Positions 1 through 52,290 are shown, counted from the stretch's first letter. The stretch: 52,290 nt of DNA from Chthonomonadaceae bacterium (GCA_035650735.1 DASRGZ010000188.1:1-52290); one strand, 5' to 3'. The notes: generated from the letters alone by a model not told the origin. Numbers and translations: made by a program.

Positions 1-756
1 GGCGGCTGCCAATATGTAGTAGACAGCGCGCAAGGGCCAACTCATCTTTTCATGGCGATGCACGCGCAGCGCGACCATAACCCACATAAGGACGGAGGCA
101 ATGGCTGCCAGGATGATATGCTGTCGAATCAAGCCCGTAAACGGCATGTGAAGCAGCACGAGCGCGATATAGCCTGTGCCTAGAGCCGCCACTGCGCTGA
201 TGGCCGCCAGCACGAGATTGTACCAGCCCGCGAAGAGCAGGGTGCGGCGCTTGCCCACCAGGCCAATGAAATCCAGCAACAACCCGGCAATGAACAGGCC
301 GATAGGGAAATGCACGATGGCGGGGTGGAAGGCGTATTTCGGAAACCACGGCTTGCTCGGTGGCTGTGTCTGGCTTGAGGCCGGTTGGGGGCCGCTCACC
401 GCTTTGCCCGTTCCGCCGCTATGCGGGTCGCCCGGCGCCGTTCCCGCCTTGATCTCCTCGATATTCGTTGCACCGTCGTTGTCCGAATCGAGGTTTTCGA
501 TCTTATGCAGAATATCGGGGGTCAGCTCTTTGTTGCCGGTAGCCTCCATCTCAATGGTCATCTGCTTGCCGTACGGATTACGCGCGAAATCGGAGTTGGA
601 GACATGGCAGTTGGCGCAAGAGCGATCCTGTAGTTTGGCGGCATACGGCTTGTACGTATTGATAAGCACGTCCAGGTATTCTGGTTTCGCCTGGGCCCTA
701 GATCCACCAAGCCCGCAGAGGAGTACGGTAAGCATCAGCAAAAGCCGTGGTTTCAA
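1..756 (-). CDS. Secreted monoheme (CxxCH) domain fused to a DUF2231-like membrane domain; 3' end runs off the window
   Basis: Absent from the ORF track; translated by hand from TTG 756 (AAGGAG RBS). Reads MKPRLLLMLTVLLCG (signal peptide), CANCH, DSDNDGATNIEEIKAGTAPGD, then FHPAIVHFPIGLF plus further TM helices; frame open to base 1. Confidence 0.85.
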   Translation of the reverse strand, partial: MKPRLLLMLTVLLCGLGGSRAQAKPEYLDVLINTYKPYAAKLQDRSCANCHVSNSDFARNPYGKQMTIEMEATGNKELTPDILHKIENLDSDNDGATNIEEIKAGTAPGDPHSGGTGKAVSGPQPASSQTQPPSKPWFPKYAFHPAIVHFPIGLFIAGLLLDFIGLVGKRRTLLFAGWYNLVLAAISAVAALGTGYIALVLLHMPFTGLIRQHIILAAIASVLMWVMVALRVHRHEKMSWPLRAVYYILAAA

Positions 757-821
757 GGAAAGGTCTCCTTTCCCTACGAAGACAAGCCCAAGAAGCGTGG
801 ATGGTCGTCCAGAAACCTGAC

Positions 822-853
822 AGGCGGGCAGACCTGTGATGGCCTGCCCGCCT
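822..853 (-). terminator. Intergenic hairpin (terminator or mRNA-stability element)
   Basis: AGGCGGGCAG...CTGCCCGCCT inverted repeat between two co-oriented genes. Confidence 0.45.
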
Positions 854-866
854 ACGGAAGGAGAGT

Positions 867-1568
867 CTATTTGGCAGCAGGCTGCGGGCTGGCAGTCTCC
901 TCGGGATAGGCGAATTTGGCGCCTATTTTCGCCAGGGCTTGCTCAAACTTGGTCGCCTTGTCCCGCGTCCAATCGTCTTTGAGATGGATGACAAGCTGCT
1001 TACCGTCGGCAAGCAGTTCCGCTTTCGTGCCATCGAAGGGTTTGACCAGAGCCAGCAACTGTTCCGGGGTCTGGCCTGCCAGGCCCTCGACTGGTAGAAG
1101 GACGGTTCGGCGGTCTGCAATCAAGCTCTTCAGGCCGGATTCGGGCTTGTCCGCTTCCTTGTAGATCGCCCGCAGGCCAATCCCGCGGGGCAGCGCCCGA
1201 AACATCGCTTGCCAGGTGGAATTCTTCAGGTTTCTCCAGGCAATGCATATGGCGTTCGTCTTATCACAGCCGCACATCTCGCATTTTTTCGGTGCCTCGC
1301 CCGCCTTAAACGGTTGATAGAGCAGGCAGTGCTCGCACATTCCCCCGATGGTCGTATCCGGGTTCATCGTGAACTCAACCGGTTTCGTCTGTCCGGGCAG
1401 CAGCAGCGACAGCTTGTTCTCGTCTGTGGGAGGCGCGGCCAGCGCCGTCAGCGCCCCGGTCGCCTTGATCTTCTCGGCTGTATCCTCGGCCCGAACCGAT
1501 CCTGCGAAACCTACGGCCACGAGCGTCAGCGACACAACTCCGAGTCCAATTCTTCCTACCTTTTTCAT
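867..1568 (-). CDS. Secreted hypothetical protein with a six-Cys cluster
   Basis: GGAG RBS before MKKVGRIG; signal peptide ending VRA; CEHC...CEMCGC...C. Confidence 0.75.
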   Translation of the reverse strand: MKKVGRIGLGVVSLTLVAVGFAGSVRAEDTAEKIKATGALTALAAPPTDENKLSLLLPGQTKPVEFTMNPDTTIGGMCEHCLLYQPFKAGEAPKKCEMCGCDKTNAICIAWRNLKNSTWQAMFRALPRGIGLRAIYKEADKPESGLKSLIADRRTVLLPVEGLAGQTPEQLLALVKPFDGTKAELLADGKQLVIHLKDDWTRDKATKFEQALAKIGAKFAYPEETASPQPAAK

Positions 1569-1705
1569 TGCTTTTTCCTCCGGCAGCCTTGCAGGGCTGT
1601 CCCTCAAAATTCTATACATTCTCAGGGGGAGGGAGTGCTCTGTTGGCTGTTGTCTGCCTTATACGCCGCGCCCTTCCGCCCTGTGGTGTCCGTATCTTGT
1701 GAAGA

Positions 1706-1754
1706 ATTGTACAATACGGCAGAATCCAAAACATCCGCTAAATGGCCGATTGTG
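1706..1754 (-). promoter_or_regulatory. Regulon box a plus -10 element
   Basis: Minus strand CACAATCGGCCATTTAGCGGATG (1754-1732); TACAAT starts at 1711, 39 nt from the ATC start. Confidence 0.75.
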
Positions 1755-1860
1755 AAAGCGACTACACAAGAAAATTGGTTGCCGTTAATAACCGAGGGAC
1801 GGTATCTGCGTTCGGAGCTTCGCCCGCCTGCGTGAATGAAATTATAATGGAATAGGTTTC

Positions 1861-1909
1861 CACAATCGGCCATTTAGCGGATGTCCCTTTTCTGCAAATC
1901 GCTTAAACT
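1861..1909 (+). promoter_or_regulatory. Regulon box b plus -10 element
   Basis: CACAATCGGCCATTTAGCGGATG 1861-1883, an exact inverted copy of box a; TAAACT at 1904, 39 nt from the ATC start. Confidence 0.75.
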
Positions 1910-1998
1910 TCATCGTGGTGAACTTCCGAAGAACGCACCTGGCAGTCATCGGTGAGCCAGACACAAAGCTTGAGGAGGAGAATCGTGGAGCGATCAGG

Positions 1999-3363
1999 AT
2001 GATACCTCTACCACAGCAACACAAACGCCTGCTCCCCCGTGGGTGGTGGCTCGCTCTCGGGCTGGCAGGAATCCCGGCTCCCACTGTGGGCTTAGCCTGG
2101 AGACAGTACCCCAAAACCTGGGAAGAAGCCGGCGTCTATTACGCGCAGACGACACCAGATAACCCCATAACCAGGCTGCAAGCCAAGATTGACGGCGGCA
2201 AACTCACGCTGGCTTACCAGAAAGGCCGGGGCTATCTGCCGGCGGTGCTCAAAGCCCTGCACATCCCCGTCTCTTCCCAGATGCTGGTCTTCTCCAAGAC
2301 CAGTGTGCATGGCGCCCTGATCTCCCCGCAAGCGCCCCGCGCCCTCTACTTCAACGATTCCACCTATATCGGCTGGGTGCCCCGCGCCCCGATCCTGGAG
2401 GTTGTCACCGTGGACCCCCAGCTAGGAGCCGTCTATTACGTTCTGCTCCAGCAGCCAAAGGCAAAACCGCGGTTTTTCCGCAATGTCGTAAGCTGCCTGG
2501 AGTGCCATGCCGGCCTGATCGCCAAGACGGTGCCGGGACACCTCCTGCGTTCGGTCTATGTGGATGCAGGCGGAACGCCGGAAAAGGAGGCGCCTAGTTA
2601 CCAGACCACCGATGCCAGCCCGCTTAGCGAGCGTTGGGGCGGCTGGTATGTGACGGGCAGGCACGGCAGCCAGAGACACATGGGCAACGCCTGCGCTACA
2701 CGCCAGGGCGACCAATTCGTGGTAGATAGGGAAAAGGGGGCCAATCTTACCGATCTTCATGGACTGGTGGATACGAGGCCGTACCTGAGCCGTTACAGCG
2801 ATATTGTGGCGTTAATGGTCCTGGGGCACCAGACGCACCTGCAAAACCTGATTGCCAAGGCGAATTACCAGACTCGCATGGCGCTCAGCCAGGACAGGGC
2901 ACAGGATAAAGCCTCTGGGCTTTCGGCAGACCCTCGCTCCAACACCGCTCCTGTGGACATCCAAACTGCCTGCGAACCGCTGCTGAAGGCCATGCTGTTT
3001 GTGGGAGAGGCACGGCTGACGGCCCCTATTACCGGCCTTTCCGGCTTTGCCGAGCAGTTCTCGGCGCAAGGCCCGCAGGATAGTAAGCACCGCTCGCTGC
3101 GCCAACTGGACCTCAAGCGCAGGCTCATGCGGTATCCGTGCAGCTACACCATCTACTCAGAAGCCTTCGATGCCCTGCCCGGCGTGGCTAAAGAGTATAT
3201 TTACCGTCGGCTCTGGGAGGTGCTCAGCGGCCAGGATCGCCGCCTGGAGTTTGCGCATTTATCGAGAGCCGACCGCAAAGCCATCCGGGAGATCCTGCTG
3301 GAGACGAAACCGGCTTTTGCTGCCTGGAAAGCCCGGCATTCAGCAGGACAGCAAGCGCAATAG
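1999..3363 (+). CDS. Exported monoheme c-type cytochrome of unknown function
   Basis: N-terminal hydrophobic segment, one CLECH, conserved-looking blocks SQMLVFSKTS, RWGGWYVTG and RYPCSY. Confidence 0.75.
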   Translation: MIPLPQQHKRLLPRGWWLALGLAGIPAPTVGLAWRQYPKTWEEAGVYYAQTTPDNPITRLQAKIDGGKLTLAYQKGRGYLPAVLKALHIPVSSQMLVFSKTSVHGALISPQAPRALYFNDSTYIGWVPRAPILEVVTVDPQLGAVYYVLLQQPKAKPRFFRNVVSCLECHAGLIAKTVPGHLLRSVYVDAGGTPEKEAPSYQTTDASPLSERWGGWYVTGRHGSQRHMGNACATRQGDQFVVDREKGANLTDLHGLVDTRPYLSRYSDIVALMVLGHQTHLQNLIAKANYQTRMALSQDRAQDKASGLSADPRSNTAPVDIQTACEPLLKAMLFVGEARLTAPITGLSGFAEQFSAQGPQDSKHRSLRQLDLKRRLMRYPCSYTIYSEAFDALPGVAKEYIYRRLWEVLSGQDRRLEFAHLSRADRKAIREILLETKPAFAAWKARHSAGQQAQ

Positions 3364-3415
3364 CACAGGCAGGATTCGCTATTGGATTCGCTAGCAGGTC
3401 AGCATCCGGTGAAAG

Positions 3416-3452
3416 CGAGATCAGGACGGCAAAGATTGCCGTCCTGATCTCG
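3416..3452. terminator. Hairpin between convergent genes
   Basis: 17-bp perfect stem CGAGATCAGGACGGCAA/TTGCCGTCCTGATCTCG. Confidence 0.6.
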
Positions 3453-3534
3453 TCGAGGAGAAAGAGCACGCCCTTGCTGCCGTTTCCACAGCCAGACGCC
3501 CTCGCCATTCCCCTACTCTGTTGATGGGGCTGGC

Positions 3535-3939
3535 TTACTTTTTGAGGCTGACCATGTAGGTTGCCAGGGCACGGAGATCCTTTCCCTTGATTTTGTCTCC
3601 GTAAGCGGGCATTTTTGCATCGGCCTTATGAGACTTCGGGTTCTTGATCTCAGCTTCAAACCAGGCCAGCGAGTGGGCGGGGTTAGCTCCCGTCTTGGTC
3701 AGGTCCGGTCCGCTCTTGCCTCCCTTGCCGTGAATCATGTGACAGTTGGCGCACTTGTTCGCCTCGTACACTTTCTTCCCCTCGGCGATCAGGGCCGCAC
3801 TGCCGCCAGCGCTCTTCTTGGTCGTGGGTTTGTGCTTGGTTTTTGGAGGGCTGGCAGAAACGGCTGTCAACAAAAGCGACCCATAGATGGTAAGTCCAGC
3901 CACCGCAAGCACGGCAGCTCTCTTTTTGCCAATGATCAC
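3535..3939 (-). CDS. Class I periplasmic cytochrome c (His/Met)
   Basis: Signal peptide, CANCH, GPDL, distal MPAY; AAAGGAG RBS and GTG start. Confidence 0.9.
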   Translation of the reverse strand: MIIGKKRAAVLAVAGLTIYGSLLLTAVSASPPKTKHKPTTKKSAGGSAALIAEGKKVYEANKCANCHMIHGKGGKSGPDLTKTGANPAHSLAWFEAEIKNPKSHKADAKMPAYGDKIKGKDLRALATYMVSLKK

Positions 3940-3992
3940 CTGTGTGCTCCTTTATCGTAAGAATTACTGCCTGGTAGGATAGAGAGAATCGG

Positions 3993-4793
3993 CTAGGACA
4001 CTCTCTTGCGCCGGTATTGGGGCAGCCGCCCTCCCTCCTCAGCATTGCGCCCATGAGCGTAAAGCGCTATCTGCGTGCGGCCTTCCAGGCGCAGCTTCTT
4101 AAGGATGCTGCTGACGTAGTTCTTGACCGTGGAATAGCCCAACTGCATCTCACTGGCGATCCGTTTGTTGGAGTAGCCCAGCCCGATCAATCTCACTACC
4201 TGACGCTCACGCAGCGTCAGGCTTTCCAAGCCGCCCTGCTGTGTTGTCGCTGAGGAATGCCTGGAGGACAGAAACGGCTCTGCCAGGCAGGGGGCAGAGG
4301 CAGGTTCTCTCCAGGGTTGGCTTGCATAAACGCGGCGTATTCCTTCGGCAATAGGGCCGAACCCCTGCGCTTTGCGCAGTATCCCATGCGCGCCAAGCGT
4401 AAGCCGGCACTGTAGGCAGTTCTCCACCGTGTCGTTGAGCATCCCTGTTTCGCAGAGCGCCTGCGCGCTGAGCGCCGCACACCCGACATGGTTACAATTG
4501 ACGGTCACCAGGATACGCGTTGCGGGACTGATAACAGTCAACTGGTTTAGAAGTTGTGATCGGGAATGTTCCGACAGCCCGCTATCGAGCAGAAGGACAT
4601 GCGGTCGGAGCCGACCGATGGCTGACAACGCCTCCTGGACCTGTCCCCATGCGCCGACACACTGGAATTCCGCGACCGTGTTAAGCAGCGCCACCATCCC
4701 CTCGCGCAGGAGCGTATCGGTCTCAATCAAGCCTACCTTGATCCGGTGCGTGTGGGACGGGCAACTCCCGATACTTGCTTGTGTGTAAGACAT
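3993..4793 (-). CDS. NarL/LuxR-family response regulator with a Cys-rich insertion in the receiver domain
   Basis: Receiver domain (LLLD) and LuxR HTH (LTLRERQVVRLIGLGYSNKRIA...STVKNYVSSILKKL); AGGAGG RBS before MSYTQ. Confidence 0.85.
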   Translation of the reverse strand: MSYTQASIGSCPSHTHRIKVGLIETDTLLREGMVALLNTVAEFQCVGAWGQVQEALSAIGRLRPHVLLLDSGLSEHSRSQLLNQLTVISPATRILVTVNCNHVGCAALSAQALCETGMLNDTVENCLQCRLTLGAHGILRKAQGFGPIAEGIRRVYASQPWREPASAPCLAEPFLSSRHSSATTQQGGLESLTLRERQVVRLIGLGYSNKRIASEMQLGYSTVKNYVSSILKKLRLEGRTQIALYAHGRNAEEGGRLPQYRRKRVS

Positions 4794-5075
4794 GGCTGCC
4801 CTCCTGACGATACGGTCTGGCAGATCAGCCTTATCTGTCCTCCTGCCGGACGGAGCGGAATTCATTTTCGGGAGTTCGCTACGCGCCGACCATGAAGGCT
4901 GCCAACTTGGCATCAATACCCGCTTCCATTCCTGCCTTTACAACTTACTGCTGCCTATCTACACTCTCGTACAACCCTACTCTACTAGATTTATTGAATC
5001 AAATTCATCCTCTAATTGACGGATTTTGCTCTGTTTCACCGGCGAATGCTGCCGTCCACAGTACTTTTTTCCTAA

Positions 5076-5104
5076 TTGACACCTCGCTTCGTGTGTATTA
5101 TGCT
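5076..5104 (+). promoter_or_regulatory. Sigma70-type promoter for the porin-cytochrome operon
   Basis: TTGACA-N17-TATGCT. Confidence 0.6.
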
Positions 5105-5260
5105 CAACGTTACAGTAACATAGGACCAACGCACCCTCTGTGAACGAGGATAACGCCTTACATAGGCTCGCAACGGTAGGCGCTTACTATCCAATGCACA
5201 CTCTACGGACGAGGACAACGGGCCGAGGACATGCTTTATGCGACAGGCAGAGGAGGGGTT

Positions 5261-6340
5261 ATGAGACGAATGCGGGCCGGGCGTCTGGGGTTCCTGTCCC
5301 TATTTCCGGCTTTGCCGCTGCTCGGGCTGGTGGCGATGTGCTATGTTCTGCCTGCACCACCCAAAACCCAAAAGCTTCCCCCCTTTCCTCTCAGCCTGTT
5401 CGCCCAGGCCACCCCGGATGACTATGTGGATGAGAAATCATGCATACGGTGCCATGCAAAATCTCATAATACGTTCGTTCGGTCTCCGCACGCGCCTTTC
5501 GTCAACGATACGCGTGATCCGATAGATAAGCACGGATGCCAATCCTGTCATGGCCCGGGCCGTCCTCATATTGCCCATCTGAAAAATCGCGCCGAGCTGT
5601 ATAACTACGTGATCAGTTACACCAGGGCCACGCCCATACAGGGCGCCATGGCTTGCCTGCGGTGTCATGCCGATACGATGACCCTCGCGCACTGGCGTCG
5701 AACCGGCCACGCCCACGCCGATGTCGGCTGCAACGCCTGTCATCAGATTCACCAGGACTTGGAGGATACGGATAAATCTGCCCAACACTCCAAAGCCAGC
5801 ACCCAGTTTCCCAGAGCGCGCGTATTCGTGGCGGCGGCAGAACCGCGTAAGCTGCTCAAGGCCGATGAGGCCACTCTCTGCGGCCAATGCCATCCGCGAG
5901 AGGTCAACGAGTTCCGGCAGAACTTCCATCACCCGGTTCCGGAAGGGCGAATGGTCTGCAGCGACTGCCATGAGATCCATCCCCGCCACGAAACGGAAAG
6001 GCAGGAGGCGGCCCAACCGCGCTTCGGCCGCTCCCAGCTAGATCGAATCCACCTGCGGGGAGCGTCGGATATGTGCGTCACCTGCCATCCAGAGACCGCC
6101 GGGCCGTTCGTCTTCGAGCATGATCCGGTGACCGGGCTGTCTGGCGACGGGTGCCTGGAGTGCCACCGTCCGCACGGCTCACACAATCCCAGGCTGCTGA
6201 CCCTCTTCTCACGTGGGGCATGCAACCAATGTCATACCGATAAGGCCAACAACCACTTTCCGGGACGCACCTGCTGGCAGACCGGCTGCCATGTCGGTGT
6301 CCATGGGTCCAACACAGACCGGTTCCTGCTTCAACGCTAA
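5261..6340 (+). CDS. mtrA: DmsE/MtrA/PioA-family decaheme cytochrome c
   Basis: Nine CxxCH plus a terminal CWQTGCH (CX4CH) followed by HGSN; family blocks HHPVPEGRMVCSDCH and GPFVFEHDPV. Confidence 0.88.
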   Translation: MRRMRAGRLGFLSLFPALPLLGLVAMCYVLPAPPKTQKLPPFPLSLFAQATPDDYVDEKSCIRCHAKSHNTFVRSPHAPFVNDTRDPIDKHGCQSCHGPGRPHIAHLKNRAELYNYVISYTRATPIQGAMACLRCHADTMTLAHWRRTGHAHADVGCNACHQIHQDLEDTDKSAQHSKASTQFPRARVFVAAAEPRKLLKADEATLCGQCHPREVNEFRQNFHHPVPEGRMVCSDCHEIHPRHETERQEAAQPRFGRSQLDRIHLRGASDMCVTCHPETAGPFVFEHDPVTGLSGDGCLECHRPHGSHNPRLLTLFSRGACNQCHTDKANNHFPGRTCWQTGCHVGVHGSNTDRFLLQR

Positions 6341-6364
6341 GCGCGGCCCGGGAAGCCGCCGGAG

Positions 6365-8161
6365 ATGAAGACGCACATGCGATCTCTACTGGTCCTTCTC
6401 ATGATCATCGGGCTTGCGACGGCGGCGGGCGCCCAGGAACAGCCGGACGGAAAGGAAGGATCCAACGGTAAGACATCCGGCTCGCAACAGAAGCCTGCCG
6501 GCGAGCAGAAGCCGGCGGGAAACCAGGCGCCTGCCGGAAAAGGGCAGCCTCCCCAACAGCCAAAGCCCGCCAGGCCAGGAGAAGAGGAGGAGGAAGAGGT
6601 CCCGGAAGAGGAGGCCGCGAAGCCACCCCCCCGCGTGTTTCCCTGGCGCCTGGGATTAGGATGGGTGAACTGGTATCTGTCCGGCAACGAGACCAAATTT
6701 CGCCAGTATGCCACGCCGCCCCGAGGGTTTTTCCTGTATGATTGGCGTTACAATTCCCTGTCTATCGCGCATGGGAATTCCGGTTTTCTGGCGCTCAATG
6801 GCCCGGGGACAGACGACTACCGAGGCGACGCCGATCTGGCGTTCTTCTTCGGCAGAACACGCCTGGAGGGCTGGTTTACGCGCAACCGCTTCTTCGACCC
6901 GACGCCGACGTTGGTGCCCGAGAGTGGCCGCAACATACAGGATATCGCGCTGCGACAGTTCCTTATCCGGGACTTCTCCCTGGCGTTCCGCTTTCAGCAA
7001 AATAAGCAGAACCAGTTCTTTGAGGCGCCTCACATTCCACTGGATCAGCGCACGCGCTACATGGATGCCATCGCCGCCGGGCGGCTGGGCAACGGACAGT
7101 TGCGCCTGAGCTACGCGGACCGCGTTTTTACCGACTATACGGGCACCTATCCGGAGACCGACATCGGGCGCGTGCAACTGCGCTATCTCTGGCAGCCCAC
7201 GCTCAACTTCGGGCTGGAAGGCACCGTGGCCCATTTCGATATTCACCAGGCGGGCGCACCCAGAAGCCGCGCGGATGTGCTCTCGCTGGCCGGTTCCTGG
7301 GCGCTCGGCCCTTCCAGCGACCTGGCCTTCCTGCTGGAGCGGGATCGCATGAGCCTTCCCGTCGTGCAGAATGCCCAGATGCGCGAGCAGCGCCTCGCCA
7401 CGCTCCGGTTCGCCCAGCGCTGGCGGCGCTGGGCACTGCAACTGGGGCTGCAGGAACGGGAGGTCGAGCGGGTAAACGCCGATCAAACCTTTGTAGACGT
7501 GCCGCGATGGTTTACCTTTGATGGGCGTCTGTCGGGACGACTGAATCGGCAGTGGCGGCTGACCCTGCGCGGCTACACGGAGAACCTAAACCATGCGCTG
7601 ACGATGCTTACCCAGGACCCGCGCTCCCTCTACTGGGACAGCCGCGATTTTGTCCAGGCCAAGCTCGAGGGCGGCCTTCCTAACTTGAGCGGCTATATGA
7701 TCTGGTCCTACCGTCACTGGAGCAATGATGCCCGGTCATCCAGGGTGACCATGAACGCCTTCCTCGTGGGAGGCAACTGGCAGGTCTCGCCCAGAGGGAG
7801 TCTGTTCCTGGAGTACGGTACCGAAGCCTGGGGAGGACACACCGATATCCTGGAGTTTCCGACGCTGGGCAATTTCACGCCCAGCAACCGTACCTTTGCC
7901 GCCGGAGCGAGCTGGGCGATTGGCGCCAGTGGGACTCTAGCCCTTAACTTTACCGATTTCAGCACGCGCAACGACAACCCCCTGCTGCTGCGCGATGGCA
8001 ACACGCATGGGCAGTTCTTCACCCTCAGCGCCAGTTACCGGTTTCCGCGAGGCCAGGAACTGGGTATTACCATCTCTCCCTGGACTTATCAAGACCGCGT
8101 CGTAAGCACCATGGATTATGATGCAACAATCCTCATGTTGACGGCAAGCGCCCGCTTCTGA
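6365..8161 (+). CDS. mtrB: MtrB/PioB-like outer-membrane beta-barrel
   Basis: Signal peptide, KFRQYATPPRG N-terminal motif, amphipathic strands, C-terminal Phe (SARF); directly follows the decaheme gene. Confidence 0.75.
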   Translation: MKTHMRSLLVLLMIIGLATAAGAQEQPDGKEGSNGKTSGSQQKPAGEQKPAGNQAPAGKGQPPQQPKPARPGEEEEEEVPEEEAAKPPPRVFPWRLGLGWVNWYLSGNETKFRQYATPPRGFFLYDWRYNSLSIAHGNSGFLALNGPGTDDYRGDADLAFFFGRTRLEGWFTRNRFFDPTPTLVPESGRNIQDIALRQFLIRDFSLAFRFQQNKQNQFFEAPHIPLDQRTRYMDAIAAGRLGNGQLRLSYADRVFTDYTGTYPETDIGRVQLRYLWQPTLNFGLEGTVAHFDIHQAGAPRSRADVLSLAGSWALGPSSDLAFLLERDRMSLPVVQNAQMREQRLATLRFAQRWRRWALQLGLQEREVERVNADQTFVDVPRWFTFDGRLSGRLNRQWRLTLRGYTENLNHALTMLTQDPRSLYWDSRDFVQAKLEGGLPNLSGYMIWSYRHWSNDARSSRVTMNAFLVGGNWQVSPRGSLFLEYGTEAWGGHTDILEFPTLGNFTPSNRTFAAGASWAIGASGTLALNFTDFSTRNDNPLLLRDGNTHGQFFTLSASYRFPRGQELGITISPWTYQDRVVSTMDYDATILMLTASARF

Positions 8162-8267
8162 GAGGCAGAGCGGATAGGCTTTTGCATATATTCGATACGG
8201 CAAACGTCCTGCTCTTGGTACATAGCAGTTCCATCGGTGCGTTGCAGGCCGAAGGAGGGATCCGGGA

Positions 8268-9899
8268 ATGCATAGGAAATGGCTAATTGGGTGCTGGGTT
8301 GCGCTGATGGTGTTGACGGTGGCGCTGGGATTGCTGGCCGGCTGTGGAGGAGGCGGAGGCCCTAACATCCCGCCGAACCAGGCGGCCCCGACGCCTGTCT
8401 CTCCCTCGGCGGAATTCGTCGCGCTGGAGCCTGCCAGCCAGCGCACGGCAACTTACGTGGGCACCGCCAAGTGCGGCGGGTGCCACAGCGCCAACGCTGG
8501 CGCCCGCATCCAGCTTGCGGTCGCCAGGGCCAGGAGCGGCACGCGCCAAGCAGAGATCCCTAAGATTGACTTCGACGCATTCAGCCATACCATGCACGGC
8601 CAGAAAGGAGTGACGTGCGAACATTGTCATGGTCCCGGCAGCGCCCATGTGGCCTGGGCAACAAGCTTCCTTCAGAACCCGGCAGGGCACAGCCCGGACG
8701 AGGCGGACAACAATATCCTGACCTACCCCAACATCACGAGGCATGAAGTGTGCAACCAGTGCCATGGGCCCATCGTGGCGGACTTCCTCGTTTCTAAGCA
8801 TGCCCAGAAGGTCGATGTAGCGCTGGAAGAGTCTGTGCAAAACCCCTCATTCCTGGGACACTTCTGCTTGCGGTGTCACAGCGGAGCAACCCGTGCCGAG
8901 TTTATTGACTATCCGTTTAGCACTGCGACAGATATAACGACCGCCCAGAACACCGCAAACGCCGCCATCAACGCCTTCTCGGCTGCCGACGTGACGGAGC
9001 ATGCAGAGTCAACGGTCGAGACGGCGTCGTGTGGCAACTGCCACAACCCGCACAAGCTCACCGGCAAGTCGGTTCAGAAGGTGGCACAGAGTCCTAACGA
9101 CGTGCAACTTCATCGCAGGGCATTCAATCTGGACCCAACACCGGTCACACCCGGCGCTCCGCTCAAAGTGTATTCGAACTTCGACCAGGCATGCGGCTCC
9201 TGCCATAACGGGTTCGGAGCCAATCCTTCCGACGCGAACTTGAAAGCCAGCACGAGTCTGCCCATTATGCATGAAGGTCCTCAGTACAGCATGCTTATGG
9301 GCTACGGCGGCTTCGAGGGGGCCGGCAACGTGAGCTTCAGCCGGCAGTCGTCGCATGCGGTTCTCAATACCGCCCAGTGCGTCCAGTGTCACATGCCGGA
9401 CCATAACGGCTTTGCCAGCCACACGATGACCGTTATGGTGGACGTGAGCTGTGCGCCCTGCCACAGCACAGCCGACGCCAGCTCGCGGGCCACGGCTCTC
9501 AAGAACGACATCGAGAACGAGTTGTTCACCCTCCGCAGCCGCATGGCGAACTGGGCGCAGCAGACGCTCGGCAATTCGGCCTGGTGGGATTATACCAGAC
9601 TCATCTCCGAGAGCGGTGGGACGCCTCCGTCGGCAACTCAGGAGGCTTCGATCCCGCTGGGCATTCTTCGGGCGCGCCATAACTACTACTTCATCGTCCG
9701 CGATAATAGCTTCGGGATACACAACGCTCCCTACACCCGACTGCTGCTGGACGCGGCCAACAGGGAGCTTGACCCGCTGGTCGGCCGCCCGGATTCGCAG
9801 CAGGGCGGGGCATCCAGAGCGATCATCGAGAGCGTGCTGCGCCAGGATCGCGCTCGGAGCAAGCGGGCCGAGCGCTACTTCCGGCCCGGCGCGATCTAA
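8268..9899 (+). CDS. Octaheme c-type cytochrome lipoprotein with a c552/NrfA-like C-terminal helical region
   Basis: Lipobox LAGC; eight CxxCH; C-terminal ARHNYYFIVRDNSFGIHNAPYTRLLL. Confidence 0.85.
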   Translation: MHRKWLIGCWVALMVLTVALGLLAGCGGGGGPNIPPNQAAPTPVSPSAEFVALEPASQRTATYVGTAKCGGCHSANAGARIQLAVARARSGTRQAEIPKIDFDAFSHTMHGQKGVTCEHCHGPGSAHVAWATSFLQNPAGHSPDEADNNILTYPNITRHEVCNQCHGPIVADFLVSKHAQKVDVALEESVQNPSFLGHFCLRCHSGATRAEFIDYPFSTATDITTAQNTANAAINAFSAADVTEHAESTVETASCGNCHNPHKLTGKSVQKVAQSPNDVQLHRRAFNLDPTPVTPGAPLKVYSNFDQACGSCHNGFGANPSDANLKASTSLPIMHEGPQYSMLMGYGGFEGAGNVSFSRQSSHAVLNTAQCVQCHMPDHNGFASHTMTVMVDVSCAPCHSTADASSRATALKNDIENELFTLRSRMANWAQQTLGNSAWWDYTRLISESGGTPPSATQEASIPLGILRARHNYYFIVRDNSFGIHNAPYTRLLLDAANRELDPLVGRPDSQQGGASRAIIESVLRQDRARSKRAERYFRPGAI

Positions 9900-9938
9900 T
9901 GGTAATCCCCTTCCCTTCATGGTCAGGGATGATAAGTA

Positions 9939-10041
9939 ACTCAAGTTGCTACCTTGCCTCTTCGAGAAGGCAAACGGTGATGCAAAAGCCGGTTTCCAGA
10001 GCGATTCTCTCTCAAACGTGTTCCTAGGTAGCAACTTGGGT
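9939..10041 (-). mobile_element. 103-bp MITE (IS982-like ends), copy 1
   Basis: TIRs ACTCAAGTTGCTACCT/AGGTAGCAACTTGGGT; flanking direct repeat TAAGTA; identical to the reverse complement of 23200-23302. Confidence 0.85.
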
Positions 10042-10217
10042 TAAGTACTTTCTCCAGGCGGTACGGGTATACGAGCGAGTACCCGTGCCGCCTGTTTCTT
10101 GCAGCCTGCGGTCCGCGCTTTTTTGCCTCCTGTCCGCAATCGCAGGCGCTGAAAAGCGCCTGAGAACGGATCTGCTAATGACGTCGCCCTCTGAATAAAG
10201 TAGGCAAAAACGCCCCC

Positions 10218-10266
10218 TAAAATCCGCCATTTCGGGGATGTACGCCGCCTTAAGGAACGCTATACT
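10218..10266 (+). promoter_or_regulatory. Regulon box c plus -10 element
   Basis: AAATCCGCCATTTCGGGGATG; TATACT at 10261, 39 nt from the ATC start. Confidence 0.75.
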
Positions 10267-10310
10267 GAGGATAATAGCGTGATAGAAGCAGAAGAAGGAG
10301 GTGAGCGATT

Positions 10311-10691
10311 ATGTATCCGCAGTGGATGCGTAAGATCGCACTCTCGTTGGCCCTGCTGTGGGCTTGCGGGTGGAGCTTCTTCGCGGTGGCTTCCTCTATC
10401 GGCGAAGGCTATACATGGCCGAAGCTGCTGCCCGGTATCCTGGCGGCGTTGGTGTTTGTAGGCAGCCTGCTTCTGGCCTGGCAATGGGAGCCTATCGGCG
10501 GCAGCCTGCTGATCCTGGAGGGGCTGCTGGTCTGTACCGCCTACGCGACCGGCTTTCTGCATGCCCGGTCCGCGAACACAATGTTCTTCGTACTCCTCCT
10601 GCTGGCTGCTCCAGCAATGGTATCGGGACTGTTGCTGTTGGGGAACTGGTGGAAGCGAACGCGGAGTCTAGTCCCTCTCTCCGGCATGTAG
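10311..10691 (+). CDS. Four-TM membrane protein, unknown function
   Basis: AAGGAGGT RBS; four hydrophobic segments. Confidence 0.75.
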   Translation: MYPQWMRKIALSLALLWACGWSFFAVASSIGEGYTWPKLLPGILAALVFVGSLLLAWQWEPIGGSLLILEGLLVCTAYATGFLHARSANTMFFVLLLLAAPAMVSGLLLLGNWWKRTRSLVPLSGM

Positions 10692-10732
10692 CCGGAGTAA
10701 ATGCCTTACCGCCCAAGTAAGGAGGTAGAGAG

Positions 10733-11242
10733 ATGGTTAAGCTCAATGGCGAGCGAACGACGCGCCTTCGTCCCATCGAGGGCGAGTACATCCGCTTTAA
10801 TCCGTTCGAGGAATTGACGGCTATGGAGCAGCGGATGGAGGATCTGTTTGGGCCTCGGTTCAAATCCGGCCCGCTGGAGTGGGCGATTCTGGATGAGCCG
10901 TACCCGTACGAGCCTGCGGTGGATATTATCCAGACCGAAGGCTATATCGAGATGTTTGTGGCGCTGCCGGGGTTCCCGATGGAGGCGATCCAGGTAGACG
11001 CCGCACCGGACACGATCACTATCGTAGGGGATCGCGAGCCCTTGTATCCGGAGGATGTGGTGGTGCATACCCAGGAGTGGGGTGTCACGCCAGTAAAGTT
11101 CCGGGCAAACTACATCCTGCCCACCGAGGTTGATCCGAGACATGTCAAGGCGACATTCCGTAACGGCGTGCTGCATCTCCAATTGCCGATCTCGGAGACG
11201 GCCCGGGTCAAGACGGTGCCTGTGAAGGTAGTTCCTGCATAG
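10733..11242 (+). CDS. Hsp20/alpha-crystallin small heat shock protein
   Basis: PAVDI...ALPG...F...LP..VD...VKATFRNGVLHLQLP; AAGGAGGT RBS. Confidence 0.92.
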   Translation: MVKLNGERTTRLRPIEGEYIRFNPFEELTAMEQRMEDLFGPRFKSGPLEWAILDEPYPYEPAVDIIQTEGYIEMFVALPGFPMEAIQVDAAPDTITIVGDREPLYPEDVVVHTQEWGVTPVKFRANYILPTEVDPRHVKATFRNGVLHLQLPISETARVKTVPVKVVPA

Positions 11243-11302
11243 CGTATTACCTGGAAGGCTGCTACCAGCGCAAGCACGCGAATCTTTAAAGTAGACACTA
11301 GC

Positions 11303-11351
11303 AAAGCCTTCACTACCCAAGAAAACTATTCAGCAGGGTAGTGAAGGCTTT
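11303..11351 (+). terminator. Intrinsic terminator after hsp20
   Basis: 16-bp inverted repeat AAAGCCTTCACTACCC/GGGTAGTGAAGGCTTT. Confidence 0.6.
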
Positions 11352-11440
11352 ACTCTAACGTGTGCGGCGGGCAGCCGCGCTGCTGTCTCCCCCGCCTTCT
11401 GTTTCAGCCTCGCTTCTCGATGAGCTCTCCGGCTATCCAT

Positions 11441-11652
11441 TAGGCGCTGAGAGGGTCTAGGGAAACCTTTCGCCCGCGGTGGACCGCGGGCGAAAGGTAG
11501 CGAAAGCCGCTACCGCGTCCTCAAGCAGAGCGCCCCGGAGAGCGCCGCGCGTCTGCTTGGTGCGGCTCAGGAGGACATCCGCGAGCGCTGGAGCGTCTAC
11601 GCGCGGATGGCGGCATCTTGAGAGTGAGTGATGGGGAAGCCTCAGCGCTCTA
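11441..11652. repeat. Highly palindromic intergenic element (MITE-like or structured RNA)
   Basis: Ends GCGCTGAG/CTCAGCGC with TA just outside; internal 16-bp perfect stem 11465-11498 and further hairpins. Confidence 0.35.
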
Positions 11653-11702
11653 ACCCTATTCTATCGGCAGAGGTTGCTTTAAAAGGAAAGTAAGGTGGTC
11701 CC

Positions 11703-12134
11703 ATGTTTACGCACATCCTTGTTGGCTGCGATGGCTCCGGGCAGGCTATGAAGGCTGTCCGTATTGCCGCAGAGCTAGCCAGGCAGTTTGAGGCCCGGTT
11801 GATCGCGGTGAATGTCTACAATCCCTGGATGATAGCTCCTATCCAAGAAGAGCAACCCCTGGATATGGGCCTGGTAGCGCGCTATGTGGAGCAAGTACAG
11901 CAGGATATTGAAAAGCAGACCTGCTGTAAAGCCGCTGAACTCGGTGTAGAGTGCCGCTTTGTGCGCGCGTTAGGCCATCCTGTGGACAAGATCACGCAAG
12001 TTGCGGAGCGCGAGAAAGCAGATCTCATCGTGCTTGGCAGCCGGGGATTGGGAGTCTCCGAGGCAGCATTGCTGGGCAGCGTCTCCGATGGCGTGCTCCA
12101 TCACGCGCATTGTCCCGTGCTCATCGTGCGCTAA
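11703..12134 (+). CDS. Universal stress protein (single USP domain)
   Basis: ILVGCDGS...ADLIVLGSRG...LLGSVS..VLHHAHCPVLIVR. Confidence 0.95.
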   Translation: MFTHILVGCDGSGQAMKAVRIAAELARQFEARLIAVNVYNPWMIAPIQEEQPLDMGLVARYVEQVQQDIEKQTCCKAAELGVECRFVRALGHPVDKITQVAEREKADLIVLGSRGLGVSEAALLGSVSDGVLHHAHCPVLIVR

Positions 12135-12211
12135 GTACCGCAAGTGCACGACAAGGAAAAGTAAACGAGGGTGATGTTGGCGCCCAAGCAGAGAGGTAAA
12201 GGAGAGTTACA

Positions 12212-12907
12212 ATGGGTACAGGAAGAACGGAGCGGCCCCCGACCATGCGCTTACTGGCGGGCGTGACAGGCGGAGCCTTGATGCTGTATGGCTTCCAACA
12301 GAGCGCTTTCCGCGGGACAGTCCTGAGCGCCCTGGGGTTGGCCCTGCTTGCGCGCAGCCTGACCTGTTTCACGGCAAAAAGCCAGCCTCAGGCGTCTAAG
12401 AGGCATTCCTCAACTGAAATCCATGCGGACATCCTCGTTCAGGCTTCTGTCGAGCGTGTCTTTGGTTTCTGGACCAGCTTTGCAAACTATGCGCGCTTCC
12501 TTACGCATGTGCTGTCGGTCACCGATCTCGGCCACGGTCATCTGTGCTGGCAGGCTCTAAGCCCGAACGGCATGCCGGTGGAGTGGGAAGCCGTGATCAC
12601 CAAGTTTGTGCCCAAGCAGGAACTGGCCTGGATGAGCGTGCCCGGCGCGGTGGTGGAACAGATCGGGACGGTTCGCTTCCAGGCTCTTCCCGAAGGAGCA
12701 ACACGGGTGGATGTGCATCTGACATTCTCCTCGCGGCCAGGAGCGGCTGGACAGGGCAGGGGATTTTATGGGCCAGACACCAACAGGCAATTGGAGGCCG
12801 ACCTCCGACGAATGAAGGCGCTTATCGAGTCGAAGTTAATGCTGAAGAGTCTCGGGGCAGTCTCTACCGCATGGCGCGGGTTCGATCCGATATCTGCCAG
12901 GAGGTGA
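12212..12907 (+). CDS. SRPBCC (cyclase/dehydrase) family protein
   Basis: N-terminal hydrophobic hairpin, then VERVFGFWTSFANYARFL...VEWEAVIT...LAW...GTVRF...DLRRMKALIE. Confidence 0.85.
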   Translation: MGTGRTERPPTMRLLAGVTGGALMLYGFQQSAFRGTVLSALGLALLARSLTCFTAKSQPQASKRHSSTEIHADILVQASVERVFGFWTSFANYARFLTHVLSVTDLGHGHLCWQALSPNGMPVEWEAVITKFVPKQELAWMSVPGAVVEQIGTVRFQALPEGATRVDVHLTFSSRPGAAGQGRGFYGPDTNRQLEADLRRMKALIESKLMLKSLGAVSTAWRGFDPISARR

Positions 12908-12919
12908 TGCCATCGCGCT

Positions 12920-13025
12920 CCGGTTACAGATATGCGGAAATTACGCCGCTTTGAGGCTTGTGACACGCTGGCCCCTGTCACAGTAGGAGCCGGTTACAGA
13001 TATGCGGAAATTACGCCGCTTTGAG
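12920..13025. repeat. Two exact 36-bp direct repeats with a 34-bp spacer (orphan, CRISPR-like geometry)
   Basis: CCGGTTACAGATATGCGGAAATTACGCCGCTTTGAG at 12920-12955 and 12990-13025. Confidence 0.8.
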
Positions 13026-13111
13026 AGTTGAAAGACAACGATTCCGCCGGAAAGGGGAGGAGCTTTCGCAGGAGGAAGCGCCGGATAGGACGATGTGTTG
13101 GAGACATGACA

Positions 13112-13966
13112 ATGGATAAGCGGCTACTGCCTATCATCGTGTGTCCGGCATGTCAGGAGAAGCTGACCTTCTCCGGCGAAGAGTCCGACACGCGCCTGCT
13201 TTGCGGCCAACTACGTTGCGTTGGCTGCCGGCAGGCGTTTCCTGTGATAGAAGAGGTTCCTGACCTGGTGGTGCCTGGAGCCAATCTGGATGGCGCCTTT
13301 AAGCCGGAGCAGGCAGAGCAAGTGGCCGCATGGGGGTCCAGAAACTTCGCCGCCATGCAGCAGGGAAGCCTCTCACCCATGGAATGCGAATTTGTGGAGG
13401 CCGTTCGTGCCGTGGAGGGACCGGTGATAGACGTCGCCTCCGGGCCGGGCGGCTCCTATGGTGTTCCCGTGATGCAAGACGGCAGGACAGACCGCCTGCT
13501 GGTGATGAGCGATTTAGGCACACCTGTCATGCCCGCCTGGCGCAGATGCCTGCGTGCGGCGGGCTGGGGAGAGCGGTGCTCAACGCTGACCTTCGACGCG
13601 CGCTGCCTTCCGTTTCGGGATGCAAGCGTCATGGCGATTACCTCTGTAGGTGGCTTCGATAACATCCTGGATAACCACCGGGCATACGCAGAGGCGGCCC
13701 GCGTCTTACAGGCAGGCGGGCGCTTACTGGACATAGCAAGGTTCTACGAGCACGGAGGCCCCACCTATCGCTTTCTGGCAGAACAGAGACAGGCTGCGGC
13801 GAGTCGAACCGGCTATATCGCCTTGCTGGAGGGACTGGGTTTTGCCATAGAACGATGGGAAATCCCGAACTCTGGCTACGGCAAAACCGACCCTGCCGAT
13901 GGCCTGCCGTTGCGCGATGAAGAAGCCTGGGAGAATGTGGTTATCTTTGCCCGCTGCTCGGCGTGA
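13112..13966 (+). CDS. Trm112-like Zn-ribbon fused to a class I SAM-dependent methyltransferase
   Basis: IVCPAC...LRCVGCRQAFPVIEEVPDL; IDVASGPGG; DARCLPFRDAS; RVLQAGG. Alternative start 13106. Confidence 0.8.
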   Translation: MDKRLLPIIVCPACQEKLTFSGEESDTRLLCGQLRCVGCRQAFPVIEEVPDLVVPGANLDGAFKPEQAEQVAAWGSRNFAAMQQGSLSPMECEFVEAVRAVEGPVIDVASGPGGSYGVPVMQDGRTDRLLVMSDLGTPVMPAWRRCLRAAGWGERCSTLTFDARCLPFRDASVMAITSVGGFDNILDNHRAYAEAARVLQAGGRLLDIARFYEHGGPTYRFLAEQRQAAASRTGYIALLEGLGFAIERWEIPNSGYGKTDPADGLPLRDEEAWENVVIFARCSA

Positions 13967-13976
13967 GCACTCGCAC

Positions 13977-14025
13977 GACAATCCGCCATTTAGGGGATGT
14001 GTCTTGATGGCAAATCCATGATAAT
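13977..14025 (+). promoter_or_regulatory. Regulon box d plus -10 element
   Basis: GACAATCCGCCATTTAGGGGATG; GATAAT at 14020, 39 nt from the ATC start. Confidence 0.75.
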
Positions 14026-14069
14026 GGGGACGAAGCTACCCAAACGGAAAGGAGTTCCTCGCAATAGCC

Positions 14070-15176
14070 ATGAACAGAACGTCTCCCTATACGCAAGAAG
14101 ACTTCACGCACAGCCCCTTCGTGATGTTTTATGAGGTCACGCGGGCCTGCGATCTGCTCTGCAAGCACTGCCGGGCCTGCGCCCAGCCGAACCGTCATCC
14201 CTACGAGATGACGACGGAACAGTCCAAAACGCTCATCGCCCAGATCGCCGAGTTTCCCAAGCCGCCCGTGCTAGTGTTTACTGGCGGCGACCCGATGAAG
14301 CGGGAAGACATCTACGGGTTGGTGCGGCACGCCGTAGAGGTCGGCTTACAGGCAGCGATGACTCCGTCGGCTACACCGCTGGTGACCGCCGAGGCCGTCC
14401 GCAAGCTCCAGGAGGCCGGGCTAAGCCGGCTAGCGCTCAGCCTGGACGGCGTGGACGCGGAAACCCACGATGCCTTTCGCGGCGTACCCGGCAGCTTCGA
14501 GCGCACGCTGGAAATCCTGGCCGATGCCCGCGCCATTGGCCTTCCCCTCCAGATCAACACCACCATCACCCGCCGCAACGTGGACCAGGTGGATGCGATG
14601 GCGGAGCTGTTTGGGTCTCTGGGGATCGTGCTCTGGTCCGTCTTCTTCCTGATTCCGGTAGGGCGTGGGCTGGCCGAACAGCGGATCGCGCCGGAGCAGT
14701 ATGAGACGGTGTTCGAGCAGCTATGGAAGCAGGCGCAGAAGCAGCCCTACGGCATCAAGACGACCGAGGCGCATCACTATCGCCGGTTCGTCCTGCAGCG
14801 CCAGGGCAATCCGCAGTACCAGCCGGGGGCCTCCATTGCCGGACGCATTCAGCGCGCGCCCATCGGCGTCAACGACGGCAAGGGCGTGATGTTCGTCAGC
14901 CATACCGGGAGCATCTATCCCAGCGGGTTTCTGCCCATCAACTGCGGCAAATTTCCCGACGATTCGGTGGTGCGGATCTATCAGGAATCGGTCGTGTTCC
15001 GGGCGCTGCGCGATCCCGACCGGCTCAAGGGCAAGTGCGGCGACTGCGAGTTCCGGCGCATCTGCGGCGGCAGCCGAGCGCGGGCCTACGCCCTCACGCG
15101 GGACCCCCTGGCCGCCGAACCCGACTGCGTCTATGTGCCGCAGGCATGGAGGGAGAGGGAAGCATGCTTAGTGTGA
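14070..15176 (+). CDS. ahbD: Radical SAM/SPASM protein, AhbD-like (TIGR04053-type) heme synthase candidate
   Basis: CDLLCKHC; FTGGDP; C-terminal GKCGDCEFRRICGGSRARAY...EPDC; overlaps the ahbC-like gene. Confidence 0.7.
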   Translation: MNRTSPYTQEDFTHSPFVMFYEVTRACDLLCKHCRACAQPNRHPYEMTTEQSKTLIAQIAEFPKPPVLVFTGGDPMKREDIYGLVRHAVEVGLQAAMTPSATPLVTAEAVRKLQEAGLSRLALSLDGVDAETHDAFRGVPGSFERTLEILADARAIGLPLQINTTITRRNVDQVDAMAELFGSLGIVLWSVFFLIPVGRGLAEQRIAPEQYETVFEQLWKQAQKQPYGIKTTEAHHYRRFVLQRQGNPQYQPGASIAGRIQRAPIGVNDGKGVMFVSHTGSIYPSGFLPINCGKFPDDSVVRIYQESVVFRALRDPDRLKGKCGDCEFRRICGGSRARAYALTRDPLAAEPDCVYVPQAWREREACLV

Positions 15177-16369
15177 GCAACCTGCTCTGCGATCATCGGG
15201 CGGGCAACGAGGCACTCCGCTACGGACACGTGCGTGAGCGGCGGCAGGGGCGTGAGCCGGAAACCACGCCCGCCGATCCGTTTGACGGAGCGCCGCGCCC
15301 GGTGGTGGTCTGGGCCGTCACCAAAGCCTGCAACCTGCGCTGCGTCCACTGTTACGCCTCGGCCAGCCCGGAGGCAGCTTCCGGCGAGTTGACCCATCAA
15401 GAGGGCCTGGCGCTGCTGGAGGACCTGCGCGCGTTCAACGTGCCTGCCGTGCTCTTCAGCGGCGGGGAGCCGCTCGCCCGCCCGGATACGCCCGCGCTAA
15501 TTGCCTACGCGCAGTCGCTGGGCCTCTCCTGCACGCTCTCCACCAACGGCCTGCTGATTGACGAGGCGATGGCCGACCGCCTGGCTGCGCTCGGACTTAA
15601 GTACGCGGGCATCAGCGTGGACGGCATCCGGGCGCGGCACGATAAACTGCGGGGGCTGCAAGGCGCGTTCGAGGGCACGCTGGCTGCGATTGACCGCTGC
15701 CGCGCGCGGGGTATCAAGGTCGGCCTGCGCTTTACGGTCCACGCGCTTAATCAGACCGACCTTGACGCTATCTTCGATATCTGCCTGGAACACGACGTGC
15801 AGCGCCTCTGCGTCTATCATCTGGCTTACGCGGGGCGCGGGGGCAAGATGCAGAAGGTGGACCTGGCGGCGGAGCAGACGCGCGCCATCATGGATCGCAT
15901 TTTTGAGCGCACGCGCCGCTGCCATGCGGAAGGCTACGCGCTCGAAGTGCTCACGGTCGGCAATCACACGGACGCCGCCTATATCCTGTTGCAACTGGAA
16001 GAGAGCGACCCGAAGCGCGCGGCGGGGGTGGCGGCAAAACTCAAAGGCTCCGGCGGCAATCGCTCCGGCTGCAACATCGCCGCCATTGACCCGCTCGGCA
16101 ATGTCCACTACGACCAGTTTAGCTGGCACTATAATTGCGGTAATATCCGGGAGCGGCCCTTCAGCCAGATCTGGGCCGAAGCGGCGGACCCACGGCTTAA
16201 CATCTTGCGCGACCGTCGCGGGGCACTGCCGGCCCGCTGCCAGGCGTGCCGGTTTGTGGAGGTCTGCAACGGCAACCTGCGCACCCGAGCCGAGGCGGCC
16301 ACCGGCGACTGGCTTGGCCTGGATCCAAGCTGCTACCTCACAGAGGCCGAGAGAGCAGGGGATCTGTAG
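15164..16369 (+). CDS. ahbC: Radical SAM AhbC/NirJ1 (Fe-coproporphyrin III synthase-like)
   Basis: MLSVSNLL...LRYG...RPVVVW..TKACNLRCVHCYA; YHLAYAGRG; VGNHTD; CQAC...CNGNLRTRA...DPSCYL. Confidence 0.8.
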   Translation: MLSVSNLLCDHRAGNEALRYGHVRERRQGREPETTPADPFDGAPRPVVVWAVTKACNLRCVHCYASASPEAASGELTHQEGLALLEDLRAFNVPAVLFSGGEPLARPDTPALIAYAQSLGLSCTLSTNGLLIDEAMADRLAALGLKYAGISVDGIRARHDKLRGLQGAFEGTLAAIDRCRARGIKVGLRFTVHALNQTDLDAIFDICLEHDVQRLCVYHLAYAGRGGKMQKVDLAAEQTRAIMDRIFERTRRCHAEGYALEVLTVGNHTDAAYILLQLEESDPKRAAGVAAKLKGSGGNRSGCNIAAIDPLGNVHYDQFSWHYNCGNIRERPFSQIWAEAADPRLNILRDRRGALPARCQACRFVEVCNGNLRTRAEAATGDWLGLDPSCYLTEAERAGDL

Positions 16370-16381
16370 ACGACATTACCA

Positions 16382-16406
16382 GGCCCGCTCGCCTAGCGAG
16401 CGGGCC
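16382..16406. terminator. Hairpin between convergent genes
   Basis: GGCCCGCTCGC-CTA-GCGAGCGGGCC. Confidence 0.55.
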
Positions 16407-16453
16407 GGTGCAAGACGGAACGACTTCCTTCTTAACAAGCCCTGCATGGCTGC

Positions 16454-17338
16454 CTAGCGCACGACCAGCACCGAGCAGGGCGCATGACGCGCCACCCGCT
16501 GCGAGACGCTCCCCACCAGCAGCGACTTCCAACCGCTCAATCCCCGGCTGCCCAGCACGATCAGGTCGTAATTGCCTTCCGCAGCCACGCGCACAATCTC
16601 CTCCGCCGGATGGCCGTCTTCCTCACGAAAGGCATAGGGAATACCGGTCTGGCCCAAAATCCGTCCTGTGCGCTGCTTTACAGCCGCTTGCATACGCTCC
16701 CGGTAGGCCTTCAGTTCCGTGTCAGCGACCGGGACGCCCAGAAGACCCCGAGGAGGAGCAACCACGTGAAGGGCCGTCAATTCCGCGCCGAATTTGTCGG
16801 CCAGCAGCCCGGCCATTGCCGCCGCTCCCAGCGCGTTATCCGAGCCATCGGTAGCCAGCAGGATCCGATTGAAGCCGGTCGTCTCCTCCGATGCCTTCTC
16901 TCCCCGCACGATGAGCACCGGACAGGGGGCGTGCAGCAACACGCCCTCCGAGACGCTGCCTAATAAGAGCGCCTGCCAGGTGCTCAGGCCCCGGCTGCCC
17001 AGCACGATCAGATTGGCGTGTTCTCGCTCGGCCACCTGGGTAATCCGATCGACGGCATGTCCTATCTCCCGCAGGGCCTGACATGGCACGCCGGCCTGCT
17101 GGAAAATCGGCAGGGTACGGCATTCGACCTCTCCCTGCGTCTCCTCCGCCAAGCGAGCCAAGTCGCCTGGAACCGTGATCGATTCCCACGCTCCCAGATA
17201 GGCGGCGGTCAGCGTATCGTCAAAGACGCTAAGCAGCCGTATGTCGCTGTTGAATTGCCGGGCAATCGCGGCGGCCTTGTGAGCCGCCTTCAGCGCCCCC
17301 CGGGAGCCATCCGAGCAGACAAGAAGAGTCTGAAACAT
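16454..17338 (-). CDS. Tandem two-domain universal stress protein
   Basis: Two USP domains, each with DGS...LIVLGSRGL...GSVS...CPVL/CSVL; AGGAGG RBS before MFQTL. Confidence 0.95.
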   Translation of the reverse strand: MFQTLLVCSDGSRGALKAAHKAAAIARQFNSDIRLLSVFDDTLTAAYLGAWESITVPGDLARLAEETQGEVECRTLPIFQQAGVPCQALREIGHAVDRITQVAEREHANLIVLGSRGLSTWQALLLGSVSEGVLLHAPCPVLIVRGEKASEETTGFNRILLATDGSDNALGAAAMAGLLADKFGAELTALHVVAPPRGLLGVPVADTELKAYRERMQAAVKQRTGRILGQTGIPYAFREEDGHPAEEIVRVAAEGNYDLIVLGSRGLSGWKSLLVGSVSQRVARHAPCSVLVVR

Positions 17339-17376
17339 GGCCTGGTTCCTCCTATACTCTCTGCTTTCTGGTATCA

Positions 17377-17643
17377 TCACCATTGGACAAGAAGAGTCGC
17401 GTCCGCATCCTCCCTGATGCCCAAGACCGTCGCCGACCTCCGGCTCCAGGAAAATGCCACCCGCTCGTAGAGGGCCACACGGCCATTGAGGCTGGCCGGC
17501 AGATAGTCAGCTTGCTCCAGGCGAACCTCACGCTCGGTGCCTAGCTGCCGATACCGGCCCGGCTCAACCCTCTGCCCCCCCAGCAACAACATTCCGGTCC
17601 AGGGCTGGCTTTGGCTCCTGACTTGCTCTTGTCCCTTACTCAT
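17377..17643 (-). CDS. Small hypothetical protein
   Basis: AGGAG RBS; in line with flanking genes; core GQRVEPGRYRQL...LPASLNGRVALY. Confidence 0.6.
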   Translation of the reverse strand: MSKGQEQVRSQSQPWTGMLLLGGQRVEPGRYRQLGTEREVRLEQADYLPASLNGRVALYERVAFSWSRRSATVLGIREDADATLLVQW

Positions 17644-17689
17644 GGTTCTGGTCTCCTGTCCTTGAGTTAGCTACTTGGCCGCCTTTCAC

Positions 17690-17998
17690 TCAATCTTGGC
17701 CCTGTGCCCCAGGACGCAGGGTGGACGCAATTTCTTCGAGCTTGTTGGCTGGGCGACCCTCGCCGGAAGGCCATTCCGTCAGAGACATGCCGGAAAGCGC
17801 TATGAGGTGTTGGTGGGCACAGTACGGGCAGAAGTGACGTCCTCCTCCCTGGCTCAGAACAAACAGCCAGCCTTCTACTGCCTGCCCGGCACTCTGCCCT
17901 GATAGGAGGCGGGAGCGCAGGGCGACGGGAATAGCCGCCGTGGCGGTGCATCCCGGTCCATCGCAGGCTATCTTTTTGCCGTCCTGTCGTAAGCTCAT
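17690..17998 (-). CDS. Small putative Zn/Fe-binding protein
   Basis: GGAGG RBS; CDGPGC...GW...HFCPYC; first gene after box e. Confidence 0.65.
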   Translation of the reverse strand: MSLRQDGKKIACDGPGCTATAAIPVALRSRLLSGQSAGQAVEGWLFVLSQGGGRHFCPYCAHQHLIALSGMSLTEWPSGEGRPANKLEEIASTLRPGAQGQD

Positions 17999-18033
17999 CG
18001 GCCTCCCGAGCCTCCTTTTCAGATTGCTGTGCT

Positions 18034-18082
18034 ATTATAAGCCGCTTCTCAAAGGATAGCATCCCCGAAATGGCGGATTGTG
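18034..18082 (-). promoter_or_regulatory. Regulon box e plus -10 element
   Basis: Minus strand CACAATCCGCCATTTCGGGGATG (18082-18060); perfect TATAAT starts at 18039, 39 nt from the ATC start. Confidence 0.8.
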
Positions 18083-18122
18083 ATGGCGAAAAATGCAAAC
18101 GGCGGCGCGGCGCTTTCCCGCT

Positions 18123-18172
18123 CACAATCCGCCATTTAGAGGATGTTTCCCGTGCGGCTCCCCCGCCATAAT
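18123..18172 (+). promoter_or_regulatory. Regulon box f plus -10 element
   Basis: CACAATCCGCCATTTAGAGGATG; CATAAT at 18167, 40 nt from the ATC start. Confidence 0.75.
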
Positions 18173-18332
18173 AGTTGGGCAAGGAAGAGCCAGTGCGGCT
18201 GTTTGGATCCTCTGTCCCGAAAAGGGATACCGATTAAGAAGAGGGGTAGCGCCCTGCTCAACCATGATTTAGGATTGAGCGTTCAAGAGGGTATCACCAT
18301 TTCCTGTGGGGCTACCAGAAGAGGGTGAATCG

Positions 18333-18953
18333 TTGGAGAATGTGTTTATCATAGACCCGGCCCGGTGTATCGGCTGTCAGGCGTGCGTGCAGGCGTGCGC
18401 GGAGTGCGGCACGCACCGGGGCACTTCCATGATCCATCTGGAGTACATCAACCGCACGGAGACGGTTCAGACGACGCCGCAGGTCTGCATGCATTGCGAG
18501 AACCCGACCTGCGCCCAAGTCTGCCCGGCGGACGCTATCAAGCAGACCCCGGATGGCGTCGTGCAATCGTCCCTGAAGCCCCGCTGCATCGGCTGCCAGA
18601 ACTGCGTGCTGGCCTGCCCGTTCGGCGTGCCCAAATACATGACGGAAGCCGACCAGATGATGAAGTGCGATATGTGCTACGACCGCACCTCCGTCGGCAA
18701 ACGGCCCATGTGCGCGACCGTCTGCCCATCCGAGGCGCTCTACTTCGGTCCGCTGGAGGAGTGGCAGAAGCGGCGGCGCGGCACGCCGGTGAATACCTTT
18801 CAGTTTGGCAAGCAAACGGTTAAGACGAAGGTGTACATGGTGATGCCGGAAAAGGCCGAGAGGCCGGAGGATGGGCATCGCAACGGAGAATTGAGGGTGG
18901 ATGTTCGGCTGGGAGATATTACCTGCCGGACGCGAGAGGAAGCGAAACGATGA
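18333..18953 (+). CDS. Four-cluster Fe-S subunit (DmsB/NrfC-like)
   Basis: [41 protein letters not shown]...CATVCP. Start uncertain (TTG 18333 or GTG 18306). Confidence 0.9.
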
Positions 18954-19444
18954 GCGGCGAGACAACGCCCAAGTGGCGAAAAGATTTTCCTATCGAGTGG
19001 GGCGCGGATAACTACGTCACCCGGCGCGAGTTCACTAAGTTTCTGGTTCTGATTTCGGGCGCTACCTTTGTCGGCAACGGCTACTTCGTGCTGCAAAAAT
19101 ATCGCGAGCAACGCGAGCCGTTTCCTTCGCTGGAAGTCGCCGCCGTGGACGCGATCCAGCCGGGGCAGGTCAAGCTATTCCGCTATCCGACCGAGGACGA
19201 CCCGGCGATGCTCATCCGGCTTGCCAGCGGCGAATTCGTCGCCTATAAGCAGCGCTGCACGCATCTAAGCTGCCCGGTGCACTACGCCGCTCAGCGCAAT
19301 CGGCTGGAGTGCCCGTGCCACAACGGCGCTTTTGATGCAGCGACCGGCGCGGTGCTGCAAGGCCCGCCGCCCCGCCCGCTGCCTAAAATCACGCTGCGCA
19401 TCGCGAACGGCAAAATCTACGCGGAGGGGGTACAGGGATCATGA
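18950..19444 (+). CDS. Rieske [2Fe-2S] protein with Tat-like anchor
   Basis: TRREF plus hydrophobic helix; CTHLSC...CPCH; GPPPRPL. Confidence 0.92.
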
Positions 19445-19683
19445 TTTTTCGCGACCCGCGCCTGTCGAAGCTGGAGCAGCGCTCGCAAGGCATTCTGACC
19501 CTGATGATCCTGATCATGGTCATCCTGCTGGTGCAGCTCTGGCTGATCACCATTGCGTTGGAAGAGTATCTGGCGGCGCATACCGCGCTGGCGATCCCGA
19601 CTTTTATCGCCTCCGGCTTCTGCTTCCTGCTCAATCTCTGGCTGCTCAAGTATCTCTATGCCCTGGATCGCAATGACCAGTAA
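19441..19683 (+). CDS. Two-TM small membrane protein (DUF6755-like)
   Basis: ATGA overlap with the Rieske gene; LLVQLWLITIALEEYL. Confidence 0.75.
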   Translation: MIFRDPRLSKLEQRSQGILTLMILIMVILLVQLWLITIALEEYLAAHTALAIPTFIASGFCFLLNLWLLKYLYALDRNDQ

Positions 19684-19695
19684 GGGGAGCGTGAT

Positions 19696-20790
19696 ATGGC
19701 TATCCTGACACGTGGTCTGGCAGAGCGGATCGAGCGCGCGAACGCGGGGATGTATCCCGGCTATTTCGCCCTGGTGATGGCGACGGGCATCGTCTCGACC
19801 GCGCTCTTTCTGGAGGGAGTCAGAGTCGTCTCCCAACTGCTGCTCTGGATCAATCTGGCGGCCTACCCCGTGTTGATCGCAGCAACGGCGCGGCGCGGCG
19901 TGCGCTATGGAGCCAAGCTTTGGGCCGATCTGAGCAACCCACAGACGGTATTCACCTTCTTTACCTTCGTGGCTGCCAGCGATGTGCTGGGCGTCCAGCT
20001 CTTTCTGCGCGGTTATCGAGCGCCTGCGCTGGGCCTCTGGCTCGTCGCGCTCATCGCCTGGCTGTTCCTGGGCTACTTTAGCTTTGGCGTGCTGGTGTTT
20101 ACCAATACACGCTCGGCGACCGAAGTCCTCAACGCAAGCTGGCTGATCGCCGTGGTCGGCACGCAATCCATCGCCGTCCTCGGCGCGCTCCTAGCCCCGG
20201 ATTTCGGCCCCTACGCGCAGCCGGTTTTCATGGCGGTGTACGGCCTCTGGGGAATCGGCATCGCGCTCTACGGTATCTTCATCACGCTCATTGCCTACCG
20301 GCTCTTCTTTGCGCGCCTGGATCCGGGCGAGATGCTGCCGCCCTACTGGATCATCCTGGGAGCGACGGCGATCAGCGCCCTAGCTGGCACGAACCTCGTG
20401 GCTGCGGCCCCGCAGATGCCGTTCCTGGCCGCTACTCGCCCCTTACTGATGGGCGTAACCCTGCTACTGTGGGCCTGGAGCAGCTGGTGGATCCCGATGC
20501 TGGCGCTGTTTGGCCTGTGGCGGCATGGCGTGCATAAGGTGCCGCTCACCTACCACCCGGCGTACTGGAGCCTGGTCTTCCCATTAGGCATGTATACCGT
20601 CGCCACCTACCGGCTCGCCGCCGTGCTGCACCTGCCCGCGCTCAAGAGCATCCCTGCGGTCATGGTGTGGGTGGCTCTGCTCGCCTGGGGCCTCACCGCG
20701 CTCGGCCTGATTCGCTCGTTTGCGCGCGGCCTGGGCCAGGGAATGCAGATCGGCGGGTGCGCTCTTGTGACCGGCCAGACCAAAGGATGA
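19696..20790 (+). CDS. TDT/SLAC1 family anion transporter (tellurite-resistance/dicarboxylate)
   Basis: PGYFALVMATGIVS...PPYWIILGATAIS...YWSLVFPLGMY; about 10 TM helices. Confidence 0.9.
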   Translation: MAILTRGLAERIERANAGMYPGYFALVMATGIVSTALFLEGVRVVSQLLLWINLAAYPVLIAATARRGVRYGAKLWADLSNPQTVFTFFTFVAASDVLGVQLFLRGYRAPALGLWLVALIAWLFLGYFSFGVLVFTNTRSATEVLNASWLIAVVGTQSIAVLGALLAPDFGPYAQPVFMAVYGLWGIGIALYGIFITLIAYRLFFARLDPGEMLPPYWIILGATAISALAGTNLVAAAPQMPFLAATRPLLMGVTLLLWAWSSWWIPMLALFGLWRHGVHKVPLTYHPAYWSLVFPLGMYTVATYRLAAVLHLPALKSIPAVMVWVALLAWGLTALGLIRSFARGLGQGMQIGGCALVTGQTKG

Positions 20791-20798
20791 GATAGAAG

Positions 20799-21842
20799 AT
20801 GGGCAATCAACTGGACCGTAAAGCCATTGTGAATGGACTTATCGCTTCGCTGCTGCTGATAGTGGCGATCTACCTGGGATCGGGACGGCTCAAGCATTTC
20901 GACCCGGCGCTCATCGCCTATACCAGCGCCGTCGTGTTCGCCACCTTCGGGATCGTCTATCGCTACTCGGTCTGGCTGCAAAAGCCGCCGACGGGCCTCT
21001 ACTGGCGGCGCGGCTGGCAGTTGTTCCTGCGGCCTGCCCAATTGCCGCGCAACCTGGTCTGGCTGGCGGGGCTGCTATGGAGGAACATTATCCTCCAGAC
21101 GTTCATCGAGCGGCGCAGCCATCTGCGCTGGGCGGCCCACTTCCTGATGTCTTGGGGCTGCATCGTCGCCGTGCTGGTCACGTTCCCGCTGGTGTTCGGC
21201 TGGATCCATTTCGAGGCCGACCCGAACAATTCGGAGGCTTACCAGGCGTATCTGTTCGGCGTTCACGCGGGCACGTTTCCGGCAACCTCCATCGTGGGCT
21301 GGCTGACCTTCCACGTCCTGGACTTCTGCGCGGTGGCCGTCATCGTCGGCATGGCGCTGGCTTTCAAGCGCCGCATGTACGATAAGGGCGCGATGAGCCT
21401 ACAGCAGTTCTCGATGGACTTCCTGCCGCTGATTCTGCTGTTCGCGGTCTCCATCACCGGCCTGATGCTGACGGCTAGCGCCATGTGGATGCACGGCCAC
21501 TCCTATAGCTTCCTGGCGCTGCTGCACGCCTTCAGCGTGATCGTGACGCTGCTCTACCTGCCGTTCGGCAAGTTCTTCCATATCTTCCAGCGGCCCGCCA
21601 ACTTGGGCGTGCAATACTACAAGCGCGAGGGCGCGGCAACCGAGTCGGCGCACTGCAAGCGGTGCGGCCAGACGTACGCCTCTCAGATGCATGTGGAGGA
21701 CTTGAAGACGATACTCGACCAACTGGGCCTGAACCAGCGCTTTGAAGATGGCACGCACTATCAGGAGATCTGTCCAAGCTGCCGCCGCCGCCTGCTCGCG
21801 CTCAACCAGTTGGAAGCCATCGGCGGACCCGGATTTTTATGA
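20799..21842 (+). CDS. NarI-like b-type cytochrome membrane subunit with C-terminal CxxC...CxxC
   Basis: RWAAHFLMSWG, LLHAFSV...LPFGKFFHIFQRP; CKRC...CPSC. Confidence 0.75.
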   Translation: MGNQLDRKAIVNGLIASLLLIVAIYLGSGRLKHFDPALIAYTSAVVFATFGIVYRYSVWLQKPPTGLYWRRGWQLFLRPAQLPRNLVWLAGLLWRNIILQTFIERRSHLRWAAHFLMSWGCIVAVLVTFPLVFGWIHFEADPNNSEAYQAYLFGVHAGTFPATSIVGWLTFHVLDFCAVAVIVGMALAFKRRMYDKGAMSLQQFSMDFLPLILLFAVSITGLMLTASAMWMHGHSYSFLALLHAFSVIVTLLYLPFGKFFHIFQRPANLGVQYYKREGAATESAHCKRCGQTYASQMHVEDLKTILDQLGLNQRFEDGTHYQEICPSCRRRLLALNQLEAIGGPGFL

Positions 21843-21907
21843 GACCTAACTCCCTGCCCCCCTTTCGAGGGAAGGGGTAACACAAATTGCCAGAGCGGAC
21901 ATATTGG

Positions 21908-23200
21908 ATGACATGCGCTTTCAAGCTTCGAGTGAGTTGGAAACTAGTCTCTGTGATTGGATTGTATTTGAGCACCGCGCAGGGGTTGGCGCAGACCACC
22001 GCGCCGGCGCCCTCCCGATTCGGGCTGAGCCTGGAGCCGGAGGAGCGGTTGCGCTACGAAACGCGAAGCCGACCGAACTATACCGTGCCCGGCGCTAGCG
22101 ACCCGCAGGCGGAACTGAGCCGTCTGCGCCTGGGATTGCGCTGGAAGGATAGAGCCGGCTGGAGCGCTTTCCTCCAGCCGCAGTATTCCTACTCCCATAC
22201 GCACGGCGTTGCCGGTTCAACCGGAACGACGCACGACCTGGAATTTCATCAGGGCTATCTGGACATCCAGAGAAAAAACAGCCGATGGCGGCTGGGGCGT
22301 CAGGACCTGATTTACGGCGACTCGCGGCTGCTCGGCAACGCCGACTGGAATAATTTGGGCCGCTCCTGGGATGCGGCCAAGCTGACCCTGACCGATAGCC
22401 GCGCCACAACCGACCTGTTTCTTGGCAAGCTGGGGCAGTCGCCCAGCAAGACTTCGGAGCCGGTGCTGGCCGGTATCTACTCGAAGCGGACGCTGAGTAA
22501 GGCTCATGCGGCAGACTTCTACTTGCTCTACAAGAGCGACCGCGTGAGCGGCGTAACGCAGGATGTCTGGACGCTGGGCACGCGGCCTCATTTCGTCTTT
22601 GAGCAGGGCTGGGATGCGACGGTGGAAGCCGCCTATCAACTTGGGCGCAATGGCGTGCGTCCCATCTCCGCATGGGCGACGGCAGCCGTCGTCGGCTACG
22701 CGTTTCCTGGTCCATCTCAGTTACGGTGTGGTCTGGAGTACGACTATGCCAGCGGCGGCAATCCCACCGGCGCGGGAGGCTTTCATACTTTCGACCAGCT
22801 CTACCCGACCAACCACGCCCACTATGGCTTGCTAGACTACGTTGGCTGGCGGAATATGCAGGAGGTGCGGCTCTCGGCGCGCGTCAAGCCGGGGGCGCGC
22901 TGGCTGGTCACGTTAGACGGCCACTTTTTTACCCTGGCGGATGCCCGCGATTTCTGGTACGCCGATAACGGCAGGCCCGTCGTGGGCACCGACGGCAAGC
23001 CGCTGCGCGATCCGACCGGCGCGGCAGGGCGTGACCTGGGAACGGAGTTCGATGCCGTCGTCAGCTACACGCTCAGTAAAAGCGCCAACCTGTCCGTAGG
23101 CTATGCGCGCTTCCTGCCGGGGGATTTTGTCCGCCGCACCAACGGCGGTCGTGCCGACGATAGCGACTGGTTCTATGCGCAGGCGTATTATACGTATTAA
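21908..23200 (+). CDS. Alginate-export (AlgE-like) outer-membrane porin
   Basis: ERLRYE, LGRQDLIYGDSRLLG..DWNN.GRSWDA, TFDQLYPTNH, terminal aromatic YYTY; start uncertain. Confidence 0.85.
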   Translation: MTCAFKLRVSWKLVSVIGLYLSTAQGLAQTTAPAPSRFGLSLEPEERLRYETRSRPNYTVPGASDPQAELSRLRLGLRWKDRAGWSAFLQPQYSYSHTHGVAGSTGTTHDLEFHQGYLDIQRKNSRWRLGRQDLIYGDSRLLGNADWNNLGRSWDAAKLTLTDSRATTDLFLGKLGQSPSKTSEPVLAGIYSKRTLSKAHAADFYLLYKSDRVSGVTQDVWTLGTRPHFVFEQGWDATVEAAYQLGRNGVRPISAWATAAVVGYAFPGPSQLRCGLEYDYASGGNPTGAGGFHTFDQLYPTNHAHYGLLDYVGWRNMQEVRLSARVKPGARWLVTLDGHFFTLADARDFWYADNGRPVVGTDGKPLRDPTGAAGRDLGTEFDAVVSYTLSKSANLSVGYARFLPGDFVRRTNGGRADDSDWFYAQAYYTY

Positions 23201-23302
23201 CCCAAGTTGCTACCTAGGAACACGTTTGAGAGAGAATCGCTCTGGAAACCGGCTTTTGCATCACCGTTTGCCTTCTCGAAGAGGCAAGGTAGCAACTTGA
23301 GT
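23200..23302 (+). mobile_element. 103-bp MITE (IS982-like ends), copy 2
   Basis: TIR ACCCAAGTTGCTACCT; direct repeat TATTA on both sides; inserted at the porin stop codon. Confidence 0.85.
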
Positions 23303-23315
23303 TATTAAGGAAACT

Positions 23316-23480
23316 TGGCTCTGCCCGGCCCTAAAGGACCGGGCTGTAGGCGGCAAGCCCGCGAAAGCGGGCTACCAGAGGTGGGTTAGCCCCTGTGCCC
23401 TTGATAGGATCCAACCCACCCTACGTAGCCCCGGATACGGGGCTTGCCGTCCGCAGTCCACCCCTTTAGGGGTGGCTGCC
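23316..23480 (+). repeat. REP/REPIN-like composite palindrome, copy 1
   Basis: GCCCGGCCCTAAAGGACCGGGC...AGCCCGCGAAAGCGGGCT...CCACCCCTTTAGGGGTGG; similar to the reverse complement of 47050-47175. Confidence 0.75.
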
Positions 23481-23537
23481 TCTCGAAGGCTCCCTCTTAA
23501 GCCTCGACTTAGGGGAACGCTATCAGGAAGGGAAATC

Positions 23538-25703
23538 ATGGCAAAACTACCGCTGCCTGTTGAAGAGATTATTAAAGAATACGGCCCGCATGCGCACTAT
23601 ACGCCGCCCGGAGGCTGGCAGTATCAGGGCGAGCCGGATAAGCTGGTTGCCACGCACTGCTGCTTCTGCGGACAGCAGTGCGGAATCAACCTCAAGGTCA
23701 AGGATAACAAGGTCATCGGGTTTGAGCCGCGCGAGGACTTTCCATTCAATCGGGGCAAGCTCTGCCCCAAGGGCGTCAAGCGCTACATGCAAAACGAGCA
23801 TCCTGACCGCCTGCTGCATCCGCTCAAGCGCACGGACAGGGGCTTTGTCCGCATTAGTTGGGACGAGGCGCTGGATACGACGGTCGCCGAGATCCGGCGT
23901 ATCCAGCAGCAGTACGGCAAGGATGCCTTCGCCATGCTCTCCGGCGTGTCGCTCTCCAACGAGAAATCCTATCTGGTGGGCAAATTTGCGCGCGTGGCCT
24001 TGCAGACGAAAAACCTGGACTACAACGGGCGGCTCTGCATGGTCTCGGCGGGGGCGGGCAACAAAAAGGCATTCGGCATTGACCGCGCGGCCAACTATTG
24101 GGACGATATTCCTCTCGCCGACGTGATCTTGGTGACCGGGGCCAACGTGGCCGAGTGCGCCCCGATCACGACCGATTATATCTGGCGGGCGCGCGACCGG
24201 GGCGCGAAACTGATCATGATTGACCCACGCGTAACCCCGCTGGCCCGCACCGCCGACCTGCATCTTCCGGTACGTCCCGGCGGCGACTCGGCCCTGATGA
24301 ACGGCATTCTGCACGTTGTCATCGCGCGGGGCTGGGTAGACCAGGAGTTCATTGACAACTACACGACCGGCTTTGAGGCGGTCAAGGAGACGGTGGCGAA
24401 GTACACGCCGGAGGTCGCGGGGCAGCTCTCGGGCGTGGACCCCGCGCTCATTGTAAAGGCCGCCGAGATGTGGGGGCCGGCAAAGACCAGCTTCCTGCTC
24501 CATGCGCGCGGCATCGAACACCATACGAAGGGCGTGGAAAATGTCCTCTCCTGCATTAACCTGGTGCTGGCGACTGGACGCATCGGGCGGCCCGGCTGCG
24601 GCTATGGAACGATTACCGGCCAGGGCAACGGTCAGGGCGGGCGCGAGCACGGCCACAAGTGCGATCAGCTTCCCGGCAACCGCGACATCGAGAACCCGGA
24701 GCATCGCAAGTATATCGCCGAGGTTTGGGGCATCGCCGAGTCGGAGTTGCCGGGCAAGGGCAACACCGCCGAAGAGATCATCCAGTTGATGCACTCCGGC
24801 GAGATCAAGGGCCTGCTCTCCATCTGCTTCAACCCGGTCGTCTCCCTGCCGGACGCCAGCTTCACCAAAGAGGCGTTCAACCGTGTCGAGCACTACACGG
24901 TGATTGACTTCTTTATGAGCGAGACGGCCCGCCACGCCGATATTATCCTGCCAGGTTCGCTGCATGAGGAAGACGAGGGAACTTCGACCAGCGCGGAGGG
25001 GCGCGTCATCCGCATTCGCAAGGCGGTAGACCCGCCCGGCGAGGCGCGGGTAGATTGGCATATCCTGCTGGACTTGGCCAGGCGTTTAGGACGTGGGGCG
25101 TACTTCCCGTATACGTGCGCGGAGGACATCTTCAACGACCTGCGCGTGGCCTCGAAGGGCGGCACGGCGGACTACTACGGCATCACTTACGAGAAGATTG
25201 AGCAGAACTACGGCGTCTTCTGGCCCTGTCCGAGCCTGGATCATCCTGGCACGCCGCGCCTGTTCGAGGATAAGCAGTTCTATACGCCGGACAAGAAGGC
25301 GCACTTCAACGTCGTCGAATATCGCCCGCCCGCCGAAGTGCCGGATGAGGAATATCCCATCGTCCTGACAACCGGGCGCGTGGTGAGCCAGTATCTGAGC
25401 GGCACGCAGACCCGCCGTATCGGCGGTCTGGTGGATCAGTACCCGGAGCCGTTGGTGGAGATGCATCCTACGCTGGCGGCGAAGCTAGGGGTAAGAACTG
25501 GCGACCGCGTTACGGTGGAGACGCGCCGGGGGCAGGTGACGCTCAAGGCCAACGTCGTGACGACCATTCGCGAGGATACGATCTTCATCCCCTACCACTG
25601 GGCGGATGACAAGTCGGCCAACCTGCTCACCATCCGCGCGCTCGATCCGGTCTCGAAGATTCCAGAGTATAAGACCTGCGCGTGCCGGGTCCACAAGGCG
25701 TAG
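23538..25703 (+). CDS. Molybdopterin (bis-MGD) oxidoreductase catalytic subunit, NasA/NasC/NarB nitrate-reductase-like
   Basis: HCCFCGQQC...LCPKG [4Fe-4S] motif; DYNGRLCM (Cys ligand); [27 protein letters not shown]; no signal peptide. Confidence 0.85.
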
Positions 25704-25760
25704 AGAAGGGGAGGGGCCAGGCTTCTAGGGTTCCTGATTCTGGCCCTTAACCCTTAGAGC

Positions 25761-26444
25761 CTAATTCGAGGTCGGCCCCAGGCCATGACGCGCCGCCCAC
25801 ACGGCCGCCTGCACCCGGTCCGAGACGCCCAACTTGCCCAGGATATGCTCGACATGGGTCTTGACCGTACTCTCGGCGATAAAGAGCACCGAGGCGATGT
25901 CCCGGTTGTTCAATCCGGTCGCCAGCAGACGCAGCACCTCGGCTTCTCGCTCCGTCAGCGGCTCGATCAGGTCCTCAGAACCCGCCGCCTGCTCGCTTAG
26001 GCCTCGCAGGGAGCGCACCAGGTCCTGGGCATTCAGCAGCATCTCGCCATTGGCGACGGCGCGCAGCGCCTCCAGAAGCTCCTCCAGCCCGACGCCTTTG
26101 AGCAAATAGCCCGCTGCCCCGCCGGCCACCGCCCGGGCCATGAAGGTAGGGTTATCGTAGGTGGTCAGCATAATGACCGCTATATCGGGGTGCTTTTGCT
26201 TGAGCGCTTGCAGGGTATCCAATCCATCGCTGCCAGCCATGCGAATGTCCAGCAGCACCAGTTGGGGGTGCAATGTATCCACCAGCTCCAGCGCTTCCTT
26301 GCCCGAGGAGGCTTCACCGACGACCTGGAACTCTGTATCCTCCAGCATGCTGCGCACCCCGCCCCGCCAGATGGCGTGATCATCTACCAGCAGCACGGTG
26401 ATGGGGCGGGCCTGCGCCCCGGCGGCAGAGGTTGGCTCGCTCAT
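25761..26444 (-). CDS. NarL/DosR-family response regulator
   Basis: LLVDDH, LLDIRM, LTTY, LLK; LuxR HTH LTEREAEVL...STVKTHVEHILGKL. Confidence 0.95.
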   Translation of the reverse strand: MSEPTSAAGAQARPITVLLVDDHAIWRGGVRSMLEDTEFQVVGEASSGKEALELVDTLHPQLVLLDIRMAGSDGLDTLQALKQKHPDIAVIMLTTYDNPTFMARAVAGGAAGYLLKGVGLEELLEALRAVANGEMLLNAQDLVRSLRGLSEQAAGSEDLIEPLTEREAEVLRLLATGLNNRDIASVLFIAESTVKTHVEHILGKLGVSDRVQAAVWAARHGLGPTSN

Positions 26445-28153
26445 CTGTCGTCTCCCTCCTTACTTTGCGGGGGCGATGCCAGCACCGGAAACACTGCCCG
26501 GATGGTGGTTCCCGCATCGGGGGCGCTGTGTAATTCGTAGGTGCCCCCCATCAGGCTGACACGCTCGCTCATGCCCTGCAGGCCGACACGGCCATTTTCT
26601 CCGATCTTCTCTTCCGGCACGAAACCGCATCCCCAATCGCGAACCTCCAGGACGAGTTGGGCCGCCCGGGGCCGCTCTTCTTTTTGTAGCAGCAAGAGCA
26701 CCCGCACGGCGGCGGCTTGCGCGTGTTTGCGCGTATTGGTGAGGGCTTCCTGGGCGACCCGGTACACTGCCGTCTCCAGGGTCTTATCGAAGCGTTGACC
26801 TGCAATATTATGGATCAGATCGGCGCTCTGCCAGCCCGCGCGCTGCTTTTCCTCCGCAAGCAACTGTTCCAGCGCGCCCGCCAGCCCCATCTCGTCCAGC
26901 GCCAGCGAGCGCAGGCCGTTGACCAGCCGCCGCGACTCGACGACCGCCTCTTTGAGATATTGCAGCCCCTGCTCCACCTCTCGCGCCGCTTTGGCCTGAT
27001 TGCCCGCCGCATACGCCCGACGAAACGCCTCCAGATGGGCATGAGAAGCCATTACGAACTGCGTCAGGCCGTCATGCAGGTCGTAGGCGACCGCCCGGCG
27101 CTCCTCTTCCTGCGCGGCGATCAGCCCGCTCACGAGAGCGCGCTGCCGGGAGATCATGTGCAAATTGTGAATGGCCACCGCTGCATAATCGCCCAATGCC
27201 TGCACTGCAATTTCATCGGCCTCAGTGAAGGGACCGCCCCCCTCCTTATTCGTCAGATAGAGGCTGCCCAGCACCGTATCACCGCGTCGGATAGGCACCC
27301 CGAGGAAACTCTCCATCGGCGGATGGTTGGGCGGGAAGCCTGCGGAAGCCGGGTGGTCTCCGAGACGATCAATGCGCAGCGGCTCGGTCCGCTTCAGCAG
27401 CAGGCCCAGCACCCCGACCCCTCTGGGGCGTGGGCCAATCGCGGCTTCTTCTTCCGGCGTCAGGCCTACCGTGGCAAACTCCAGCAATCCCTGTCCATCG
27501 GGGCGAGCGACTCCCAGCGCCGCATAGCGCGCCCCGGAGAGAGTACGCGCCGCCTCGGCGATATGGCGCAAGGCCTCCACCCCGGTCTGGCTGGAAAGAA
27601 TGTCCAGGGCGACGCGGCGAGCCGTTTCCATCACCAGGGAGCGGCCCTCTTCCGCCGCCTGCAGTTCCGTCAGCGCCTTGTTGGTCCTTTTGCGCTCGGT
27701 AATATCGGCAAAGATAACGATCGTGCCGCGAATCTCCCCATCCTCCACGATGGGGCGGCAGGTATATTCCACCGGGAAAGAGGTGCCATCTCGCCTCCAG
27801 AGCACCTCGGTATCCCCCTGGCAGCCCTGTCCCGTCTGAAAAGCGCGCCAGACCGGGCACTCCTGCTGCGGATAAGGAGAGCCATCCGGGCGGCTATGGT
27901 GGGTGAGAGCGTGCATATCCTGGCCCAACAGTTCTTGGCTCTTGTAGCCGAGCATCTGCGCGGCGGTTTGGTTAATGAAAGTACAGCGGCCTTGCCGATC
28001 CACGCTATAGATCCCTTCGCCCGCCGACTCCAGCAGCAGGCGGAAGTGGTCGGCCAGCCGCGCCGATTCTGCTTCCGAACGCCCAGACCGATCAGGCACG
28101 GGCATTGCAATCGCATTCGCGGGCGAGTCGTTCCTCATGTTTTTATCTGGCAT
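26441..28153 (-). CDS. Soluble PAS-GAF-HisKA_3 histidine kinase with a DosS/DevS-like heme GAF
   Basis: PAS/PAC; GAF GVGVLGLL...HPASAGFPPNHPPMESFLGVPIR...GSLYLTNK; EERRAVAYDLHDGLTQ; QEALTNTRKHA; GLQGMSER. GGAG RBS before 28153. Confidence 0.92.
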   Translation of the reverse strand: MPDKNMRNDSPANAIAMPVPDRSGRSEAESARLADHFRLLLESAGEGIYSVDRQGRCTFINQTAAQMLGYKSQELLGQDMHALTHHSRPDGSPYPQQECPVWRAFQTGQGCQGDTEVLWRRDGTSFPVEYTCRPIVEDGEIRGTIVIFADITERKRTNKALTELQAAEEGRSLVMETARRVALDILSSQTGVEALRHIAEAARTLSGARYAALGVARPDGQGLLEFATVGLTPEEEAAIGPRPRGVGVLGLLLKRTEPLRIDRLGDHPASAGFPPNHPPMESFLGVPIRRGDTVLGSLYLTNKEGGGPFTEADEIAVQALGDYAAVAIHNLHMISRQRALVSGLIAAQEEERRAVAYDLHDGLTQFVMASHAHLEAFRRAYAAGNQAKAAREVEQGLQYLKEAVVESRRLVNGLRSLALDEMGLAGALEQLLAEEKQRAGWQSADLIHNIAGQRFDKTLETAVYRVAQEALTNTRKHAQAAAVRVLLLLQKEERPRAAQLVLEVRDWGCGFVPEEKIGENGRVGLQGMSERVSLMGGTYELHSAPDAGTTIRAVFPVLASPPQSKEGDDR

Positions 28154-28345
28154 GATTTCTCCGGTTAACAGGCGCAGAGGCGTTATGGAAGCGCCATGCC
28201 CACTGTCCGCCGCCTGATAGCCACCACTAGCGGCGCTCCGTTGCCCGTTTTCTCCCGTCATTACTACGTCTGTCGCCTGGGCTGCAATTCCCGCAGGGTA
28301 AAATACCTATGGGTTAGGCACCTCCCCGAACAAGCGAGGGACAAC

Positions 28346-28792
28346 GTGACCAAAAGACTGCGGCAAAGGTTTCGGCCTGAACGTACCGGCATCAATGCGC
28401 CGTTAGGCCAGTTGGAAGAGGCCGTTATGCGCTATGTCTGGGCGTGTGGGGATGCCGGTTGCCTGGCCGCTGATGTGCAGCAGGCCTTCGAAACCGAGCA
28501 AGCAGCCGCCTTGACGACGGTACTGACGACCCTCGACAGGCTTCTGCACAAGGGAATTGTACGCCGAGAACGCGAAGGGAAAGCCTACTGCTATTGGGCG
28601 GAGGTGCCCGAGCCAGAGTTGGAGCAGCGGATCGTCGCCGGTGTCCTCGACAGCCTGATCGCGCGTTTTCCAAAGGCTGTAGCGACCTATTTCTCCCAGG
28701 CTGGCGGGGAGAGTGCCAATCTCCAAGACCTGGCCCGTCGTGTCGAAGAACTGCAACGACAGAGACAACAGGAGGAGAAGAAGGATGCTTAA
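28346..28792 (+). CDS. BlaI/MecI/CopY-family transcriptional regulator
   Basis: LGQLEEAVMRYVW...TTVLTTLDRLLHKGIVRREREGKAYCY; GTG start. Confidence 0.88.
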   Translation: MTKRLRQRFRPERTGINAPLGQLEEAVMRYVWACGDAGCLAADVQQAFETEQAAALTTVLTTLDRLLHKGIVRREREGKAYCYWAEVPEPELEQRIVAGVLDSLIARFPKAVATYFSQAGGESANLQDLARRVEELQRQRQQEEKKDA

Positions 28793-29131
28793 TCCCGTTC
28801 GATGACCCATCCTCTTCGGTGAGGCGAAGAGTGCGAATTTTCATGCCTCCTATTTTATAGGATTTCTATCTGCTTTGTCTATAAGCTCAATCCATGACTT
28901 CGTTTAACTATCAGCTTTCAAGTATTTCTTGAAGGCTGAGAGTTAGGTAGACACTCCCAGCCGTGTGGATCAATCTCACGCAGCCTGCTGCTGAGGAGAT
29001 ACGTCAACACCGTTGGGAGCGATTACCTGATGCCGCGTTAACAATTGGAAAACGACAACAACTCCCCTTCCCCGATTTGCAGGGAAGGAGGGGCGCGAGG
29101 ATCAAGCAGGAATAAGCAGGGTGGGAAAACG

Positions 29132-29878
29132 ATGGCTGACGTATCTTCCCTTAACGAATTCTGGAAATCAATTGCGCCCGGCGAGCGGATTTTTGAACGC
29201 GGTCAGCTGGTGGGTCTTCCCGACCCGGCACGGCGCTATTTGGAATATGCCATCGCGCCCGGCACCCGGCTCGCGTCGGCGATTCGGCTGCGAATGCAGG
29301 GCCAGATCAAGTTAAGGCGCTGGCTTCCCTTCACGGCGGAGCAGGTCATCGGCTGGAAGCGTGGAATGATCTGGCGCGCTACCGTACGCATGCATGGGAT
29401 ACCTATCCGGGGCTTTGATCGCCTTATCAACGGCGAAGGGGAGATGCAATGGAAGATTCTGGGGCTCCTGCCTCTCGTGAGCGCGGCAGGACCGGACATC
29501 ACACGCTCGGCGGCGGGCCGGGTCGCGGCGGAGACCGTCTGGCTGCCCTCCGTGCTCTGCCATGAAGAGGTGACATGGACGGCGCCGGACTCGTCCCATG
29601 CACAGGCCCACCTCACGGTCGAAAGCGAGAGCGTGGAGCTTTCCTTTGGCATCAACGGCACCGGCCAGCTTGAGAGCGTCACGCTGAAGCGATGGGGCAA
29701 TCCGGAGGGCGGCGCATATCATTACGCGGACTTCGGCGGCTTTGCCGAGAGGGAAGGCACCTTCGACGGTTATACTATTCCAACCCAGTTGCGTATCGGA
29801 TGGTATCCCGGCACCGAGCGCTTCGAGTCGGAAGGCGAGTTCTTCCGCTGCCAGATTGATCATGCCGAGTTCCGTTAA
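29132..29878 (+). CDS. Conserved hypothetical protein (DUF6920/DUF6544-like)
   Basis: LPDPARRYL...WLPFTAEQ...GEMQWKILGLLP...AAETVWLPSVL. Confidence 0.75.
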   Translation: MADVSSLNEFWKSIAPGERIFERGQLVGLPDPARRYLEYAIAPGTRLASAIRLRMQGQIKLRRWLPFTAEQVIGWKRGMIWRATVRMHGIPIRGFDRLINGEGEMQWKILGLLPLVSAAGPDITRSAAGRVAAETVWLPSVLCHEEVTWTAPDSSHAQAHLTVESESVELSFGINGTGQLESVTLKRWGNPEGGAYHYADFGGFAEREGTFDGYTIPTQLRIGWYPGTERFESEGEFFRCQIDHAEFR

Positions 29879-30004
29879 GCACTACCGATGGGAAGAGCAC
29901 CCATCCTGGAGAACGGCCCTTCGTCCGCATCCGAGTGCAGAGCGTTCGATTGAGCGCAATTGATGGGCGAAGGGAGTCCGAAGTGGATCTTCCAGGATTC
30001 AGGC

Positions 30005-31093
30005 TCACTGCCTTCCTCTTGAGCCAGCGTTCACAGGGTCGGAAGATCCTGCTCCTTTCCTCTTGGCCGCTTCCTGCACGAACGCGCGTTCCTCAGCATC
30101 AAGCTGGGCGAACAGCGGTCCCTCGCGCAGGTCGAAGCAACGGCGAGGCCGTCCATCCGGGGCCGAGCGTGTCGCGCCGTTGTGGAAGCACCAGCCCGCC
30201 GCTCCGCCCGCCCGCGCCCCCTGTAAGTCGGCGGCGAAGTCCCCGGCGCGCATCTGCCACGCGCTATACCCCCGACGAAACGGCTCCTGATAGTGAATGG
30301 GAACCTCACGCCCCAGCGCGCGTATCCACCCTTGAACCTCCTTCGTCCGGGCCTCTGTCTGACCGGGAGATTGAGGGTCGCGCGGTCGGTGCGGACAGAG
30401 GAAGTCAAGCCGTGCCTCCAGCAGATAAGCCCGAACGTCCTCACGACCGAGGTCGCCTCCGTGAGAAGCCGTAACAAGCCGACCGGGGTCCAGCCGCTTT
30501 ACCACATTACGCAGTTGTGCCAGATCCGCCACAGGCGTATGGCGCTTGTCGGTGATATTGCGCTCGTTGGCAAGGTCCAGATACCAGTTGCGCCAGGGCT
30601 TGAGCGCAGTCAGAATCGTTTCCACCGCCCGCCGATGCGCGGCCAATGTTTGCAGGACGGGCGTGCCCGTTGCGCTCTCGCCGCGCGAGAGGGTGACGTC
30701 CACAACCAGGTCCCGCCGGTCGCACTCGGCCAGCAGCGCCTTGAGCTTGCCCAGATACGGCTCGCGTGGGCGGCCCTCACCGTCCACTGCGGACACGTCG
30801 CTGCCAAAGGCGTTCCAGGTCGCCCAGACGCGCAGCCAGTTAAAGCCGCTCTGCTGCATCCAATCCAGGTCTGCTTTCCAGATCTGCTCGGAAGCGCCCA
30901 GCGCGCCATAGTAGCTACAGCCATAGAGGAAGGTTGGCTTGCCGTTGAGAGTGAAGAGCGTGCCCTGAATGCCCAGCGCGGTGGATCGTCTCTGCGTGGG
31001 CGCAGCAGGGGTAGGACTGCTGGCGCTGGATTGCAGGGCCAGTATACAAACCGCCGCGACTATGGTGGTGAAGAGGCAGGACAGAGAAGTCAT
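30005..31093 (-). CDS. Secreted clan-A (GH5-like) TIM-barrel glycoside hydrolase-like protein
   Basis: Signal peptide; FTLNGKPTFLYG, GFNWLRVW, LDLANE (acid/base candidate), HYQEP (nucleophile candidate). Confidence 0.65.
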   Translation of the reverse strand: MTSLSCLFTTIVAAVCILALQSSASSPTPAAPTQRRSTALGIQGTLFTLNGKPTFLYGCSYYGALGASEQIWKADLDWMQQSGFNWLRVWATWNAFGSDVSAVDGEGRPREPYLGKLKALLAECDRRDLVVDVTLSRGESATGTPVLQTLAAHRRAVETILTALKPWRNWYLDLANERNITDKRHTPVADLAQLRNVVKRLDPGRLVTASHGGDLGREDVRAYLLEARLDFLCPHRPRDPQSPGQTEARTKEVQGWIRALGREVPIHYQEPFRRGYSAWQMRAGDFAADLQGARAGGAAGWCFHNGATRSAPDGRPRRCFDLREGPLFAQLDAEERAFVQEAAKRKGAGSSDPVNAGSRGRQ

Positions 31094-31245
31094 GGAGCTT
31101 GTGTCCGATCCGGTCGGTTTTGTTGATAATCGGCTAGGCTTGCAGCCACTTTGATCGGCTACGTCCGCGCATTCAGGGGACGCTAAACAGCCCCCTTTCC
31201 ATCGTAAGAGCCTCCGCTGCCACGCCCACGAGCTCAGGAGGCCAT

Positions 31246-32193
31246 CTATTGCCTGAGAATAGTCGCCCAATCCGGAGCGGCAGGCAGGGGCGGGCAGCCT
31301 GCGGCGCGCAGGGCTTCGTTGCCGTCGCGTCCGCCTGGAGCGACGAAGACAGGGCGGCCTAGCTCCTGCGCGCGAAGACATTCGCGGACCATGTTGCCTC
31401 CTGCGCGCACATCCAGCCCAATGATGAGGTCAGCCAGGGCGAAGACCAGGCGGTCGCGGCGGCGGTTGTTGGCGCCGAGCCCGTGATCGTCGAGGCGGAA
31501 GGGCGAGAGGGCCAGGTCGCGCTCCGGAACGAAGACGGCCTCTCGAATGCGGGCGGCGGAGAAGGGTGGGCGGTCGAACTGCGGTCCGAGCGCTTCCCGC
31601 AGGCCCCGGTCGAACACGTAGAGAATAGGCCGGTTCTGGCGCTGTGCGGCGAGGGCGAGGCGCTGGTAGGGCAGGCGGTCGTGGCCGGTGACGGGAATGC
31701 CTCCGGCTTGCACCAGCGCGGCGGCGAGCTCTTCCAAGCGCGCCAGCGTAGGCAGTGGCGCGCCGTTGGAGACGGCGATGGTGAAGGTGAAGCGCGGCGG
31801 ATCGGCGTCCTGCGTATCGAGCAGGGGCAGGCAGCCGAGGGCGTAGAGGACGGGCGGGGGCGCATCATCGAAGCGCTCGATTCGGTGAGGATAAGCGGCG
31901 CTAGCGAGAGGAAGCAGGTGCAGCGGATAGAGGCGGAGGAGGCGGACAAGCTCGGCGCTGTGGGCCAGCAGCCGGGCGCGATGCCGGCAGAGATAGGCGG
32001 CGGCCTGTGGGCGCAGATCGTAGCGCCGCTGCCACTCGGCGGCGGGAAGAGTCAGGCACTCTTCCGGGACGAGGCGGCGTTGGGCGTGCAGGTGGAGCAG
32101 GCGGGCCAACGCTTTCTCGCCGAGGTGGGGCACGCTGTGCAACAGAAGGATAAACTGGGTGGTGCTGAGGGGCTCTGCGGCGTCGCGGTTCAT
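31246..32193 (-). CDS. dprA: DNA-processing protein DprA-like
   Basis: YPHRI...PPPVLYALG; NNRRRDRLVFALAD...GG...A.ELGRPVFV..G...GNEAL. Confidence 0.8.
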   Translation of the reverse strand: MNRDAAEPLSTTQFILLLHSVPHLGEKALARLLHLHAQRRLVPEECLTLPAAEWQRRYDLRPQAAAYLCRHRARLLAHSAELVRLLRLYPLHLLPLASAAYPHRIERFDDAPPPVLYALGCLPLLDTQDADPPRFTFTIAVSNGAPLPTLARLEELAAALVQAGGIPVTGHDRLPYQRLALAAQRQNRPILYVFDRGLREALGPQFDRPPFSAARIREAVFVPERDLALSPFRLDDHGLGANNRRRDRLVFALADLIIGLDVRAGGNMVRECLRAQELGRPVFVAPGGRDGNEALRAAGCPPLPAAPDWATILRQ

Positions 32194-32723
32194 GGCCTAT
32201 GCCTCGTCCTGGGATTTGAAATGAGCGTCTCTCTATAATGCTGCAAATTCACCAGAGAATGCTTGCCTTCCTGCTTTGGCGTGGAGCGTTGCCGGTAGGC
32301 GCAGAGAGCCGCTTTGGATGAGTATTTCAGGCAATGGAAACAAGAACGCTTTGTTGTGTAGTATTATACAATAGAGCTAATGATTCAGGCATCGTTAGCT
32401 TTCCCAATCCGGCGTATGCCGGGAGGGATCGGAGCGGTGAGCAACCTAGGGAACGCTTGAATTACCAGTTTTTGGATAATTCTTTAGTCAGGATGACACT
32501 CCTGGCCACTCTGACCTTGAGTTAGGTGGCCAAGTAGGGTAAACTTCCTGGGGATATTGTAACAAAATTGGTTCTGTAACGCCCTAATCCATTGGGAGCG
32601 GACAGAAAGCGAAACGAAAAACGCTTGCGCACGCTAGAGTCCGATTGCATACCGTTCCGCAAGGCCAAGAGAACGGTGAGAACAACCGAGCATCAATGAG
32701 CTTACAGAGAGGGATGGTACCGC

Positions 32724-33206
32724 GTGGAAACGACACAAGAGAAACGAAGAAAGTATATCGGGGTAGGGGGCGATGATGTCCCTTCCCTGGGAGTGCTGGA
32801 GGGAGATATCCTCCGGCTGCTATGGGATGCAGGCGAGCCGCAGTCTTCGGTGCAGGTCTATGAGGCCATGCATTTTTCCCGGCGGCTAGAGAAGCGAGAG
32901 ATGCAGTCGCCATCCACGATCGCGGTGACGTTGAGCCGCATGGTGGAGAAGGGCCTGCTGACGGTGGAGCGCCGGCCGCGTGGAGGCAAGGGCTATTACG
33001 GCCCGACCCGCTCGCGCGCCGAGGTCGTCGCGGCAGTCATGGACGACGTGAGCCGCCGGCTGACGGGGCAGCCACTGGGGTATCTGCTTAAGCGTCTGCA
33101 CTCTAATGAGACGGCTGCGCACAACGATGGACTGGATGATCTGGTAGCAGAATTGCGCCGGGTCGAGCAGGAAGATTGTGCCCCGGCCCCGCCAGAGAAT
33201 GAATAA
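32724..33206 (+). CDS. BlaI/MecI/CopY-family transcriptional regulator
   Basis: LGVLEGDILRLLW...STIAVTLSRMVEKGLL. Confidence 0.82.
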   Translation: METTQEKRRKYIGVGGDDVPSLGVLEGDILRLLWDAGEPQSSVQVYEAMHFSRRLEKREMQSPSTIAVTLSRMVEKGLLTVERRPRGGKGYYGPTRSRAEVVAAVMDDVSRRLTGQPLGYLLKRLHSNETAAHNDGLDDLVAELRRVEQEDCAPAPPENE

Positions 33207-33258
33207 AAGACAGGGCCGTCAATGACTATCTGTCAACGATAAAGCAGGGATTGCGGAA

Positions 33259-33297
33259 GGAGCGCCCGGCCAGCACACTATGCTGGCCGGGCGCTCC
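33259..33297 (+). terminator. Hairpin after the regulator gene
   Basis: 17-bp stem GGAGCGCCCGGCCAGCA/TGCTGGCCGGGCGCTCC. Confidence 0.5.
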
Positions 33298-33582
33298 GGC
33301 GTTTGGAAGTAAGAGGAAGAATGGGGCGCAAGCATATCAACCGGGTTTGGCGCGGCGATTGGAGGTTCTGGCTTGCGGCATGGAATAATCCTGAGGCGGG
33401 CAGAAGAGACCGCCCGCGATGACTACTCGGCCAGATTCAGGGCCGCACCGTTTGGCCCGGGACCTTCAGCTCTGCGTTTCAGGAGGGACACCTGCAGGAT
33501 GCGCGCGCCAGCTTCTATCCGGCGGTTTCGCTCCGACGAGCCGAGTCCGGTCGGGAGGCGAACGGCGCCTAAGGACGATTCC

Positions 33583-34722
33583 ATGCATACACTCGATACG
33601 ACGCTAACCACTATAGATATGCTGACGCTCGATGGGCTGCTGACGTATGCGGCCGCCCAGAACGCATCCGATATTTTCCTCAAGGCGGGCGCGCCGCCCG
33701 GGCTGCGGGTGCTGGGGCGCGTTGTGAAGACGCCTTTTCCATCGCTTTCGCCCGAAGAGACGCTTCGGCTAGCCTACGAGCACGCAACATCTGCCCAGCA
33801 GAAGCACTTTGAGCAGACCTGCGAGCTTAATCTTTCGTTTACGGTGGAAGGCGTGGCGCGCATCCGGCAGAATATCTACCGGGAGCGCGGCGGCGTGGCG
33901 ACCACCTGCCGACTGATGCCTTTGCGGGTGCGCTCTCTGGAAGAGATCGGAGTTCATAGCCAGGCCATTCGCCAGATGACGACCGCCTCCAACGGCCTGG
34001 TGCTGGTCACCGGGCCGACGGGTTCGGGCAAGACGACAACGCTGGCGGGCATGATTGACTTTATTAACGCCAACCGTCCCGTCAACATCATCACGATTGA
34101 AGACCCCATAGAATACCTTTACACGGACAAGCTGGCGATGGTCAGCCAGCGGGAGGTCGGCCTGGACACCCTGAGCTTTCAGGAAGCGCTCAAGCAGGTG
34201 CTCCGCCAGACTCCCGACGTGATCCTGATCGGCGAGATGCGGGACATGGAGACGCTGAACGTGGCGCTGCAGGCGGCGGAGACGGGCCATCTGGTATTTG
34301 CGACCCTGCATACCTCCAGCGCGGCGGAGACTCTGGACCGCATCTCGAATATGTACGCCCCGCATGAGCGCCCGATGCTGTGGCTGCGCCTATCGGTCTG
34401 TCTGCGTGGGGTGGTCTCGCAGAAGCTGGTCAAGAAGGCCGACGACAGCGGCCGGGTGGTGGCTCAGGAGATTATGGTGGTGACGCCGACGATCTCGAAG
34501 CTGCTGGAGGAGGGCAAGTCGGAGGACCTGTATGCGGCGATCCGGCAGGACGGGCAGGAGGGCTATTGGGGCATGCAGACGATGAACCAGTGCCTGGAAC
34601 GCCTGGCCTGTGAGGGGGTAATTACGGAGGCGGACGCGCTGGCGAAGGCCGGCAACCTGAGCGAATTGAAGCAGATGCTGCGGCGGAGCCTGGGCAGCGG
34701 CGAGGCGCACCGGGCCGCATAA
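33583..34722 (+). CDS. pilT: PilT/PilU-family type IV pilus retraction ATPase
   Basis: GPTGSGKTTT, TIEDPIE, QREVG.DT, PDVILIGEMRD, AETGHLVFATLHT, GMQTM. Confidence 0.93.
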   Translation: MHTLDTTLTTIDMLTLDGLLTYAAAQNASDIFLKAGAPPGLRVLGRVVKTPFPSLSPEETLRLAYEHATSAQQKHFEQTCELNLSFTVEGVARIRQNIYRERGGVATTCRLMPLRVRSLEEIGVHSQAIRQMTTASNGLVLVTGPTGSGKTTTLAGMIDFINANRPVNIITIEDPIEYLYTDKLAMVSQREVGLDTLSFQEALKQVLRQTPDVILIGEMRDMETLNVALQAAETGHLVFATLHTSSAAETLDRISNMYAPHERPMLWLRLSVCLRGVVSQKLVKKADDSGRVVAQEIMVVTPTISKLLEEGKSEDLYAAIRQDGQEGYWGMQTMNQCLERLACEGVITEADALAKAGNLSELKQMLRRSLGSGEAHRAA

Positions 34723-34735
34723 GGGACTCTTTTTT

Positions 34736-34974
34736 CGACGGGTTAGAAACCCTTCGCTCTAGAGCTCTGCCAGGGTCGGGCCTGCCATGGTTGGGCCCTC
34801 TGCCTTGCGAGGCCCTTGCCTCCGCCTAGCCACACCTGTCGAGGCTGGGTGTCCCTCCGGGACACAGACCGCCTCCCCTCTCCTTGAGAAGGAGAGGGGC
34901 CGGGGGTGAGGTCGTCCTGCCAGCAGGGACACACGGCGCGTAGCGCCCTACAACGAAGGGTTTCTAACCCGTCG
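34736..34974. repeat. REPIN/MITE-like element bounded by 21-bp perfect inverted repeats
   Basis: CGACGGGTTAGAAACCCTTCG (34736-34756) and CGAAGGGTTTCTAACCCGTCG (34954-34974); nested CCCCTCTCC...GGAGAGGGG hairpin; related end near 52050-52070. Confidence 0.7.
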
Positions 34975-35040
34975 CAACTTCATTCCGTCGCTACAACCGA
35001 TCTGTCCGCCCCTGTCTCCGAATTCGGGGGCGGGAGCACC

Positions 35041-35313
35041 CTACTCTCTTTTTCCTCGCGTGCGGGGGTTCGGGTCCTGGGAAGTGCCGGTAATGTTGCC
35101 GCTCGGCCCCTGAACATCCTCCTCACCGACCACTCCAGAAATATTCTCCGCGCTGCGGTAGCCGGTAGGCGTGGGATGCTGTTTCCCGACGCCGTAGCGG
35201 TGGGCCTTGCCTTCTGTTTTCCCCTGAGGGCGTTGCGTATGGCTCTGCTGTCCTGTCGTATCCTCGGCAGGCAGGCTGCTGATGTTCTCGTTTTCCCGAT
35301 CTGGCTGTTCCAT
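35041..35313 (-). CDS. Small hydrophilic hypothetical protein
   Basis: GAGGAAGAG RBS; fills an otherwise empty gap; no recognised domain. Confidence 0.45.
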   Translation of the reverse strand: MEQPDRENENISSLPAEDTTGQQSHTQRPQGKTEGKAHRYGVGKQHPTPTGYRSAENISGVVGEEDVQGPSGNITGTSQDPNPRTRGKRE

Positions 35314-35723
35314 AGCGCGCTCTTCCTCGCAGGCTGAAACTGCGGATACGACTGCCGGGGTCCCGCCGGAGTTCCCTTATTTGGTTTCGGCAAGCCCTTC
35401 CATGCGAGGTAGCGGGCGAATAAATTCACAGCAACCAAGCACAAAGTCGCCCTACAGCGACTAAAGACCTCATCCCCGACCCCTCTCATTCAAAAGGAGA
35501 GGGGAGAATGTGAGTAGCCAGGCCCCTCCCTTACGAAGGAGGGGTGGCCGTAGGCCGAGGTGAGGTCGGAGTCCGCGGAAACGGACTTTGTGATCTTGTT
35601 GCTGCGGCTTGAGCCGCCCGAAAGCAAAGAGGATTTCAAGCGTATGCCTGCCAATTATCCGCTGAACGTGTTTGCCTGCTTCCGAGGATACCGGACGGCA
35701 GAAGAGGGCTGAAGGAGGGCGAG

Positions 35724-36560
35724 ATGGTGGAGCAAAGGCTGGAAGAGCGCTTGCTGGAATTGGAGATTGCAGGCTATACGGTTCTGGAGGGCATGCTGAC
35801 GCCGGAGGAGTGCGCGGAGGCGCGGCGGGAACTGGACCGCATTTTTGAGGTAGAAAAGGACTTACCCGGCGCTCCTCACGGCCCCTATGCCGCGCAATCC
35901 TATAACCTGATGAACAAGGCGCGCATCTTCGAGCGTCTCTATCAGTTGACGCCGCTGTTGCGGCTGGTGCGCTTTTTTCTGGGCGAGGATGCGGTGCTCA
36001 GTTCTGTGCAGGCGCATCGCATCCTGCCGGGCGCACCGGTCCAGCAGCTCCACTACGACGGCACGCTAACCGGGCCGTTCAAGTCGGTGGCCGAGGCCGA
36101 TAAAGGAACGCGGATCGTCAGCCACGTGCTGGGGTTCAATGTGGTCTTCTGCATCACGGATTTTACGCGCACCAACGGGGCGACGCGCGTAGTTCCCGGC
36201 AGCCATCGCTATCCGGGCCGAGAGGTTCCGCACGAAGCGCCGGTTCCCAACGAGAAGATCGTGGAGGCGCGGCGCGGCTCCGTGCTGGTGTTCAATATCG
36301 CCACATGGCATGGGGCCTCCGCCAATACGAGCCAGGAGATCCGGGATGCGATCATGACGCCCTGGCGGCGCAGCTGGATACGCCCGGAGGCCGACCTGTC
36401 GCGCGTGGTTTCGCCGAAGGTGCTGGCGCGGGCAGGCGAGGAGGGACGCCGGATTTTCGGGTTCTCCTCGCGCGCGCCGTATGTGGAGCGCTGGCAGTGG
36501 GACATGGCGCAGGGCCGGCCCACGGACGCCTGGCGGCATCTGGATAGGGATGCGGTATGA
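35724..36560 (+). CDS. Phytanoyl-CoA dioxygenase (PhyH) family Fe(II)/2OG oxygenase
   Basis: LHYD, DFT..NGATRVVPGSH, WHGASAN...R. Confidence 0.92.
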   Translation: MVEQRLEERLLELEIAGYTVLEGMLTPEECAEARRELDRIFEVEKDLPGAPHGPYAAQSYNLMNKARIFERLYQLTPLLRLVRFFLGEDAVLSSVQAHRILPGAPVQQLHYDGTLTGPFKSVAEADKGTRIVSHVLGFNVVFCITDFTRTNGATRVVPGSHRYPGREVPHEAPVPNEKIVEARRGSVLVFNIATWHGASANTSQEIRDAIMTPWRRSWIRPEADLSRVVSPKVLARAGEEGRRIFGFSSRAPYVERWQWDMAQGRPTDAWRHLDRDAV

Positions 36561-36632
36561 TGCACGGGAAAGGGCCGAGCTATCCGCGCGACAGCAAAAG
36601 CGGGAGAGGAACAGAAGAGCGGGAGGGACGTG

Positions 36633-37385
36633 ATGGGTGAGTTTCGCTGGCCCCAGGGGAAGCGGGCCGCGGTGAGTTTAAGCTTTGACGATGCGCGTCC
36701 GTCGCAACTGGAGGTGGGGCTGCCGATCCTGAATGCCTATGGGGTGCGGGCCAGCTTTTATGTGACTATCTCGCAGATGGAGCGTCGCCTGCAAGATTGG
36801 CGGAGCGCGCTGGAGGCCGGGCACGAGATCGGCAACCACACGCTGTCGCATCCCTGTTCGGGTAATTTTCCCTGGTCGCGCGCCAATGCGCTGGAGGACT
36901 ATACGCTGGAGCGGATGGAGGCGGATCTGCTCCAGGCCACGGCGCAGATCACGCGGCTGGTGGGCAGGGCGCCGCAGACCTTCGCCTACCCTTGCGGCCA
37001 GAAGTTTGTCGGGCGGGGCCGGGAGGTGCAAAGCTACGTGGGCCTGATCGCAACGCACTTTATCGTGGGGCGCGGTTTCCGCGAGGAGGCCCCCAACGAT
37101 CCGACCTTCTGTGACCTGGCGCAGGCCGCCGGGGTGGATTTCGACGGCATGACGTGGGCGCAGTGCCAGGGCTGGCTGGAGCAGACCCGCCAGGTTGGGG
37201 GCTGGCTGCTTCTGGCCGGGCATGATGTGGGCGAGTCGGGCCGGCAGGTAGTGCGCACGGAGACGCTGGAGGCGTTATGCCGGTACTGCCAGGACCCGGC
37301 CAACGGCTTCTGGATAGATACGGTGGCCGAGATCGGAAGCTACATCCGGCAGGCGCAGACCGAAGGCTATCATCCAAAGCGATAA
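36633..37385 (+). CDS. Polysaccharide deacetylase (CE4) family protein
   Basis: SLSFDD, GHEIGNHTLSHP, FAYPCG, LAGH. Confidence 0.9.
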   Translation: MGEFRWPQGKRAAVSLSFDDARPSQLEVGLPILNAYGVRASFYVTISQMERRLQDWRSALEAGHEIGNHTLSHPCSGNFPWSRANALEDYTLERMEADLLQATAQITRLVGRAPQTFAYPCGQKFVGRGREVQSYVGLIATHFIVGRGFREEAPNDPTFCDLAQAAGVDFDGMTWAQCQGWLEQTRQVGGWLLLAGHDVGESGRQVVRTETLEALCRYCQDPANGFWIDTVAEIGSYIRQAQTEGYHPKR

Positions 37386-37477
37386 ATGCTCTCCGCTGAG
37401 AAACACGGGCAGCCTCTCCCGCGTCTAATCGGCGTGCGCACCGTGCCGTTAAGCTATACCAGAATAGGGATATTCGT

Positions 37478-37660
37478 ATGGCACAGGGGCAAAAACGATT
37501 ACAACCAACGGAGCTTCAAGACAGTCAGCAACGACACCATGAACCCGAACCGGGCACCTCAGAAGCGTTGACGCTGGCCCAGGCGGAGTTACGCGCACTC
37601 GCAGACGATGGCTTTGAGCCTGACGAACTCGATTGTCTGCTTGCCGAAGTCGAGGAGTAA
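37478..37660 (+). CDS. Small acidic hypothetical protein
   Basis: ORF fills the gap up to the convergent gene; weak RBS. Confidence 0.35.
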   Translation: MAQGQKRLQPTELQDSQQRHHEPEPGTSEALTLAQAELRALADDGFEPDELDCLLAEVEE

Positions 37661-37792
37661 ACTGCGGACGGCGTGTCCCTTAATGAGGCTGCTTGACCGG
37701 GATTTCATGCCGCCTATCGCGCCTGGCGACCGCAGTCCACTCCTTTAGGGCCGGACGGAGTTCCCTGAATGGGACGAGAACTTTGCGGCTCT

Positions 37793-39325
37793 CTACCGTA
37801 TCTTGCGGAGCATCTTTGTGCCGGTGGTCGAGGTTGTCGTCACATAGAGGTTGTTCTGCGTGCCGTTGGTGGCTCCATTGGTGCCGATGGCCACGCCGGC
37901 CCCGATGATGTAAGTTATGCCGCCTGGGTGGGTGTATGTGGAGTTCACCGGATCGGTGACGTTCCATGTCGTAGCGGCGCTGCCATCAATGGGAAACCGC
38001 TGCACGTAGCCGACATTGTTGCTGGTGGAGGCGACCCAGACCGCAGCATCGTTTGCATCGAGGGCAGGCAGTTGGCCGCCCGTTCCGATGAGCGTGCGCG
38101 TGGCCGGCGTCCAGGGCAGGGAGCCATCGGAAATCCTGCGCTTGACCAGCGTCCGTCCATCTGCCATCACATAGTAGACGCCCTGGTTCGGGGCGGCTAC
38201 CGCGTCAATAGCAATGGAGTAGGGAGTTGGCGAGGCTGGATTTCTCACATCATAGACCGATGGCGGCGTATTCACATTCGTGGGAATGGCCGGCCAGAGG
38301 ATGCTAGCCGTTGCGGTCGGAACGCTAATGGAAAGACACGCCGTCCCATAGTAATCCGTATCAATGAGATTGGTCCAGTGCCATGGGATGAGGAGCTTGG
38401 TGCCATCAGGAGATAGGGAGGGTGCCCCATTAGGAAGATATTCGGGCTGCTGGCCGTGCTGCCCATCGCCCGCCGGGAAGTCGAAGGTTCCCACCGGAGC
38501 TGCAGCGTTTCCATCGTCCCGGAGCACCAGAACGCGGATGGTTAACTGGGTGCTTCCACTGCCTGCCGCAACCTGGGCCCGCCCGACTAAAACCAGGTAG
38601 GTCGTCGTGCCGGAGACATACAGTATCGGCTGCTCCAATAAGGCAGGATAAGGAGTGGAATAGCTCCATTTGGTAATCCCGACGTTGCTGCCATTGTTCT
38701 TGAATGCCCAGACTACTGCGCTACCCGAAATGTTATGCGCATCAATGCAGTAGACCGTATTATATGGCCCGTCCGGCCCGACTACCGGCGCGCCGGATAT
38801 GGTCGGGACATTTGCCGGGGTGTTAGTGTGCTTCACACTCCAGAGCTCCTGATAATTCTTGCCGGGCATTTTGGTGGGATTTAGCTTCAGAGCAACTAAG
38901 CTATTAGTCCCGCCTGAGTTGGTATCGCCACAGGTGACGTAAGCTACATCCACGCCATTTTCGTTGCTTATAGTGGGCGGATAGGGGGTCGGAGTACCGT
39001 ATGTACTAGAAAATAAGGTTCCGGAGGTATCCCACAACTTCGTTCCGAGGTCATAGGAATACCCGCCGACGGTCCCGCCGGACACAACGACCTGCCCATT
39101 GGTCGTGCCGCCGGCAGCGGCCACGCTCGGAACGCTGTTTCCGACTGTCGCCGCAGAGGTAACCGTGCCTGTCGTCGGTGGTCCACCGTTCGGGCTTCTG
39201 CCGTTGCTATAGTTGTTGCCCATGAAACGCAGCCAGGGGATCTGCGCCCGTCCCGGACTCTGGACAGATGCAACGGCTACTCCCACCAATACGATGGTTG
39301 TGAGACGCGCGAGTTGCAACTTCAT
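37793..39325 (-). CDS. Secreted beta-propeller (PQQ-like repeat) protein
   Basis: AAAGGAGG RBS, signal peptide, WLRFMGN start, repeated LW/KW blade motifs, T/G/S/N rich. Confidence 0.7.
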   Translation of the reverse strand: MKLQLARLTTIVLVGVAVASVQSPGRAQIPWLRFMGNNYSNGRSPNGGPPTTGTVTSAATVGNSVPSVAAAGGTTNGQVVVSGGTVGGYSYDLGTKLWDTSGTLFSSTYGTPTPYPPTISNENGVDVAYVTCGDTNSGGTNSLVALKLNPTKMPGKNYQELWSVKHTNTPANVPTISGAPVVGPDGPYNTVYCIDAHNISGSAVVWAFKNNGSNVGITKWSYSTPYPALLEQPILYVSGTTTYLVLVGRAQVAAGSGSTQLTIRVLVLRDDGNAAAPVGTFDFPAGDGQHGQQPEYLPNGAPSLSPDGTKLLIPWHWTNLIDTDYYGTACLSISVPTATASILWPAIPTNVNTPPSVYDVRNPASPTPYSIAIDAVAAPNQGVYYVMADGRTLVKRRISDGSLPWTPATRTLIGTGGQLPALDANDAAVWVASTSNNVGYVQRFPIDGSAATTWNVTDPVNSTYTHPGGITYIIGAGVAIGTNGATNGTQNNLYVTTTSTTGTKMLRKIR

Positions 39326-39568
39326 TGTCTTTTCCTCCTTTGAATGGCCTCAACAGAGTGATGATGGGCAGACCTGCTGATTGCTTCCCTTCGAGCAATC
39401 AGGCCAACATGTCAGGATGCAAGGGCAACTATCGTACTATTCGACCGGTCAACACATTTTCCTATCCCTGGCAGGGAAATTTGAAAACATTTGGACACGC
39501 TTTTTCGTCTAAGCGATGAGGCAGCTAAATACGCCGTTCGCTTTTCCCACTTTTTCACGCAAAGGCTG

Positions 39569-39598
39569 TTGACATAGAGCCGAAAATCACGTTACAAT
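39569..39598 (+). promoter_or_regulatory. Sigma70-type promoter
   Basis: TTGACA-N18-TACAAT. Confidence 0.6.
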
Positions 39599-39651
39599 GG
39601 AATTATGGCGTGGAATGTGCCTGCTATCTTACAGATAAGGGGGTGAGGCAT

Positions 39652-39846
39652 TTGAAGCAACAGGTCAGTCCGGGGGTGGTTGCCGTAGTAATCATCGTGG
39701 CAGTAATTATTGCCGGGTTCTTCATCTGGCGCGGCATGAAAGGTGATGTGGGCAGCAAACCACCCGGCGCAGTCGGGAACCCGAGTCCCTTCGCACCGGG
39801 CGGAGCTGCTCTGGGCAAGCAGGGCGCTGCCCGACCGGGGCGCTAA
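39652..39846 (+). CDS. Small single-TM protein with Pro/Gly-rich tail
   Basis: GGGGTGAGG RBS, TTG start; MKQQVSPGVVAVVIIVAVIIAGFFIW. Confidence 0.7.
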   Translation: MKQQVSPGVVAVVIIVAVIIAGFFIWRGMKGDVGSKPPGAVGNPSPFAPGGAALGKQGAARPGR

Positions 39847-40093
39847 GGTCGCGCTCGGAAAGTCCCGGCTATAGCGACGCGGCGAACGCGCGCTATCCGC
39901 CAGCGTGTCCCTGTTATCCTCGCCTGTTGCATCCGCATCTTGGTTTGCATAGGGCATCTTCAACGGCGGTATCAGGAAGTCTCCCTTACGCAGTCAGCGT
40001 TTTGCTTCTGCCTACTTAGCCTGGCGCAAGGCAACGCAGTCTCGCGTTAGGTCCGTTCGTGTGTCCTAATCTACCTTCATAGAGGAGAGTGCC

Positions 40094-40984
40094 ATGTTTC
40101 TTATGCAGCCAACCCCTACGGCTCGGGGACGCCGTAGGGCGTTCACTCTGATAGAATTGCTCGTCGTCATCGCCATTATCGCGATTCTGGCTGCCATTCT
40201 GTTCCCGGTCTTTGCCAGGGCGCGAGCGCAGGCGCGCAAGGTCGTCGGTATCAGCAACCTCAAGCAGTTGGGCCTGGGCACCATGATGTACGTCCAGGAC
40301 TACGACGAGAAATTCCCTTACTACAACTGGGGGTGCATGTCCTGCAACGAATCGGGCAACGGCACCTGCACTGACCCCGGCCCGGGTCATCTGAGCGGCG
40401 ACGACCCGCGTTTTGCGTCCTACAGCGCCGCCGCCTGGTGCAACTCCGTTCAGCCTTACGTCAAGAACCTGGGCATCTTCCAGGATCCGAGCGACAAGCA
40501 CCAGTGGCAGCCAGGCTACTGCATCAACTTCCCGCAGTCCATCTTCCAGCCGGGCGCCAAGTCCTGGCTGAAGTCTACCTACGTCAGCTACGGCTGGAAC
40601 GAGAATGCCTCCGGCCAGCCTCTGGCAGCCTATCAAAACCCGGCCAACGATCTGCTGTGGTCGGACTATATCGGCGTCCTGGTAGATACCTGGAGCCTGT
40701 TCCAGGGCGTTACTGCCAACCCACCCTGGGTCGGCGATGTCTACGTGCGCCGTGCCATCTTCAACGACAACGACTGGGAGAATCCCGATCCGCGCGACCA
40801 CAGCGTTCCGTGGTCGCAGCAGCTCTATGACTCCCATGTCCGTGGCATCCGCCATGAGAATGGGGTGAATACCACGCTGATGGATGGCCATGCTAAATTC
40901 CTGCCATCGCGGACCCTACGCGAAGTCGGGCCGGATAATGGGCAGGTCATCCCAGGCGCAGGCAGCATTACCCCGCCCAACTAA
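40094..40984 (+). CDS. Prepilin-type N-terminal cleavage/methylation protein with H-X9-DG C-terminal motif (DUF1559-like)
   Basis: AFTLIELLVVIAIIAILAAILFPVFARAR; SNLKQLG...YVQDYDE; HENGVNTTLMDGHAK. Confidence 0.92.
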   Translation: MFLMQPTPTARGRRRAFTLIELLVVIAIIAILAAILFPVFARARAQARKVVGISNLKQLGLGTMMYVQDYDEKFPYYNWGCMSCNESGNGTCTDPGPGHLSGDDPRFASYSAAAWCNSVQPYVKNLGIFQDPSDKHQWQPGYCINFPQSIFQPGAKSWLKSTYVSYGWNENASGQPLAAYQNPANDLLWSDYIGVLVDTWSLFQGVTANPPWVGDVYVRRAIFNDNDWENPDPRDHSVPWSQQLYDSHVRGIRHENGVNTTLMDGHAKFLPSRTLREVGPDNGQVIPGAGSITPPN

Positions 40985-41072
40985 ACGCACCATCTCCTCG
41001 GTGGCGGCATGGAGGGCGCGGATGGCGCCTCCTCTGCCGCCACCGATTGTCTATCGTCTGCTGAAAGTATCC

Positions 41073-42512
41073 ATGTCTGAACTGACGCCGGTGCCTGTTC
41101 TTTCTCCCGATCCACACGCGCTCTCCCGTCAGCGGATGGCGCGATTGCGCCTCTTATTGGCGGTCGGCGCGGCGCTCATCGTAGGCGCGCTGGCCTATCT
41201 CCGCTACGATTCGTCCCATGCTGCGCCGGCGACGGTGCGTCAGGCCTCCATCACGCCAGGCCCCTCCGCTCCGCCCTCCAGCGCGGCGATGTCCCTGCCG
41301 TCTGTCGTTCCCACGCCGCCGCTAGCCTCTCCGGCCCGGCCCGGTTCAACGCCCGCCGCCTCGGACCCGCTGACAGCCCTGCTGGCTCCCTCGACTCCCC
41401 AGGCGCCTGCCGCTCCCAGCCAGAAGACGATTGCGCAGCTCCGGAAGCGCGTGCTCCATCATCCCGAAGACACACGCGCTCACATCCAACTGGTAGCGCT
41501 GCTGGACGCGCAGGGTGATGCCGGCGGCGCCGAGGATGTCATCCGCGCGGCGCTACAGCGCGGGCGGCGTGACCCACAGCTTTATCATACGCTGGGCCTG
41601 CTCTATATGCACCACAAGCAGTATGGTCCTGCTACCGATGCCTTCAAGATCGAAACGGTGCTTGCGCCCAGCAACTTCGAGGCCTTTTTTAAGCTGGCGC
41701 TTGCCGCGTCGCTGTCCGGCAACGTCAAGGAGGCCCGCCGCGGATTCGAAAGAGCGGCAGCGCTGAACCCTAAAAATCCCGACGTCTACATGGGATTGGC
41801 ATTTCTCAACAACACCTCCGAACGCTATCAGTACGCGGAGCGCTATTTACAACGGTATATTCAAACCTCACCGAATCCCGGCCCTGGCTATATGCTGCTG
41901 AGCCGTGTCTATCTGAGTATGCGCCTCTATGATAAGGCGATTGAGGCCGGCAAAACGGGGGTCACCATTATGCCGGAAGAGGCCAACATGTGGTACAATC
42001 TCGGCCAGGCTTACTCGTACCGTCCGGATACGCGATATCTCACCGAGGCCGCGCAGGCGTTTGAGCGTGCCGTGCAGATATCGCCCAACTGGGGCAAGGC
42101 GCGCTTTGAACTGGGCCGCATCTATATGCGCCTGAACCGCATCCCGGAGGCGATTGCCCAGTACCGGGAGGCCGTGCGGAGCGAGCCGCTCTCCGGCCGA
42201 AATCACTACCAGCTGGCCCAGCTCTTGATGCGCCAGGGACAGATGGAAGAGGGCAAGCGCGAGATGGCGGAAGCCCAGCGGCTGATTCCCCTCAATCAGC
42301 GCGAGGATCACCTGCAGGACAAGATCTCAGTCGTGCAGAACGATCCGCGCAGCTACTTTGAGCTGGCCCAGGTCTATAAAGCCTACGGGCAGTACGACAT
42401 GGCGCAGCAGTGGCTTGACGTAGCGCTGCGGCTCTCCCCAAATTACCCACAGGCTCGCGCGCTGGAGGCCGAGATTCGCCAGTTGGTGGCCCGGGGTCCC
42501 TCCAGGCCCTAG
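41073..42512 (+). CDS. Membrane-anchored TPR protein
   Basis: N-terminal TM helix, Pro-rich linker, multiple TPRs. Confidence 0.88.
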   Translation: MSELTPVPVLSPDPHALSRQRMARLRLLLAVGAALIVGALAYLRYDSSHAAPATVRQASITPGPSAPPSSAAMSLPSVVPTPPLASPARPGSTPAASDPLTALLAPSTPQAPAAPSQKTIAQLRKRVLHHPEDTRAHIQLVALLDAQGDAGGAEDVIRAALQRGRRDPQLYHTLGLLYMHHKQYGPATDAFKIETVLAPSNFEAFFKLALAASLSGNVKEARRGFERAAALNPKNPDVYMGLAFLNNTSERYQYAERYLQRYIQTSPNPGPGYMLLSRVYLSMRLYDKAIEAGKTGVTIMPEEANMWYNLGQAYSYRPDTRYLTEAAQAFERAVQISPNWGKARFELGRIYMRLNRIPEAIAQYREAVRSEPLSGRNHYQLAQLLMRQGQMEEGKREMAEAQRLIPLNQREDHLQDKISVVQNDPRSYFELAQVYKAYGQYDMAQQWLDVALRLSPNYPQARALEAEIRQLVARGPSRP

Positions 42513-42517
42513 TTACT

Positions 42518-43936
42518 ATGAGCATTCTTATGCGCTGGCTTCCTCCACTATGGGTTCCATCGCGTCTCGTCCGGGCTGCGCTCGCGGTCGCGGCCCTTGT
42601 GCCCGCCGTCGGGTTGGGCTGCGGCTCCCGGCAGACCGCGCCAGCAACGGCGCTTCCGGCGCAGGCGGCTGCCGTAACGGTTCCCCCTGCCCCTACCCTG
42701 ACAGCCGACCAAGTGCGCGCGGCGCTGATCCAGGCCGTCCAATCCGTGCCGGACGATCCGCAGGGCTGGCTAGAGTTGGGGATGTTTTATCGCAACACCG
42801 GCGACCTGCCCGCCGCCGAACGCGTTCTGCGCGCTTGCTGGCAGCGGTTTCCCCGCTTTGCCCGCGCGCCCTATCAACTGGGCGTGCTCTACCTGACGAC
42901 CGGACGCGAGGGGGACTCGGTCGCGCCGCTGCGGGCCGCCGCAGCCCTCGCCCCCAAAGACGCCCTGATCCAGGTCAATGCGGGCCTGGCCTGCTTCCAC
43001 CTCGGCCAGGAGGGGCCGGCGCTGCGCTACACGCAGCAGGCCATCGCGGCGGATCGCCAGCGACCCGATGCCTACATGCTGCTGGCCCGTCTCTACGACC
43101 ATCACGGCACCGCCAATCTGGCCCTGGCGAACCTGCAGAAGTACCTGGAGCGCAGTCCCAACCCCGCGCCCGGCTATTATCTCATGGGCCGCATCTACGC
43201 CCGCCAGGCCAATCGAGAGCAGGCCGAAATCTGGCTGCAGCGTGCCGTCGAGGCGGACCCGAACAACGCCGAGTTCTGGGTTACGCTGGGCCGCGTCTAT
43301 TACGAGACGGACAATTCGGCGCACGCAGCGGACGGCATCCGCTGCTACCAGAAGGCGCTGGAGCTGGACCCGAACGCCTGGGACGCGCATATGTATCTGG
43401 GCCGCGCGCTGGCCGGGCAGCGTAAGTGGGAGGAGGCGATCACTCATTTCCAGGCCGCCCTGCGCAACTCTCCCGATCCGGGGCAAATTTACTACGATCT
43501 GGGCCAGGCGCTGATGAAGGTCGGCCGCGTGGAGGAAGGTCAGAAGGTCTTATCCAAATATCAGGCGTATCGCGAGTATACCAACGGCGCCGCCAAGCTG
43601 CAGAGCGCGGTGGAGGCCGCGCCCCGGGACCGCGCCCGCCGCTACGCGCTGGCGCGCTTTTGCCTGAAGTATCGGCAGTACACGGCGGCGCTGGCAGCGC
43701 TGCGCGAAACGGAGCAGAAGCTGGGAACGGATGCGACCCTGCGCCAGTTGAAGACGGAGGCAGAGGCAGGCTATGCCAGCGCCCGCGCCTCCCTTCCACA
43801 GCCGCCGCCATCGGGCGCCGCCGTTCCTGGCGTGCCGCTGCCCGGATTAGCTTCCGGCACGGGCTCCTCCCCGCTTCCCGCGCCCGCCCCGACCGCAGCC
43901 GCGCCCCTGCCAGGAGGCTCCGACAATGGCCGCTGA
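42518..43936 (+). CDS. TPR protein, probable lipoprotein
   Basis: GLGC lipobox-like motif; many TPRs; Pro-rich tail. Confidence 0.85.
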   Translation: MSILMRWLPPLWVPSRLVRAALAVAALVPAVGLGCGSRQTAPATALPAQAAAVTVPPAPTLTADQVRAALIQAVQSVPDDPQGWLELGMFYRNTGDLPAAERVLRACWQRFPRFARAPYQLGVLYLTTGREGDSVAPLRAAAALAPKDALIQVNAGLACFHLGQEGPALRYTQQAIAADRQRPDAYMLLARLYDHHGTANLALANLQKYLERSPNPAPGYYLMGRIYARQANREQAEIWLQRAVEADPNNAEFWVTLGRVYYETDNSAHAADGIRCYQKALELDPNAWDAHMYLGRALAGQRKWEEAITHFQAALRNSPDPGQIYYDLGQALMKVGRVEEGQKVLSKYQAYREYTNGAAKLQSAVEAAPRDRARRYALARFCLKYRQYTAALAALRETEQKLGTDATLRQLKTEAEAGYASARASLPQPPPSGAAVPGVPLPGLASGTGSSPLPAPAPTAAAPLPGGSDNGR

Positions 43937-45074
43937 GGTTCCGCACCCGCTGCGCGCCCGCGCCCGCACGCGGCTCTACTGGCTAATCGGCGCGCTGGGC
44001 GTGGTGCTGGCCGTCTATCTGTGCCTGCCGAAGTCCTGGTTCGAGGTTCCCGACACGAACAGGCCCTCTGTCGCTGCGCCGACGCCCGCTGCCGCGCCGC
44101 TGGCCTCCCCGCCTCCAGACCAATCGCTGGAGGCGCTACGCGAGGCTGCCGCCAAGAGCCCGCTTGACTTCGGCGCGCGTTCTCGCTACGGCATGGCGCT
44201 GGCAGCCGCCGGGCGCGGCCCGGCGGCGCTGGCGGAGTTTCGCGCGGCGGCGCGGCTGGCCCCCGAGGCGCCGGGCGTATATCATAACCTGGGCGTCTAC
44301 TATCTGAACGCCGGCCAATTGGACCTGGCCGATGCGGCGTTTTGCCGCCAATTGGAGACCGCACCCGGCGACGGGCGCGCTCACTACTTCCGGGGAGTAA
44401 TCCTTGCGAAGCGGCTGCAGAACGCGCGGGCCATCGCCCAGTTCCGGCTGGCCATTGCGCTGATGCCCAACTTCCCGGATCCCTACCTCGCGCTGGCGAT
44501 GCTGCTGACCCGCCAACAGCCGGAGGAGACGCGCCGACTCGTAGATCGCTACATCCAGCTCACCGGCAACAAGGCGCTGGCCTACTACGTCCTGAGCGGG
44601 GCCTACAAGACCCGGGGCCAGTATGCGGAGGCGGCGCGCTACGCCGAGATGACGGTGCAGTTGGAGCCCAATAACTACGGCTACTGGCACAACCTGGGGC
44701 AGATCTATTCCTATGCCCGCCGCACCGACGACGCCGAGCGCGCGCTGCAAAAGGCGCTCTCGCTGGCAAAAGATCCGACGACGGTACTGATCGAGTTGGG
44801 CATGAACGCCCAGAACGCGGGCCGGTTCCCCCAGGCGGTGGACTATCTCCAGAAGGCGCTGGCGGCCAGCCCACAGACTGGCAACGTTCATCTCTACCTG
44901 GCGCGTATCTATCCCCGTATGGGCGATCAGGCTGCCGCGCAGCGCGAAGAGAAGCTTTTCCGGGCCTGGCAGCGGGAGCAGCTTGCCCGTCAGCTCGCCC
45001 ACCAGCTTGCCCGCCAGTCCAGACACGGCGCCGTTCCGGCTGCCATCCATCCGGGGCAGAGTGGGCCAGAATGA
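43926..45074 (+). CDS. Membrane-anchored TPR protein
   Basis: TM helix then TPRs; overlaps the previous gene. Confidence 0.88.
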   Translation: MAAEVPHPLRARARTRLYWLIGALGVVLAVYLCLPKSWFEVPDTNRPSVAAPTPAAAPLASPPPDQSLEALREAAAKSPLDFGARSRYGMALAAAGRGPAALAEFRAAARLAPEAPGVYHNLGVYYLNAGQLDLADAAFCRQLETAPGDGRAHYFRGVILAKRLQNARAIAQFRLAIALMPNFPDPYLALAMLLTRQQPEETRRLVDRYIQLTGNKALAYYVLSGAYKTRGQYAEAARYAEMTVQLEPNNYGYWHNLGQIYSYARRTDDAERALQKALSLAKDPTTVLIELGMNAQNAGRFPQAVDYLQKALAASPQTGNVHLYLARIYPRMGDQAAAQREEKLFRAWQREQLARQLAHQLARQSRHGAVPAAIHPGQSGPE

Positions 45075-45251
45075 CCCGTCCGATTAGCACCCAGCCGGGC
45101 AATAAATTACCCGCCTGTGTGGCCTGCGGCCAACCGTCCTCGCGGACGGAGCCTCTGGTTAGAGGCGCGTCCGCCAGGACGCCTGGCGGCGTAGCCGCCC
45201 ACGAGACGGGTCATTCATGGCCCGGCCTGCCCGTATAGATAAATAACCTAT

Positions 45252-47030
45252 ATGAAACAAGGTCTCTTCTCTTACATTCGCCCTTCTCTGCAAGGGCTTC
45301 CTATCCTGGCCCTCGCGGCCCTGCTGGCGCTGGCTCTGCTGGCCGGCTGTAAGGGGCAGCCCGAATCGGGGCCGAAACACGTCGTGCCGGCGGGTGGAGT
45401 GCAGCCGGCAGCTTCCGTTCTGCCTGCCACCCCGGATTCCGTTAAGTTTACGGATATTACCGAGCAGGCCGGCATCCACTGGACGCACTTCAGCGGCGCG
45501 CGTGGCAAGAAATATATGCCGGAGGTCGAAACGCCCGGCTGCGCCTTCATTGACTACGACGGCGACGGCAAGCCCGATATCCTGCTCCTCAACGGCGCCG
45601 ATTGGCCGGAGGTCACCTCCGGGCGCAAGCAGAGCCGCTGCGCCCTCTACCATAACGACGGCAACGGCCACTTCACCGACGTGACCAAAGGCTCCGGTCT
45701 GGGCGGCGAGATGCACACGATGGGCGTGGCCGTCGGCGACTACGACAACGACGGGCGCGACGACCTCTATATCACCTGCGTCCTTGGCCCCAGCCATCTG
45801 TTCCACAACGACGGCAACGGCCACTTCACCGATGTCACCAGGCAGGCCGGCGTGGATGATGGAGGCAAATGGGGCTCCAGCGCCGCCTGGGTGGACTACG
45901 ACCGGGACGGCAGGCTCGATCTTGTCGTGGGCAACTACTGCAAGTGGACGCCGAAGACGGACGTGCGCTGCTCGGTCTACAAGGGCCTGAAATCCTACTG
46001 CACGCCCAACGTCTACGATGGCGACTCCGTGCGCCTCTATCATAATGAGGGCAACGGGCGCTTTAAGGATGTCAGCCAGCAGGCCGGATTGGTCTACAAG
46101 CCCGGCAAGACCTGGGGCATCGCCATCCTCGACTACGACGACGACGGCTGGCCGGATATCGCCCTCGCCAACGACATGGAGCCCAACTGCCTGTTCCACA
46201 ACGAGCGCAACGGCACGTTCAAAGAGGTCGCCCTGGTCGCCGGCGTGGCGCTGGGGGAGAACGGCACGGCGAAGGCAGGTATGGGCATTGATGCGGCGGA
46301 CATAGATGGCAGCGGCCGCCCGAGCATCCTCACCAGCAACTTCAGCGGGGAGGGGCTGTCGCTGTTCCAGAACCTGGGCGGCGGGCAGTTTATGGAGGCG
46401 TCGCACGCCTGGCAGATGGGCGACGTCAGCCTGCTCAAGATGGGCTGGGGCCTGTTCTTCTTCGACTACGACCTGGATGGCCGCCTGGATGCCCTGGTCG
46501 TCAACGGCCACCTGTACGATAACGTCCACGAGTTTCAGCCGGACGTGACCTACAAAGAGCCGCCGCTGCTGTTCCATAACGAGGGCACGACGTTCCGCGA
46601 GGTCGCCGCCAGCCACGGGGCCGATTTAGTCAAGCCGATGGTGGCGCGCGGCACCGCCTACGCCGACATAGACGGCGACGGCGACCTGGATGTGCTGATC
46701 ATGCAGTTGGACGGCAAGCCGCGCCTGCTCCGCAATGACGGCGGCAACGCCAACCACTGGCTGCGCGTGCGCACGGTCGGCACGAGGAGCAACCGGGACG
46801 GCATCGGGGCGAAGGTGGTCGCGGAGGGCGGCGGCAGCCGGCAGGTCCGCTGGGTCAAGAGCGGCTCCAGCTTCCTCTCCGCTCCTGAATTGACGCTGAC
46901 GTTCGGGCTGGGGCAGTCCAGCTTCGTGGATAAGCTGACCATCACCTGGCCGTCCGGGCAGGTAGATACCTACACCCACGTGCCCGCCAACCAGACCTTG
47001 ATCGCGACCGAGGGCGCGACGCACAGTTAG
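45252..47030 (+). CDS. CRTAC1-family FG-GAP beta-propeller with ASPIC/UnbV domain, lipoprotein
   Basis: LAGC lipobox; repeated DYDxDGxxD; SNRDGIGA...GSSFLS...FGLG...WPSG. Confidence 0.92.
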   Translation: MKQGLFSYIRPSLQGLPILALAALLALALLAGCKGQPESGPKHVVPAGGVQPAASVLPATPDSVKFTDITEQAGIHWTHFSGARGKKYMPEVETPGCAFIDYDGDGKPDILLLNGADWPEVTSGRKQSRCALYHNDGNGHFTDVTKGSGLGGEMHTMGVAVGDYDNDGRDDLYITCVLGPSHLFHNDGNGHFTDVTRQAGVDDGGKWGSSAAWVDYDRDGRLDLVVGNYCKWTPKTDVRCSVYKGLKSYCTPNVYDGDSVRLYHNEGNGRFKDVSQQAGLVYKPGKTWGIAILDYDDDGWPDIALANDMEPNCLFHNERNGTFKEVALVAGVALGENGTAKAGMGIDAADIDGSGRPSILTSNFSGEGLSLFQNLGGGQFMEASHAWQMGDVSLLKMGWGLFFFDYDLDGRLDALVVNGHLYDNVHEFQPDVTYKEPPLLFHNEGTTFREVAASHGADLVKPMVARGTAYADIDGDGDLDVLIMQLDGKPRLLRNDGGNANHWLRVRTVGTRSNRDGIGAKVVAEGGGSRQVRWVKSGSSFLSAPELTLTFGLGQSSFVDKLTITWPSGQVDTYTHVPANQTLIATEGATHS

Positions 47031-47049
47031 AATGTCTACGGTACTTTCT

Positions 47050-47175
47050 GGCAGCCACCTCTAAAGAGGTGGGCTGCGGACGGCAAGCCCCCTGAAGGGG
47101 GCTAACCCACCCCTGGTAGCCCGCTTGAGCGGGCTTGCCGCCCACAGCCCGGTCCTTTAGGGCCGGGCAGAGCCA
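47050..47175 (-). repeat. REP/REPIN-like composite palindrome, copy 2
   Basis: Reverse complement matches 23316-23480 apart from a ~40-nt internal segment and some substitutions. Confidence 0.75.
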
Positions 47176-47211
47176 GGTTCCGTAGCTCCTCTTAGGAGCG
47201 TATCTTCCGAC

Positions 47212-48402
47212 GTGTTCGGCCAGCCGCTTTCCCAACGGGCGCAACGCCTGCTCCTCTTTCTGGTCTCGCTTACCGCCGCCGCGGCGCTCGCGGCGGCGTT
47301 CGTGCTGCTGCGGGCCGGGCCGTCCACGCCCCCAACCCCGCGAGCGGACGAGAGCGACATCGCCGATTACGTGGGCAACGAGGCCTGCCGCCCCTGCCAT
47401 GCCGCAGAATACGCCCAGTACCAGGCTTCCAGCCACGCGCATACACTCCGCCGAATGAGCCGCGCCGAGCTTGGCGATCAGACGCCTCCGACGGGCCGCA
47501 TCAACGGCTCTCAGTATGCGTTGTTGGAGCAGGACGATCAGTTCTACTTTGAGGTCAACCCGCCAGGAATGCCGGATAAGTACCAGCTCTGGCCGCTGGA
47601 TTACGTGTTCGGGTCGGGAAAGTCGGGCCTCTCATTCGTCAGCATGCTCGAAGGCCGTAACGTCGTCGAGATGAAGATGAGCTACTTTCCGCGCGAGCGG
47701 GTCTGGCGGGTGACGCCAGGGCAGAAGCTGGACAATCCGGCAGCGGCAGGCAATCTCGGCAATCTGGACCAGTCGCGCCGCTGCCTCGGCTGTCATGTGA
47801 TCGCCATGTCCCGCAACACCTTCGTTCCCCGGCGCGAGTTCTTCGGGGTCGGCTGCGAGTCGTGCCACGGGCCGGGCCGCGCGCACATCGCCGCCGTCCA
47901 GGTCCATGCGTCTGACCTCAAAATGGCGCGTCTGGCGCAGATCGGCGCACGGGAGCTGAACACGCTCTGCGGCAAGTGCCACCAGACCGAGAAGGACGTG
48001 GCCTCTTCTCCCGTGCTCGCCAAAATGACCTACCGCTTCCAGCCCTACGGCCTGATGCTAAGCCGCTGCTTCCGGGAAAGCGGCAATCGCCTCTCCTGCC
48101 TGACCTGCCACAGCGCCCACGCGGATATTTCCATCGGCCCGGCCTCCTATACCGGTGCCTGCCTCTCCTGTCACTCCCCCGACAGCGTGCCGCCCCCCAA
48201 CGGTGGCAAATCGGGCAAAGTCTGCCCGGTCAACGCCAAATCGGACTGCACTACCTGCCACATGCCCAAGCGCGACATGCAGTTTGGCCCGCATAATTCG
48301 ACCGGCATCTTCCTGACCGAGCACCGCATCGGAATCTATCCCGCCGCCGACAAACGGGTGTCATCTGTTGTCCCTCCCACGCAGCCATCGTTTCGACCTT
48401 GA
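47212..48402 (+). CDS. Membrane-anchored heptaheme cytochrome c (c554/c552-like)
   Basis: TM helix; CRPCH, CLGCH, CESCH, CGKCH, CLTCH, CLSCH, CTTCH; ends TEHRI. Confidence 0.88.
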   Translation: MFGQPLSQRAQRLLLFLVSLTAAAALAAAFVLLRAGPSTPPTPRADESDIADYVGNEACRPCHAAEYAQYQASSHAHTLRRMSRAELGDQTPPTGRINGSQYALLEQDDQFYFEVNPPGMPDKYQLWPLDYVFGSGKSGLSFVSMLEGRNVVEMKMSYFPRERVWRVTPGQKLDNPAAAGNLGNLDQSRRCLGCHVIAMSRNTFVPRREFFGVGCESCHGPGRAHIAAVQVHASDLKMARLAQIGARELNTLCGKCHQTEKDVASSPVLAKMTYRFQPYGLMLSRCFRESGNRLSCLTCHSAHADISIGPASYTGACLSCHSPDSVPPPNGGKSGKVCPVNAKSDCTTCHMPKRDMQFGPHNSTGIFLTEHRIGIYPAADKRVSSVVPPTQPSFRP

Positions 48403-48537
48403 GACGATAGATAGCAAGGAAGCAAGCAAAAAGCACTTCTCCTCTGTGGAGCGCCGACGCCATCAAGTTCGGCGCAAACCGCATAGCGAAGCGAAGGTGG
48501 GGCGACAATGGCTTGGGCTGCGGGGAATGGCGGGAAA

Positions 48538-48963
48538 TCAGCGTCCTATAGGCACGGGCCGGTACGCATCAAAAAGCCGAAGTAAGCGCCGATTGAGTGG
48601 CCCTTCCATTCCTTGACGTACTAATTCCGGCTTCGCCGTCTGCATCGAAAGGGACATCCCGAGGTGGGCCACCGTATTCAGCCAGAAACGAAGGCTGATT
48701 TGCCCAGCTTCCGCTTTCATCTGTGCTGCCGTGGCCGATTGCGGAAACGGGCGCAACGCCACGAGCAGAGTGTAACCGGTGGGCTTTGGCTTGACCACAC
48801 GCCACCAGATTTTCTTGTCGTGGGCTAGCTTGACGCCATGCCGGTCCAGGTAGGAAACAAATGCCACCACGCGAGGGCCATCCGCCTCTTTGTCTTTCGC
48901 CGCGACCGGGTTAGCCACTATAGCGAGGGCAGCCGCGGTCAATAGGGAAGCTAGGAAACGCAT
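48538..48963 (-). CDS. Secreted hypothetical protein
   Basis: GAGAGG RBS; signal peptide MRFLASLLTAAALAIVANPVAA. Confidence 0.6.
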   Translation of the reverse strand: MRFLASLLTAAALAIVANPVAAKDKEADGPRVVAFVSYLDRHGVKLAHDKKIWWRVVKPKPTGYTLLVALRPFPQSATAAQMKAEAGQISLRFWLNTVAHLGMSLSMQTAKPELVRQGMEGPLNRRLLRLFDAYRPVPIGR

Positions 48964-49101
48964 GGATAGTTACCTCTCACTCGGGACCTCGGAGTGTATC
49001 ACCCTACAGCAAGATTTACCATAAGACGTACTATCCTCAGGAAAAGTAACTCTTGTGCCGACGCTCCCCTTCGCTCCCTTTCTTAGTTTCCTCGTGCGCT
49101 A

Positions 49102-50085
49102 TTAACGCTCTGTCCGTTCGTAGCGCCTTCCCTGGGCATCCACACGGACGAAGGGATAGTCTATTTCGTCTGAGACGAGCAGGCGGTATCGGTGCGGACG
49201 CCGAAAGGCATTGCCCCACGTCTCCCGTTGCCGGTAGTCCCGCAGCTTATCCAGGTCAAACGGAGCCAGAAAGAGCCCTTCCTCCTCGCCTGCTTCGATG
49301 AGAAGCATATCCCTAGAAGCCCCATCGGCAAAGGCTATCCCGTCAAAGGCGATAGAATGGCCGAACCGAGGGCCGGCATAGTTGGCCATGGCGAACCCGA
49401 CCATGTTTTCGTACGCACGCGCGCGGCACTGGCTGAGACGGTTGATCTCCATGTCGCAGGCGTTGGGGTTGAGGATGATCTCGGCCCCTTTGAGCATCAG
49501 AATACGGGCGCTTTCGGGAAACTCCCGGTCATAGCAGATCATGGCGCCGATTTTGACCGTTCCCTGCTCCGTATTCAGGTCACAGACATAGAAGTCTTCG
49601 CCCGGTGTTAAGGAGGCTTCCGGCTCATCGAAGTCACAGGTATGCACCTTCGCATAGGTCATCACGATCTCACCATGCCGGTCAATCAGAGACATGGAAT
49701 TACGCGGCGCTCCCGGCCAGCGTTCCAGGTAGGTAATGGCAATGGCCATATTGAGTTCACGGGCAAGCTGCCGGAAATGAAAGATGAACGGGCTATCCTG
49801 AGAGACCGCCTGCGCTTGCCAGCGCATCCGAGCTGCCAACTCCTCCGGAGTGTGTTCATAGGGCCTCATACCTCGCTGACAGAGTTCTGGCGCTAAGAAC
49901 AGGTCGCTGGAACCTTCTGCCTTTAAGCCCTCGCAAACATATCCGATTTGCCACATCTCCGGAAACAGCGCGATGTCCGCACCCATCTGCCTGGCACGCC
50001 GACAATACGCCTCGCCTTGGGCTTGATTGGCGGCCTGGTCACCACACGCTGCCATTTGAAGCAGTGCCACATGTAGAATGCTCAT
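49102..50085 (-). CDS. Carbon-nitrogen hydrolase (nitrilase superfamily)
   Basis: Catalytic triad motifs LFPE, YAKVH, ICYDREFPE. Confidence 0.93.
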   Translation of the reverse strand: MSILHVALLQMAACGDQAANQAQGEAYCRRARQMGADIALFPEMWQIGYVCEGLKAEGSSDLFLAPELCQRGMRPYEHTPEELAARMRWQAQAVSQDSPFIFHFRQLARELNMAIAITYLERWPGAPRNSMSLIDRHGEIVMTYAKVHTCDFDEPEASLTPGEDFYVCDLNTEQGTVKIGAMICYDREFPESARILMLKGAEIILNPNACDMEINRLSQCRARAYENMVGFAMANYAGPRFGHSIAFDGIAFADGASRDMLLIEAGEEEGLFLAPFDLDKLRDYRQRETWGNAFRRPHRYRLLVSDEIDYPFVRVDAQGRRYERTER

Positions 50086-50138
50086 TTCCCTTTCCCCGCC
50101 AGGATGAACCTGCTCTACTTGCTCGGCCCCTTATTCCG

Positions 50139-50789
50139 TTAATCCTCTTCCTCCGGTTCCCTGGCGGCGGCAGGAATGCGAATGGGAGGCGGCGCAGGCT
50201 CGCCGCGCATCTCTTGATAGAGGCGTGTGAAGAGCGCACGCAAGTCCGCCGTCTTGTAGGGAGGCGTCAGGCACACGTCGCACAGCTTCTCCGGCGCGGA
50301 GTCGGGGAAGCCTTCGGGCGGCGTCTCGCAATCGTCCACCATCCCGATTAATTTCATGCCCCGACTGCGCCATTTCTGTACCGCCCGGAAGATGGCGTAG
50401 TCTCGCTGCCGCCCGAAGTCGCCGGAGAGGATCAGCAGGTCGGGCGGGCGCGGCGGCTTGGAGACCGCGCCCACCGCATCCTGCTTGTTGAGCAGCGCCG
50501 TCACTTCCCAGCCCACCAGCGCGGCGGCGCGCTCGGCGCGTACCCGGTAGCGCGGGCGATGCACCGCGATGAGCACCCGGAACGCGCTAGGCTTTTCCGG
50601 TGCGCCTCCGCTTTCGGCGGGCGCGGCGGATCGGTCCGGTCGGCGCTCCACGATGCGAAAAGTGTCCTCGGCGTTGGGGCGTGGACGGCCCGCTTGCGGG
50701 CGCGGCCTGCTCCCGGCTTTGTTGATGGGGCGCGATGGCCGGCTGTCGCGTTTCTCGCGTCCGCCGCTCCCCGGTCGTTTTTTGTTCAC
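50139..50789 (-). CDS. Hypothetical protein: basic disordered N-terminus plus degenerate receiver-like domain
   Basis: FRVLIAVH...PDLLILSGD...LIGMV...DVCLTPPY...DL; GTG start overlaps the upstream TGA. Confidence 0.6.
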   Translation of the reverse strand: MNKKRPGSGGREKRDSRPSRPINKAGSRPRPQAGRPRPNAEDTFRIVERRPDRSAAPAESGGAPEKPSAFRVLIAVHRPRYRVRAERAAALVGWEVTALLNKQDAVGAVSKPPRPPDLLILSGDFGRQRDYAIFRAVQKWRSRGMKLIGMVDDCETPPEGFPDSAPEKLCDVCLTPPYKTADLRALFTRLYQEMRGEPAPPPIRIPAAAREPEEED

Positions 50790-51120
50790 TGGCCTATCTG
50801 CCTTTGCTCGTTCTGCGGCTGGCCCTCCGAAGGGCGCAACAGGATCGCCGCATCACCTTCCCATTTGGCGGCTTCCAGCAGCTTCATGATATGGATGGAA
50901 CAGATCGGTACCAGGAGCCGCTCACCGTTATCTTTGGTCAGCTCCACCCAGGTCTCATCCCTATAGTCAGCGTGCCTGTATCAGTGAAACCGCTTTTATC
51001 TAGGTAAGGAATGGTAACCCGCGCCTGCAAGTAACGCCGCAGATACGCGGAGGGCGTTCCCTCCGACGGCGCGAAAGCGACCACGCTGGCTGGAAGCTGC
51101 TGATTCTCGGAAGCCTCCAT
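50786..51120 (-). pseudogene. Frameshifted small Sm/Hfq-like beta-barrel gene (pseudogene or sequencing error)
   Basis: MEASENQ...GTL then a one-base deficit near 50965; continues YRDETWVELTKDNGERLLVPICSIHIMKLL...Q to TGA 50788-50786. Span 335 nt = 3n+2. Confidence 0.65.
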
Positions 51121-51139
51121 CAGGTTCCTTTTCCTCTTT

Positions 51140-51919
51140 TCAGTGCGGAGGCAGCGCCGGCCATCGGGCAAACTCCCGCACGAAGGCGACGACCTCACCC
51201 ACCGCCGCCGCAAGCAGCGCCTCGCCCTTCTCCGCCGAAGCGATCTCCGGGTGGCCGAACGCCCCCGTCTGGCTTAGCTGATCGAAGGCGCGCGGAATAT
51301 CCACGCGGCTAGGCCGATTGAAGTCGGGATGATAAAACGCCGACTCGAAGGCAATATTGGCCCCGCGCGCCGCCTCCATCTTTACCAGTTCCGGGCGCAG
51401 GCGCAGGATCATGCTTGTCTCCTGCTCGCAGGCGTGCGTCACCATCTCCTGCTCCACATTGGTCAGCGCCGCCACCTGTGGGGCCGCAATCGTCCACCAA
51501 CTGCTGAAGGCCAGCCACAGGTCCGGCTTGTCCTTGTGCCGTAGCTGCACATCATAGATCGCCATGCGGCCCGGCGTGATATTGCCGCCGTGCGCGTTTA
51601 AGAGAAAGATACGCCGGAACCCGCTGCCGATCAGGCTCTCCAGCATATCTATCAGCACGCGCACATAGACGCCATTACTGAGGCTGACGGTTCCCGCAAA
51701 GGCGCGGTGATGGTGCGAGGCGCCTACCCAGAGCGTCGGCAGGAATAGCGCCGTATCGCCCAATTCCGCCTCCGCCCGCCGCGCGACCTCCGTGCCGATC
51801 ATCGTGTCGGTCAGCAGGGGCAGGTGATGCCCATGCTGCTCCAGCGAACCCAGCGGCATCACGACCACGCGGCCCGCCAGGTCTTTTACCTCCGTCCAGT
51901 TGCGTTCTCCCAGGAACAT
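51140..51919 (-). CDS. Creatininase/creatinine amidohydrolase family protein
   Basis: PLGSLEQHGHHLPLLTD, GASHHH..F.GT, LNAHGGN, HACEQETS. Confidence 0.93.
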   Translation of the reverse strand: MFLGERNWTEVKDLAGRVVVMPLGSLEQHGHHLPLLTDTMIGTEVARRAEAELGDTALFLPTLWVGASHHHRAFAGTVSLSNGVYVRVLIDMLESLIGSGFRRIFLLNAHGGNITPGRMAIYDVQLRHKDKPDLWLAFSSWWTIAAPQVAALTNVEQEMVTHACEQETSMILRLRPELVKMEAARGANIAFESAFYHPDFNRPSRVDIPRAFDQLSQTGAFGHPEIASAEKGEALLAAAVGEVVAFVREFARWPALPPH

Positions 51920-52155
51920 ATGCCTCTCCTCCCTTTATAGGGCCTTTCCGCTTTCTTTGCGGGCGGCTCAAGCCGCAGCAACCAGAGCACAAAGTCCGCC
52001 CTCGCGGACTCCAAAAGGAGTGTCCCTCGCTGGGCGGTACGCCACCCAGCGAAGGGCTTTAGCCCGTCGTCGAGATAGACCGGGCAAGCCTACCTATCCC
52101 TCTGAGCGGCCCTTTCCCGGCGCTGCGGGAGAGGGGCGCAATACGAGCTGCTAGC

Positions 52156-52290
52156 TCAGGGCTTGAGATTGCCTTCGTGCCAGTCCAGCCCATGCATGAT
52201 CTCCTTCGGCGCGTGCAGGGTGACGCTGTGCCCATCGGCAACGGATACGGCCAGTAAACCATCCCGGAACACTCCCCCATACTGCACAAT
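52156..52290 (-). CDS. C-terminal end of a gene entering from beyond the window
   Basis: Open frame IVQYGGVFRDGLLAVSVADGHSVTLHAPKEIMHGLDWHEGNLKP* read by hand. Confidence 0.5.
   Translation of the reverse strand: MVQYGGVFRDGLLAVSVADGHSVTLHAPKEIMHGLDWHEGNLKP

Follow-up and report, generated by a model that had tools for sequence, protein, structure and literature searches.

An operator phased to the -10 element in Armatimonadota promoters, its likely NarL-type regulator and a DosRS-like partner kinase

The window analysed here, a 52,290-nt stretch of DNA from a Chthonomonadaceae bacterium (GCA_035650735.1 DASRGZ010000188.1:1-52290), carries repeated copies of a short intergenic box, and the question that it raises is which protein reads them, how, and in response to what. 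The conserved box comprises 20 bases, namely an 18-bp palindromic core, ATCCGCCA-TT-TNGSGGAT, with A and G flanking. A sequence-only reading of the locus had listed six copies, and each of these is an exact match to AATCSGCCATTTMGVGGATG at the place and on the strand given for it. The spans listed there extend 3 nt farther upstream, usually over CAC. Six does not hold as the total: a seventh copy, with two mismatches to AATCSGCCATTTMGVGGATG, lies at 5006-5025(-), and the genome holds at least 13. The expectation for the window from 100 dinucleotide-preserving shuffles was 0.00 matches, compared with the seven boxes present. All seven lie between family-supported ORFs and face the next gene, in agreement with their earlier description as intergenic and aimed at the gene downstream.

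Scans of the genome and of its relatives found the box recurring, phased to a -10 hexamer, in both. With a weight matrix trained on 84 sites from other genomes only, the 6.52-Mb genome yielded 13 strong sites (28.6-37.0 bits), all of them above the maximum of a reversed-matrix control (17.3 bits); three weaker sites scored 23.1, 22.1 and 19.7 bits, and all other matches 17.7 bits or less. The same box and phasing were present at 100 sites across Armatimonadota families (14 of them here and the other 86 at 80 loci in other genomes), with different genes behind the box in different families of the phylum.

The -10 hexamers assigned earlier to the six copies are as given, with CATAAT beginning one base later than the other five. 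Phasing was present genome-wide as well: a strict TAnnnT starts at base 40-41 in 9 of the 13 strong sites, and TAnnnT or [C/G]ATAAT starts at base 40-42 in 12 of them, leaving C17:49490(-) as the sole strong site that lacks a phased -10. Over the 100 sites, A occupies base 41 in 72% and base 44 in 71%, and T occupies base 45 in 72%, with bases 20-39 unconserved. Neither an extended -10 TG at bases 37-38 nor a conserved -35 hexamer was found among these sites, the latter bearing out the reported lack of TTGACA. Because box and phasing recur in these 100 Armatimonadota sites, we regard the box as a conserved operator of one-box, -35-less promoters. A second tandem box above 8 bits at offsets of -19 to -23 or +19 to +23 was found at none of 99 sites, where partner boxes stood back-to-back only, at -38, -56/-57 and -66.

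Assuming that transcription starts 7 nt past the -10, the dyad of the box would lie near -42.5, or at -43.5 or -44.5 where the -10 begins 1-2 nt later, and the bound dimer would touch RNA polymerase in the manner of a class II activator. Given a 17-bp spacer, the first three -35 bases would coincide with the ATG at the 3' end of the box, an asymmetric feature that, we propose, would account for the directionality of each box. Class II activator-dependent promoters are typified by a CRP/FNR site at -41.5. The promoters described here resemble class II sigma-70 promoters in that the site overlaps the -35 region, keeps a strict distance from the -10 and is accompanied by no -35 consensus; they differ in the predicted position of the dyad (-42.5/-43.5 and not -41.5, on an assumed start site) and in the candidate activator, which is a response regulator with a LuxR-type helix-turn-helix and not a CRP/FNR protein. 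Of the class II geometry proposed earlier, the -10 distance and the missing -35 consensus stand, the geometry itself being deduced from the -10 alone. Public RNA runs that might place the starts were sought for 16400-19500, and none was listed.

That the boxes define a regulon, as had been suggested, is supported by the comparative evidence, and each box points to predicted targets. Box 1 (AATCGGCCATTTAGCGGATG, 1732-1751(-), 35.6 bits; -10 TACAAT at 1711-1706) precedes a gene for a secreted Cys-rich protein of no family (867-1619(-)) and one for a protein with one CXXCH and a DUF2231 membrane domain (1-756(-)). Back-to-back with it, box 2 (1864-1883(+), 35.6 bits; -10 TAAACT at 1904-1909) faces a gene whose product has one CXXCH and no family match (1915/2011-3363(+)). 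Box 7 (AATCCGTCAATTAGAGGATG, 5006-5025(-), 30.5 bits; -10-like TAGAGT at 4984-4979), the copy that had been overlooked, is placed to control the atypical REC-LuxR regulator RR1 (3993-4793(-)) and a cytochrome c (3535-3939(-)), and boxes also lie upstream of RR1 orthologs in G015 (C26:4139) and G010 (C715:3890). Behind box 3 (10221-10240(+), 36.7 bits; -10 TATACT at 10261-10266) are predicted targets for a DUF7670 membrane protein (10311-10691) and Hsp20 (10733-11242), and behind box 4 (13980-13999(+), 35.5 bits; -10 GATAAT at 14020-14025) those for an AhbD-like radical SAM/SPASM protein of TIGR04053 (14070-15176) and for a radical SAM protein of NirJ1/AhbC-like type, whose end is at 16369.

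The predicted targets of box 5 (18060-18079(-), 35.6 bits; -10 TATAAT at 18039-18034) encode a four-Cys 102-aa protein (17690-17998(-)), an 88-aa protein (17377-17643(-)) and a tandem USP (16454-17383(-)). Back-to-back with box 5, box 6 (18126-18145(+), 36.5 bits; -10 CATAAT at 18167-18172) is predicted to control a 4Fe-4S dicluster protein (18306-18953) and a Rieske protein (18950-19444), and its reach may extend to TehA/SLAC1 (19696-20790), a QmoC-like membrane protein (20799-21842), an alginate-export-type porin (21887-23200) and a NasC/Fdh-like Mo enzyme (23472-25703), with gaps of about 250-270 nt within this possible operon. Some of the names given earlier to the targets were loose: the protein at 867-1619 has no CXXCH, and the radical-SAM pair called ahbD-ahbC scores below the AhbD and AhbC cut-offs, its first member passing TIGR04053. 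The predicted regulon comprises universal stress proteins, Hsp20, cytochrome bd, a hemerythrin-domain protein, small cytochromes, oxygen-independent radical-SAM heme-type enzymes, an Fe-S/Rieske module and possibly the Mo-enzyme module, together with a Zn-alcohol dehydrogenase/acetyl-CoA/P-type ATPase operon and a second atypical LuxR regulator.

Both NarL-type regulators of the window had been put forward as candidate binders; the evidence favours RR2 (25761-26444(-)) and places RR1 (3993-4793) among the targets. RR2 has a canonical receiver and a GerE/LuxR helix-turn-helix with the recognition helix ESTVKTHVEHILGKL, and is of the NarL/FixJ type (Response_reg 100.7 bits, cut-off 30.2; GerE 75.1 bits, cut-off 23.5). 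The receiver motifs DD, LLD, LTT and LLK are visible in its sequence, and its nearest solved relative is NarL (8e-43), before DevR (1e-35). In a sample of 151 genomes across the phylum, with orthologs defined by E<=1e-70 and boxes by at most one mismatch, 19 genomes held an RR2 ortholog. At least one box occurred in 13 of these 19 genomes compared with 4 of the 132 others, with a single match in each of the four, and the ortholog was present in all nine sampled genomes with three or more boxes; a reversed-pattern control gave one match in total over the 151 genomes. Among the 41 nearest genomes, 14 combined an RR2 ortholog of at least 68% identity with at least five boxes, and four that had RR1 only (G030, G031, G036 and G037) contained 0-3 boxes. 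The box, at one mismatch or fewer, was absent from six of the 19 ortholog-holding genomes (G003, G018, G051, G082, G121 and G174), and two ortholog-less genomes held two-mismatch matches, nine in G009 (70% complete) and seven in G025 (97% complete, control 1). These counts overstate independence because related genomes are kin.

Gene neighbourhood points the same way across the orthologs. A box lies within 400 nt after the RR2 stop codon, on the same strand, at 35 of 67 ortholog loci, and the genes behind 22 such RR2-adjacent boxes encode USP (9), ScdA/hemerythrin (3), DoxX (2) and, one each, ADH, P-type ATPase, BON, 2-hydroxyacid dehydrogenase, cation efflux and cupin proteins, with two of no family. 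RR2 of this genome is not box-adjacent, the nearest box being ~7.6 kb off, and no box was found upstream of the kinase-RR2 pair, the seven described above being the only ones of at least 12 bits on the window's contig. Additionally, the operator changes along with the regulator. At the 58 loci with the helix KTHVEH, 50 boxes have the promoter-proximal half-site ATCC[GC]CN and none has ATC[AG]C[CT]C, whereas at the four loci with the helix KTHVVH (SENT(I/V)KTHVVHII) eight boxes have ATC[AG]C[CT]C and none has ATCC[GC]CN. The E-to-V helix change in the Abditibacterium lineage is paired with a half-site change from ATCCGCC to ATCACCC, a covariation that is probably one evolutionary event.

On sequence comparisons of four kinds (phyletic pattern, adjacency, covariation and the scarcity of boxes in RR1-only genomes), RR2 is the likely binder of the box. 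That the box is the site of an RR2 dimer, which activates promoters with a -10 and without a -35 consensus, is in our judgement fairly probable. The earlier interpretation of the box as an operator for a dimeric activator of the NarL/LuxR type, overlapping the -35 position, is backed by the phylum-wide conservation of box and phasing, and further by co-occurrence and adjacency with one NarL-type regulator and by the protein-DNA covariation.

RR1 could instead be the binder, governing the regulon and, via box 7, its own gene, with the pair at 25761-28261 serving some other purpose. Its LuxR helix-turn-helix passes as GerE and carries the recognition helix YSTVKNYVSSIL, which is invariant among eight orthologs and, in its STVKNYVS stretch, the most DevR-like (best PDB match DevR, 2.8e-18), and the boxes upstream of RR1 here and of its orthologs in G015 and G010 would suit autoregulation. 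Its receiver is degenerate (20.8 bits, under the cut-off), with IETD replacing the acidic pair and with Cys-rich stretches. Against RR1, the box-rich genomes G008 (10 boxes, 95% complete) and G020 (9 boxes, 98%) lack a full-length ortholog at E<=1e-10, G007 (12 boxes, 95% complete) matches it only in a helix-turn-helix fragment, G001 (18 boxes) and G019 (32 boxes) contain only 29-36% relatives, and the box count is just 0-3 wherever RR1 occurs without an RR2 ortholog. The box of RR1 is also the weakest of the seven, as expected if RR1 is a target. On this phyletic pattern RR1 was rejected as the binder, a role that we consider very improbable for it. It is likewise unlikely, if somewhat less so, that another co-travelling factor, such as a CRP/FNR-type or redox regulator, binds the box and that the link to RR2 reflects shared ancestry or neighbourhood. 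The box does occupy the classical place of FNR/CRP-type activators, phyletic correlation among kin is unable to pick out one gene, and boxes are missing in the six RR2-ortholog genomes; however, the box holds no half-sites like TTGAT-N4-ATCAA (the FNR consensus), it lies directly behind the RR2 gene at 35 of 67 loci, and its half-site shifts together with the RR2 recognition helix.

Repressors, too, typically have sites that overlap the -35 region, and the strong box at C17:49490 has no -10 behind it, as might be the case if RR2 or another protein blocked polymerase at -35 and its release switched the genes on. Box promoters should, however, be weak unaided because they have neither a -35 consensus nor an extended -10 TG, and a promoter that is expected to be weak without help speaks against repression. 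The strict 40-42-nt phasing over 100 sites further suggests contact with polymerase on one face of the helix and not mere occlusion, and NarL activates from comparable positions. Activation from such positions is described for DevR as well (PMC3177182), and we give repression little credence. With its fixed direction and its fixed distance from the -10, the box might also be no regulator site but a promoter element read by an alternative sigma factor, or else a small repeat scattered through the genome. We hold this to be extremely improbable: an 18-bp site with two-fold symmetry suits a dimer, unlike a sigma -35 element; the -10 matches the housekeeping TATAAT type; the unconserved flanks show that the box is no mobile repeat; and the genes that follow it differ between families of the phylum.

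With RR2 as the likely binder, its partner histidine kinase (26441-28261(-)) bears on the signal. This soluble protein has one PAS domain (residues 72-187 by Pfam) and one GAF domain (229-365 by Pfam; 230-370 as the DevS/DosT-type region) ahead of HisKA_3 and HATPase, and it adjoins RR2 at 54 of the 73 loci where the sequence extends far enough upstream. Its GAF domain matches GAF-A of DevS/DosT with E 7e-36 and ~50% identity, its FPPNHPPM aligning with FPPYHPPM of GAF-A and LYLT being kept. The heme-type character of this domain had gone unnoticed in the sequence-only reading. The equivalents of DosS His149 and Tyr171, described as the heme ligand and the distal Tyr (PMC4082495), are both conserved. 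No other DevS-type GAF kinase was found in the genome at E<=1e-5, and the kinase falls far below the cut-offs of the NarQ model (63 bits, cut-off 553) and the NarX model (49 bits, cut-off 578). Heme binding by the kinase is predicted and, by analogy with DosS/DosT, low O2 or NO/CO would lead the kinase to phosphorylate RR2 and so turn the regulon on.

The system is DosRS-like, with a different operator and a single-box architecture. It shares with DevS/DosT-DevR a kinase whose GAF shows ~50% identity to the heme GAF-A and retains the counterparts of His149 and Tyr171, a HisKA_3 kinase core paired with a NarL-family regulator, a palindromic site 18 bp long with the same dyad, and a regulon with USPs, an alpha-crystallin-type Hsp20, a P-type ATPase and respiratory/redox genes; USPs, alpha-crystallin and a P-type ATPase are described for the DosR regulon (PMC2914252, PMC4082495). 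The Dev box consensus is given as TTSGGGACTWWAGTCCCSAA, with the half-site GGGACT in a palindrome (PMC2275270), whereas the half-site here is ATCCGCC in place of (G)GGACT. For DevR, G5 and C7 are described as essential and A/T at position 9 as critical (PMC3177182); in 18-bp numbering the promoter-distal half of our box has G5, C7 and W9 in Dev-box register, and only these coincide. The earlier statement that the box differs from the DosR box is therefore correct for the half-site and goes too far if taken to mean wholly unlike, since the 18-bp length, the dyad, G5 and C7 are in common. Two or more tandem boxes are described as a hallmark of DevR promoters (PMC3177182), whereas there is one box per promoter here (a second in 0/99 sites). 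Furthermore, the sensor is PAS-GAF and not tandem GAF-A/GAF-B, RR2 is nearer to NarL than to DevR, the kinase-regulator pair of this genome has no upstream box, and the organisms are Armatimonadota compared with M. tuberculosis and other Actinobacteria.

The '7-2-7' site of E. coli NarL/NarP consists of inverted TACYYMT heptamers with a 2-bp spacer. The box resembles it in that a 2-bp centre separates two C-rich half-sites in inverted orientation, and the RR2 helix ESTVKTHVEH is close to ESTVKVHVKH of NarL, the best solved relative (8e-43). In register, 4/7 positions of the heptamer agree and 3/7 differ, so that the box is distinct from the NarL heptamer, as had been stated; the half-site here is also one base longer on the outside. 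The two systems differ moreover in the sensor, which is a soluble PAS-GAF kinase here and the periplasmic nitrate sensor NarX/NarQ there, and in the regulon, which is of the stress/hypoxia type here.

A described regulon or operator for Armatimonadota was not found in the literature searched (DosR, two-component, stress, hypoxia), and the phylum is known from aerobic isolates. We propose, at roughly even chances, that in Armatimonadota a DosS-type heme gas sensor feeds a NarL-like regulator, which has its own 18-bp code and single-box promoters and drives a dormancy/low-oxygen programme with radical-SAM heme-type enzymes and respiratory modules, the E-to-V change being a recognition rule. The proposal joins a DevS-type heme sensor to another DNA code and to a simpler, one-box promoter, and forms a testable whole of sensor, regulator, operator, promoter architecture and about 13 targets. 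The covariation of helix and half-site offers a small natural experiment in DNA recognition by NarL-family proteins, and in hundreds of metagenome-assembled genomes the box could help to annotate genes that respond to hypoxia. For these soil bacteria, the proposal predicts a persistence programme that would respond to oxygen or NO in a mycobacterial-like manner.

All six copies of the 20-base palindromic operator box that the sequence-only reading had claimed in the window were recovered with the pattern exact, and a seventh copy with two mismatches (box 7) was found at 5006-5025(-). A match to the pattern occurred in 0 of 100 dinucleotide-preserving shuffles of the window. The -10 hexamers listed earlier were confirmed at 40 nt (once 41 nt) from the first A of AATC along the direction of the box and, in keeping with the earlier description of intergenic copies aimed at the downstream gene, all seven boxes lie between family-supported ORFs and face the next gene. 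The box pairs at 1732/1864 and 18060/18126 stand back-to-back at divergent promoters. Box 7 is followed at 41 nt by the -10 hexamer TAGAGT and lies 232 nt ahead of the ATG (4793, placed by its ribosome-binding site) of RR1, an atypical receiver-LuxR regulator encoded at 3993-4793(-).

Several neighboring genes deserve mention. Behind box 6, at 18306-25703(+), lies an unusual gene set comprising a 4Fe-4S dicluster protein, a Rieske protein, a TehA/SLAC1-type channel, a QmoC-like membrane protein, an alginate-export-type porin and a Mo enzyme, the last falling below both the NasC and Fdh-alpha cut-offs. A single-domain USP gene at 11703-12134(+), 460 nt past hsp20, has no box of its own and is either read through from box 3 or regulated differently. 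The gene cluster at 5231-9899(+), at which no box is aimed, resembles a porin-cytochrome conduit; it encodes a DmsE-family decaheme-type cytochrome (5231-6340(+)), a 598-aa protein that lacks Cys, matches no family and has both a signal peptide and a C-terminal Phe (6365-8161(+)), possibly an outer-membrane barrel, and a 543-aa multiheme cytochrome (8268-9899(+)).

A scan of the whole assembly (6.52 Mb, 63% G+C; the window is contig C188), using a weight matrix trained on 84 sites taken exclusively from other genomes, returned 13 strong sites of 28.6-37.0 bits, compared with a maximum of 17.3 bits for the reversed-matrix control. Three weaker sites scored 23.1, 22.1 and 19.7 bits, and all further matches were at or below 17.7 bits. 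Seven of the 13 strong sites are inside the window and six are on other contigs, where only the downstream ORFs were checked. These six precede a hemerythrin-domain protein (C206:26428(-)); a 217-aa protein, Zn-alcohol dehydrogenase, acetyl-CoA hydrolase/GNAT and P-type ATPase (C5:8497(-)); a DUF1269 protein and, farther downstream, an Nramp transporter (C132:17948(+)); cytochrome bd subunits I and II (C213:7657(-)); a xylose-isomerase-like TIM-barrel protein and others (C64:15820(+)); and a 153-aa alcohol-dehydrogenase fragment (C17:49490(-)). The -10 phasing held genome-wide, with TAnnnT or [C/G]ATAAT starting from base 40-42 in 12 of the 13 strong sites (strict TAnnnT from base 40-41 in nine); the sole exception, with no phased -10, was C17:49490. 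On that contig, three boxes fall inside 3.3 kb (46283-49509), namely C17:49490(-) at 35.6 bits, C17:48569(+) at 17.4 bits with TAAACT, and C17:46283(-) at 19.7 bits; they adjoin the 153-aa Zn-alcohol dehydrogenase fragment, perhaps a degraded copy of the C5 operon. Weaker boxes also stand on either side of the strong C5 box operon, at 2731-2750(-) (23.1 bits, with TATACT at the standard distance) and at 9251-9270(-) (22.1 bits).

Alignment of 100 pooled sites (14 from this genome at no more than two mismatches, the remaining 86 from 80 loci in other genomes) gave the informative core A-A-T-C-C-G-C-C-R-T-T-T-N-G-S-G-G-A-T-G, preceded in 73% of sites by an A two bases 5' of the core. The palindrome occupies bases 1-18, ATCCGCCA-TT-TNGSGGAT, its promoter-distal half-site being almost invariant and its proximal half looser. 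Bases 20-39 carry no information content, while bases 40-45 read tAnaAT (A41 72%, A44 71%, T45 72%). The absence of TTGACA reported at the original copies extends to the pooled sites, which show neither a conserved -35 hexamer nor a conserved TG ahead of the -10. Given a transcription start 7 nt past the -10, the dyad would be centered at -42.5, or at -43.5/-44.5 where the -10 falls 1-2 nt later. None of 99 sites had a second box above 8 bits one or two helical turns away (offsets -19 to -23), and the only partner boxes among them were back-to-back copies serving divergent promoters. The conserved bases 0 (A) and 19 (G) are mutually non-complementary, and T-G at 18-19 coincides with bases 2-3 of a hypothetical -35 hexamer with a 17-bp spacer; this placement may account for the constant orientation of the box.

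The box recurs across Armatimonadota genomes, as a scan of relatives (41 nearest; 151 sampled) established. Of the 41 nearest genomes, nine contained the strict pattern, with a maximum of 21 copies per genome and none for the reversed-pattern control; with two mismatches allowed (controls 0-3), counts were 39 in G010, 32 in G019, 18 in G001, 14 in the present genome (G000), 12 in G007, 11 each in G002 and G038, 10 each in G008 and G015, and 9 each in G009, G020 and G040. Among 151 genomes sampled evenly across the phylum, each at least 85% complete, 17 contained a box at one mismatch or fewer, with one control hit across all.

Two LuxR-type regulators are encoded in the window, and the same genomes were used to weigh RR1 against RR2 as the binder. 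RR2 (25761-26444(-)) is a canonical response regulator of the NarL type whose gene overlaps the stop codon of a histidine kinase gene (26441-28261(-)), and the receiver domain of RR1 is degenerate. Orthologs of RR1 at 43-47% identity occur in G010, G015, G030, G031, G036, G037, G038 and G040 (G003 has a relative at 37%), and those of RR2 at 65-81% identity in 19 of 40 neighbor genomes. The four genomes with RR1 and no RR2 ortholog (G030, G031, G036, G037) contain 0-3 boxes, and the box-rich G008, G020 and G007 (95-98% complete) have RR2 and lack a full-length RR1. In the phylum sample, 13 of the 19 genomes holding RR2 (E<=1e-70) had at least one box vs 4 of the 132 others (single hit each), and RR2 was present in all nine genomes with at least three boxes, counts that come from related, non-independent genomes and are given without a P-value. 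The correspondence is incomplete in both directions: six genomes with an RR2 ortholog had no box at one mismatch or fewer (G003, G018, G051, G082, G121, G174), four with RR2 at 66-67% identity had 0-2 boxes at two mismatches (G006, G033, G034, G039), and no RR2 ortholog was found in G009 (70% complete, nine boxes) or G025 (97% complete, seven boxes, control 1). We favor RR2 as the probable binder. As a separate observation, RR1 belongs to an atypical receiver-LuxR family (L033, L035-L040) with the invariant helix YSTVKNYVSSIL; the Cys motifs C-x4-C and DDCLQ are present in 5 of 7 aligned relatives and absent from the G010 and G015 orthologs. RR1 might sense redox directly.

At many loci, RR2 and the box are also neighbors. 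A box (three mismatches or fewer) lay on the same strand within 400 nt past the RR2 stop codon in 35 of 67 loci with at least 65% identity and at least 350 nt of DNA 3' of the gene; this synteny is not present in the genome studied here. Twenty-two genes behind such boxes comprised nine USPs, three ScdA/hemerythrin proteins, two DoxX proteins, one each of Zn-alcohol dehydrogenase, P-type ATPase, BON, 2-hydroxyacid dehydrogenase, cation-efflux and cupin proteins, and two without a family. Furthermore, the recognition helix and the half-site vary together. Most RR2 orthologs carry (A/S)ESTVKTHVEHI, and four loci (L081, L109, L113, L114; three labeled Abditibacterium) carry SENT(I/V)KTHVVHI and have boxes of the form AATC(G/A)(C/T)(C/T)C..TTGGGTGATG phased to -10-like hexamers. 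Proximal half-sites at 58 KTHVEH loci were ATCC[GC]CN in 50 cases, ATC[AG]C[CT]C in 0 and other in 30, vs 0, 8 and 2 at the four KTHVVH loci, a covariation that probably represents one event in one lineage. Named public-record relatives of RR2 are Armatimonadota (Chthonomonadaceae, Capsulimonadaceae, Abditibacteriaceae, Armatimonas), the next being Chloroflexi at ~44% identity. MAGs labeled Capsulimonas and Abditibacterium are among the carriers of the kinase-RR2 pair.

The kinase is soluble, with the order PAS, GAF, HisKA_3, HATPase, and its GAF domain, the sole DevS-type one found in this genome, matches the heme-binding GAF-A of DevS/DosT (E 7e-36, ~50% identity). The His of its FPPNHPPM aligns with that of FPPYHPPM and the Tyr of its SLYLT with that of TLYLT, corresponding to His149 and Tyr171 (numbered from the structure chain as five tag residues, then residue 63), to which PMC4082495 ascribes proximal coordination of the heme and, on the distal side, ligand discrimination, respectively. 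Heme binding and signaling by the kinase are predicted. The kinase gene adjoins that of RR2 in 54 of 73 loci with upstream room. A DevS-type kinase is absent beside the RR2-like gene at L057, L076, L087, L095, L097, L101 and L126, indicating that orphan paralogs exist, and G020, G049, G064 and G166 have two RR2-like genes apiece.

The closest solved relatives of RR2 are NarL (8e-43), VraR (~1e-40) and DevR (1e-35), and that of RR1 is DevR (2.8e-18). NarL recognizes a 7-2-7 arrangement of heptamers with the consensus TACYYMT; the Armatimonadota box has the same inverted C-rich halves and 2-bp center, and its half-site agrees in register at 4 of 7 positions. The Dev box, according to PMC3177182, is a palindrome of 18-20 bp whose half-site is G4G5G6A7C8T9 (20-bp numbering); G5 and C7 are essential and position 9 is A/T (18-bp numbering). 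The Armatimonadota box matches it in length and dyad and shares G5 (94%), C7 (97%) and T9 in its distal half, but carries CC in place of GG. The box does differ from the two known operators, as stated earlier, yet resembles the Dev box in part. The same paper calls at least two tandem boxes the hallmark of all DevR promoters, whereas the Armatimonadota box is single. Six of ten M. tuberculosis USPs belong to the DosR regulon according to PMC2914252. A literature search found no paper connecting DosR with Armatimonadetes, and in a further search the term Armatimonadota was absent among the matches listed. Taken together, the Dev box and NarL comparisons lead to the prediction that the Armatimonadota system works like DosRS read via a NarL-like helix, minus three features that define DosRS, namely its box sequence, its tandem boxes and its GAF-GAF sensor.
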